Shown one piece after another: positions 1-64,000 of a stretch of DNA of 64,000 bases. Location of the stretch: assembly GCA_010093605.1 (NCBI GenBank), contig MU004199.1, positions 930,001-994,000 on the forward strand. Direction: 5' to 3'. The notes beneath the pieces were generated by a model, which had not been told where the DNA came from, did not search any database, and was given only the letters and a program-made list of their open reading frames with translations. This stretch comes from Lophium mytilinum (taxonomy: Eukaryota). Every line of letters starts with the position of its first letter. The first letter of the stretch is position 1. The position numbers and the translations under genes are program-made.

Positions 1-722
1 GACATCGCCTCCGCAGGCGACGGGAAATACTGGTACTTCGATATTTCAGGCTCCACCTACGCTATTACGCCGAAATCGTTCCCAGCCTACCGCCTGGACG
101 GCCATTACTACAACAAGGTCCCATACCTCAGCGTAGCAAGCACTCTGCTGGGCGGGCAGGTATGCACATTGACACGTGGTCGGATGGGTCGTACAAGCTT
201 TGGCAGGACTGCTGTGGTGATGGCTTCACGCTTGCGGCGATGAGCAATAGGAGGACAACGAATGTAACTGAGGGGAATGACGATTCGCACCGGTGGTCGC
301 TGGCGGCGAGTTCGACTACTTCGAGCGTATCGAGCACATTAAGCGCATCGTCCACATCAACTATAACTTCAGCCTCATTAACGTCGTCAAGTGCTCCGAT
401 AATCCCGACTTCAGCATCGCAGACGGCGTTGCCGACCGTAATTCCATCTCCAAGCCAGTCGAGTTCCACGAAAAACGGCGGGCTGTCCGCGGGCGCGAAG
501 GGCGGTATTGGTGCCGGCGTCGGTGTGGGAGCCATCCTATTCATAGTACTAGGCTTTATAGTCTGGAAAAAACGAAAGAGGACAGGCGATGGAAGCCTCG
601 AACTTCCCGAAGCGCATCCACAACCAAGTCATAGTGACCAGTACGAGCATGGGATAGCTGGTGGGCGCGCGAAATTGGAGGCCCCTAAACCAGCTTGGAT
701 GTCTTCATACGGAGGAGGCTGA
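1..722 (+). CDS. Ser/Thr-rich single-pass membrane protein (Mid2/WSC-sensor-like), 5' end outside the window
   Basis: ORF 162-722 has a Ser/Thr-rich stalk, a GLSAGAKGGIGAGVGVGAILFIVLGFIVW transmembrane segment, a KKRKR stop-transfer signal and an ELP motif in the tail. Confidence 0.7.
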   Translation, partial: HRLRRRREILVLRYFRLHLRYYAEIVPSLPPGRPLLQQGPIPQRSKHSAGRAGMHIDTWSDGSYKLWQDCCGDGFTLAAMSNRRTTNVTEGNDDSHRWSLAASSTTSSVSSTLSASSTSTITSASLTSSSAPIIPTSASQTALPTVIPSPSQSSSTKNGGLSAGAKGGIGAGVGVGAILFIVLGFIVWKKRKRTGDGSLELPEAHPQPSHSDQYEHGIAGGRAKLEAPKPAWMSSYGGG

Positions 723-1454
723 GGACTGGGATTGCATACTTCGGGAGATGCTGTTTCGGTGGAGCGCTGAATCCTTGGACGCTTTCAGAGTGCCGTACCC
801 GCAATGCGGGTCGTTTATGGTATCTTTCTGACCTTTAGTTGTGCGGTGCTACGACAATGCGGAGAGAGGAGTCGCGTAGATATTCTAATTGACAGGTGTG
901 CGTAAAACGATTTAGGAGTCTACCCGTAGTTCCGCATGATGAGAATCCAGAACAAATACCGATTTTGCGGCGCTAGACAGGAATTAAACGGACGATCTAG
1001 CTGGGCGTATTAATGCTGTAGTATGTTTGTAAAGACACCTGGTTTCACGAACGTGGGCTTACCCATGCCACAGGTGCCGTCAAGTCTTATCGAAAACGCG
1101 TCCAGCGTTATAAGTCTTGTAAGGGCAACAATGGGCTCCTTACTCGCGAACCTGGGTCTTATAGAAAAAGACAGTACGTGCTAGCGGCATACAACTGAAA
1201 AGGTTGTGGTACTTAAGATCACGTGATACAACCCGCCAAGACATGTGGAGACGAATTGATGGCATGTGACAATTCGAACTTTTTCAGACTTTCACATGTT
1301 GCTCGTAACCACGCGTTCGCTAGGATTGGCATTCGAAGAACATGTCGAGATTCGGAGAGAAATCTGCCCAGTAAATGAGAATCAGATTATATTATTTGTA
1401 CAACAATTGGGAAAGTACAGAACACCAATGCTAATTCGACATGCTTTCAACCGC

Positions 1455-2710
1455 TCACAACTTTGGCTTCGATATGATGAACGAGTTTCCCTTCTGCAGC
1501 CACGAGACGGCATCTCCAACCAGCTCGTCTACGATGGCCTTGGCGCTCTTCTTCTCATTAACAACGGCAGCAGCCTTGCCCATGAGGAACGGACGGGCGT
1601 TGTCCATAGTCTCGTCATCAATATCGTCGCCCATCTTTTCTAGGTCGTGCTCAGCGGGGATGATACCCTTGCCTGTTAGCTCCTTGATTTCCTGCTGCCT
1701 GTTCTCTTCCCAATTCGCGATGTATGGGTTGGTGCGCACTCGGAGCGGCCGGCCGGTGAAAATAATTGTGCGAACGTTGTCATCAAAGCCAGAAGTGCGG
1801 ACGGCTTCTTGGTGGGCTTTCGGGGCGCCAGCCTCCTCTGACAGAATGAAGCGTGTGCCGATCCAAACAGCGGAGGCGCCGAGCATTAGCGCAGCAGCGA
1901 GAGATTGGCCGTTGTAGAGACCGCCAGCAGCGATGATCTGTACCTGGGCACCAGTCATAGGTGACTTATGACCCTTAACGAGCTCGACAACGGCCGGGAT
2001 TAGGACCGTAGTCGGGACATCGCCGGTATGCCCTCCGCCCTCCCCACCCTGGGCGCAGATGATGTCTACACCAACCTCGAGGCACTTCTTGACGTGCTTG
2101 GGGTGTCCGATCATGTTCATGTAGAGGATGCCGGCCTTGTGTAGCTTCTCGACGACGGCCTTGGGTGGAACGCCTACGGCTGAGACGAATAGCTTAGCAC
2201 CGGATTCGATGATGATATCGACGAGCTCATTTAGCTTTCCCTTGGTGTAGTCGTAGCTAATCACATGCAAACGTCAGCTTGGGTTCCTCGAATAGTCATA
2301 TTCTTGCTGAGTGATATAGTAATCACGCGGGTACTAAGGCATTTTGATGCACAGCTGAGGGCTGAGAGATGACAGTGCTTACTTGGTCTTCCGCGCGCTC
2401 CCACCGACTTGAGGGATTAGCAGGTCAACACCAAACGGCGCATTCTTGTCGGTCAAGTAGCTCTTGAGTTCTGCGACTTGCTCCCGTAGCATATCAGGCG
2501 TGTATCCTACACCTCCGATGACACCGAGACCCCCAGCATTTGTGACGGCAGCGGCGAGCTTGGGGCCAGCAGCAACGTTCATGCCAGCAAGGAGGACGGG
2601 GTGGTTGATCTTCAGAAGATCAGTGGCCGTGGTGCGGATTTGCTCTGTGTATTGTTAGAAATGGCCAGGGCGCATGTGACAAAAGACAGTGACGTACGCG
2701 GAGAGGCCAT
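1455..2710 (-). CDS. Nitronate monooxygenase / 2-nitropropane dioxygenase family flavoprotein, 3 exons (2710-2698, 2644-2383, 2256-1455)
   Basis: Spliced protein MASPQQIRTTATDLLKINHPVLLAGM...AVTNAGGLGVIG...QGGEGGGHTG...IIAAGG...GASAVWIGTRF; canonical GT-AG introns. Confidence 0.93.
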
Positions 2711-3266
2711 GGTGGCTGTCGATGGTTTTTGAGGTGAAGAGGGCGTATGGGGCGTGTGTACTTCGATGTGGGTGAGGGTGTGGATCGAAGGACGAGGATG
2801 TTTGTTGTAAGTGCGAGGGTCGGGTCTTATGAATGAAAGGCGGGAGAGTCGAACGGCTCGACGTCTGGCGACTACCCCAGGAATCGAGAAGATACCGAGG
2901 CACCGAAAGAAACCGGGTTTAACTGTGTGGGGCATAGTGTGGACACTTTGCCTCCTCCATCTAGCTGCATCTCCGTGAGCATCTGCTTATGCTGGGAGTG
3001 CGTCCGCTGATTCCGCGTAGAGAGGCGACATGCGCCAGAGTGAACAGCATCGCTATCTTATGACAGGCCGATATCTTCAGAGCTGCTTGACTAACTCCAG
3101 CAAATGAGGTCCAGCATTGACCATTCAACGAGGGTCCGCTTAAACTGCTATTGGACCCTGCGCTAGTCCTCGGAGCAGCCGGCGCAATGAAGAATTTATT
3201 CACCTAACTACCAACATCAACAAAATGTCGATATAGGAGGCTAATGTTGCACAATACGTTGCCTCC

Positions 3267-5362
3267 ATGAAGATTTCCACGAGAGCGTATAGAGCCTCCA
3301 AAAGAGTGCTCTCGCCAAGCTTCCGGAATCCGACCCCCGCCGCATCACAGTCGATTCGGAGTCCGTATCTGTCTGTCGGGGGTGTCTCAACCTCTTCACT
3401 TCAACCTCGTTCACCAAAGCGAAACTTATATAATATGGCCCCAGTCACCTTCACACAGTCCTTCGTGCGTCGTTTCCACGATGGCCCTCGTGAGAAACAC
3501 CGCGCCTTTGTCGCCCTTGGGAGTAATCTCGGAGACAGGGTTCGATGGATCGAAGAGGCATGCAATGCCATGGAATCAGGGGGTGATCTTAAGGGTGAGA
3601 TGGGACGCGACATCCGGATCCTACGAACCAGCAGCCTTTGGCAAACGTCTGCCATGTACGTTCTAGATCAGGGGGACTTCCTTAACGGCGTATGCGAGGT
3701 AAGAAATCTCATGTCTCAATCATACTCTCGGTGTCGTCCCGATTTCGTATCGCTTGCCACTGTCTGTGGTGTCCCATAATACCTTCACGCCTCAGGACAA
3801 GATGTCAATTCAGAATTTCTCATCGTTTGCCGCTGTCTGGGGTACCTCAACAAGTCTCAAAATACAAAGACGATATCTCAATTCTGTACATTCTAATCCA
3901 GACTAATGTCGTCTAAAATCTCATGAACGGCTGGTAACTTTACTGTACCACCTCAGACAGGGTCGTCGACCGGTCCGAACAAGCATGCACAAATAGTGAT
4001 TTATCATCGACATCTTGCGTGTCTTGAAACACACTCAAAATTGTTCTAAGATTTTGTACAGATCGAAACCCTCTTGAGCCCTATAGAATTACTCGACAGG
4101 CTTCAAGCAATCGAGAACCAGCTCGGCCGCGTGAAGCTGATTGATAAGGGCCCTCGAAACATAGACCTTGACATCCTTCTCTACGATCAGACAGTCTTCC
4201 TCAACGAACGGCTACAAATACCGCACAAGCTGATGCTAGAGCGCGAATTTGTCCTACGCCCTCTTTCCGAGTAAGTTGAGCCCTACGCGATACCCCTGCA
4301 CGTCTACCATCTATATCCGCTCTATGTGTCTGCCTCCAACGTCTATCATTAATGTCAATGCTGTACGCTAAACATCCCAGATTAATCCCCAGCGAATCTC
4401 TTTCCACAGCACCAACAACCACCATAAGCACCGCCCTAACCCAACTACCCCTTGGAGACGCCCCTATGACCTCCTACACCCCCCTCTCCCTCCACTCCCA
4501 CCAACTCCCTCCCATAACCCCCCAACACACCCACCGCAAAACCCACATCATGTCCATCCTCAACGTAACCCCCGACTCCTTCTCCGACGGCGGCCTCCAC
4601 TCGCCCCACGACACCCTCCACCTCTCCAAAACCGCCGCCGCCCACATCGCCTCCGGCGCCACCCTCCTCGACATCGGCGGCCAGTCCACCCGGCCCGGTG
4701 CGCCCCAAGTCTCCTCCAAAGAAGAACTCGCCCGCGTCCTCCCCGCCATCCGCGCCATCCGCGCCCTCCCATCCGCCGCGAACATTGCTATCAGCGTCGA
4801 CACCTACCGCGCCGATGTCGCCGAAGAAGCTGTGCGCGCCGGCGCGGATATCGTCAACGACGTCAGCGCCGGCGCAATGGACCCGGATATGCTCGCGACG
4901 GTCGCGCGGCTGGGGTGCACGGTGTGCCTAATGCATATGCGCGGCACGCCAGCGACGATGAACAACCACGCTTCTTACCCCCTCGGCGTCGTTCCAACAG
5001 TGGCGGAAGAGCTGCTCGAGCGCGTGCGCGCCGCTGAAGCTGCGGGAATACGCCGGTGGCGGATCATTCTCGACCCTGGGATCGGGTTCGCGAAGACGCA
5101 GGAGCACAATCTAGAGCTGCTGCGTAATCTGGAGCAATTGAGGAAGTATCCGGGGCTTGAGGCGTTTCCGTGGCTGGTGGGGACGAGCCGGAAGGCGTTT
5201 GTAGGGAGGATTACGGGGGTGACGGAGGCGCGGGAGCGGACGTGGGGGACGGCGGCGGCGGTGAGTGCAGCGGTGGCGGGGGGTGCGGATATTGTGCGGG
5301 TGCATGATGTGGATGAGATGGGGAAGGTGGTGGCGATGGCGGATGCGGTGTGGAGGGTTTGA
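3267..5362 (+). CDS. FOL1: Folate synthesis protein, HPPK-DHPS fusion, 3 exons (3267-3698, 4062-4270, 4381-5362)
   Basis: HPPK motifs ALGSNLGDR, FLNGVCE and GPRNIDLDIL; DHPS motifs ILNVTPDSFSDGG, DIGGQSTRPG, LDPGIGFAK, GTSRK and IVRVHDV; Arg/Ser-rich N-terminus resembling a mitochondrial presequence. Confidence 0.95.
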
Positions 5363-6231
5363 TGGGGTGAAGAAGGGAAGTGGAGAATTAGGGCTGTGGA
5401 GCATAGTCTCATGGTCTTTGTATTCTGTATACCGAATTGTGGTTGTCCGGGGGTATTAGTCTACCTTCAGAAATGCAGTCGACGTCGAATTATGGTATCT
5501 GGTATGTACGGTCGGTCGACCAGCTGGCCTACCTTACCCGGCGGTTGGCCGGCTGTTTTACGCGGTGGTGGTTGCAGTTCTCCAAAGACAGCGAGAGCAT
5601 TACAGGTAGAATATAATTGGCAGCAGGAGGGCGTGGGAGACACGCGTTTTGCGCTCTACGAATACATGCCAACACGCCTCCACCATTAGGGCGGCCGAGT
5701 CTTTAACCCTTTACGCAGACACCCATTTATTCAGGGCCGATCCCAGGCTCTAGGTCATTAGTAGGAAATTATCGATAAGTTGGATAGAAAAAGACAAGGA
5801 TAACCTATAGGAGAGACATACGTCAGGGAAACCCCTACCCAAAACTCGGAACTAGCCCTTGTAGCGATGAATGCAGAAAGCTAGTGGCACTTAATAGTTG
5901 CGTTAAGCGACCCGTTATAGAAGGCGGGTAGATCAGGATATTTAGAAGTATAAATTAGTAGAAGGTCGAAGCTAGCGTATATAAGGCTGACGGTGTACAC
6001 CAAAAATATTGCATTGATACTACCAAATACTATAAAAGCCGAAAGGGTTTGCTGTCATGACTACCCGTAGTCCGACCGGGTAGAGATTTGTCTGGATATA
6101 CCATTTCGGGATCGACCAAGAGGTGATAAACCGAGATACTCGTATAAACCTAAAGAACAAATTGAGATACTTCGTCGCCGTTACTACCACCGGACCGGTA
6201 CCCTAGCGCGGCAACGTCGCCATAGCTCTAG

Positions 6232-8249
6232 CTAGTGACTGGTATGGTTATGTTGAAACCGCACCCTCCTAAGAGCAGCATCATCATGACCATCTGGGCA
6301 GTCGTGCCGGTGACAATGCTGAAGGGCGGCAACATTAGTGCAAGTGGGCCGCAGATGGCAGTCTTCGGATGTCTTGCAGGCATCGCTGTGCGGGAAATTC
6401 TGTCGATTGGACACGATCAGCAGTGTGCTTGGGATGAATGACGATGTAAACATACTAGGCAGATCTTTGGCTTTTCGCAGCCGGCCATTCTGCAAGGATG
6501 GCCCGAGAGACTACATGGGCAGTAGTCTTCTAACTGGTGTTGCGTTGTATTCGGTCTCGGCGGGGACATGTCCACCGTAATCTTGTCTTGGATGCTAGTC
6601 GTTGTTCGACGTGAAGGCTTTCTACAGGAGTCCCTACCACCATCAAATGGATTAGCACACGTCACCAACCATAGGGACTTCGGGTTAGACTCACTGCCCA
6701 CTTTTGCTCTGACGAGCCCGTTTGATGCCTACGCGATTGTCTCCCTCAAAGTCGCTCTCGGTTTCATCAGCAGTATCTGCGCTTTCGTCGTCGTCAGAGG
6801 TTGAGCGCGTTACTCTATGCCTGTCCCTATCTCGTTTACGCGTAGCTGTTTTGCAGTCTACTAAGAGAGGTCAGAGTTTGCTTCGTTTGGAAAAGACCAT
6901 GAAGTGGAACTTACTCTTGTACGCTTCTCTACCACGCTGCCTAATTCCTTCCACCTCTCTGTCGGTCAGCTCACGCTGACTACAGAGAGACAAGACTCGC
7001 TCAGCAGGAGACGGCAGACCACGAGTTGAGTACGTTACGCAGTCGGTAATCGCGTCCCATTCTTCCGGATGAGACTGTTTGAGATGTTTTCCAAATCCAT
7101 TCAAACCTTTGAACTCGGTCGCCTGGTTCGCCCTGTAGTTGACGCTATTGATCCCACAACCGTTGACATTGCATCTCAATTCGACGTATTTCGTATTCGG
7201 GAGCTTGATGATGGTTGGGAACAGTCTCAACACGATATCATCCGTGGAAGTCTGCATCGTATTGATGCCACTGTTACCGTTGGTGGCATTGTAGTTAGGA
7301 GCGGTCTGATCGACAGTACTCCCCGCGATCTTACGCATGGTTAGAGCGCCAGGCAGCCCCAGTCGAAGGGCGTCGATTTCGTCAGTGGATAAACGACGTA
7401 CTATCTTACAGTGAGCAACGACTTGGTCGTCTGCAAGGGTTGGTATCTGATGAAATCGGCTAAGATGGCGTTTGAAGCCGTTCAGACTTTTGTAGTAGTC
7501 GTTCTTGCCGTGATAGTTCACACCACAAATACCGCATTGCAATTCAACCCAGCTTCCGTCATCTAGCCGGGTGACGTGGGAGTAGTCGATCAGGTACGTA
7601 GTCCCGTGTTCAGTTCTGATGCCTGTGGTATCGTCGTGCCCTATGATTTCGGATGGGTTTGGTGCTTCCAACCCGGGGTTGTCATCAGAACCATCAAAGT
7701 CATCCTCGGATCCGGGATCAGCCATCCTACGAGAGCTTGTAGGATTGACATTGCAGGCAGCTCTCGAAGGGGCAGCTTGATTAACGACAGGGAGTGTCAA
7801 CTCGGCCTGATCGCGCTGAAGAGGTGGCGTCGCAAAATTTTGCCGATGCGGGACTTGAGATTTGCGGAGTGCGCGCTCTCGCTTTTTGAGGACCTAAAAC
7901 CACAATCAAGGTTAGTGAAGAGACGGAAGGGCTCGTTCATAAAGTGACTGACAAAAATCTGTCTCCCAATGTCCTGGAAAAAGGTCAGCAATTCATACTG
8001 AACTCAACACGTCAGAGCCGGGATGAGACCCACAAGCTTCCTCTCTTCGATCTTCTCCAATTCATCCTCAAGTTCTGTATCCCGACGGATTAAGTCTGCT
8101 TCTCGTTTCTGGAGCTTCTTGAGCCTCGCAGATATCCGTTCGGTATGCCCTCGTATCTTATGCAGCGCTGTTGACTTCTGCTCGAGAGAATCACTCAATT
8201 CGGCGAGTTGGCTGCGCAATGTATCATATTGGGTAATAGGGTCTTCCAT
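6232..8249 (-). CDS. Uncharacterised coiled-coil / double zinc-module / CCCH-like protein, family copy A (~575 aa; exons 8249-8034, 7973-7953, 7893-6915, 6860-6695, 6633-6456, 6399-6232)
   Basis: Six exons joined by GT-AG introns give one open frame of 1728 nt; domains and intron positions are shared with copies B and C. Confidence 0.8.
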
Positions 8250-9286
8250 TTTGTAATAAGGAGGGTTTGAATGAAAATTGCAGGGAGATGGAGGACGGGG
8301 AAGCCAGAATCTCTAGAGTCCAAGTCCGGAGAACGGCCAGCATACCTATCTACGCGCTAGCTGTTTAGAAGTGACGTGTAACATTTAGATGAGTTACCGC
8401 TCAGCTGCATAATGGACCCATATTTCATCTGCGCCTCCCGTAGATATGCACTCACCCAGTCGCTGATCCCTAGCTGCTGCTCATGTGTCACTAGAGTCTT
8501 CAAGCCAGTGGAAGGCTGACTTCAACTACATATTGGGCTCGGGCGTCTACGCTTTCACTACCGTGGAGTGTCGGAATTCATCGGCTGGTCAGCAAGATGC
8601 CCAATTAGAAAAGGATGTACGCAGCCTCTAGACGTATCTCTTCGTTATCGTTGCGAGTAGGTATGGTGGCAGGATGGCTTTGGTTCCTAAGAAAGGGCTG
8701 ATTTGGACCAATGGGCTCGAGCTCACGGACTTCCGCCCGTGTTTCCCATTAAACCGCCTGCAGACTGACCATAGGATGCGTCTAAGGGCTGTTGGTTGTT
8801 GCCTACGTACAGCGACAGCCCGTCAGGTGTGTACCTTGTTGGCTTTCCTGTGTAACAAACGCGTTACATAGTGCAGGAAGCGGATTACGCCACCCAACTT
8901 CCACATAGGCGTTTCCAAGGACTAGACGCGATCAAGCAACAGGATCCCGGATAACCGACCACGCTTCGTGCACCGATATCTTAAAGGCAGTATCATTTAA
9001 CAGTCAAATCGCGGTCTCTAGAAGCCCATTCCAAGAGAGGAAGTTTTCTGATTGCAGGTTGCCTATAGAACCTTACCACCCCGTTGTCTCAAACAACTTG
9101 TTTCGGCACCGTGTAAGACCATCAGGATCAAACTAGCCCAAGGATTTAGAGATCCCAAACAGTTCGACAACTTGCGCGACAACGCCGCTACAACTACCCC
9201 GTATCCAACCCAATCCAGTGGGTCCAAATCTCAAGACATCTCCGCTGCACAATTCTTCCCAGTCATAGACGCCTAGAATGCGCGCG

Positions 9287-11218
9287 CTAATGCTGATTGC
9301 ATACGTGCCCACGGAAAAGTGCTTGTCGAGCCTCAATGTCATCATGGCCGTAAAAGCAATAGCCGTTATCGTAGGCCGCACAGTTTGTGCTAAAGACCAT
9401 CGACAAGCAGGTCGGGCGGGCGACGTGGTCGTGGGTAGCGCACTGGTTATCGTGTGTATCAAGCTATTGAGATGGGTAGTTAGATAGGACGTTCGGTGTT
9501 TGATTGGATTTGCGACTTACAGTGCACACCTTGATGCCCATGCAGTTGCCGCCGCATGGATGTCCAGAAATGGTGCAAGGACAGTACAACATGAACGGAT
9601 CAAATTGATCAATGTCGAAGCTTGGCATCTCGAAAGTTTGGACCTCGTCGATGTCTTGAGGGATGCTAGGATCAGGGGTCTGAACGTCCGAGCCATGCTC
9701 GGGCATGCTGCGACGAAGTCGCTTTGACTGGCGACGAGTTTGCGATGAGCCAATCATAGTGCCCGTGCTTCCATCACCCGCATCAACGGCCGCCTTGCCG
9801 TCGCCAGAGCCATTAGTTCCCATTTCCACATCCTCAGAGGGCTCCTGAGCTTTGCTGAGTTTATCAGGGTCCTCGAAGTACTTGACTATGTAATCGTTAG
9901 CCTGTGGTCACAACCAATTCTCGGGGCGAACGTCATGCATACCTTTGTACCCTTCCGCGCCTTCGACTTTGAGCCTTTCCACCTCTTCCTGCGTGAGCTT
10001 CCGATACGTGCACATCTGGATGGCCCATTCGTTCCTGGTCAGAATCGGATCCTCGAGATCCTGGTAATACTGGCTATGGGTGTTTCGGAGATGCGCAATG
10101 AAACCTTCTACGCCCTTGTAGAATCTGAGGCTGGCAGAACCATAGCAGTTCGCGCCGCATAGACAGCAGCGCAGTTCGATCATCGACCCGTCGGAGAATC
10201 TGACAATCGTTGGTAGCCCATCAACTATGCCTAGTAGCTTGACTGGCGTGTCAGCTTCCTCCACCTCCTTTGCTTCGATCTTGTCGGTAGTCTTGCTCCG
10301 AATCTTCTCGATAGCCACGGCGCCGGGAAGGCCGTGGCAAAGTGCGCGTATCTCCATGGGAGACAACTGGCGGATAGCACATAGACGGACTACCTCATCG
10401 TCGGGAGTTATGCCCTTTCCGTCTGTTTCGGAGATGTCTGCGACCTTCACGTCATGGCAGTGCGCCAAATGCTTCCTCATGCCTAGGGTGCCGTTGATAT
10501 AGCTTCCGGTTCGAACAGTCGTGATCGTGTTACCACCACATATATAACATCTCAATTCGTACCAGATGCCCTTAGCATAGACAACGATGCCGCACGCCTT
10601 GAGGTAGGCTCCATTCTGGCTGCGGGTGACGAATTGAATGTCCACGGGGAATTCGCTTTGCTTGTCACTCATTGACTTCTTACGAGTCGGCTTGTCCGGA
10701 CTAGTCGGTGGCGTGAAGCCTGCAAATCCGCCATAGTTCCCGTCCTGTTGGCGGCCATGTTGAACTATGCTGGAGCCGTACAAGGGTGTCGAGTGCACAG
10801 TCAAAGACAAATGCCGGCCCTCTCGAAGCTGCTTACGCAGTTCCTAGAAACGAAACACCGTCAGAATTGAAGCGCGAAAGACAATGACGCTGACGACAGA
10901 GCGCAAATCAGACTAGCTGTCCCATGCGTTTGCACGCCCTCATCACCCTCTAAGCCTCCCCAGACGGTGGCGTCGAAGAAGCAATAAGAGAGCCACAGAG
11001 CAGCGATCTGACCTCCATTGGAGCCACTGATCCATATGGCGCTGTGAATTGGGGCGGGTGTGACTTACGAATTCCCGCAATGACAGCTGCTCTAGCTCAT
11101 CCTCGATGAGCGATTGCTTCTGAAAAGTCTCTTGTCGCAGTGCTTCCAACTCGGCCATCTTCTCCTGCTTAATGCCAAGGACATTGGAAAGCTCCTGCTG
11201 TACCCACGTTGAATCCAT
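9287..11218 (-). CDS. Family copy B (~530 aa; exons 11218-11069, 10843-9943, 9885-9521, 9463-9287)
   Basis: Four exons give an open 1593-nt frame: coiled coil, two ELRCxxCGxN modules, CPCTISGHPC, and last exon LDTHDNQC...RPTCLSMVFSTNCAAYDNGYCFYGHDD (absent from the ORF track). Confidence 0.8.
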
Positions 11219-12208
11219 GATCGTTGTCTGAGGTCGCGAGCGACTCGTAGGCGAGGTGGTGTAGGAGTAAAGAAGGACAAGAAGCAGAAGAAGTACATAA
11301 AGGTCACCGAAAGGGTGAAGTGAACTAGCGCCACTTAGTGCAATAAGTGTGCCCGTAATGGCGTGATAAGCGAAGACGGTAGAGAGGTGAAGAATTTCAC
11401 TTGGACTGAACGGTCACCCATAGGAGGTGAAGATGAATGATCGGAAAGGAACAACTTAGCTGCCGACCTACCTATGTAGGCACGCTGGGCATGGAAAAAG
11501 TGGCACACTCAGCAAGCATCCTGCCGTCTGTGGTTGTGTGTACACCTGTCTGCCACTGCTTGGAGTGCTTCAGCAGGTTTTCACATAGCCCAAAGCGAAG
11601 GAGATTTTATCTCTTTCACAGTCTGAAAGTGCATTGAAGCACCACAAGCAGCGGCAGACAGGCGTAGAACCATGTAAGGCGGAATTGTGCTCAGCGTGGT
11701 AGGCAAATCTTCTGGAGTCATGCAAGTCATGCGGATGGAAAATTGATAGAGAATGAACGAAAGAATGAGTTTAGTTGTCCGAACTCTCACGTCCTTACGG
11801 ATCTCCCGTTCGGACTATCATATTTCACTCCACCGTCAAGCCATTAAAATACTAATATAGCTCTACCTCGAAGGAAAACAAGCGCCGTTGAGGGCGCTGA
11901 AACTGGGTATCTCGAAAAGATTGCCTTTTAATTCCTTCTCCTGTCCACGTACTTCGTTTCTATCATACCTTCATCATGAGCCGTCAAGGTTGAATAGACG
12001 CCTGCCAATGCAATATGTGAGAAATCACAACTTTTACCCCTTCTGGTTGACGAAGGGGTCCCGGTGTTGAATGCAACCGTTTCAGAGGGTCGCCGCCCTC
12101 TAAGATGCTAAGAAGTGGAAACGAGATCCTACAAACGCCGTATAAGGTGGGCTAATAGAGGTATTGAATGTTTTGAAAAGAAACCGGAAAAATGTTTTTT
12201 ATGCGGTG

Positions 12209-14191
12209 CTAGTTCTTGAGTTCCTGACCGTTAACGCCGTTGGTATGAGCAGCTGCGCCATTAATGGAGGACTTCTCATCTCCATTTACGACCCTAGTCG
12301 AATGGAGAGGCTTTGCCATGTCTTCAACTTCGAGTCCGTCGAACAGAGGGAAAATACCGTGCGGAACATGGAAATCGTTGTGGACTATGGCGACTATCAG
12401 TATATGTCGTGGAGAAGAAGGGAAAATTGCGCCAAGAACTCACCAATGTTGACAAGATACCAAGTATCCATCAAGTCCTCCACAACGTAACGGGACGGGC
12501 TAACCGAGCTGTAGCAATTTGCCCAATCTTGACCAAGTCGGAAGAACTCGTCCTTCCAGGCGAGGAAGCTGACAGTCTCGACAATGGTAGGCTGTACAAT
12601 CTCTTTCCCGGGGAATACACCCCAGGTCACAGCATTTGGTCCATCTCCAGGTGCATTCGTCTTGAGGTCACCGGCCTTGTTGACAGCGTAATACGTCATA
12701 TCGGGATCTCGCTCGATTCTGGTGATCACCTCTGCAATATACTCCGGGGAGACAAAAACCTCGAGGTAGGCCTTCTGGTAGACGTATCCATTGTGAGGGC
12801 CCCATCCAAGGACAGGATCGGAAGATTTGATGCCATCCACAGCAGGCTGGGAGTTGATGGTAAGGAAACCTCGGGTATTGAGATTGATAAGATCTGTTTG
12901 AAGACTCTCGGCTTCCTTGGAGATTGGTGCTTCGCTCCAGGGTAAACTGTCGAGTTTCCCGCTCATGTAACGGACGAAGAGATTCGCAATATCCTTGACT
13001 GAGGTGGGGCTTCCCCAGAGCTTGATGTTCTGCTCATTGGTGCCCTTGAGACCGACACCATACGCATCAAGTTCGCCAAAAGCGGGAGAACGAGCGTCAC
13101 CCCAGCGACCGTTGGGGAATTCGTCCCAGTCCTGGGTTCTGGCAACGTAGGACCTGTTCCTGTTTCGCCAGAAGATTGGGCGTACATTCTCCTCTCGGCG
13201 GTTGAGTCCGAGAGATGGTCGCCATGGTAGAGGCTTATCAATTGGGGATGACATGTCGGGCATCAAGTCCAGTTCTTCTAGCACCATACGAGTGGTTTGA
13301 GCGAGGTTCATGGTGTAAAAGTGAAGATGAAGAATGCCGGCCTCGAGAAGCCGTCGACACATCTCTGCAATGAGAGTCTTCCCGACCTCTCGTACTTGGG
13401 CGTCATCGTTCTTGATTGGCTCTAGTGCTTTGGTCCATGCTGTCGGGATGTTGCATTTTGTCCACGTCGCTCGCCTCATGAAAGCGGCATGAGTGTGAAT
13501 TGGCATGATACCGGGGATAATAGGGATGGTCACACCCCTCGCTCGAACCTTGTCGACCCAGTCGAGGAAGATGTCAACGTCATAAAACATCTGAGTGACA
13601 ATGAAGGTAGCGCCGGCATCAACCTTTTCCTTCAGATGTTCTAGGAGAAGCTCGTGGTCGTCTTGGTCTTCACATCCTTCCGAGTACCCTGCGACTCCGA
13701 TATCGAAGTGGTTGCCGTAGGTGTCCCGAATGTATTTAACAAGGTCCTTTGCGTAGCGGAAACCACCAGCTGTGGCCTCCCACTTCTCTTTCTCGCGAGG
13801 AGGGTCTCCTCGTAGGGCGAGAATGTTTGTGCAACCTGCCTTGTATGCATCCTTCAGTGCCTCGTCAATCTTTGATTTTTCCATGTCTGTACATGTAAGG
13901 TGCATGCAAGTCTCGAGTCCGTAGACAGATTGGGCGACCTTGACCATCTCGCTCGTAAGGTGTGCCATGCGGCCGCCGGCGCCCCAGGTAATGTCGATGA
14001 AGGTAGGTCCGAAGCTGTGCATGCGGTCCATACGGTCGTAGAGATTTTGAACGCCCTGGTGATTTGAGTATTTGCTCCACTGACTGGTCGAGTGCTGGAC
14101 TTACCTGAGCTGTCTTCGGCGGGAAGAACTCGAATGAGAAGGTTGACTTGTTCTTCCGCCGCGACTGCTCCAGCATCTGAGAGATATGCAT
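12209..14191 (-). CDS. MET13: Methylenetetrahydrofolate reductase, MET13 type (exons 14191-14105, 14055-12444, 12384-12209)
   Basis: [50 protein letters not shown], and regulatory-domain motifs WDEFPNGRWGD and NAVTWGVFPGKEI. Confidence 0.95.
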
Positions 14192-14287
14192 TGTGAATGG
14201 AGAGAAACTTGAATTGTAGCAATGGGTATGTGAAGGAGAGTCGCCACGCTACTGAATGTTCTTGAGCAGACGTTAGCAATGATGGAG

Positions 14288-14294
14288 TGAGTCA
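14288..14294 (-). promoter_or_regulatory. Gcn4/CpcA-type element TGACTCA upstream of MET13
   Basis: Perfect TGAGTCA on + strand, ~100 bp upstream of the MET13 ATG; a single 7-mer can occur by chance. Confidence 0.4.
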
Positions 14295-14977
14295 CCAATT
14301 GGTTTCGAACCGTGGTTGAGTATCAATTCACCGGAGTCGGTGTCGTGTCAGCTTACCACAGGACTGGTATAGGGAAGAATCGTTCGTCCGCACTCCGCCG
14401 GGGTGTTTCCACTGCTGAGGGCTGCACGGTTCCGTGTGTGTGCCAGCGCCAGCTATCCAAAGTACCGCGCACGAGCCCAACGATCAGCAAGCTGCCGATG
14501 CATGTACCGCAAACACCGGTCCGAATATCGAGCGAACAGGCGGGTCTGGGGGATATGGGGGGATATGGGGGGGTTTGTGTTGTAGTGTTGGAGTGGAGAG
14601 ATTTCGGAGTTTGAATCGGAGGTCAAAGAATGACGCCGATCGGGCCGCTAAAGACGGGAAAAGTCCTGCAAAGTGTGGGGTGCGCTGGCCCTGTCGCCCA
14701 CGTCGAATAAACATGACAGCAATCTTTGGGCGTCCAGGGACCGCTTCAGCCATCAAGACTCATTGGCTCCCATGTTCAGTGTGCCTGGAATGACCCCGCC
14801 ATTCTCGCATTCGTGAAGAGCACGTGATCAGCCGGGATGCCAAAAACAGACTCCCGAATCCTCAACATCGTCACATTCAAACACCACAATTAAACCACAC
14901 AACGCATTGAACAACAGCAACGCATTGGTACAAGATCTGCTCAGCACTGTAATTTCCAGCCCGTCTAAATAAGCATA

Positions 14978-15748
14978 ATGACAACCGCCACCACTCCCTA
15001 CCGCCGCCTCGTTGGCGTCAGCCTCAAAATGTACTACGACCTGACCTCCACCCTCCGCTATGTCCAAGGCGTGCTCGAGCTCGACGGTCTCGCCTGGAAT
15101 TACCGCGTCGACCTCTTCGTCATTCCCGATTTCGTGTCCCTCGCCGACTCCGCGCGCATTCTCGAGCCCTCCTCTATAATCCTTGGCGCACAAGACTGCT
15201 TCTGGGAAGACTCCGGCGCATACACCGGCGAAGTCTCGGCTCGCACCCTCCAGCAAGTCGGCGCGCGCATTGTCGAAATCGGCCATGCAGAGCGACGCGC
15301 AATATTCAAAGAGACGGACGCGCAGGTTGCGCTGAAGGCGGGTGCGGCGGCGCGGAATGGGTTGATTCCGCTGGTGTGTATTGGGGAGCGGACGCATGGG
15401 AATATAGCATCAGCGGCGGTGGGAGCGGCGGTCGAGGAGTGTAGGACGCAGGTTGAGGCAGTTCTAGCCGCCGTGCCAGAGGAGGCTGAGGTGATTCTGG
15501 CGTATGAGCCGGTGTGGGCAATTGGAGCGAAAGAGCCTGCGGACGCAGATCATGTTGTTAACGTAACGAAAGAGGTTAGAGCGATGGCAAAGGGCAGGAA
15601 GGGGGTTACGAGGATAGTATATGGAGGTAGTGCGGGACCGGGGACGTTTGGGAAGATAAAGGACGGCGTGGATGGTTTGTTCCTAGGGAGGTTTGCGCAT
15701 GATATTCAGAATTTGAGGAAGGTCATTGAAGAGATTGGTGAGTCGTAA
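14978..15748 (+). CDS. Atypical triosephosphate-isomerase-family protein (probably not the glycolytic TPI)
   Basis: GVSLKMY in place of GNWK, plus GAYTGEVS, EIGHAERR, AYEPVWAIG, YGGSAGPG and GLFLGRFAH; intronless. Confidence 0.88.
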   Translation: MTTATTPYRRLVGVSLKMYYDLTSTLRYVQGVLELDGLAWNYRVDLFVIPDFVSLADSARILEPSSIILGAQDCFWEDSGAYTGEVSARTLQQVGARIVEIGHAERRAIFKETDAQVALKAGAAARNGLIPLVCIGERTHGNIASAAVGAAVEECRTQVEAVLAAVPEEAEVILAYEPVWAIGAKEPADADHVVNVTKEVRAMAKGRKGVTRIVYGGSAGPGTFGKIKDGVDGLFLGRFAHDIQNLRKVIEEIGES

Positions 15749-15857
15749 TCGATATTAGTAAGTTGAAAAGTGCTTTGAATTTGACTGGCGTACGTTGTTT
15801 TCATGTGTATATGTAAGTAAGTAGGTAGGCAAGTATGTTCCAGGTTGTCTCAAATGC

Positions 15858-18800
15858 TCTCACCAATCAAACGGACCCCAACAGGAAAGTGTTCACGACA
15901 CTCTCTGCCAAGAGTTGCCAGGAAGAGAAACTCCGCAACTTCGTTCTGCCGTCGCCGAGAAAAGATATTTCCACGATCTCGAGCCCACCGCACCCTTTTA
16001 ATAGATAGCTCCACAACCACACCCCGGACCAGGAATCTGACACCGGGAGGTGATTCGCACGGTTTACTACTATTTTTAAGGGGCTTTTTAGGGGTTCGTC
16101 ACCTCAGCTCGTTGACATAGAGGGGGGTCTACAGGACTCCACACTTTTTAAGCTCTTTACAGCTGCCAAGAGTTGCCCAAAGAGGTAGTCCGCGATTTCG
16201 TTCCGCCGCCGCCGCTAGATAGATTCTCGTGGGTTTAAGCGTCCTGTACCCTTTTCAACGTATAGCTCTATAAGTAGGATAAGCCTAATTATTACCCCCC
16301 TTTTTACTATATATTACCCCCCTTTTTACTCTATATTACCCCCCCTACTTTTAACTAGCTCCGGGCCCGTATTTATATTATTCTACTAATTAAACTTACT
16401 TATTTAACTTTATAGAAGGCTGCGTAAAATAGTAAGTATATATTATAAAATAGAAAGACTATAGTATACTAGCTATTAGAAGTCTATTTACTCTATCTAT
16501 TAAAGCTAGTCTAGAAGCGGAAGGTACCTAGATAGCTACTATTTAATTACTAGCTAAAAGAAATACTAACTAGGCCTATATACTATAGCCTTATACCTAA
16601 ATATTCTCTAGTTTCTTTACTATAGGTAGCTTCTTTCTTAGGTATAGATATAGGGGTATTTTTAGGGCCTAGTTAGCTATTAGGGACTAAGAAAATTAAG
16701 CCCTAAGTAGCTATTAGAGTATCTATCTATCTAGTAGAGTAATTTAGCGCTATATTTATAAACTATATAGAATTATTTAATACCTAGATAGTCTACTTAA
16801 TCTCTAGCGTGCCTATAGAGACGCCTATTATAGTAATTTAGCTACTCTATATTCTAATCTATATTAATTAAGTTAATTTCTATCTACTTATAATACTTAC
16901 TACTTATTTTATATAAGTAGTAGCCTTTTAAGCTTACTAAAGATATAATATTCCTCTATATAATTCTAGCCCTCTACTATATTATTATACGCGCTAAGCT
17001 ATACTTACTAGATTCTATTAAGTATTATATTTAAATTAAGATAGATTATACTAAGTTATATTTATAGGTATATAAATATAGCTATAGCTATAGCTACGCG
17101 TAGTTTAATAAGATATAGTAGAGCCTATTAGCCGCCCTTTATAGCGTAGTATAATAGCTAGAGCCTTAATAAAAAGAAGAGAATCTATAGATAAATCTAT
17201 CTTATTTAGAATAGGCTACTTAAACTACTAGTACTAATAAATATCCTCTAGAATAACTATATATATAGAGGTTATAGTAGTATATAGTTTTTAGTATATT
17301 TTATAATAGTATAGTATACTATATATCCCCCTAAATATCCCGTTATATACTAGGTTAAAATTATTAGCTTTTACCTTCTTAATCTAGCTAGTAAGTAGCT
17401 TTAGGCTCTACTTAGTAACCTTCTAAAGAACCTTATTAAACTTAGAAATCTAAATACTATACTATAGAGCTCTATACTAGTAGCTAAGCTTATTCTTTAG
17501 CTCTATACTCTAGTAGTAAATATATTAAGAGAGAAGAGTAATAATATTATAGAGGTTACTAGTTAAGATCTAAAGATAGAACTTAATACTACTATTTAAG
17601 CCCTCTAGGCGTAAGATTATAGTATTTCTAAAGTATAGTAGAAAAGTAGTATAGTACTTAGTAATCTACTATTAAAAAGGCTACTACTCTTTAGTAAGGT
17701 AATTAACTAGATCTTATTTATATATATAGTTTTCTTCTATCTTCTTCTAGATAGCTTTAAACGCGAGCCTTATAGGTTTTATAAGGTAGAAATTAAACTT
17801 ATTAATAAACTTCTTTCTATTTCTCTAAATAGCTTCTATCTTAGCTACTATTAAATCTTAAGAGGTATATACTAGAGCTTATATATTAATAGTATTAGTT
17901 ACTTTCTACTTATCTACCTTCTAAATAGCTATAGTCTTACTAGTAATATTCTTTTATATGTGCTATTTATATAGAATTTAAGAAATAGTAGAAAAGAACT
18001 TAGCTAGTATATTTTTAAGTATAAGCTCTTTATCTATAATAAAAACGCCTAGTAAAACTCCTAGGCGCTAGTATATTAGGTAAAGCTATTATACTATAAA
18101 GATATAGTTCTTTTCTTCTTCTTCTAGAAGGAAATAATAGCTAAGCTTATAGTTCTTACCCTAATTATTAATACTATTAATATAGAGGAGCGGCATCTTA
18201 AAGTAATTAGTTTTATAGGTATAATTAAGAAGAATAATATCTAGATAGTATTAAAATATCTTAATACTCTAAGAATATATAAAGTATAAGTACTTAACTT
18301 AGTTTACTTTATCTAGCTTATATTTATAGTAGTAATAAGTATCTAGGTTATTACTACTATATTTCTTAAGTACCTTAAGTATAGCCTAAGTTAAAGTAAG
18401 GCTCTAGAGCTTTATTTTCTTCTACTATATATGCTTATTATAGAGGTTCTTTATAGTTATATCTTTACTTTTAGCTAAGAGGTTATTAAAGATAGCTTCT
18501 ATAGGCGTGCCTCTATTAAGCTAATTATAGATAGTTTAAATAGTTTTTTTATTAAGATCTTAATATATAGCTAGAGTTCTATTCTTAGTATTATACGCCT
18601 TATAATTATAAGCTAAAACCTTAATTTTAAAGAGCTAATTATCTTATAGTAGGTCTCTTATAAAGGCCTCTTTTATAAGGTAATTAGACTTCTTTAAATA
18701 GGTTAGGCGCTTTCTATTAGCTAGCTTATATTCTTCTATATATTTATATTAAACTATTACCTTATATATCTAGAGAGGTATATACTTATCTATTTTTTTA

Positions 18801-19290
18801 TTATATTTAATAATTATATAGCCTTTCTACTTTATCTATATATTAATAGACTTTATACCTTCCTCTATAGAGGCGTAGAGGCCCTAGAGGGGCAGCTATA
18901 GAGGTATAGTAATAAAGTAATAAAGTAGAGAAAGTAGTATTAATATATTAAGAGAGAGAATATATAGATAATTAAATTTAAATTAAGTATAAGAGGGCTA
19001 AGTAAGTAAGTTTAATTAGTAGAATAATATAAATACGGGCCCGGAGCTAGTTAAAAGTAGAGGGGGTAATATAGAGTGAAAAGGGGGGTAATATATAGTA
19101 AAAAGGGGGGTGATAGTTAGGCTCGTCCTATAAGTATGCATTACACCACAGATCTAACAATAAAGGGCACTTCCTTAGCTAGGAAGTATGATTAAGGGTA
19201 TCTTGGAGAAGTGATTGCTCTATTTTGTTGCATTAGAGGGGTTCCTACAGCGCTCTACACCTTTCAAGTCCTCTCCAGCCACTATAACCA
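15858..19290 (-). pseudogene. Decayed tandem-repeat-protein gene (~258-bp units) split by the MULE insertion
   Basis: 15905-16015 aligns with 16163-16273, and 16113-16165 with 19228-19282; minus-strand translations RRRQNEVAEFLF / RRRRNEIADYLF; several stops and frameshifts. Confidence 0.5.
16277..19128 (-). mobile_element. RIP-inactivated Mutator-like (MULE) DNA transposon, 2.85 kb
   Basis: ~125-bp terminal inverted repeats (16277-~16402 / ~19003-19128); TATAAGTA duplicated at 16269-16276 and 19129-19136; minus-strand LLNYTYKTNYFKMPLL at ~18185-18235 is a RIPed form of the MULE DxTYKTN..MPL motif. Confidence 0.9.
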
Positions 19291-21031
19291 GCAAGAATCG
19301 GGACGAATACAGGACATGTGCGAAATGCATATCGATTGCGAGTTATGCCCCCTATGCGCGGCAGCAGAGTCCAGGGGGTAGCTAGTCTTAAGTAGACCAA
19401 CTCCAACTCCTCAGCCTTCGTCCCACAATTTCTAAGCCCAACATTACATCTGACATATGCATATATTTAAAGGCTACACTAACTAGGATCCCAGGGTTTC
19501 AGGCGTTCACACAGCTAACCGCCTTAAATAGTCTCCACATGAAGCGAGTAACTGACTGGCCATGCTCACTAAACACTCCCGGGACCAACCCAACGGCTCA
19601 CGTTCTAGGCACTGTCTCGTACGTACTGGTACTCACCAAGCTACTCGCTGGGCAATTTCTACAGTACCCTGCCCTTTTGGCGCAGAGAGTTCAATCTCAG
19701 GAACGGCAAAGCGATCTCAGCAAACACCACCAGGACCACCCCAATCACGCACGCTGCAGTCTCAAGCCTGCATTAGCACCCACCTAGCTGCTCGGCGATT
19801 CCACCAGCGCCCTTCCATGCACGTCCCAATCCAGGAACAGAATCGTTCCCTGGCCCAACCCCAGTCCGTCTCTCTACCCACGCCCACGGAGTCTAGCCCT
19901 ACCTCGCCTCGACACTCACTCCCCAAACGGCTGGCGAGCCAAGTCCGCAATTCGCAATCCCGTATCTCAAACGCCTACCCGCCCGTGTCTCAACGCTTCA
20001 CGAACAACTCATCTCCGCACATCAACCGTATTCACCTGGCACATCCTAATCTCAACCCCCTTCTCCCTCTTCATCCCCTGGCCTCACCGCACCATCATCT
20101 CCGAACCGCAGAACACCACCAATCTGCATCCCCATCAAACCCTGACCCTTATTCCCGTGGGTGGGCGTTCTCCAATACAATCTAAAAATACCCCCATCCC
20201 CTTACCGACCCCCCGTCTCACTCCACTCCACCACACCCCATGATCCCACACACCCCGTATTCGCTGCCCCATCCCCTTCGTCACACAACACACCATCTAG
20301 ACGTTGCCCGGCACACTGCATAAACAGTCTCCTTCGCTGCATGCACGCGATGCGCCTCCTCGTCATCCCTTTCCCGCGATCCCGCACCGCGTGTCGCCCC
20401 ATCGCATCGCCACGGCGCGTGTCCGTGCCGGCTACCCGGCGGCGGCGGCGGCGGCGCGCGCTGCAGCTGTTGCGGGTGCGCTCAGCCTTGTGGGATGGAG
20501 GGGGCAGGTGGTGCCTGGGTGAGGCTGGTGGGAGATAGCCCGCCCACCCAGGGATCAGTGAGGGAGTCTGGGGGAGGTGGGGATAGGGATGGTCCCAGTC
20601 TCCATTTGCCAATGCTACTAGCGGCTATCATTGCTTCTGTGAGGGTTTCAGGAGTCTGGGGGTTGCGGTTGAGCGCAGTGGTGGTGGATTGAGCGATGGT
20701 AAAACGGGTCACGTGAAAACAGGTGAGAGAGGTTATGATCATAAGGTAGCAAACACCAAATTATTTGTTGTCTCTAGCTACATCGCAAACTCATAGATCA
20801 AGTTCGTGAGAGATCAAAGCCCGTAGGCGGCCGTCGAGGAAACGGTTCTGGGAGGCCGCGGAAGTCGCCCAACCTCAGATAACCCCCCTATCCCTCCCGA
20901 ACACCCAAAACACCCGCTGAAATCCCTCATTAAAAGTGATGACAATCAGAAGACCCCCCATCCCCCCTTTTCGCTTCGCTTCGCAAAACAGGGACAGAAC
21001 AACAAAGACACGAAAGCATGAAAACATGTCG

Positions 21032-21883
21032 TCAAGTCTCACTCTTTACCCGTACCTCCCCGTGCAATATATCCAGCAACTTCCGCAGCGTGTCCGCATT
21101 ACTCGGCTTCCGTTGCTGTTGCTGCTGGGCGCTCGGCGTCCCCCTCTCGCTCTCCGCGTCAACACTACTCTCCCCATCGTCGGCGGTCAGCAGCTCGATC
21201 GTCTTGCGCAGCTTGTCGTACGCCGCGTTCAGCTCCCCGTGCGACGACTCCAGGTGCCGGTACTTGTCCGTCAGCACGGCGAGCTGCGCTTCGAGGTCTT
21301 TGGCGTGCTTCTCCTTGCGCTCGCGGAAGGCGCGTTGCGCGGCGCGGTTTTGGGCGCGGCGGCGCTGGAGATGGGTCAGCTGATGTAGCTCGGTTGGGTC
21401 ATGTGATGGGGGACTTACTCCGCTGGTCGTGTGGGTGCGTTCGGCGGGTTGGGGCGGGGGGTAGCTGAGCTCGGTCTGCCGCGGCCGCGGACTGCAGTAG
21501 GGGCTCTCGTCCGCGCTGCCGAAGTCTGAGGGCGTCATAGGGAGTTGGTAGGAGAAGTTGAGCTCGTCGGCCATGTGGGGGTATTGTTGTTGGTAGAGTT
21601 GGTGGGGGTGCGGTTGCGGGATGGAGTCGAAGGTTGCCGAGACCTTTTCGGGGTACTGTTAGGATCGTTGGTTTGTGTTTTTTTGTAGAGAGATGGGTTC
21701 TCGGGGTGAGAAGGAGGTGGGGATTGAGGTTTAGGGGGGAATTGGGGGAAGAGGGATGCTTACGGGTGAGTTGCTTAGGCTGGGGACTTGCGAGAGGTCT
21801 GCGGGGAGCTCGAAGACTTGCGTTTGGTGCGGGGGGAGGTAGTTCCCTTGCGCTAGCCAATAGTCGAATGATTGGGAGTCCAT
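21032..21883 (-). CDS. bZIP transcription factor (Yap/AP-1-like basic region), probably 3 exons
   Basis: RRRAQNRAAQRAFRERKEKH followed by a leucine zipper; first exon MDSQSFDYWLAQ... ends at a GTAAGC donor; a second intron precedes the basic region. Confidence 0.88.
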
Positions 21884-24800
21884 TGTGAGGTTTGGAGGTT
21901 GTGGAAGGGTGAGGTGAGGATGAGGAAGCAGAGCGGTGAAGAAACGTGGTTTCAACAAGTAGTGGAAATTGTCAAGAGCAGATCAGTAATTGGTATCCGG
22001 ATCAGTAATGGCAAGGCTATTTGTGGTAGGGCTGCTAGTGTTGCACTGTGGATAGATGTTGGGTGAGAGGACAAAGGGCTGATTGTAGGTGGTCAAGTCA
22101 AAAGAAGAGGCCGCGATCGATCTGAGGGACGGGCTCGATCTTATACAGCGTCAGACGGTGCTCCGGGCGTGAATGGCGGAATGTTCCCTCTGGTCGCGTT
22201 GACGGGGCTTGATGCAGGCGGGACATGGGTGCAGCAGGCCAGGGAAAGCTTAAGGGCGGCATCAACGACGCCGCTCTACCTTTCTGAGCCCTGCAGCGGG
22301 CGTGCCCTGGCTCTGCGCAAGCTCGGCGCGCTGGCGGACCCTCGGGGATAAAACGGTGGTGTTTATTCTTGTGACTGGGGCGCGCCAGCCTGAGTGGCCA
22401 GCGAGTGGTCAGTGAATGGCTCCCTGTGCCGCAACCATGCACCTCACAACGCTACACCCAACGTGGTATCTGATAAAATCGATCGCGCCATGCCGCATGA
22501 AGGCTCGTCTGCATCCCGTTAGTCAGTTGAGGGCAGATGAGTAACGCACAGACAGCGCAGTGACCGGCTTCGAGAAGCATCAATTGCCCGTTGCAGGCGG
22601 TAGGGCTGAAGGCCAGCCTGACAAGCATGGAAACAGCCCTGCGCTCACCACCATGCTATTCTCGCACCACTACGCAGCTATTCGCAAGAGACACCCGCAT
22701 TAGTCCCCCGGAGCCCTTTCGTGTAATCTGGAGAAGCCGCCACGAACTGTCTGCCCGCCCAAGCAGCCGTCGCGATACTTTCCGTCACCGCCCGCCTATC
22801 CTCCACTCAAGCACATCACCCCTCATGCGTCTTTTGGTCCCTCACAGCCCGGGACACGCGGCCGCAGACAAAGAGCTCAACAGGTTTCGACGTTACGCCC
22901 ACACGCCCGTCAGCTCCGGGTCGGTGGAGGATCAAGTTGCCTGTTGTCGTTACCGCCGAAAACTCTTTGTCGACAGCTGAAGCGTCCCCGCGACCGTTAC
23001 TCGCCGCCGACGCGGTGAAGCTGCGGCAGCCCGTGCGCGGCTTGAGAGCTGCAGCCACAGCATCCAAAATAGAAACCGTATCAGCGGCGCTTCTCGCTTC
23101 TCCGCGCGCTGAACCATTTAAATAGGCATTTGCCGTCACGCCAAACGCCGTTTGAGCTCGCAGTCTCGGTAGGCTAGCATTCGCGAAGACACGGTGCCAT
23201 CGAGGGGAATGGCCACCTCCTGAGCTGCTCAAGAGACGGGATAGCACCAGCGCAATGATTGGTCGACACGAGCCAAAACGCCAGACGGCAGCGGTGCAGG
23301 CTCGGAAACACCGCGTGCTCCGTCCCTACGGCGAGGACGTTCGAGTCGAGTGAAGGCGTGTGGGACGGCGTGTCGGACGGCATGCCGGATCCGGAGTACC
23401 GGGTACTCGAGGCTGGAAATAACTTTAAGAACAGCTGATGCCCGTCCTCCCTCCGCCGCTGCTGTTCTCGTCGTCTTAATCTCACTCGATCTGCCTCTGT
23501 GCCGTTGTCTAGCGCAACCCGAACAGCGCGAAGGCTCAAGACCCCGTCTGAAGTTGCCCGACGTGCCCATCTCTCCCCAACGCCCGCCGATCGGCCCGAA
23601 GGATTCGGGACGGCTGCATGGTGTTTTTCTGGAGCAGCCAAGCACAGGGCGCACTACCGCACCCGTCAAATGGCTAGCGCTGCCGGGGCCGAGGGTCGGG
23701 GAGAGTAGACCTGCTCTACTCGTCTTATGCGGCATCTGATAGTAACCTTAACACGCCTTTAGACATGCCGCTATCTGCCTCGCTCCCATGGTCAACGCTT
23801 AGCCCTGCCCTCGTGGGTCTTAGCTTGTACGACTCGCTCCTTGCTCTTGGCCTACTCGGGCCGGGGTGCTGTCTCGTGCAGGACCGGACAGGAAATCTAC
23901 TGCATTCGCCCACCTATTAATATAGCAGGCCTGGTTAACTTTCACCCAAAGCAGTATCCCACTATCCCCATCTCTATCCCATCGTCGACACACCGCGTTC
24001 CGTGTCACTACTCGTCTAACCCTACGGTAACGCACCAGCGTGATCCTTCCCACGACCAGCCCTAATCCTTCCCGCCCTGTGGATGTGGAGAATCGCTTCT
24101 CGCGTGCAGATCAGGGTCTCGGGAAGAGTGGGTTTCACTGGCCGCCTGAATGAACGCTTGCGATACCGGCACCTCGGCTTTATTTTTTTCGACGCCGTGC
24201 TCTATGCGAGTTTCAAAGCCGACCGCCCTCGACTCGTTCTCAATCTCGTCGTCAAATATAGATCACTAGCGAGCAGCTACTGTACGCATCTTCCACGTCT
24301 ACCAAAGCGCTATGGCTACGTCATGGCAGGAAATAGCATCGGATCCCGGCAACGTCTCCCGCTGTTTTGCTGCAATCATCAGGCCACCGCGCGATGTGGC
24401 GCCTCAACGACTCCTCGGAAATCCCCAGTATCCAGCGACGCCGTGATAGGCTAGCCTTATGGGAATCAACCCCGCTCCCGAGGTCGTTGTGGTTGCACTA
24501 TCCCGCCGTGGACCCTCTATCATATCATTAGGCTAACTAATCACCTCAGCCTTAACTAGTATCGCCTTCATGTGGTGTTTAGCTGCTCTGTCCATCACGC
24601 AGCCTGATTAGGCCCTTGGTCGCAAGGTCAACACTGTATACGCTTGCATACGCTTGCATTTCTTTACATTTCATCGCATTGCTAGTTCCGCGACACGCGC
24701 GACTAGATTATCACCGTCTCCATCTAGGACCGCAGATACGCATTCAGCATATAATAACCCCCAGAACCCTTGACCGCAGACACGCATGCATGCATGCCAG

Positions 24801-25574
24801 AACGCTTGGCTTTCAGATGCATATACAAGCACTCGCGTATCTTCTGCCCGGCACTATCGCACTATCACCCTCTATATCAGGCCTTATCCAGCGCACGCAG
24901 CATCAGCAGTCCTTGGCTGCATACCGGTATACACGCTACCACATGCCACATCTGCCTTGGCCGGCGCCGCGCAGCATCGAGCCCCACTGTTATCCGGCTA
25001 AAGGTGTGTGCGAGCGATGTTGCTGGTGAGGGGTGCGATCATGTCATCAGCTGTGCGGCTTTGGTCAGCGGGGTAGCACACAAAAAAGGGTAGGCTTGTA
25101 GGACCTACCCCTCTATTGTTGGCGGCGGGCGGAAGCTATACTCGAGTTGGGGGATGCTAATTTGGGGCCCAACGCGTCGAGCTATTATGTACTGTACACA
25201 TGCATGAGACTGTGGTTTGTTGCACGTAGGGTTTCCACCAATGGTAGAGACTGGATGCGGTGGTTGATAGTAAGCTACTACGTTGTTGCTTTACTACACA
25301 ACTATCCTTCCGGAATTCGGCCATCTATTTGCATACCTATTTCCGAATGCAGTGTCTTCGCTCTTGAACTGTCGATACCACTGTGAGGAGTGCTCTGGGT
25401 ATCATACCTTTGATCAGGCGACAGGTAGTGTAATTTCCACTGCATTGTCCTTTACATTATATCAAGAGTTTCTAAAGCCTACTGCGGCCCCCCAAGCAGT
25501 CGCAAGGCGTGCCCAAACTTATACCACGATCTATTCAACGCGTTCTCCTATCCCCAACCGCACTCTCCCACCCC

Positions 25575-26717
25575 TCAATACAACCCCTTCACCAACGCAG
25601 CAACCTTATCAAACAACTCCCCCTCCTCCAACCCCCCCGTCGCCCTCTTCACAATAATCCCCACCTGATCCTCACCCACCCCATACCCCCCCAACGTCTT
25701 CTCCAACCCCAACCCCCTCACCAGCTCCAAAATCCTATCCCCCACCTCCTCCGCATCCTTCCTATCATCCCCACTCGCCTTCCCCCCAATCACCGGCAGC
25801 ACCCTCGCCACCTCCCTCGCCGCCCCTTGATCCGCCGCCGCCTTCAGCTTCACCACATGCCCCAGCGTCAGACACGACGTGATACCATGCGGGATCCCAT
25901 ACGGACTCCCCAACGCGTACCCCAACGAATGACTCAGCCCCAACCCGCCCTTCACATTCGTGCCGCGGAACCCTAGGCTCTCGAACGCCGCGAGCTGCAG
26001 CTGCGTGATCGTATCTACATTCTTCGGATCCGCTTTATACAGCGGCAGATACTTAAACAGCGCCGCCGCCGCATTAATACTCATGACTCTACCCGGCATC
26101 TCGCTGATCGTCTCGTGGTACAGCAACTCAACCGCGTGGTCCAGCGCGCGCAAGCCGGTCGAGAGAAACAGCGTCGGCGGCGTATGCAGCCCGAAACTCG
26201 CGTCGTAAAGAATCACCGCGGGCGCGAGGTGCTCGTCGCTAACGCCGGTTTTCACGCCGCTGGCTTCCGTGTAGCCGGCCATGTAGGTGCATTCCCCGGC
26301 CGACAGCGTCGTGGGGATGGAGATGTGATACAGCCATTTCCCTGTCCGCGCGTGCGTGCGGTGCGAGATTGCTTTGGCGGAGTCGATGGGCGAGCCGCCG
26401 CCGATGCTGATGACGGTGTCGATGGCGCTGTCCTCCGCGACGAGTTCGGTGGCGCGGTCGAGGTCGGCGACTGGGGCGTGTTGTTTGATGTTGGAGAAGG
26501 TGCCGGCGTGGTGGGTGGAGGTGAGGAGGTGCTCGACGTCTTTGATTAGGGGGGTTTTGGTCGCGAGGGAGTTGCCGGTTATGATGAAGGCTTTGGAGGT
26601 GGGGGTGGGGAGGGTGGAGAGGAGGTGCGTTTTGACGGAGCCGGGGCCGTAGTAGAGACGTGCGAGTTGGGTGGGTTTGTAGAGGCCGGTGAGGGGGGAG
26701 GTGGTGGATTCGGTCAT
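25575..26717 (-). CDS. Iron-containing alcohol dehydrogenase / maleylacetate-reductase-like protein
   Basis: IGGGSPIDSAKA, IPTTLSAGE, RALDHAVE and LSHSLGYALG...IPHG motifs; likely start MTESTT at 26717. Confidence 0.9.
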   Translation of the reverse strand: MTESTTSPLTGLYKPTQLARLYYGPGSVKTHLLSTLPTPTSKAFIITGNSLATKTPLIKDVEHLLTSTHHAGTFSNIKQHAPVADLDRATELVAEDSAIDTVISIGGGSPIDSAKAISHRTHARTGKWLYHISIPTTLSAGECTYMAGYTEASGVKTGVSDEHLAPAVILYDASFGLHTPPTLFLSTGLRALDHAVELLYHETISEMPGRVMSINAAAALFKYLPLYKADPKNVDTITQLQLAAFESLGFRGTNVKGGLGLSHSLGYALGSPYGIPHGITSCLTLGHVVKLKAAADQGAAREVARVLPVIGGKASGDDRKDAEEVGDRILELVRGLGLEKTLGGYGVGEDQVGIIVKRATGGLEEGELFDKVAALVKGLY

Positions 26718-27663
26718 TTTGGGTTTGGTATGTATAGTGCGTGTGGAGAGATTTGTGATATTGGGGTTTTTATTGAGGCTGGGGATGGTTGCGGGATGGA
26801 TGACGCAATTGAAATTGAAGTTTCTTATTACGGTTGGTCGCGCGATGCTAAGTGCGAAGGTGATGGGGATACCAAGCTTCACCGACATGCGTGGTTTCTA
26901 AAGCTCTTTATGGGGTTCTCTCGGTGTTTTCGCTGGCCGCGCGGTTTGCTGATGTTTTGGAATCTTGAGCAATGTGGATGAGATTATGGCGTCAGCTATT
27001 CTATGCCTCGGTCAGGAGTGGATGAGATGCGGGGATGACTCGGGTATTGTGTCGCAAATAGCTGTACGTTCCGCGGCCGCTCTTTGTTGGCAGAGACAAA
27101 ATGCAACCGCCGTCTAGATCAGGTCAATTTTCGAGTTTTGCTGGTGTGAGTATTGCTTCTGATGTTGGAGTGGCCTCGTTCTGAGATATGCCTTGAAGAT
27201 AGTTGTTTTTGCAGGATTCGATTTGGACTTGATATTGAAGCTCTCTGAGCTCCTCAGCTTACGAGATAGACCATCTAAAATGAGATCAAGTAGGTTTGAT
27301 ATACTTTTCTATTCATACTAGTTGGTGAGATTGATGAAAATTTACTGTTCAGGCGACCAGGCAGACACAACCCACCACAATTTCTCCGTCGAACTAAGCT
27401 CGATCTGACGCAAATACGTTCAGGTACCTACTTGTAATTGAGGCTGAACAATGGCTAGGTTACTGGTGCCTAGTATAGCCATAGCCTTCTTGAGGAAATG
27501 GAGGTCATCGTTTTAAGCCTCGTTGGGGCCAAATCCTGCCAGGCGCAACCGCAGGGATTAGTGACATCAGTCGACATATCTTCACCGGAAACCTTCCATC
27601 TCATAAATTCCAACCTCGATCCTCTTCTCTACACCAACCCATCTTCATCCACATTCCTCCACC

Positions 27664-28155
27664 ATGGCACCTCCCATAGCAATCCCCCAATCCGACACTA
27701 CCAGCCTGGGCGCCGCGCTACAAGCCACCCTCTCCAAAGTCGTCTCCCTCCTCAGCTGGTTCCTCGGCATCCTCCTCTACATCCCTTGGATCGTGCTCTT
27801 CTTTGTCGCCCTAGCGCCCTCACTACTGGTCGCAGCTGTCACCATGACGGTCACTGGCAAATTGGTCGGCATTGACTTCCTGGCCCGGTACTCGTTTGCG
27901 CCGGGATTCATGGCGATTTGGATGGGCCATTTTGGGCTGTTTCTGGTCACGATCTTCTCGACTGGTGCTAAGGAAACCATCACACTGGCGCTTTGGTGCC
28001 AGAGCCTAGCTGTTGTTGCGATTACGTTGAGCATTCTGTGTGTTGTGGCTGGTGCACTTGTCGTGGCGGGGGTGTGGACGGCGAGGGGGATTCATTTCGC
28101 GATGGAGAGGAGGAGTGAAGGGGCCGCCGTTGCTGAGAAGCCGACTGAAGACTGA
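27664..28155 (+). CDS. Small multi-pass membrane protein of unknown function (163 aa)
   Basis: Single ORF with CACCATGG start context and 3-4 hydrophobic segments. Confidence 0.6.
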   Translation: MAPPIAIPQSDTTSLGAALQATLSKVVSLLSWFLGILLYIPWIVLFFVALAPSLLVAAVTMTVTGKLVGIDFLARYSFAPGFMAIWMGHFGLFLVTIFSTGAKETITLALWCQSLAVVAITLSILCVVAGALVVAGVWTARGIHFAMERRSEGAAVAEKPTED

Positions 28156-28780
28156 ATCGAACGGTTTTTTATACGCTACCACCCATGGGCGAGTTTGTTC
28201 GAAGAATGAAAGATTAGTCATGTGAGCAGACCCGCCATGCCAGCTTCGGAAGTGGTTTGTCGGTCTATCGACATGTGAAGGTTTTGCGATAGAGTTCCGG
28301 TTGCTGGCATCGAGCGTGTTAGCTACGGGCCGAGAGTCGCGTCGTTGGATATGATAGATCCAAAACACCTATGGTAGATGTTGGTCGTATCCGTAAGAGG
28401 CACCTGGCCTGTTTTCATTCTGTCAATTTCTAGTTCTTTGTCTGCCCCGCCGTATTCCGTCAATGCTGTCGAGACCTTGTCAAGTCGGTCAACCTACCTA
28501 ATATGCATTGCAAATCAACATATGTCCGTGTCTTTGGCTTGCCTAGAATTGACCTGCTTTTTCGCGACCACTAAGTCATTAGCCGTCTCCTCCCCGGATA
28601 CAGGAGCGGTGTACGAGCAGACGGCAACCCGTATGATTGAGTGTCCGTTGCAAGTTTGCTCCTGTGTGCCTGTCTCTCATTCTACTTCATTGCCGCTAGC
28701 TCATCTGCTTGGCTCTTTTCCTTGTCACGCTTCTCACGTTGATCATCGATTCATCTGCGAACAATTTTGTGTCCCACACC

Positions 28781-31331
28781 ATGGAGGACCCTGCAAGCGA
28801 GCTCAATCTCATCCGTGATCAACGCGCTAGCGTGCTGAGCTTACAAGAGCGCAAGTTTAGCAAATTTCAGAAGCTCCAACAGCAATATTTGCGTCTTCAA
28901 GAAGAATTGGATTCTCTAGAGGATGACTTGGAGCAAGGAGAAGTAGAGAAGGTTGTCACGGAAGCTGTAAGTTTCTGCGCAGTAGGGGCGTATTAGATCG
29001 TGACCTGAATCTCGCTATAGGCAATTAGAAAGCAAGAACGTACAATTCGAGGCTCAAGCCTTCGCGAATCTCTGCTAGCAGCCCCTCCCAGTCTCAGGAC
29101 TCCCACCTCGAAGCAATTGGAAACACAATCGCGAATCGAGAACGATCGTTTCGGCCCGTCGCAAACAAGCACGAATCGCTCGATACGAACACAAGGCTCT
29201 GCGAATCGGCTTGGAAGCCAATCATCCCGGGTAGCTTCAACGGATGAGATATTGCAGGCTCCATTCCCTCGGGCGTCAGCTCAATTGGGCATGGAAAGTG
29301 GCAAGAATCAAGTGTCCCCGGCTCCACCACTGCTGTCCCGTTTTTCATCTTCCTCAGTACGAAATACTGCCAGCTCTACACCATCAAGAGCCTACGAAAA
29401 TCCCGACAAAACGAGGGGGAATGCAAACCTGCAGGTGGGATACCATTGGGGAGCTCCAGTAGTCATCCCCACTGACGATGGAGTAATTGATCTTGGCGAT
29501 GGAGACAACGACTCAGACGAGTCAGCCGATTCAGGAAGAGAAGACGATCCAGATTACTCTCAACCCTCAAACGAGGACAGCCCACTTTCCCTTCCTGGGG
29601 TCACCGGCCAGCGTTCCTATCTGCCGAAGTATCCGCACGTTGTCTGCCTTCATGATGGAAGCTGGGTCGAGCTTGCATGCGACATCTGCGGCAGGAATTG
29701 CTTTGGTACGAACTTTATCAGAGGGTTTATAGGTTTCCGCCGTCATCTTTGGGGCCATGATATTACAGCAGTCCTGGACTATCAGCACGTTATCGAACGC
29801 TGCAAAGTACGAGAACTCTCAGCAGCCCAGGTTGAGGCGCTAGAAATGGGCCTACCCGGCGCTCCTGAGATGAAGATGAAACTTCAAACTCACCTGAGAA
29901 ACGATTAGTCGAGGACCGCAAGAGCTAAGAAGAAGAGGAAAACCTCAACCCGCCTACAAATCGAAAAACCGAGACATACTAGAGTGCAGGTCTCAGTGGA
30001 CAATTTCCCAGCGCTGCCAACTGTCGTCAAACGCTCCAACGGCAAGTATATTGAGCTAAGATGCAAACTTTGCAACGCGAATAGTTACCCAAAACACCCA
30101 AAACCATACAACCTTCGTCCGTACAACAAATGGGTAAGTTTCCAACAGCACTTGCGACAGACACACAGAGAAGAATGGTACCAGAAGAAAGCTGCCATCA
30201 AGGCCGTGGGCCAAGGCGGGACGGACCATAATACTACTCTCCTGTTATGTTCTCAGAAGGTGCTTATTAGCGATCAACTGAAGGCTGTTAGGCAGCATGG
30301 GGCAAGCGCCTACGAAGGTAAGTTCTCCATGTGTGTCGCTTTATTTGTGCGCCCTCTGACGATCCACCAGTCAAGCTCAGTCCAACTCAAGGCTCGAAGC
30401 ATCAGAGAGAAATAGGCATTGCGTCTACGGGCGCGAGAACGACATCCTAGACAATTCAGGAGATGAGGATACCGCCCGCTCAACAGACTACGATGATGAC
30501 AGCGTGATTGTGTCGCAATCGTTACCTCGTACTCGCGATCTTGAACGCAAACGACCCCGTCCGGATAATGAGCTCTTGAACGATACGCATAGGTAGGTGA
30601 ATCAAAGCTTCCTGTCCATTGTACTTTCACGCACTCTTAATGCTTATCGTTGCTCACATCTGTAGGGTTGCCAGTAGATTTCCGCCATCCCACTTCTCTT
30701 CTCCGCACAAACGATCAGAAACGCCAGACGACGAGATTGTGGTCCGCCAATCTCCCGCACGGTCGCCAATCGCAGACCAGATTACCGCGCACGCGTCACC
30801 AGTCCCATCGCCGTCGAGCGAATTAGACCAGTGTCCCTGTACTCTATCCGGCCATCCTTGCGGGATGGTTGGGTGTGCAAAGATCAAGACATGTCAGGTT
30901 TGTCATCAGTGCTGTATTCCATTCCCAGTCTTGAGGATGTTCGCTAACGTCAGTGCAAGAATTACGAACATGATGACAATTGCATCATCGTTAATGAATG
31001 TAATGTTCGCATGACTTGTTACTCCGTCGTCCATGGACGAGAGTGCTTGGTGCGGGATAGAGGTTGCCCGTATGATCATGATGATCAAGAAGTTCGCCGG
31101 GAGATATATAATCACTGTCATGATAGTCATGGACGCATACAGTTGTATCACGTGTACGGTACGGTGAGCCTCCTGATCGCTAGACGCTACGGGTATAGGG
31201 TATTAGTATGTCTGGCTGGTAGATTCGAGGGTCGGACGGGGAATTACGGGTCAGTACGTTTAGCTAGTGGGTTATATCATAAAGATCCAGAGATGCAATA
31301 TATCAAGGACGCTTGTCGTCGTCGAGAATGA
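28781..31331 (+). pseudogene. Family copy C with an in-frame TAG at 29906-29908 (exons 28781-28966, 29021-30317, 30371 or 30376-30592, 30666-30897, 30960-31331)
   Basis: Same domains and intron phases as A; ORFs 29117-29908 and 29984-30415 are in one frame separated by a single TAG. Confidence 0.75.
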
Positions 31332-31974
31332 GTGGGATAGAAGGGTTGTGCGTCTTGTCGGTAGGTTGAAGCGTGGAAGGGGATACGAATCTATATCATT
31401 ATCCACTACCTAGATTCATTCCATGACAACAAGCTGTATAAATTACAAGAGAGATTCCTTGCTATTTACGCTTCACTACTAAAGAGAATTCTTCAATGGT
31501 TACCTGGATGACTGAAGAGATACGGAACAGTATTGGTTACCTGCACTCTATATATATTGACTGCTGAGCCGAAGTTTCCTTCTTCATCTTCTCCACTCCT
31601 TCAGCAAACGAGCCTCAACCCAGTCTCTTCCTCTTTCCACTTTCATCGGCTCCTGGTCCTTGGGATAATACAAAAGTCGCTGCATCCGACGACTTGCGTA
31701 AGTGGTAAGCACCGTCCTCGCCCTATAGCCCCAAATCTTCAATCCAACCGCTCAAACCGTCGAACTGCTCTAACATACTTTCCAGGTCCTCATTTCTATC
31801 CCTCCACCATTGCCAGGGAGTAGCAGCGAGGGTTACAGTAGGCGCACAGCGCCTCCTGTTTACAGCCTCACCGTCCTCCAGACCTCTTCTTCTCTACATT
31901 ATCAGCATCCAATACATCACGTACACGGCCTACAGCTCCTTGTTTCGTAATAGTTGACACCTCACTGCCTCCTC

Positions 31975-32656
31975 ATGGATCTATGGACACAGAATTGCCG
32001 CGGTCTGTGGTTCTTTGAGGAGTCTCGGGAATCCGGAGCACTTATCGATTTCGGATGTGTACACTTTACTTAGCCGCCTGAGACACCCTCGCTGGGAATC
32101 CACTTGCTCCAAATGGTGAAGCTTCATCAGCCTCAAACATCGGAAATCGTATTGGAGCATTTCCAGCAGTGTCAGAAAACCAGCAATATTTCATTCGCCA
32201 GACTCAACTTTCCGAGGCGTGTGCTGTTCCGGATGGGGAGGGGCCTCAGAGCTGCGGGAACCCCTCCCCATGTATGCGTACATCTATTACCACCTGCCGA
32301 GGTGCCCTGGCAGGGAATCCGACTTCTGGGGGTGGTGAAACTTCACCGGCCTTCGACATCTAAAAGCGCATTGGAGCACCACAAGCAGTGCGAGAAGACC
32401 AGTATGTTTTCCTTCGCCAGTCTGAACCTTTTGCGGCCAGTCCTGTTCTGGACGGGAAGCGGCATCGAACTGTGGGACAGACCTCCCATCTCTGTGTACA
32501 CCCGTTATCGCCGTCTAAGGTGGCCTGGCACGTTTGCTGAAATCGAAGAAGTTTTGTTTCGATCTTTCTCAAGCTTTAGAAAGGGCATCAAGCCACCTCA
32601 GACGGCGGTGGAGACGGCGGTGTGCGTGCCTCGTGGCAATTCACTTGCCAAGTATT
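31975..32656 (+). pseudogene. Decayed gene for a ~73-aa tandem-repeat protein
   Basis: VKLHQPQTSEIVLEHFQQCQKTSNISFARLN vs VKLHRPSTSKSALEHHKQCEKTSMFSFASLN with many synonymous differences; in-frame TAG at 32071; frame runs into the LTR. Confidence 0.55.
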
Positions 32657-32861
32657 TGTGATATTTCCGATCACGTGATGTAAGAATTTAGAGGACAATA
32701 GATGTCAATTCTATATAGGAATCTAGCTAGGCTATATATATATTAGAGAGGCCTATATAGGCCTTAATTATACTAGATCTATATAGAAAAGTATTTCTAT
32801 AGTAGATCTATATATTATATATATAATATCTAAATATTAACTATATATTAAGAATTTTATA
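32657..32861. repeat. 3' LTR of the outer retrotransposon
   Basis: Direct repeat of 49338-49542 differing mostly by C>T and G>A changes. Confidence 0.9.
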
Positions 32862-34198
32862 TTCTTCCCTTCTAGATCTAATTTACTATTAAATTATATT
32901 TATAATAGTATATTACGCTTACTACTTTATACTATACATTATTAGTATATTAGGCTATTAGCTTTTTTAGAAGCTTTAAAGCTTCTAGAGGTATATAATA
33001 CTATAAAAGGTGCATTAGTAGGTAGTAATATTATAGTAATATTATCTAAGAGGGGTTTAGAATTCTTTAGAGGCCTACTACTATATTAGTAGAGGGAATA
33101 ATAAAGGTATTAGGATATTTAATAGCTTAATAGTAAGAAAGAATTAGAAGAGATTATAAAGTATTTATAATAGAGGGAATTATAAGGTAATATAAATATT
33201 AGTATACTAGCGCGCATTAGGTTCTAATACATAATTAGAGCTATAATAGCTAATAATAGGCTTATTAGAGATCTTATAAAGTTTTTTATAATCTAGTAAG
33301 AAGCTTATAATCTTATATAGGTTTAAGAAGCTATTAGTATATTATAGAGTAGTAAGTAGTAATCTAGAAGTAATAGATTTAAGAATCTAGAGTATATATA
33401 AGGCCTTCTTAATACTCTTATACTCTTTCTTTTATACTTAACTTTCTTTTTTAAGGTTTAAGCTTCTTTTAACTTTAAAGGTTTATTAAAGACTCTTATA
33501 GCTTCTCTTCTTATTACTATTATTTTTCTTTATTAATTTCTTTATTAGAACTCTCTCTCTCTTAGTTTCTAAGCTACTTCTTTTTACTTTAAGTAAGTAT
33601 TATAATATTACTTAATACCTAGCCGGGTTCTATAGCCTCTAGCTTACTCTATAGAAGAGGTAGAGATAATAGAGGTAATAATTCTTTAAACTCTAGCTAT
33701 AGTTATAAGGTTCTACACTCTTATAAATACTTAGGTATTTTAGCTTATAAAGCCTTATAGGCCTATAGTAAGTTTCTAATAATAGTTTAGCTCTTTCTCT
33801 TAATAAAGCTAATAAGATCTAGTTACTATTATACTTATATTAATTATTAACCTTCTAATAGTCTAGAGGTTCTATAATCTATACTATATATAGCTAATAG
33901 CCTTTAATAACTCTATTTTACTTTCTTAAGCCTTTTAATACTATGCTATAGCTTCTAATTATTTAAACTATACTAAATACCCCCTAAAGTTTAAAGGTAG
34001 TAGTAGAGCTTAGAAAAATATACTACTTTAAGGGTTTCTTAGTAATATTAGAGATAATAAACTAATTTTAAATAAGAACTATAGCTATACTTTATACTTT
34101 ATAGGGCTTCTTAAATAGTATTTAGGCTTAAGAGTAGATTATAGTAAGAATTCTAGGGCTTCTTCTATCTTTAGGGCCTATAACTACTACTTAAAAAC

Positions 34199-37100
34199 TA
34201 TTAGGTTTATAGCTAAGAAAAGAGTTATATTTCTATTAATAAGGTTGCATAGAAAGAAGAGAGGCTCTAGCTACAAGCCTACTATATAGTTAAGTGCGCG
34301 CTAGAAGAATTCTTAGCCTAAAGATTATATAACGTCCGTGCATATAATAACCCCTAACCTTAATAACTACTAAGAGAATACTAAGAAATAATATAATATA
34401 TACCCCCCCTTTAAAACCTAAGCTTCTATAAGAACTAGATATAGAAAAAGACTTACTATTTAAACTTATATATTAGATAGCTAATATAGGCGTAGCTCTA
34501 TATATAGATAGAGCGTGCTAATAAAACTATATAGGTAGGCGTTCTTAGTTAAATTAATTCTACTATCTAATAGCGGCGCAGAATCTTAGTTTATACTAGA
34601 CTATTATAATAATATAGTAATATTCTAGAGGTTCTACTATATAGGTAGAGTCTAGTCCTTTAGTTTAATAAAGTAAGTAGGTAGTTTAGGTTTCTATAGG
34701 CTATAATAATAGAAGTTAAAAACCTTATAGAGGCAGCCTTTAAGGTTTCTAGATAGTTACTAGAATTAATAAGGCCTTATACTACTAATATAGTAGACTT
34801 TATATTAAATATTATTATTCTTAATATATAAGTTAATAATTTAGGCAACTATAAATTCCTCTACTAGCTTATTATTATCCTCTTATTAGATTAGCTCTAG
34901 TAGTAGTATAGATTCCGGGTAATTCTAGCCCTTAATAGGCTTAAATATATTAAAATAGAGTAGTAATAGATAAAAGACATTATATATCTTTATATTAGAT
35001 AGTAAGTCTAGTTAAAAGGCGGCGCCCTAATTAATAACCTTATTAATATAGAAGGGGCCTATAAATTTATTATTAAGCGCTTTCTTAGCGCGATCTAGTT
35101 TAATATTTTTTACATTAAGCTAGACTATATTATTAATGCGTATATCTACTACTATATTCTAGTAGTAGTTAGCTTAGTAAGCTTATTCTTTCTAAGCCTA
35201 TATAATATAGTTCTATAGGTAGATCTTAATATCCTTTAGGCGTTAAGCTATATTATTAGCTAGCTCGCGTTTAATCTCCTTATTTTTAGATATCTTTTTA
35301 TTATTAGTAGTTAGTAGCTTAAGCTCTAAGTAAGAAGTATAGCTATAATTAGTAAAGAATAGTAATAGGCCTATAGTAGCTAATATATAGATATTTATAA
35401 TAAGTTCTACTAAGAGTAGTAAGTTATACTAATTATTCTATATATAGTTAATATAGGCTTATAGATACTTCTTTATATTAGTATTAGCAATTTCTATTTA
35501 ACTATCTATTTCTAGGTGGAAGGCGGTGGACGTATTAAGCAATAATTATAACTAATAGTAGAGGTGTTGCTAGAACTTAGAGGTAAATTATATGCCTAGA
35601 TTACTAGTAATAGATATTAGTAGCCTATAGAGTTAATAGATCTATTAGAAGTAGACCTCTATAAGCTTATCTACTTCTAGGGAAGTAATAGGGAGAAAGT
35701 AATATTTCTTTAAGAGTCTATTAATTATAACTAGTATATAATAGTACTTACGCCTATAATATTTATAGATAGGCAGGTTAACTATATAGTCTATAGCAAT
35801 ATTACGCTAGTAATAGAGGGGGATAGGTAATAGGTATAGAAAGCCTTACTTAGTAAAATTAGAAGGCTTAATATTATAATAACATTAATAGGTATTAATA
35901 TATATTATAATTAATTTAGTAAACCTAGGCTAGTAGTAGCTAGGGTAAATCTATTATAGGTAATTAGCGTAGCCCCTATATCCTGCGCTAGTATAGTTAT
36001 AGCCTAGCTATAAGATTCTTAGCTAGAGTGCGGCTAATTATAGTATAAATAGTTATCTAGATTTCTTATAGAGGACCTATAGCTTATTATTAGTAACCTC
36101 TAGCTTACTTATTAATAGCTGGACGCGCTTATCTTTTAGAATATTGCGTGGCAGCTTTTAATTACTGCGCTGCTTAAGCACTATAATATAGTAGACTAGG
36201 TAGTTATTTAACTTATTATCGGGATTACTACCTCTTTCTTAGAAAGCGCTTTTATCTATATTATAGGCCTCTTTAATAAGTTTATATAGAGGCTAGGTAT
36301 AATTTATAATATCTATAGTATAGATATAGAGTTCTTTTAATACCTTAGAGGTAAGATTCTTTATCTTAATTATAGTTTACTACTAAAATAGGAATTATTT
36401 ATTATTATTAGATTATAGAAGGTCCTAGCTATAATATATAAGACTATTTAGTTTAGTTTCTAGGTAGCTAGGCTAGTATATTAGAACGTAATTAATTTCT
36501 AAAAGAATCTATAGCTAGCGTATCTATCGCTAATTAAGCTATTACATAGTTATAAAGTATAGCAGATTTTAGTAATCTATTAGTACTTAGATAGGGTTCT
36601 AGTATCTATTACCTTAGTACTATAGTTCCTATTCTTTAAAGGTAAGAATAATAGCAAGTAACTTCTTATTATAGATCTTATAGTTACACTCTACTAGTAT
36701 TATCTTATAGAAGTAAAAGGTAACTAGGTACTATATACTATTATTATATAGCTATAAGAATACGCCTACGGCTATATAGTTAGATGCATCTATTTTAATA
36801 TATAATTTCCTATTAGGATTAAAGTATTTAAGATAGGGCGCAGTAGTAAACGCTATTTTAAGGTCGTTAAAGGCCTTTTAGTAGCTTAATATCTATTTAA
36901 AATAGATACGCCTATCTAGTCCCTTTTATAAGAGGTTAGTAAGCGGCTTATATAGTTATAAGAAGCCTTAGATAAATTACCTATAGAAGTTAGCTAAGCC
37001 TAAAAAGGCCTAAATATTCTTAAGGCATATAGAAGTAGCCTATTTAGTAACTACTTTAACTTTCTCTAGATCTATCTTAACGCCCTTAGTTATAATAATA

Positions 37101-40100
37101 AGGCTAAGGTATTTAATACGCTTAATAAGAAATTTATACTTATTAATATTAAGAAAGAGGCCTACCTTATATAGTTAGTCTAGAACTTTTTATATATAGA
37201 TAATATAGTCCTCTTTAGTTCTATCTATAAATACTAGTATATTATCTATATAAGCTAAATAGAAGTTATCTAAATATTTACGTAATATATTATTAATAAA
37301 TATTTAGAAGGTGCTAGGGCCGTTATATATACTAAATCCTAAGACTTTAGATTAGAATATTCTGTACTATATAATAAACGCCGTTTTCTATTTATTACTA
37401 GATTTAATATATACGCGATTAAAGGTAGAAATAATATTTAATTTAGTATACTATTTAGCCTTATAGAGGCGGTTAAGCGTTTTCTAGATAATTAGAATTA
37501 GGTATTAATTCTTTATAGTAATAGCGTTAAGGCTATAATAATTAATATAGAACTAGTAGGTTCTATCTAGTTTCTTAATAAGAAGTACAGGCGCGTGCGT
37601 AGAAGAGTTGCTATTCTTAATAAAACTATTACCTAGTAGCTTCTAGAGTTTATTATAGATAATACAGTTCTTTTCCTCTAATACTGCTCGGGTCTTATAT
37701 TTAAGTAGTAGCGCGTCTAGCTATAGAAGAATTATATAGTTATAGTTATAGTATAGGGGTAGGTTTTCTACTTCTTATTATAACTATATATTAACCTAAG
37801 AATAGAAACGCTTATCTAACTATTTCTAAAGTTTATTAGATAAATACATCCTTTATTCCTTTATAAACTTATTATATTTATTAACTAATAAGGTATAGAG
37901 CTTAAGTGTGCCGCCCTCTTCTAGAACGCTTATAACGTATTCTATTATAGGTATATTAAATAAGAAGTTATCTAGTATAGAGATAAACTCTAGCCTATAG
38001 ATCTAAATAAGGTCTTTAGACTTAGCGCGGTAAATATAGCGTTCTATAGAACTAATAGATATTATAAATAGAAATATAGACTAAAGTTTAACTAGCCTAG
38101 TAGGTTATATAGCGCCCTTATAGAAAATCTTTATAGGTACGCTATTACTATAGTAGTATAGATTACAGCATTATAATTAATAGAAGTAGAAGCTTTTCTT
38201 AATAAAGTTAATTTCTAGATTATAGGTTTTATACTAATCTATTCTAAGAACTATAGGTATATAGCCTAGGTCTATAATATAGTAGACTAGTTACTTTATA
38301 TAGAAGCCTATAGTAATATTAATAATTACTATATATATAATAGATTATAAGAAGTTAGAATTATTAATATATATTAAGTAGTAAGGGGAATTAAGAGGGA
38401 TATAATAGATTTTATATTTACGCGTAAATAATTAATTAATAAAAAAGAATATTATACTATTATTAGAGAGAGAGTAAGTATAAATAATTTAATTACTATC
38501 TAAGGCTATAGAATAAGAAAGTAAGTACTAACTACCTTTCTTTAGCTAGAGCTTTATAATATCGTGCTAAGTATATATAATAGCTGTGGCGGAAATATAA
38601 AGTTCTAGCTAGCTCTTATTATTCTTAATATACTCTAGCACCTTTTATAGCTAGAAAGGGGTATTAAACTAGGGTAGAGGTTTTACTACCTTCTTTATTT
38701 AGTACTTTTTAGGTGTTCTATATTTAGTACCCCTATAGCGGCTTTTATATAGTTTCTAGTTCTTTCTTTATAGTTCTAGAAGGTTATTAGTAGAAACTAA
38801 GTTACCACATTTAGAGAAAGTTAGTATAGAATAGGGGGAAGATAATAGGGTTAATAATAGGGTTAATAATAGGGTAGATAATAGGGTAGGTTTATAATTA
38901 ATTATAACGGGTCCTTAGGCGCGACTATACTTAAGAACTACTTATTTTTCTAGCTAGAAAACGTAGTATTAGTGGCGCGTAGAGAAAGGCCGCTAGTTAT
39001 CTAGATAGAGAAGTTTTAAAGAGGGCAGTTATTATCCACTATATAATAACTAATGCAGCGGCAGTAGTTATAAGCGCCCGCTATATATATTCTCTTCTTA
39101 TTAGCTTTAGTAAGCTTACTAATACTCTAGATATATACTAGTTTATCTACTAGATTTATAGCGTGCAAGCATTATTCTATACTAGCCGCGGCTATAATAG
39201 TAGATGCGCGCGGAGTAGTTAATAAAGTTATAGAAGAAGTTATTATAGTTATAGTTATAGTATTAGTATCTATAGTAGGCGTAGATAAGTAGCCGCTATA
39301 GCTGCAGCCACGGCCGTAAGTTAATTAAGTAGGCGTAGTTAATGCCGTAACCTAACGGGGCTAGAAGATAAGAATATTATACTTCTTAGCTTACTAGAAG
39401 GCTATATTCTATATATCTATAGTATAAATATATTATATAAAGTTATTAAAGTAATTATATATTACTCTATTAATAAGCTTAAATTATAGGTATAGTATAA
39501 GACGTATCTTAAACTAATAGATAAGCTTAGCGGCCCCCCGGTTAAGATTACTAGTAATATCTAGAAAGCGGTTATAAAATATAGTAAATAAATTATTATC
39601 TATATAAAGAGTTTCTAGCTATATTAGGGCCTTAGCCTTAATATTATATTTACTATATCTATTATCTAGAGAATAAAGGGCGTTAATCTTATTATAGATA
39701 ACCTAATTATAGCAGTATACCTAAATGCGCTTAAAGGGTTTATCTAAGAGGACGCTCTTAATATAATTAAGCTTATAGTTATCTATCTTATTAGAAAAGG
39801 CGTAGTAAATCTTAGTAAGGACCTTACTATACTAGATTAAATATGCGTCTAGGTCCTCTCCATTAAATATAACCGGGTCCGGCCAGCAGTAGGTGCGCTA
39901 GTAGAACGTTAATAATAGTAGTTAAGTATATAGTAGAGTATAGCTATTATAGTAGCTATTATTATAATATTAGTTATCTAATTATTTATTATATAGAGAG
40001 GCGGAGCGGCGGGCTTAGTTACTACCGCTGTAGAGATTTATATATAGAGTAGAAGAAGTATATATAGGCTCTATATAGGTATTATTATTATAGCTATTAT

Positions 40101-41351
40101 AACTAAAGTTATTAGGCCTATCTAGGGGTTATTCTCCGGCTCTACCGTTTATCCGCTAATAGTTAACGTTATTATTGCGCCGCTTATTATTATTAAAATA
40201 AACGGGTTCTTTAGACGTTATCTTAGCAGGTTTAGACTATTACTATTATTATTAGAGGTTGTATATGTAGGCTTATATAGCCTAGAGGCTAAGCTTAGAG
40301 TTATTAAGCTAAATCTTTAAGTCCCTAAGTTTCTTATTTATATTATTAAACTTTTTATAAAGGTTTATAGATATATATTTCTATTTCTCTAAGCCGGCAC
40401 TATAGTTATTAATATAGATATTAGTACTCTTAACTAGCACGCGTAGCAGTTTAAAGGCTTTAAGCGGCTTAGAGTTTACCTATTAATAGAACTTAAATAA
40501 GCTCTAGAATATAGTACCTTCTAGCTTTATAGTTAGGTCCTTAATATTATATAAATTTAGAAGAAGGTTAAAGGTAATAGGGCTTTTAGTATTCTAGAAG
40601 TCTACTTTAATAGTATAGAAGTTCTAGGTATTAAGCGCCTCTACTATAGCTATATTAAGTAGCTTACTAACGCACTTACGCCACTTAGTTAGACAGTTTT
40701 ATTAATTCTTTATGCGTAAGGCTAAGCGGTTAAGGTTTACTAGTAGTACTTTCTTATCCGCTTCTTTAAAGATGTCGCCCTAAGTATTATTCTATATCTT
40801 CTTAATATTCTAGTAACTAACTCCCCCCTTACCTTATAGAATGTTAGAGTTATAGGGTTACCTACCGGGCGTATTATTAAGGTGGTTAGTTATACCTAGT
40901 TATTTATAGTAAGGCCTAGGCTTTATATAGTATAGAAAATAAGAAGAGAGTATTTAAGTAAATAAGTAAGTAAGTAAGTAAGTAAGAAAAGGAAATATAT
41001 TAGTTTTAAGGTTAGTAATTAAGTAATTATATAGCTAAATCTTAAAGCTAGCAGCACCTATATAGGTGCGCGCGTATATAGCGGTATAGCTATATAAAAA
41101 GAAATTAAGGTTTCTATATTTCTAGGTTTTAAAGAATAACGCAACCTAGTATTAGGTTTATAGCTAAGAAAAGAGTTATATTTCTATTAATAAGGTTGCG
41201 TAGAGAGAAGAGAGGCTCCGGCTATAAGCCTACTACATAGTTAAGTGCGCGCCGAAAGAACCCTTAGCCCGAAGATTATGTAACATCCGTGCATGTAATA
41301 ACCCCTAACCTTAATAACTACTAAGAGAATACTAAGAAATAATATAATAAA
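34199..41351 (-). mobile_element. RIP-inactivated Ty3/Gypsy LTR retrotransposon nested inside the outer element (7.15 kb)
   Basis: 202-bp LTRs at 34199-34400 and 41150-41351; PPT complement TACCCCCCCTTT at 34401; RT LAYIDNILVF (~37240), RNase H IDASNY (~36790), integrase STAFHLEIDS*IEIAN (~35500); flanks AAAC/AAAT. Confidence 0.9.
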
Positions 41352-44300
41352 AATATTCTTAAAAGACTATTAGTTTAGTAAATATATTTAAGCTTATAAT
41401 CTAGATAGTTCTTCTCTCTACTAAGAATTCTATATAGAATGTTATTAGCAGGGTAGTAAGAAGACTTATTTATTCTAAGATAAGTTTAGCTTTACTTTTA
41501 GAGTATTTTAAAACTTAGCTAATATCTATTATAGAAGAATAGACTTTAATAGCTTATTAGAAGACTACTAGGGCTTATATTTAATAAGGTTACTATAATA
41601 TTACTAAGTTTATATCTTCTCTTTATAACTAAGAATCTCTTAAGAACCTAGCTAAAAATATAGTATACTTAGCCTTAGCTATATAGCTACTAATAGAATT
41701 AATTTAAAGAAAGACTACTATACTACTATATAATCTAGGTATTTCTTATACTTCTAAATCTCTAATAGCTTAATATTACCTATAGGGCTCTAGTAGTACT
41801 TCTACTTAGGCTTCTAGTTTAAGATCTAGCTTCTAGTAATTATCTATAGCTGTATTAAGTTTAGAAAATATAGCTACTTTAGATTCTAGCACTTAAGGTC
41901 TAAGGTAATACTCTCTAACCTCTCCTACTTAGCCTTTAACTTCTCTAACTTCTTTAATCTTTTATTATTCTTCTTTAGGTTCTTTATAGCGCTTTTAAGA
42001 GCCTACTTCTAATATACTATTAAGCCGCCGCTTATCTTAGTTATTTATTAGTAATAATAATAACTCTACTAGAGAGACCTCTTTAAACTCTACTTAGTAT
42101 TAGATAGGCTCTTTAAATACTATTCTCTAGAAGAATAGGGCTAGTAAGTATAGCTAAAATATATTAACTTAGAGCGCGCCTCTAAAATAGCCTTAGAAGA
42201 ATAATAATAGCTATTCTAGTAGTAGTAGTAGCTATAGAAGTTCTAGTAGAAGAAGTTCTAGTAGTAGAATAGCTACCTAGAAGAACTAAGAGTATATTAG
42301 CTTAGCTAGTATTAATAGAAAAGCGTTAATTTTCCCTCCCCTTCTAGATATAAGAAGGGTTAAGTATAATAGAAGTATAAGCTTAGCTTAGTTAATCTCT
42401 AATATAGATTCTTAAATTTATTATCTTTTTAATTCTCTAAAGATAAAATATAGCTAAATAAGTAATAATAAAGAATTAAACGCTTAAATCTAAATTAATA
42501 AAGGAAATCTAGGTAATAAATATATAGAGTTCTTCTAATACTCTATTAGCTTAAGATAGAAGCGCTATTTAAGCTCTCTTGCACTTTCTTCCGCGCAACT
42601 CTATATTAAGAGCTTGGGTGGGTTATATTATAGGTGCATTAAAATTACTATTTAAATCTAACTTATAATTACTACTAGTATTCTTATTATCTTTAATATC
42701 TATTATACTAGTATTACTACTAGAGAAGCTCTCTAATTATATATTAAAGCTAGTATTCTTATCTAAGAACTTATTATTTATATGCATTTTAGTATTCTTA
42801 GCTCTTAAGTTAATTCCTTTATTCTATAGCTCTGCAGCATTATTAGTTTAAATAATAGTATTACCCCTCGGCCGCATAATAATAGTATCCCTATTATACT
42901 TATTATTATCTTAGTGCGCAGTATTAGATAATTAAGTAGTAGTATTTACACTCTTAGGTATTCTATTACTATTTTAAGCTATTTTTAATAGTTCTCTATT
43001 ATTAGTATCTATAGCTAGCACTAATGCATTATTAGGTTATTCTATAGGTGCTGCGTAATTACTAGTTCCCTATAGAATATTAAGCTTATCTTAACTTATC
43101 TTTAGCTTATATATATAAACTTTCTAATAGGTATTTATAGTAGTTTTACCTGCATCTTTATATTATATAACTATAAAGCTAGTAACCTATACTAGTATAA
43201 TAGTTAATTAACCCTTCTTAGGTTTCTTTTTCTTAGTAGCCTATTAGTCTCTCTTAAGAACTCTCTCTTTAAAATCTCTTAGTATTTAATATAGCTTTAG
43301 TTTAGGCAGTTTCTAAGCATTCTTCTCCCCTTTCTAGAAGAGCTCCGCGCCCTTATACTGCTATTTTAATTAATACTTAGTAATCTTCTAATTCTATTCT
43401 ACTTTAGAAATTATAGTAAACTTAGACTATAGCTTTCTATTAGTATTATCTGCATCTAATACATCTATAATAGCATTATTACTAGGTTTAACTTCTTCTT
43501 AATATATAGTATGCTCTTTATTAGTATTATTAAAATCCTCTTAGTTTTAAAGTACTTAGTTATCTTCTAATATATTATTAGAATGTTCTAAGCTATATTT
43601 AGAGTCTTTTTAGTTCTAAAACTTTATATAAGTATTAATGCGTGTATTTACTAACCTATTACTATAAATAAGGTTCTTTAATACTTAATTAGTAGGCGTT
43701 TAAAGTATATAGATACTAAGAGAATAAGTAGTAATAATCTTAAATAGACTAAACTATTTTACTCTAAATTTCCTCTTAACCTTATTTTAAAGAAGTATCT
43801 AGAAACTAATCTTCTATTAAGTAACTAGATGCTTCTTAGATAAAGGTTATAGATTCTATAGGCCTACTATAATTACTTTCTTTAGTAGCTAATCTTCTAC
43901 TAGTGCGCGCGTGTATTAAACTTTTCTAATGCGGGCTAAATAATACTTTAATTTAGCTTTTTTATCTGCAGTCTTATTAAGAGCCGGTACTAAAGTATTA
44001 TTAGATACTTAAGGACGTCTACTATATATAAGGTAGTAGGGAGTATAGCTATAGAAGGTATTTTAAGTATGTATTATATATATTATAGCTAGTAACTAGA
44101 TATTCTATATAGCTATATCTTAATTAATTATTAGCTTTATAAGAATATTCTCTAAGACTCTATTAAGCCTCTCTATCTTACTATTTACCTAAGAGTAATA
44201 TAGCATTATAATATTATAGCAGGTCTTAATAAGCTTTTATAGTACTATAATAACTTTAGAAAGAAAGTTTAAACTATTATTAGAAGTAAACGCTACTAGA

Positions 44301-47300
44301 GAACTATACTAGTAGTAGATTCTTTTATAGATAAATATTACTATAGTCTTAGCTTAAGTATTAGAAAGCGCTGCAGCTTTAGGCTAACCTATAGTGTAAT
44401 TAATAGCAGTAATAATCTAGTAATTCCCATAGATTAATTATAGTAATCTACTAATTAAATTAATGCCCTATTTATTAAATAGATCTTAATCTTTAACCTA
44501 ATAAAATATTAGTTTATAAATAATCTTTCTTTTCTATACTAGCTAGTATAAGGTATACTTATAAGCGTATTTATTAGTATTATAACTTATTATTAGCTAC
44601 TAGCTATATACTTATAGGGCCTTCTACATGCCGTAGTATATAAAGTAGCCTAGCTAGTAGGTCCTATTAAGAATCTATTAATAATAGGAAGGTATAATAT
44701 ATAGTATAGTATTCTTAAGAGTATATAGATTTAGATTACTATTAGGTTTATAAAAGTAATAGCATAGTTCTTCTTTTAAAATTATAAAGTTTTAATATAG
44801 GGATAGATAGATTTTTTAGTAGTAAAGCTAGTATTATTTTAATTTAGCCTCTAATAGCTATTTAGAGAGAGTAGGCTTAAGGCCTATTATAAGAAACTTT
44901 TTTAAATCTTTAATATACTCTATATTAGAATCTTTATTCTTAGAGAGGGCTATAAGGCATTCTTAGATAAAATTAGAGCGCCTACTAATTGCGTCTAGTA
45001 CTATTATAAGGGCTTCTAAGTAATACTATATTATGGGGTTATACTGCTAGAAATTCTTAATCTATTAAGTAAGCCTTAGTAAGGCTTTCTTAGTGGTTTA
45101 TAGGTATTATAATAAGTAGTAATTAGTTATAATTATTAATTCTTTCTCTTAAATATAGTGTTACTAAATTCTAAGCGCTTCTTTAATTGCTAGAAGTTCT
45201 TTTTTATAAACTAGATAGTTTAATTTAGCTTTATTAAGCTTTTAACTGTTAAATATAATAGAGTACTACTTACTATCTTCTTCTTATTAAAGAAGGACTA
45301 TTCTAATAGTAAAATTAGAAGCGTCTATTTTAATTTAAAAGGGCTTTAACTAGTTAATAAGGGCGAGCACAGGGCGTTTAATAAGCTTTTACTTAAGGGA
45401 GTTAAAAGTAATTTAATAGCTAATATTCTATATAATAGCTTAGTACTTTTTTTTTTATATTATAGCGTTACTTTTCTTTAGAAGCTTATAGAGAGGTGCT
45501 AATATATAGGTAAAGTTCTTAATAAACTTTTAATAGTATATTACTAGTCTAATAAACTATTAGACCTTATAGATATTAGTAGAAATAGGCTAATACTAAA
45601 TAGTATCTAGTTTATTAGTTATTAGTTTTATAGTTCTATAAGAAACTATATAGCTATAGAACTTAATAGTTTCTTAGGTAATTAAGTACTTATTAGTTTT
45701 AGTAAATAGTTATTTCTTTCTAAGAGCTTTAAATAATAATTAGAGGTAGTTAAGATGCTCTTTTAATATTTCTAAAAATACTATAATATTATCTATATAG
45801 ATAAGCATAAATTAATATAGGTATAGTTATAAGGTATTATTTATAATAGCTTAAAAGGTAGTAGAAGCGTTATAGAGGCTAAAAGATATAACTAGAAATT
45901 TAAATTTCCCTTTAATTATATTAAAAGTAGTCTTCTAGATATCTAATTAATAAACGCGCAGCTAGTAATATCTAGAGGTTAAATTAATCTTAGTAAAGAA
46001 CCTAGCCTTCCTAAATAACTATAGGCAGTTATTAATATATAGTAGAGAGTAGGTATTCTTTTAGGTTACTAGATTAAGTGCTCTATAGTTAATATATATT
46101 TACTACTTACTATTTAGCTTTAGAATAAAAAGAACTAGAGATTTCTAGGTACTAATAGACTCTTAGATAAGGCCCTGTTCTAGTAGCTTATAGATCTATT
46201 AGGTCTATTTCTCTATTTAATAATATAAGAGGCGGTATATAGTATTATTTACCAGCTTTATATCTCTAGTATTAATTAAATAGTTATATCTATACTTAGG
46301 TAGTAGAATATTAGAAAGAATATTATAGAAATAAGGTCTATACTCTTTAAGAAGCTCTTAAAACTTCTCTTATATAGAAGTAGTAATATAATTAATTAGG
46401 GGTAATAAATTCTTATCTTCTAATAGTAGATTAGTGCCGGGTTATAGTACCTAATCTAGTATTAGTTTATTAGAAGCTTTTATAATATAAAGGTAAGTAG
46501 AATTAAGCTTATCTACTAAGAGCCTCTTATACTTTTAATAGAATATTGCATTAATAAAACCCTAGTATTCTAGTTTAGAAAGACTAAGGTCTATAATAGG
46601 GCTTAATATATTAAGCTAATAAGCTACTAGTTTAATCTTTAAGTTGCGGCTAACCTGCGTTTATAAGGTAACGGAATTAGTAAAGAAGTTAATAATAGCT
46701 TAGTATTACTATAGCTAGATTATACTAAGAATATATTAATACTCTTTAAGGTCTAGAATATATATAGTTAGAGTATCTAATAGTATATAGATCTTAAATA
46801 GAATCTCTAAGGCTTTTATACTAATTATAGTTACACCTAAGAAGAGTTTAACTACCTTAGAGGCTATTATTTTAATATTTCTTAGCTAATATTAAGTATG
46901 CTTTAATAATACGTAGATAAAATTAGCGCTATAGTTAATTAAGAAGGTAGTTCTTTTTTAATAGTTAGATAGTTCTAAAGTTCCCTTATATTCTAAAAGA
47001 TATTTACCTAGGGAGTTAAGGTAGTAGATTCTTTCTTCTATTAATTTAATAATAATTTAGTTAGAAGAATTATTAAAGGGCGGCTAATCCTTTTCTATTA
47101 TAAGTTTATAAAAAGTAGAAGTCTTATCTTTTAGATTAGTTAGTTACTTTAAGGCTACTAACCCTCCTAGTTTTCTAATAGCTTCTTAGCTAGCTAAGTA
47201 TAGTTACATTTAATATAGCCCTTCTTACTATAATTATAGTACTTATATATATTAGTATTCTATTAAGTATTACCTTTACTATATCTACTATAGCCTTAAC

Positions 47301-49337
47301 CGCGTTTTTAAGATCTAGTAGTATTTCTACCTTTAAAGGTATTAAGTTTAGTATTATCTTTAGTATTTAGATATTTATATTTATTAGAATTAATATTAGT
47401 TTCTTAGAAGTAATTATTATCTAATTCTTTATTAGCCCTAGAGATAGTATTAAGGCGGCTCTAATAGTCTCTTATTCTCTTATACTAGGAGATCTAATGC
47501 TTATTAGTAGTAGCAACCTACACTATCTATTTATTAAAATTAGAAGGGGCCTACGCTTAGGCGTTAATATAAAACTTAAGGCTAGGTTTTAAATCTACGC
47601 AGGCACGTTAATATACTTTAAGATTAAATAGAGCTATATTAAGAGAGTATATATAAGTAGCCCTAATAAGCTTATTAAAGAACTAATAAGTACTAGTTAT
47701 CTATACTATTTTATTAAAGCGGCGTTAGCGTTACTCTAGTGTATCTACGCTCTTATAGCGGCGGCTAAAGGTAGTAAAAAACTAATCTAATATAGTAAAC
47801 TTAGTATTACCTTAATAGTGCTATTAAATATCTTAGTTCTATTAAATAGCTATAGTTCTAGCTATATAGCTACCGGCTAGCTAAATCTTTTAAGTTTCTA
47901 GTATCTACTAGTAAACCTATTAATAGGCGTCTACTTATATAGTAATAAAGTTATATATTTAAACTATCTAGATAGGGTATATATTATTATTAACTTCGCC
48001 TAACTATATAGCGGGAGTTCTTATAAGAACTTTAGGTAGCGCTATTAAATAAGGTTCTCTTATAGCTAATATTCTTTTAAAGGCTTATTAAAGCTTTTAT
48101 ATAGTTTATTTTAATATAGGCTTATTATAGTCTAGTATTAAATAATCTAAGAAAGTATTAGATAATAGACCCTAGAAGTTAGTAGTACTTTAAGAAGTAG
48201 GCTACTACTAGAAGTTATCTAATATATTCTTAACACGGGTATAGTAATTAGGAACTATAGCTTATAGCTATTCTAGTATAGTAGTCTACTACTATTATAT
48301 AGAAGAAGCTAATATAGAACTAAAGAGTTCTAGTCTCTAGTAATCTATTATATACTCTATTATAGGGGCTTAGAAGTATTAATAGCTATCTAAAGAAGGT
48401 ATAAATAATAGCCCTTAATAGGTAAGCCCTAGATTATAGGCTAGGGTACTACTATAAATAATTAGAGAACCTTAAACTAGTAGCTTAATAGGTTCTAGAG
48501 TAGTAGCCTACTTAGTCTATAAGGCTAATATTAGATTAGATAGATTATAAAATATAGTACTAAACTAAGAGAGCCTTTAGAAGAGTTCTTAAAGGTTAGA
48601 AGGTAATCTATTAGAATAATAATGTCTATTACTAGATATAAAAGAAAGCTAAGGGTTATAGAATATCTAAGAATAAGAAAGAGTAGAAAAGAGTTAATAA
48701 CTATAATATAATTAAAGTAAAGAGTAAGAAAAGAGTACTAAGATAGTAATATTAAGTTTCTTTCTTAAATACTTTCTAATATTCTATTAGAGAGGGAGAA
48801 TTCTTAAAAGGACTCCTCCGCCTTTTTTTTATAATTAACTTATAAGGATTTCTAATTACTATATAATTATTAGGCTCTATTAAGCTATAATATTATTCTT
48901 CTTACTATCCTGCTATTAATCTTGCTTTAGTAGCTAATAGAACGCGTAGTTAGTTACGTAGAAGTATTAAAAGGGATAGAAAAATCCTATAGTAATATTC
49001 TAGCTAAGGGCTCTTTAGATCTATACTATTTAATTTTTATAAGAATATTTATAATAGGTAGTTATACTATAACGCCGGCCTAATACTAATTAGGGGCTAT
49101 TATTAATAGTTATTATTAATTACTAATTAGGTTAATTTTTAGAAACTATTAATACGGCTTAGTATTATTATAATAATCTAAAAATTCTACTAATTATAGA
49201 AGCTAATATCTTTTATTATTACTAAGAGTTAATTATAAGAATATAGCCTTAGCTAGCTCTATACTATTAAGTTTAAGAACCTAATAGCCCTCTAAGGAGG
49301 CCTTAAAGGCGGCTAGAACTATAACTAAGCTACTAGA

Positions 49338-49542
49338 TATAATATTTCTAATTATATAATATAAAAATTTAGAGAATAATAGATATTAATTCTATATAGA
49401 AATCTAGCTAGGCTATATATATATTAAAGAGGCCTATATAGGCCTTAATTATACTAAATCTATATAGGAAAGCGTTTCTATAGTAGATCTATATATTACA
49501 TGCACAATATTTAAATATTAACCGTATATTAAGAATTCCACA
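49338..49542. repeat. 5' LTR of the outer retrotransposon
   Basis: Matches 32657-32861; ends GAATTCCACA. Confidence 0.9.
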
Positions 49543-49608
49543 TATTTGCCCCACTCTTCTCGCTTCGCGAACTCTTTCGTGTGTGTTGTGGGATTTGCTT
49601 CCTCCTCG

Positions 49609-49657
49609 ATCACCACACTTCCATCACCACACTTCCATCACAGCACTTCCATCACCA
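49609..49657 (+). repeat. 14-bp tandem repeat (ATCACCACACTTCC, ~3.5 copies)
   Basis: Directly visible just upstream of the copy D start codon. Confidence 0.75.
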
Positions 49658-49691
49658 ACATTTAGAGGTGACAAGATCTTGGGTAGTCACC

Positions 49692-50311
49692 ATGGAGGAC
49701 GTCCCGACCGAAGAAGAACTGATCTTGATGAGGGAGCTGGCCGAGCTGTACGAGGCCAGAGAAGCCAACGCTGAGGGTTTTCGAGAGAACAAGGATCAAT
49801 TCTCGAAGGGCCACGGTACCTTTGCAGCTATACAGCAACGTTACGACAATGAAACAAGGCGTAGGCTCACTCTGGATGATGACATCGAATCAGAAATATT
49901 CGTAAGTTCTCCTTCCGCGCTACAACTTGCTTCCAGAATCTGATCTTTGGGTGTGCGAAGGAGAAGAGCAAGCGCCTTCGCGCCATCAAGGTCTCCAAAG
50001 ACCGCTCTTATTTGAGGCCATTCAACAACAAGTCTTCGCCGTTCAAGTTCAAGTCCGAGCCAGTGGACAGGGTGCAAGCGCACTCGACTGTTTCAGATGG
50101 GGTCCAGGCCTCTGTTTCCGAGCATCCGACCGAGTCACTAGCCCAGTCAACCTCTCCCGATACTTGTAGACGTGGCCTACACTCCAGCATGCAGGCTACC
50201 CCAGAGGCAGAGTGTTTCGGTAATACACCTATTCTGCGCTCTACTAGCGCTAGGAGTGGCCTTGTCAATCCAAATAGGTACCCTCCATATCTTGCGAAAT
50301 ACCCTCATGTT
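49692..50311 (+). pseudogene. Family copy D, 3'-truncated (exons 49692-49901, 49961-~50311)
   Basis: MED- start, coiled coil ending ESEIF at a phase-0 intron followed by EKSKRLR (A: QIF|VLKKRERALR; B: REF|ELRKQLR); similarity ends at YLAKYPHV, matching YLPKYPHV that opens zinc module 1 in C. Confidence 0.6.
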
Positions 50312-50599
50312 TTAATGTATAGTCAGTCTGGGCACACTAAATTATTACAACTCGGCTCCAATCCTGCGCGGTTAATACCACTGGGAGGAGTAGCCTGGCT
50401 AATCAGCTGGCAGTGAGGCAAGCAGCAGTCTAATCTAGACTGCCAGAACCTTGAAATCGCGCCTAGATGTCTAGAGGCTTATGAGATTACCCCAAGCAGT
50501 GGTGAACGCGTATATATGGGCTCCTAGCTTGCCACTATATGAGCTGATTGAGGTACCATACGCAGTGGTAAAAGAGACCAAAGCCGTCCATTCGAGCTT

Positions 50600-51856
50600 A
50601 TTGCAGGATCGCAGAGTTGAATCAGGGGACCCAACTGTTCATAAGTCTATTGTCGTCGCATAAGCTGTGTACACTCGCCAGTCGCTTATTACGTCACTCA
50701 TAGCACGTCGTTCAACGGCACAGTGTTATGCAGGGACTCTATCTTGCCCTCTTGCGTGTCTTCAGCTGCGTCAAGTCTAACGAAGCCGTCAATCTCTTGT
50801 GTCTCAGAGTGAGTGTCTAGCCTGTGTGGTCGCGCTGGCGAGCCGATCGAATAGGTGCGGCTGTCAACCAATAATATTCCTCACGTCTCCATACCAAAAC
50901 CTCGAAAGATTTTCCCTCTATGCAGAGCGCTTGCAGCGAGCGCTATGTATACCCATGCACTTGTCCAATACACCGAAGAGCGGATATCGTGGCTGATGGA
51001 CATGATTCACGGTCCGATTTGGGAAGATATAGATGAGAAACGGGCCCATTCACGCTAGCCCACGACCAACTAGGGGCGATACCCGTTTCTGGTCTCTGTG
51101 GAGTTCTCGGATTGGAAAACTAGAAAAGACCCTTATGGACATTTCGTTCCCAAAGGCCAGAAAGGTAGCAGTCCTCTAGTAGTGATGTGAGACGTACGGA
51201 GAGTCCTTGCAGCGCGGGAAGCCTGTCGTCTGGGTTGCTTATAAGCCGCTGTGAGTACTCCTCCACGATACCATACCAATATTCGTAAAGGGCTTCGCGT
51301 TTTTCATCCTTAGACATACCCCAAGGTAATACTCCGGGGCCAACCCGATGACGAACGGCCCGGGTATAATATGAGAGGACAGCAGGTAGTCTTTTGGATA
51401 ATTCAGAAACCTTAATTTCTGGTAAGACATTATCCCAGCATTCATGATACAACTCTACTTCGCTTGTTCGAATACAGTTACACCGCCAGACGAATTGGCG
51501 AGATGTAAATTGTATTAGGCGCGGTGAGAGTTCTCTCTCCTGTAAGCACCATGCTCGTTTATTGACCGGCGCATCATCCATCGCCTTGAAATCAGAAGGA
51601 AGCGTCGGATATAATGTTTAACGTATCAGTTAGCTTCTTCATTGCTTTTCTTGTGCTTGTTGTTCGTAGCAGTACCTCTGATTTTTAAAACGAGCGTGAG
51701 AAATAGAATGAAGGATACTCTTTACTTCTAGCAAGGGTAGGCTACATGAACAGGGGAACGAATGGATGGATACGTACACCCTGCATTATAGGGAAACTTC
51801 TCGAAGAGTTCCAAGGGAATACCCCTACACTCATCGCAGATAAACGTTGACGACAT
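50600..51856 (-). pseudogene. HET-domain-family pseudogene
   Basis: Retains PVNKRAWCLQERELSPR, WYGIVEEYSQR, DRLPALQGL, YLSGLW and APSWSWAS; TAG at 51120-51122 where Trp is expected; further stops downstream; no HET core found; ends approximate. Confidence 0.8.
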
Positions 51857-52497
51857 TGCAACACCTCCCATTTCTGAGGATATCGACTATCTAGCAGGCA
51901 TCGCGACTCAAAAGAAGAAGATGCCCAAGTGGGGCGAAGAGGCTGAGCCGGCAACAGCTTCAACCCCGCTCCTGTACTTGGTTTTTCCGCAAAGAGAGAT
52001 TAGAGCGATCTTGTGTAACACGCGGTTCAGGTTCTCACCCGCTTTAGCAGACCAGCATTTTCCTGATAGCTAGCGCAGTAACCTGCGGTGATATAAAGAA
52101 ATGGTATGTACTTGAGTAACGTGCCTCGTCAACTAAGTCTTCCCTCCTACCTTGCGAGTAGTTTCTTGACAACAACACTTCTCAATCAGCGATGTTGTTG
52201 AAACGGAGCTAACTGGAGTGGGGTGGAGTGGATGGATGACACAATTACTGCAGTAAAAATAAATCTTCATGACATACTCTAAACTAGAAAAAAAGTGTTG
52301 TTTTCTTGGTAGCTAATTTCATTCCTCTTTCCACGCAACACGCTTTTCATCCTCTGTCGAACTTTGAAAGTCATTGGACTATGTCTCACAGTTGCATACG
52401 GATTTAATGTGGGAGGGTTAGATATTGACCTCATCAACGAAGAGACTAAGTACGTCGGTCTATGGTGTGGAGCAGAAATTCTTATGAAAGAGTGCAG

Positions 52498-54577
52498 CTA
52501 CACAAGAATCAACTCCATCATCTCGCCAACAGCCTCCCAATCTTCAGTGAAGTACCGACCGATCGCATCATTAGGGTATCCAACAACCAGCGCAACCCGA
52601 TAATACTTTTCTAAGCTCTGCTTCCGCAGTAGAAGCCCGTACACGAGCGAGCGATATTGCGGATCATTTCGCGCTGGGCGATGAGATATGACGACTAGCA
52701 GGAAATACCGTTTCCCGATCTCGATCTCCCCGTTCTCTTCGTAGGTGTCGCGGTATACCAGTGCGGTCGGCTTCCTGCTTTCTGCCGCGCGTTCACTGAC
52801 GACGTAGAGCTGCCTCGTCGCATTTGTCTGCTGCAGAACGACGGGAACGACCGTTCCTTTGCAATGCAATTCCGCCGCACTCACGTTCCCGAATGGATTT
52901 AGCCCAGCTAGAGTACATGAGATGGAGAGGACGTTGAGCTTGATTTCTATTGGCGAATCCTTCGCGCCTTCATACAGGATCTCACGGTCCTGCAATGACA
53001 TCTCTACGACACTGGACACGGACGCCCAGGACCATGACGGGGCACAGTACTTCTCGAGTCTCTTGCTTGGAGGTTTCGCGCGAGCCGTCAACCCGGTACC
53101 CGGAGGTGTGAGTGCTTGCCAGCAAAGCCACATCGCAAGGCCTTCCTTCCATAAGCCAACAACGTACTCGTCCCCAGTGCTTCGCGTCTGCATCACTGCA
53201 GCGAGGCCGGATACAGCAGGTAGGCGGTCCGTTGCATGAGTTAGGTCTCGCTGTGTATAGTCATAAATGACTTGGTTCCACCTCAATATCAGTCCTTTCC
53301 TTTCGTTCGGAGTGTTGTCCTTGATTGCCGACCTCGGTATAGTGTTTTCGATAATCAACCGGTTTTTCAATCGCATCGGGAGAGGTTTATCTGGTACTAA
53401 CTTGCACTCACAAGGCATTGCAGACGCACACTCCCAAACAGCCTCATACGCGCTAAAATGCAGTATTCGTGGTGAAAGAATCTGCTCTTGCAACGTCCAT
53501 CCTCTTGTATTGAGCGTGATCTTACCGCCATCCCGCTTGGCCATCGGCGGATGCGCACCATCAAGTGGCCACGCGCTGCAAGTTCGAACACGAATGGCGG
53601 AATCTTTGCCTTCGAAGACCACGGGTACGGCGGAAGAGAATCGTCGGTTGCCCCGAACGAAGCATCCAGTGTGGCTGTCCGTGGAGCCGTCGGCAGAGAT
53701 TGTAACAACATCGTTACTGTAATACTCACCCATTTTTCCAGCTTCGCTAGCCCAATCCTCGGAATCTTGAATGATGCAGAGAGCGTCAATCCAGAGGTAG
53801 GGTATTCCCAGCTCGCGGGTGATTATGACTGCATCTCGAAGCGTCTTCGGGAGTTCAGTTAACGAGATGCTCGTCGTACGATCTTCCAGTGTTGAAGGCG
53901 TCGTCTTCCAGTGGTGCGGAGGCGGGCCCCAACAATAGCTTAACGCGGCATACTTTCCCAATGCTCCATTAGTGACATGAAGCCTAGGGTTCATGGTGTC
54001 GGAGCCGACTTGAAGCACTCTCGTAGGGAGAGAACTCTCAACGTATGCCGGGCATGCGGGATGTCCACTGAGACAATCTTTGAGCCAGCCTTGCGCCAGT
54101 GCAAGTGCCTCCGGGGACGAGGAGTCTTCGGATACATCTCTCTCGTAGCCAATGGCTGGCCAGACCAGCTGATCTCCTTGCGATTGCTCAGAAATTGACT
54201 CCCATGTACCCATAGACGCTTTGAAACAGCTCGTGGACTCTTCTAAACCCTGTGAAATGAGGCTTACCTGGTCGTATGAAAAGCTCTAGATTCTTTACAT
54301 ACAGCGGATCTTCGCCGGGCGACGTGTACCCGGTGGGCTCTAGAATTAAGGGGCCACCTACCGTTTTCGAAGACGATCGGAGCGATCGAATCTCCCTCAT
54401 TCCGATGGGTTCAGGATAGGTGTCAAGGGCGCCTTGGATAGCGGCGCATGCTGTGCAGCCTTGTGACGCGGTTTGCTTGAGACTGGCAAGTTTGATCGTT
54501 CGGCTCAAGGCTGTATTTGAGTATTCCTGGCCAAATTCAAGATGGTGACAAGTCTCGCGTTTCGCGCCATCGCCCAT
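52498..54577 (-). CDS. Heterokaryon-incompatibility (HET) domain protein, 2 exons (54577-54268, ~54177-52498)
   Basis: WLKDC...H..C, LPTRVL, YAALSYCWG, LPKTLRDAV, YLWIDALCIIQD, RGWTLQE, DRLPAVSGLA, APSWSWAS. Confidence 0.93.
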
Positions 54578-55198
54578 CTTTCGATGCTTGAGTGAGGGGA
54601 AGGGAAACCGGGATGTCAGTTTCAGCTGTTGTTGGCGAACACAGTTGAACTATTCCGGTCTATTGCTTATTCAGCACCTTCTATTCTTCTCTATCTACGT
54701 ATACTACTCGCTCCAAATAGGCTGTTTGTATATAAATGATGAGATAGTACTTCATATAACAGCTAGTATACTTTATGTATATACCCTGCCTCGTCAACTA
54801 TGTCTTCCCCCCTACGGTGCGAGTATTCACTTTGATAAAAAAAATATTTCATTGCTCGGAGTGTTTCAGCTCTTACAATACCAGTATGTTCAGCCTAGTC
54901 GGGCATGTTAGCGGACGTACTTTTACGTCTTGCTGCACGGACCCAGGTCTGAGCACGTGACACTAAGTGCTGTTCATAGGCTAGACCGACGTGGCAGCCC
55001 ATGCATGGCACATACACTTGAAGGGCGTCTGTGCGAGGGCGCCTTCTCGAGGGCGCACACTCACGTCCTCAGTTTCTGAGCCTCCTTATCCTGCGTTCAT
55101 TACAATCTACTCTTCACGACCTGCCCAACTTTACTCGCAATAATCAATCACGTCTTCATTTTACCACCAGCAATCAAACTCGCAGCGGCCTTGGTACC

Positions 55199-56542
55199 AT
55201 GTCTTCTGAACAATGGTATGACTTCTCTTATCAGCAATTCGTCGAAGACTACATGCCCAACCTCGAACTGTTTGGCGGGTCTCCCATCACTTCAAATGTC
55301 GATCCACCCTCCTACGATCTCGAAGAGAACTATCTAGCCGACTCTCAGCAAGCTGGACCGTCTTTGTGGAACAACATGGACACTCCCGCACAGAATCAAC
55401 AGTTCGACATGATAGATGACGCCGCCGGGAACCTTGGAGTTGACCCATCTGGAACACCGCAGCACTCAGCTCTGGGCGCCTGTGCTCCAATGGACCGAGT
55501 AGCGAGCTTCGAAGGAACTGGACAGTGGGACCCTATTGCTGGAGATTTCCGCAGCCCGAACGACAGATTCCAGACGCTTGACAACTTCGCTGCTCAGTCT
55601 CAGATGCGGGGATTAGCGCAGCCTTCTCTTGGGAGTTTCTACAGCGTTCCTTCATCAACGAATCCGGCGACCCCCGAAGACGACGTGCCACAGGGCGCGC
55701 ACGCTTCGCGAATTGGACCAATGGATGTGAGTTTTTTTTTTAAACAACGCTAACGAGGCGCACAGTGTAGCTCTAAACCCCGATCTCCAGGTCTTGCATA
55801 CCTCGGCTTGATTGATGCATCTGGTCCAACCATGGCATTCAGTGCACATTGTGCAGCCACGGTAGCTAATGCATCTACCTCAACCATTGCGACTGTCGCA
55901 GAACTTGCACCGGCCATTATCGACGTCGAGTGGTCTGGGCCGCAGAAATGTCACTGGCAAGGCTGTGCCTCGAAGGCAACTTTCCATTCTCCTTCAGCGC
56001 TGAAGGCCCACATCCGCAACATGCATGTCACTCCCCTGCTCTGCACGCATCCAGGTTGTTCTTACAAGAAGGCTTTCGGGAAGGCATGCGACCTGAAAAG
56101 GCACGCAGCAAGTATTCATGGCACTGAGTCTGAATATCCATGTCCTGAACGCGACTGCAAGGAGCTATTCTCCCGCAAAGACAAGATGATGAAGCATGCT
56201 AAGGAGAAGCACCAACTTTTCAAATGTTCTCATAACCATTGCTCTACAACAGTCTTCGCGGCTCAGCGAGAATCGCATATGGAGGATTGTCACGGCCGCT
56301 ATGAGTGTGCGATGGGTTCTTGCAAATCAGGCCAAATGTCGTACTTTACGGAAAAGAATCTTAAAAGACATCTGCGCACCGGTCATAGAATGGAAAGTGA
56401 GCAGGTGTTCTATGCTCTTGACTACTCTAGGCCCAAGTATAGCAATTTCGAGGAAGACAAGGCTTTGTATGTTGGCGTTGGCTGGCCTTCGCCACTTCGC
56501 GATTGTGCTTCCTGCTTTTCCCAGAGCCATAATGAGCATTAA
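55199..56542 (+). CDS. Multi-C2H2 zinc-finger protein, 2 exons (55199-55726, 55766-56542)
   Basis: Consecutive fingers CHWQGC..HIRNMH, CTHPGC..HAASIH, CPERDC..HAKEKH, CSHNHC..HMEDCH and CAMGSC..HLRTGH; acidic N-terminus. Confidence 0.85.
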
Positions 56543-57606
56543 TCGTGTGCTGATAGGTGCTGTCACTGTAAACATGTTCCTGAAGAATCAATTCGCTTCT
56601 AGGCTCATGGGGTTTCATTATTCATTGGGTTGCTGGGTCTGTTATCCATCCGAATGTTTCTGTAGATTCGAAATGTGCGCTTGGCTTTGTTACAAACGGA
56701 CGATAATCAGATGGCAACATCATGGGACACTGTCTCTTTCTAAACGCTAGGCAGCACTACGACGTTCGTTAATGATGCTCAAAGGATATTTCGGTTCTAT
56801 ATTGATGTCTGTGTCCACGTTAAGGTTACTTTGGCTACTTTCTTAACTGAAATAAGAGTATATCAGTCTGTCCCTAGTCACACAGTGTACCTCGTTGAGT
56901 CAAAAGCCTGTCGTAAATATGCCGCTTTTCTTGGTACATGAGTTTTCTCGGTACGTAGGGATGGATGTTGTTTCACTAGGTCCTTTCTCCCATAGGGCCA
57001 GTACTCTCTTTGACAACCACACTTCTCATTGTTCGGAGTGTTTCAGCTGTCATAATGCTCATTGGCCTCTTTGATACTTACCTTCTAGGCGAAGACTATC
57101 CTACCCGGAGATTGCGCAATCATGTCTTTGTCTTTATTTCGGCAAACGGCAAACTCCTCGTCCCCCACAGGCTCCGCACCCTGTATTCGAGTCTACGGCT
57201 ATTGAGAGATCGTAGAGCGTCTCTCAGTGATGCTTCCTATGTCGTTGGTACTGGGATCATACTGGTTATCTAAAGTCTGGACCTATTGGAATCGAAGAGG
57301 AATATCTAGATCCTACTTATGCATAGCACCCAACGTCGGAGCTGTATCAAGCTTTCATTGAGGCGATAGAGTTGCGTCTAGCCGCCGCCATGGCTTCGTA
57401 GTGGCTTCCATCGGTGGGTCATGTACAAAGACCTGGGCCACGCTTCCTTGGAACGATAGGCACATGCACAAGGAACACGTTTTTTGAAATGAACCTTCAC
57501 GCCCCAAGCCCTTCTACTTCTTGAATTTGGTTTCTACCATACGTGCCCAGGTACTCACACTCGATTCTACGAGCTCGAAATAAACTCGTATGGCAACCTG
57601 ATCAAA

Positions 57607-58877
57607 ATGGCTCCCTCACCTAGCCTCCTTACTATACTGTTCCTCGGTGTAGCCCAGCTTTTGCCATCTGGCTTCGCTCAGAGCACAGCGCAATCTAAAT
57701 CCACATCAAAGACATCGTCAGCGGCAGCGCGGACTTTCACAGTTACAGTCGGAGATGGCGACCACAAGTTCAGGCCCGATGTTACACAAGCGAATGTTGG
57801 AGATGTACGCTGGTCCCTATCCCGACGATTTCTTCTTCGAAGCTGACAAGCGTTAAAGATCATCGAATTCGACTTCTTCCCTCCCAACCACTCCGTCGTG
57901 CGCGCGGAGTACGAGCATCCATGCATCCCCTATGAAATGACCGGCAAAGGGAAAGTCGGTTTCTTCTCCGGCTTCCACCCCGTCGATGCCATCCTGTCAA
58001 GCGTAAGTACAAGAAACAAGAGCTAGGCCTGATATTCCTTTACAGCGCATACACTCACCCGTCCGCATACTGACAACCCAATCCAGCCCCCAAAATGGAC
58101 CCTCCGCATCAACGACTCCAATCCCATCTTCTTCTACTGCTCCGCCGTCGGCTCCTGCATCGACTACGGTATGGTCGGCGTGATAAACCCCAACGCCACC
58201 ACCTCCCTAACTACCCAACGCGACCTCGCTCTAAACTCCTCTTACATGCTCCAACCCGGCGACCCCTTTCCCCCTGAGTCTTCATCGCCTACTTCCCTCT
58301 CTTCCCCCTCCCCTAGCACCAGCACCATCACCTCTCCAACCGGCCAAACATCCGTGCCCACCCACCACGCCACCCTCTCCGCCGGCGCAATCGCAGGCAT
58401 CGCCGTCGCCGGCGCCGTCGTGGTCTTCCTCGGCGCCCTCCTCTGCTTCTTCGTCGGGCGCTCACGCACGCTGAAGAAAGACTTAAGCAGGAGCCAAGCT
58501 ACGATCGTGCGGCCAGATGGGGAGATAGGGATGGGTGCGGGGCCGATGTACGCGCCGGGCGCTATTAAGTACAATGGGTACACCGGGGTGAAGAGGGGGG
58601 CTAGTAGCGCAGGGGGGAGTGTGAGGGAGGTGGGGACCGAGTGGGGTGAGGGGCCGATGGGACCGTATCCTGTTAATGTGCCGCCGCGTATGAGGTGAGT
58701 GATTATCTTGAGTTGTATGAGTAGAGGTTTTGGTGGAATGCATTTGCTGACGATTGTTGTAGTAACGTGGGATCACCTATTTCGCCGCCTTTGTTTTCGC
58801 CGCGGGCGATGATTCCGGAGAGGCCGGTGGAGATGGAGGGGAGTTCGCCGTTGGAAGAGCATAGGAGGAGGGTTTGA
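57607..58877 (+). CDS. Signal-peptide, cupredoxin-like, Ser-rich single-pass membrane protein, 4 exons
   Basis: Signal peptide; VTVG...F.PD...A.VGD|IIEFDFFPPNHSVV...PC...FFSGF; PIFFYCSA..SC...GMVGVIN; LSAGAIAGIAVAG transmembrane segment. Confidence 0.85.
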
Positions 58878-59816
58878 GGGATTGTGATGTCAGGGTTGGT
58901 TTTTACATGAGTATAGTGATATCTACTGCCGTTCCCTGGAGTTATAAAGGAGACGGCAGTTTGTACGAGAATTTTGTAGCGGCGTTTGCTTTGCGTTGGT
59001 ATAAATATGCCCATACTGGTATATGTGGCTGTTCAGAGAGATGATATCCCAATTTTACTTTGTCCTGCTTTTTCGAGTGCAGTCCGTTATAGAATCAAGA
59101 AGATGTTGCGCAACGGCCCATACGCGAGTGATAATGAGCGGTGATACCAAGCGTTAAATGGTAATCTGCGTGATGTTATGGCGTCTAGAGATCGGTGAGT
59201 TAGTTGGGACGATCAGCCTTATCATGGCTATGAGGAAGTATGTGGAATGAGAAATAGCCTAAGGATAGTTGGTTCACGTAACTAAACCATCGAGGTGCCG
59301 TGATCGAGCGCTTCGAGGTTCGAAAGAAAAAAACCCGAGATATCCGACCGAGTCTATAAATGCCCAAGTCCCAATGCTCAATGTCCAATGCAAAAATGCT
59401 CCCACCAAACCTAGCCCATGACCTACTCCTGAACATGATATCGCTTCCTATTCCTCTTCTGTGCCCATGCACCCCAGTGACTGACCTTGAACTCCTTATA
59501 GAAAGGAGCGCCCGTAGTCCTTCCCATGATGCCCCTACCCAAACCCAGAATTTCAGGCGAAGAAAAGAACAGAATGAAAGATCCTTGCCAGATCAGTACA
59601 AACGTGAGTCCGAAAAAGTTGAGACTAAATAGAAATAAAAGAGCAATTGAAGGACTAGACGTGTTTTAATCAACCATGGAAGGCTATGTCCATGTGAGCA
59701 AATACTGGTCGTTCTCGAAAACGAGCCACGGAGGGATGAAGGATAGATAGAGCAAAAGGAAAGAGTGATTGGTGGTGAGAAAACGTAAATAGCTGGAGTA
59801 TATGCATATGCTAGCG

Positions 59817-61612
59817 TTAAGATTGAAAATTCACACTGCGGCCAAGATCGACGCGACTTGCACCCGTCGAACGTGAGCTTACAGAACTCATGTTAGGCGA
59901 ATGAGCCCCCAAAGGGATGTCCGGATGGTTGTAAGTAATGCCTTGGTGGAAATGCTGCGATTTTTTGGATGACAAATTGCTCTTGACTCGCTTGACTGAC
60001 TTCTTGAACCGCTGACCGGGAGTTGACCGCGATTGCGTAAGAGGGTCGGCATATTGATAAGCCGGTTCGGTGACTGGGTGGGACGGTTGGCCTGGGTTGA
60101 CGAAAGCTGTTTTGATAGTCGTTGGCTCTTGAAGTGGGTTGTGAGCGGCGATCACATCCACGTTTTCGATGGACTCTGAGGCGGGCCACGGTTCGTGAAG
60201 TACGTCGAGCACGTCGAGCATCGCGACGCTAACACGATGTTGGGACAAGGTATCATTCTGTATGGAATAGGGAATCTCGTCATGGTCGAAAGTGTCGTCC
60301 TGCAGATCCAAACCTGAAGTGATCTTATGCGTGTTGCCTAGTAGCGCTTCCGTGTCTCCATAAGTGTATTGATCGGGTACAGAACTACTCCTATTTAGAG
60401 GAATCGTAGGGTTATACTGCACATGAGGCTGTTGGGCTACGGATAGCTTCTCGTCTAGGGTAGCATGAAACCTAGGCGTAGCGGCGTCAGTGACCAGGAC
60501 CCGGCCCAGTCCGAGCTCGACAGCATTGATGAAGAAAGTTTGGAGATGATCAATGTCATTGCACTCAAGTTTCTGCCGGAGTGTCCTCGAGGTCTTGGGT
60601 GTCCAGCGCAATTCGGTACGATCTACGTTGTAGATATAGCAGAAGTTGATGAGAAACCTCTTCCACTCTGCATGAATCGAATTTTGTCGTAGAAGATTTC
60701 GGATCTTAGTCGAGTAATCCCAGTGTGCGCCAGCAAAGAAGAAGGGACATTTGGCAACATGGGTGCACCGATCATCCCATTCGTACGACACGTATTTACA
60801 GCCCTTGAAGCCGCAACCAAACGCCACCCTTTCTGGCAGTTCCACTTTGACGTCGGTAGAGTATGGGGTACGTGGGTGCTCTCGCTGATGATGTCTTAGG
60901 AAATCGCAGTCACGGTCGAATATCCTGCAGCATCCGGGAACATCGCACCGCCACTCATATCCTGTTTCGTGGAAGTTCGTCTCATGCTTCTTCCAGTCGG
61001 ACTTCGTTTTGAAGGTAATTGTCCTCTGAATACCTTGTTCGGCACAGAATGTACAGAATAGGAGCCTCTTTGGTTGTTCGCTCGTATCCTTGGGCTGCTG
61101 GATGTTGACAGTAAGACTTTCAAGTAACGGCTGAGTCTGGCTTAGATGGCTAGTACTCGGGAGTGCGGAGTTTGCGCCATAAGGCTGAAACCCTGTCGGC
61201 TGTGTTCCGGGATCGTAAAGTGCTGGATCCGACCCGAGGGGAGACCGGTATTGGAGATGTGGTTTATGAGCGTATTGTGAGGTGACCGAGAGGTTGCTAT
61301 TACTCGTGTCGCAGCTCCGACGAACAGGTTGGATGCTAGAGGCGCTGGATGCAGGATGAAATCCTGACAGAGACGAGTCAGACCTGAACGAAAAGGTCGA
61401 GACCGATGAATCTGGTCTAGAGGAGTGGACGGAATTTTGACCTGATATACTTTCGTCAGTTATCAGCAAACAGGGTCTCTTGATGGGCATTACGAACGAG
61501 ATTGATCAATGCTGAGGATATGGCGACCCAAGCGACCCAGTTCGCCAATAGTATACCGATTGAGCAGTCCGTCGAGGATTTCTTGATCAGAAAGACCACT
61601 GAAATCAGCCAT
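59817..61612 (-). CDS. Fungal C2H2 zinc-finger protein, probable transcription factor, with a short first exon from 61612
   Basis: FCTFC...KSDWKKHETNFH, WRCDVPGC...HHQREH, FGCGFKGC...WDDRCTHVA; upstream exon MADFSGLSDQEIL... splices in frame. Confidence 0.82.
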
Positions 61613-62908
61613 CGACAGAATCTGTTCGCCGCGGAGGTATGGGTTTTCGAAGCTCAGACGAATGACAGTGGTGGGCTTGTGTTGTGCCGATGCGGCAGTA
61701 GCCGGTTGCAGAACAGTTGCACAGAAAGGAGGGAGTTCAATGGGTAAGAATAATGAGCGACGAGAAGACTAGGCTAAAAATGCAGAGAGGAAGCGATGGG
61801 CGTGGAACGACGAAAGAGCAGAAAAGAAAAGCGACAGGAAAGGTTTAGTATCCGTCCAAGATCTAATGTTCCTGAGCCATGACGCTACCGACCGCAATTC
61901 TACGCCCGTTGATAACGTCAGGGACAAGGCTAAAGGCTACGGGCCGTCCCAGGCACGCCCACACTATAGAGTGCATACCTGCGATTGCTTCGTGGGTGTC
62001 CGATCCATTTTGGTTCGAAAACGAGCCAAACGCGCATGCTAGACTTGCGGCCCAGTTGCCAACCCACCACGGCCGCTTTGGCTTTGCGTCGCCATCATGA
62101 AGACGCTGGAAAATTGTTGAGTGGCACTGATGTGCCTGAGCTGTTGCCTACCTGGCCAAGATTACGCATGCTGCAGAAGGCAGATCAAGCTATGCACGGA
62201 CGGTCCGCCGCAATATTGCGAACCGTGAACGCCCCTCGTGACGTCCCAGGCTCCACGCGGCCATCCGGCGAGACCACAGGGTTCCAGCTAGAAATATACG
62301 AAGTTGTTCCCTTCCTAAGCTCGTTCCTCTGCTATGCGGTTCCAGCGAGCGAGTAGAGTGGTAAGGACCCAGTCCCGGCCCCCTTCTGTGTATGGAATTT
62401 CGGTATTGGCGGAAATGTAGCAGTAGTTCTGCATTAAGACTCTCGCATTTGAATATCTCCTGATAGTTGAACGTGGGGCATGATGGTATTTATCTTGAGA
62501 GCGTTGACGTCCGCTTTGAATTAGGGTTGCATGTACCCTTGTATAGGGGTTGATGGCGTTGTACGCATCCAAAGATCTCATTGGCTGCCTCGCTTTTCCA
62601 GTCTCGTCAACTGAAACCTGCGCCTAGCCAAGGCAAACATTTAAAATCAAATAATCGAAAGGGGTATTAGATTCCAAACTCAAAGATACCAAGTACAGGG
62701 AAACGTGACATCGCCTTCTTAACCTCTACTCCTCCCCATAGGTCTGCTTGGAATGTTTCCCTCAGCCTACCGGCCATCAAGTTATGATGCCTGCTGGAGC
62801 TGTGGAACCGCCCATCCTCCTAGCTATAGTGGTCATGGTAGTCGACCGAGATTTTGCGGTGCCACAACCAGCCATTACAAACCTATGGCAACAACTTTGT
62901 CCCTTGCA

Positions 62909-64000
62909 CTACGCCAATTCATTCTTGTATCCCCCACTCTGCTGTCCATACTGCGCTGGCATCTCATACGCATACGTCGGCGGCACAGCCGGATACGCCT
63001 GTTGCGGACTCGTGGCCTGTCCTCCAATCTCCGCCACCTGCGGAAAATTCTTCTCACTCCGGTACCCAGACGCTGGTGTTGGGGCTGGATAGGCTTTCCG
63101 ATGCACACTATCTGCTCCAAGCTCCATGGTGTTGACGTAAGGCTCAACATACTGACTCTTCTCCCTCGGCACCATTTCGATTCCCTGTCCGCCCATGCGC
63201 CCATTGGTTGCCAGAGTTTGCGGTGTTGACCCTGTGGGCTTCGTGCCGGGGCGTGAAGTGTCAGAGATAGCCTGGAAATTCTCCGCCGACTTTCGCCGCT
63301 TGTGGAGGAATATCAGGATCATGGCGAGGCCCGCGATGAAGGCTACGAACATGCTTACGCCGACGGCGATGGCTGTGGTATGAGTGGTGGACTTGTGCGT
63401 TTTGGCTGGGATAGCGGTGCCTGATGCGCTTAAGGTGGCAGAGGAGGTAGAGCCCGAAGCTGATCCTGAATGCTGAACCTTGAAGGTGACTGCGGCTTGG
63501 GTTTGGACAACAATAGAGCCGCCTGCTGCGGTAACTGTGACGACTCTAGGAGTAGCTGAGCTGACGTTAGGAGATGAGGTTGGCTGGCCTGCAACTGAAG
63601 TTGTAGATGAAGTGGGAGCTGCTGCGCTCGACTTTGCGGCTGCGCTCGAGGCTGGCTGAGCAGTGCTCGCGGCTGCTGTTGCGCTCGCTGCAGGCCCAAC
63701 CTCAGTAGAAGCGCTCCATATGTTCGAGGAAGATGCTGATGTGGGCATGTATTGCCAGTAGTCGTCATTACCGGCTGATGCGCCGGGAAAGGCAAAATGG
63801 AATGCAGGCGCTTGCCCGTTCTTAAGGCTGGCAGTTTCTATAAGATGCCAGAACAGTGGAGACCCGTTGGAGTTTCGAGTCGCAATTTGGAAGGCTTCGT
63901 GGGGTTAGTGATTGGTGTGAGGCGCGGTAGGATGCTGCCAGTACTGACCTCCCTTGCCGTCGTTCCAGTCACAATACAGGTTAATCTGGCGCGTCTGGTC
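62909..64000 (-). CDS. Ser/Thr/Ala-rich single-pass membrane protein, 5' end outside the window
   Basis: Low-complexity stalk, TAIAVGVSMFVAFIAGLAMILIFL transmembrane segment, HKRRK, and a tail with ELG/EIG/EMP motifs; intron near 63890-63950. Confidence 0.75.

Follow-up and report, generated by a model that had tools for sequence, protein, structure and literature searches.

BED fingers hold zinc through ligands in the pattern C-x2-C...H-x3-5-[HC] and carry an aromatic residue ahead of them. The Gal4-type Zn2Cys6 cluster (PF00172) follows the spacing C-x2-C-x6-C-x5-12-C-x2-C-x6-8-C, and the fungal families Rua1_C (PF14616), zf-C2H2_AHC1 (PF25909) and OrsD (PF12013) are C2H2-like domains with long spacers. 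Here we compare these systems with a group of loci in a 64,000-nucleotide stretch (the window) from the genome of Lophium mytilinum, a wood fungus of the class Dothideomycetes. Four loci (A to D) had been proposed to share one architecture. Our preferred reading, to which we assign a probability of about 0.6, is that they form an old cluster of four paralogs encoding dimeric nuclear nucleic-acid binders, with A and B working, C decaying and D reduced to a stump. The N-terminal coiled coil of these proteins would serve as a dimerisation rod and would be followed by a disordered linker, after which two modules of about 85 residues would bind nucleic acid (DNA) through C2H2 fingers. An acidic/basic linker with KR-rich patches that resemble nuclear-import signals would direct the protein to the nucleus, and the CCCH-like tail perhaps binds RNA. 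The dimeric nuclear protein would thus regulate genes or chromatin. We infer that the family proteins bind zinc, dimerise, enter the nucleus and bind nucleic acid, the nuclear location being read by eye from the basic patches; a nuclear nucleic-acid-binding role, as claimed in the original prediction, may reasonably be assumed.

The four loci

Gene A (6232..8249, minus strand) is intact and codes for 575 amino acids in exons 8249-8034, 7973-7953, 7893-6915, 6860-6695, 6633-6456 and 6399-6232. Its spliced translation is identical to the NCBI hypothetical protein BU16DRAFT_622924 (P0001). The NCBI model contains a 21-nt micro-exon (7953-7973) that was absent from the first description of the locus. 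Contigs from the public run X1 skip introns 6400-6455, 6634-6694 and 6861-6914 at the modelled GT..AG sites. Gene B (9287..11218, minus strand; exons 11218-11069, 10843-9943, 9885-9521 and 9463-9287) is intact as well and codes for 530 amino acids according to its gene model and a contig from the same run. This single contig of 2163 nt spans 9064-11565 and represents the whole spliced mRNA, from which introns 9464-9520, 9886-9942 and 10844-11068 have been removed exactly at the modelled GT..AG sites. The transcripts therefore confirm all three introns of gene B and three of the five in gene A, whose two 5' introns lie outside the coverage of run X1. Word-index searches found no annotated protein for gene B; since those seeded with B also missed the 54%-identical ortholog P0004, the absence of such a protein is not established. 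Genes A and B are working genes in Lophium mytilinum, and both are intact, spliced and transcribed.

Locus C (28781..31331, plus strand) has the same layout as genes A and B. By homology to P0003 from Mytilinidion resinicola (57% identity, amino acids 1-545), its exons are 28781-28966, 29021-30317, 30406-30592, 30666-30897 and 30954-31331, and local profiles detect its modules and tail. An in-frame TAG (29906..29908, plus strand) lies between modules 1 and 2 in a 20-codon stretch that is missing from the ortholog, and direct reading of the sequence revealed no plausible GT..AG intron that would excise it. The frame changes relative to P0003 at 30430..30437 (plus strand), as amino acids 472-491 of the ortholog align to frame 1 (30370-30429) and amino acids 494-545 to frame 3 (30438-30593). 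The ancestral acceptor of exon 30406-30592 was probably at 30369/30370, and the reading frame would be recovered by use of a candidate alternative acceptor at 30405/30406. Finally, A, B and five relatives end at H-x2-[CH]-x2-H followed by a stop, whereas tail alignments show that locus C has lost this stop and reads on for 66 codons (31131..31331, plus strand). Locus C is thus either a pseudogene already or on its way to that state.

Locus D (49692..50416, plus strand) consists of a coiled-coil exon (49692-49901), a 35-nt 'intron' and an open reading frame that extends to 50416. Its likeness to the family stops after the motif YLAKYPHV, near 50311, and no remnant of a module or tail was found nearby. 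BLASTP returned no match between locus D and A, B or C at E<=10, and the family N-terminal profile scored its two reading frames at E 6.5 and 79 among 1736 open reading frames of the window. Yet a collinear local alignment with the N-terminus of gene A, starting from residue 1, scores 67, a value reached by none of 500 shuffles (mean 32.2, sd 5.0). YLAKYPHV matches YLPKYPHV in C, and a GTAAGT donor occurs at the corresponding position, although the 'intron' measures merely 35 nt. Locus D is probably an N-terminal relic of the family, although its statistical support is weak. The proposed membership of four consequently holds for A, B and C and in part for D, and the claim that two copies are intact and two damaged agrees with our models.

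Pairwise BLASTP over about 380-500 columns gave E values of 6e-48 for A-C (31% identity), 3e-33 for A-B (29%) and 7e-32 for B-C (26%). This comparison identifies A, B and C as true paralogs that resemble each other over most of their length; the original statement that the copies align only at motif level was too modest. The shared intron positions and phases were as first described: the introns that follow the coiled coil and KxCx are both in phase 0, the one that follows Y-K/E is in phase 1, and A and C have a phase 2 intron in the linker.

Zinc modules, coiled coil and tail

The module pair of gene A (6916..7611, minus strand) is recognised as extended C2H2 (BED-like) from a Pfam zf-BED match to module 1, an AlphaFold2 model and ligand conservation; that of gene B (9944..10624, minus strand) is matched by the local profile at E 1.2e-104. 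Each module of about 85 residues combines a C2H2 finger (CxxC...Hx3-4H) that weakly resembles the BED finger with a conserved helix-strand-helix extension (C-x2-R-x-L-S/T...G-x-P-G-A). The ligands C26, C29, H49, H54, C147, C152 and H176 are nearly invariant across 46 aligned sequences, as are C, C, N, G, H and H across 150. The module occurs in 335 protein clusters with one to four copies per protein, and all named members are from Dothideomycetes. We found neither a Pfam family devoted to it nor a relative of solved structure, and text searches of the literature found no paper on the family. The original view of the loci as a local family of multi-zinc proteins is supported.

The AlphaFold2 model of the gene A module pair (mean pLDDT 86.9) contains two well-predicted modules and a disordered linker at residues 101-120, and each module is modelled as a beta-hairpin with two helices, a strand and a third helix. 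When this whole two-module model was compared with the PDB, Foldseek gave no match at E<=0.001 and no BED entry. An exhaustive VIA search with the same model returned 16 chains with Z of at least 2, the highest being 3.0, again with no BED entry and with C2H2 fingers only at Z 2.2-2.8. These fingers were Kaiso (5vmu_A: Z 2.8, rmsd 3.1, 50 aligned), AFV1p06 (2lvh: Z 2.4, rmsd 3.0, 44 aligned), Serrate (3ax1_A: Z 2.2, rmsd 4.5, 44 aligned) and Ars2 (7qy5_D: Z 2.2, rmsd 4.0, 50 aligned). In relatives, the module is accompanied by a Chromo domain in P0019 (E 4.6e-8), by an NSD-type PHD finger in P0055 (23.4 bits, slightly below the cut-off of 23.9) and by a Gal4-type Zn2Cys6 cluster at the unrelated N-terminus of P0147. 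Judged by these domain matches, the module is found alongside domains that are usual in proteins of DNA and chromatin.

For the coiled coil, two copies of gene A residues 1-100 were predicted as a pair with a score of 0.32, compared to 0.00 for the best of three controls. This score just reaches a mark that was attained by 21 of 30 proteins whose solved form is a same-chain pair and by none of 23 whose solved form is a single chain. Among eukaryotic proteins the corresponding numbers are 17 of 29 and none of 30; of the 7 without an older solved relative, only 1 attained it. Contacts agree between the model runs to at least 98%, with a partner pLDDT of at least 83. Since the contacts are spaced by 3-4 residues and pair residue i with approximately 86-93 minus i, the predicted assembly is an antiparallel coiled coil. 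This model supports the idea that the gene A N-terminus pairs with itself.

The tail comprises six conserved Cys and one His, then C-x8-C-x4-6-C-x3-H and a terminal H-x2-[CH]-x2-H, a conserved pattern that A, B and C share with five relatives. The finger reads C-x8-C-x4-C-x3-H in A and C-x8-C-x6-C-x3-H in B and C, and the relatives P0008, P0038 and P0136 show x8-x4-x3 spacing. The structure model of this part is poor (mean pLDDT 62.6). The near-CCCH spacing is one reason to consider that the proteins chiefly bind RNA, with the tail working post-transcriptionally and the C2H2 modules making protein or RNA contacts. In addition, the M. resinicola paralog P0017 is named 'C3H1-type domain-containing protein' in UniRef, the nearest named language-model clusters of the tail all carry zf-CCCH families (best score 0.82, a lead only), and the weak structural matches to module 2 include the Serrate and Ars2 fingers. 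However, Pfam detects no CCCH family, even with a limit of E<=10, in any of eight sequences (three window tail exons and five full-length tail-bearing relatives), and in other proteins the module is joined with Chromo, PHD and Zn2Cys6 domains. Moreover, only 10 further proteins among the best 150 of the 335 cluster representatives combine the modules with the tail, so that the module works without it. We therefore regard a primarily RNA-binding role as unlikely. These 10 proteins also show that the architecture extends beyond this locus.

Age and surroundings of the cluster

A tree built on the two-module region pairs A with P0002 (support 99/98) and C with P0003 (100/100), both from M. resinicola, and B with P0004 (99/99). 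The branches between paralogs are much longer than those within the ortholog pairs. Three M. resinicola relatives (KAF2805715, KAF2805717 and KAF2805723) are encoded on one contig of 1,185,738 bp within nine accession numbers, and from this accession order the cluster appears syntenic in that species. Together with the ortholog pairs, this arrangement indicates that the cluster is older than the divergence of the two genera. Metagenome scans for DNA of relatives gave no match.

These observations bear on the original suggestion of a fast birth-and-death family, in which fast-turnover genes would serve genome defence, allorecognition or meiotic drive. Several features could be cited in its favour. 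C and D adjoin a RIP-like AT-rich block of 17 kb that lies between them (32700..49500; GC 0.27, TpA/ApT 1.74, (CpA+TpG)/(ApC+GpT) 0.16) and a HET-domain gene (52501..54285, minus strand; Pfam HET, E 2.5e-27). Decay has affected two of the four copies; the module is spread over 335 clusters, in which proteins differ in how many copies they carry; and orthologs from the two genera, which belong to the same family, share just 47-57% identity. On the other hand, this low identity is largely confined to disordered linkers. Each paralog has its own ortholog (support at least 99/98), and the cluster is old and contains no recent duplicates, the paralogs being 26-31% identical; fast birth-and-death and the genetic-conflict reading are therefore unsupported. 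It is C and D alone that border the RIP-like block and the HET gene. A and B are flanked by housekeeping genes of folate metabolism and glycolysis (HPPK/DHPS, MTHFR and triosephosphate isomerase). The gene bodies show no RIP signature, and Pfam finds no NACHT, HET, nuclease or toxin domain in any copy. Nothing that we tested points specifically to conflict, and we consider such a function improbable. The four loci A to D are best read as an old, apparently syntenic cluster of paralogous genes that belong to a real and fairly ordinary family.

Comparison with known zinc fingers

In relatives, zf-BED (PF02892), with a gathering cut-off of 20.6 bits, is the most frequent Pfam match at E<=0.01. 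Module 1 of A scores 21.6-22.1 bits, B scores 19.3 bits and thus falls under the cut-off, and C gives no match. In one set of relatives 9 of 58 match at E<=0.01, with two above the cut-off; a second set adds 11 of 90 (best 3.8e-8), so that the total is 20 of 148. It is very doubtful that the modules come from the BED finger of a hAT-type transposase and today work for the host, or continue to recognise transposon ends. BED fingers are often transposase-derived and zf-BED is the sole recurrent Pfam match, which speaks for such an origin, but its scores are marginal and Pfam scans of the best 150 representatives reveal neither a transposase nor an RNase H-like or hAT dimerisation domain.

A further, highly speculative extension of the cluster model is that the extended BED-like module is a new and widely radiated Dothideomycete domain family, which together with the antiparallel coiled coil and the Cys6/CCCH tail would form a dimer that reads both DNA and RNA. 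If so, this dimer could, for instance, link the fate of transcripts to a chromatin mark or a DNA site as part of genome defence close to RIP-mutated repeats.

Among the named systems, the nearest language-model clusters of the module are Rua1_C, zf-C2H2_AHC1 and OrsD. Their scores of 0.77-0.80 are below the level where chance matches become rare, and none of the three families matches A, B or C; the relative P0012 does match Rua1_C (29.6 bits, cut-off 27). The tails differ from the Gal4-type cluster in that they read C-x-C-x6-C-x4-5-C-x5-C, and Pfam Zn_clus does not match any of them at E<=10. With CCCH fingers (PF00642 and relatives) they share the spacing of the last finger, which in contrast to those domains sits in a larger Cys6-His cluster (CPCxxxGHxC-x4-5-C-x5-C) without a named counterpart. 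The module itself resembles the BED finger in its C-x2-C...H-x3-5-H ligands, with C-x4-C in module 2 of A, in the aromatic residue before the first Cys (W/Y-x-E-L-x-C in six of six modules) and in its predicted core of a beta-hairpin plus helix. Unlike a BED finger, it was seen in no transposase context and extends to about 85 residues through an additional helix-strand-helix.

Gene models of the four loci, spliced contigs of A and B, and decay of C and D

The large exon of locus A (6232–8249, minus strand) is 100% identical to the NCBI hypothetical protein BU16DRAFT_622924 (P0001, 575 aa) from Lophium mytilinum, a Dothideomycete of the order Mytilinidiales. Mapping of P0001 onto the window gave six exons, including a 21-nt micro-exon (7953–7973) in the 5′ part of the NCBI model, and the joined translation equals P0001 exactly. 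We derived the models of B (9287–11218, minus strand), C (28781–31331, plus strand), and D (about 49692–50416, plus strand) from reading frames and GT..AG sites. B codes for an intact protein of 530 aa. BLASTP comparison of the models aligned most of the protein for A–C (6e-48, 31% identity), A–B (3e-33, 29%), and B–C (7e-32, 26%), and D had no match to the models of A, B, or C at E ≤ 10. The proposed four-member family is real for A, B, and C, with weak support for D.

Contigs of a public sequencing run (X1), regarded as RNA by guess only, were compared with the A–B region (5500–12000). They skip 6400–6455, 6634–6694, and 6861–6914 in A and 9464–9520, 9886–9942, and 10844–11068 in B. All six stretches are bounded by GT..AG on the minus strand and coincide exactly with modeled junctions. 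A 2163-nt contig spans 9064–11565 without any of the three introns of B. The contigs leave the 5′ part of A (7887–8103) uncovered, which places its two 5′ introns outside this comparison. Introns are in phase 0 after the coiled coil, in phase 1 after Y-K/E, and in phase 0 after KxCx, and A and C have a phase 2 intron in the linker; the contig joins bear out these positions and phases, as named in the original prediction, for six introns. One further join at 11509–11548 skips 38 bases with CA..CT ends instead of a GT..AG pair, and several loose contig ends lie at 11480–11666, just upstream of B, where contig depth is much higher.

Word-index protein searches seeded with A, the family alignment, or B returned only P0001 and P0002, the M. 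resinicola ortholog of A, or nothing. No annotated protein for B appeared in these searches, but since those seeded with B also missed P0004, its 54% identical ortholog, they are uninformative as to whether B or C is annotated. Despite its complete spliced contig, B may be absent from public annotation.

Locus C has the same layout as A and B except for an in-frame TAG at 29906–29908. Comparison with P0003, the M. resinicola ortholog of C (57% identity), places this codon within a 20-codon insertion. There is no usable GT..AG pair around the TAG by which an intron would remove it. A second lesion relative to P0003 is a frame change between 30429 and 30438, which a putative alternative acceptor at 30405/30406 might bypass. 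Thirdly, the usual stop of the family is lost, resulting in a 66-codon extension. The tree branch of C is twice as long as that of its ortholog (0.29 vs 0.14).

Locus D is a 229-codon frame in which the family likeness ends just ahead of the first zinc module. Family features retained in it are a coiled-coil exon, a splice donor where the family has one, an "intron" of 35 nt, a basic stretch of K and R, and the string YLAKYPHV; no remnant of a module or of the tail was detected. The statistics for D are mixed. Against the N-terminal family profile D scored E-values of 6.5 and 79. Collinear alignment to the N-terminus of A gave a z-score of 6.9, with none of 500 shuffles as high; the same comparison gave lower z-scores for P0003 (3.0), C (2.5), B (0.5), and P0002 (0.3). 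Directly upstream of the ATG of D, at the edge of a RIP block, a word of about 17 bases (CACCACACTTCCATCAC-like; 49600–49665, plus strand) occurs three to four times in head-to-tail order.

Zinc modules, Cys/His tail and coiled coil

The first zinc module of A is a marginal match to the Pfam family zf-BED (21.6 bits, cut-off 20.6), B falls under this cut-off (19.3 bits), and C gave no match to this family. When we searched 1.84 billion cluster representatives with a profile built on the two-module region of A, B, and C, 335 proteins matched at E ≤ 0.001; of these, 105 reached E ≤ 1e-10 and 8 reached E ≤ 1e-30. Each protein has one to four copies of the module. The organism is named for 14 of the 30 representatives that we looked up (for P0006 by way of another member of its cluster), and all 14 are Dothideomycetes from seven orders: Mytilinidiales, Gloniales, Cladosporiales, Mycosphaerellales, Lineolatales, Microthyriales, and Venturiales. 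Across the aligned relatives, each module keeps its four zinc ligands with almost no variation. At E ≤ 0.01 zf-BED is the commonest Pfam match among relatives, with 9 of 58 in one set, two of them exceeding the cut-off, and 11 of 90 in another. The module co-occurs with a Chromo domain in P0019 from L. mytilinum, with an NSD-type PHD finger just below cut-off in P0055, and with a Gal4-type cluster in P0147. P0019, P0015, and P0041 are L. mytilinum proteins encoded on other contigs that contain the module without the tail; one of them, 1468 aa long, matches the module three to four times and carries a Chromo domain at its C-terminus.

AlphaFold2 modeled the two-module region from a 46-row alignment with a mean pLDDT of 86.9. 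In each module a hairpin is followed by two helices, a strand, and another helix; a disordered linker lies between the two modules. Foldseek with this model found no match in the PDB at E ≤ 0.001; in an exhaustive VIA search the best Z was 3.0, with classical C2H2 fingers at only 2.2–2.8. Searching PDB sequences with the module and tail profiles gave chance-level matches only (metacaspase, E 0.34; eL14, E 0.81), and the neighbors in the ESM Atlas, with feature scores all ≤0.85 and TM-scores all below 0.5, are leads only. In our reading, the module is a BED-like C2H2 finger, divergent and extended, that lacks a dedicated family entry.

The tail is common to A, B, C, and five relatives. It begins with C-P-C-x3-G-H-x-C-x4-5-C-x5-C, continues with H-x3-C and then C-x8-C-x4-6-C-x3-H-D, and ends with H-x2-[CH]-x2-H followed by the stop that C has lost. 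Spacing in the last finger is of the CCCH type, and the UniRef name of the M. resinicola paralog P0017 is "C3H1-type domain-containing protein". Pfam models for CCCH and Zn_clus did not match the tail at E ≤ 10; the tail model is poor (pLDDT 62.6) and yielded no Foldseek match at E ≤ 10. Its language-model neighbors are CCCH families, at lead level only. The first tail motif also occurs in ten other proteins of the best 150 representatives, so the full architecture extends beyond the locus in the window. In the annotated proteins P0002, P0010, P0031, P0086, and P0131 the sequence ends at the conserved phase-0 intron after KxCx or a few residues beyond it, and three of these five relatives read ...C-[LV]-V-S there. 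These endings suggest that the gene models may run into the intron and so lose the CCCH-like end.

Two copies of residues 1–100 of A modeled together scored 0.32, against 0.00 for the best of three controls. Of 30 proteins solved as pairs of one and the same chain, 21 reached the mark set for this score, and of 23 solved as single chains, none did; the counts for eukaryotes were 17 of 29 versus 0 of 30, with only one of seven proteins lacking an older solved relative reaching the mark. The runs share at least 98% of contacts with a partner pLDDT of at least 83, and the contacts are antiparallel with a spacing of 3–4 residues. The model supports, but does not prove, pairing of the N-terminal coiled coil of A. 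We read the family as probably coding for dimeric nuclear nucleic-acid binders and put the probability of the overall picture at about 0.6.

Orthologs, surroundings and age of the cluster

P0002 is 47–56% identical to A. For a tree of the two-module region we searched 157 sequences and required a single collinear match of at least 185 profile positions, which left 15 rows. Pairs in this tree include A and P0002 (support 99/98), C and P0003 (100/100), B and P0004 (99/99), and P0041 of L. mytilinum and P0064 of M. resinicola (100/99), with far longer branches separating paralogs than orthologs. P0017, P0003, and P0002 (KAF2805715, KAF2805717, and KAF2805723) are all encoded on one 1,185,738-bp contig of M. 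resinicola. If accession order equals gene order, P0017 lies beyond the ortholog of C, in the position matching that of D. Because of this putative shared position, and because A is the nearest paralog of both, D is probably a relic of a P0017 ortholog, although the two have no overlapping part; the N-terminus is missing from P0017. Scans of metagenomes for DNA around relatives of B gave 68 and 176 pattern matches, none of which was confirmed. The cluster is old and apparently syntenic in M. resinicola.

The A–B pair is flanked by genes for HPPK/DHPS (3237–5359) and MTHFR (12400–14100), with triosephosphate isomerase (14972–15745) beyond the latter bounding the pair. The presence of folate-pathway genes on either side is probably a coincidence. 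An iron alcohol dehydrogenase gene precedes C, and a full HET gene occupies 52501–54285. Next to it, an ORF at 51123–51617 (minus strand) resembles HET domains in their C-terminal part (...WCLQERELSPR...); it has no Pfam match at E ≤ 0.001 and is possibly a HET fragment. Two AT-rich blocks show strong RIP-type bias, at about 16200–19200 (TpA/ApT 1.75, (CpA+TpG)/(ApC+GpT) 0.27) and at about 32700–49500 (1.74 and 0.16). Dinucleotide indices revealed no RIP signature in loci A, B, C, or D, and a search of both blocks for family remnants detected none.

The original prediction took these loci for a fast birth-and-death family with a pattern typical of genetic-conflict genes. HET genes and repeats do adjoin the loci and half of the copies are decayed, but with an ortholog for every copy in the sister genus, such a neighborhood and such decay do not make this a conflict family, tempting as that reading is. 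The ortholog pairs in the tree and the apparently syntenic, old cluster speak against rapid turnover, and we consider this interpretation very unlikely.

Relation to known families

This analysis defines an unnamed, widespread zinc-finger module (335 protein clusters) together with a recurring full architecture. Both are useful for the annotation of Dothideomycete genomes, many of which belong to plant pathogens, and offer a clear starting point for a first structure determination and a binding study. The view that the architecture is unrecognised holds insofar as no Pfam entry or other curated family, no solved structure, and, in text searches of the literature, no paper was found for the module and the full architecture. 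It does not extend to the parts: the family is built from parts of recognisable kinds and is widespread in one fungal class.
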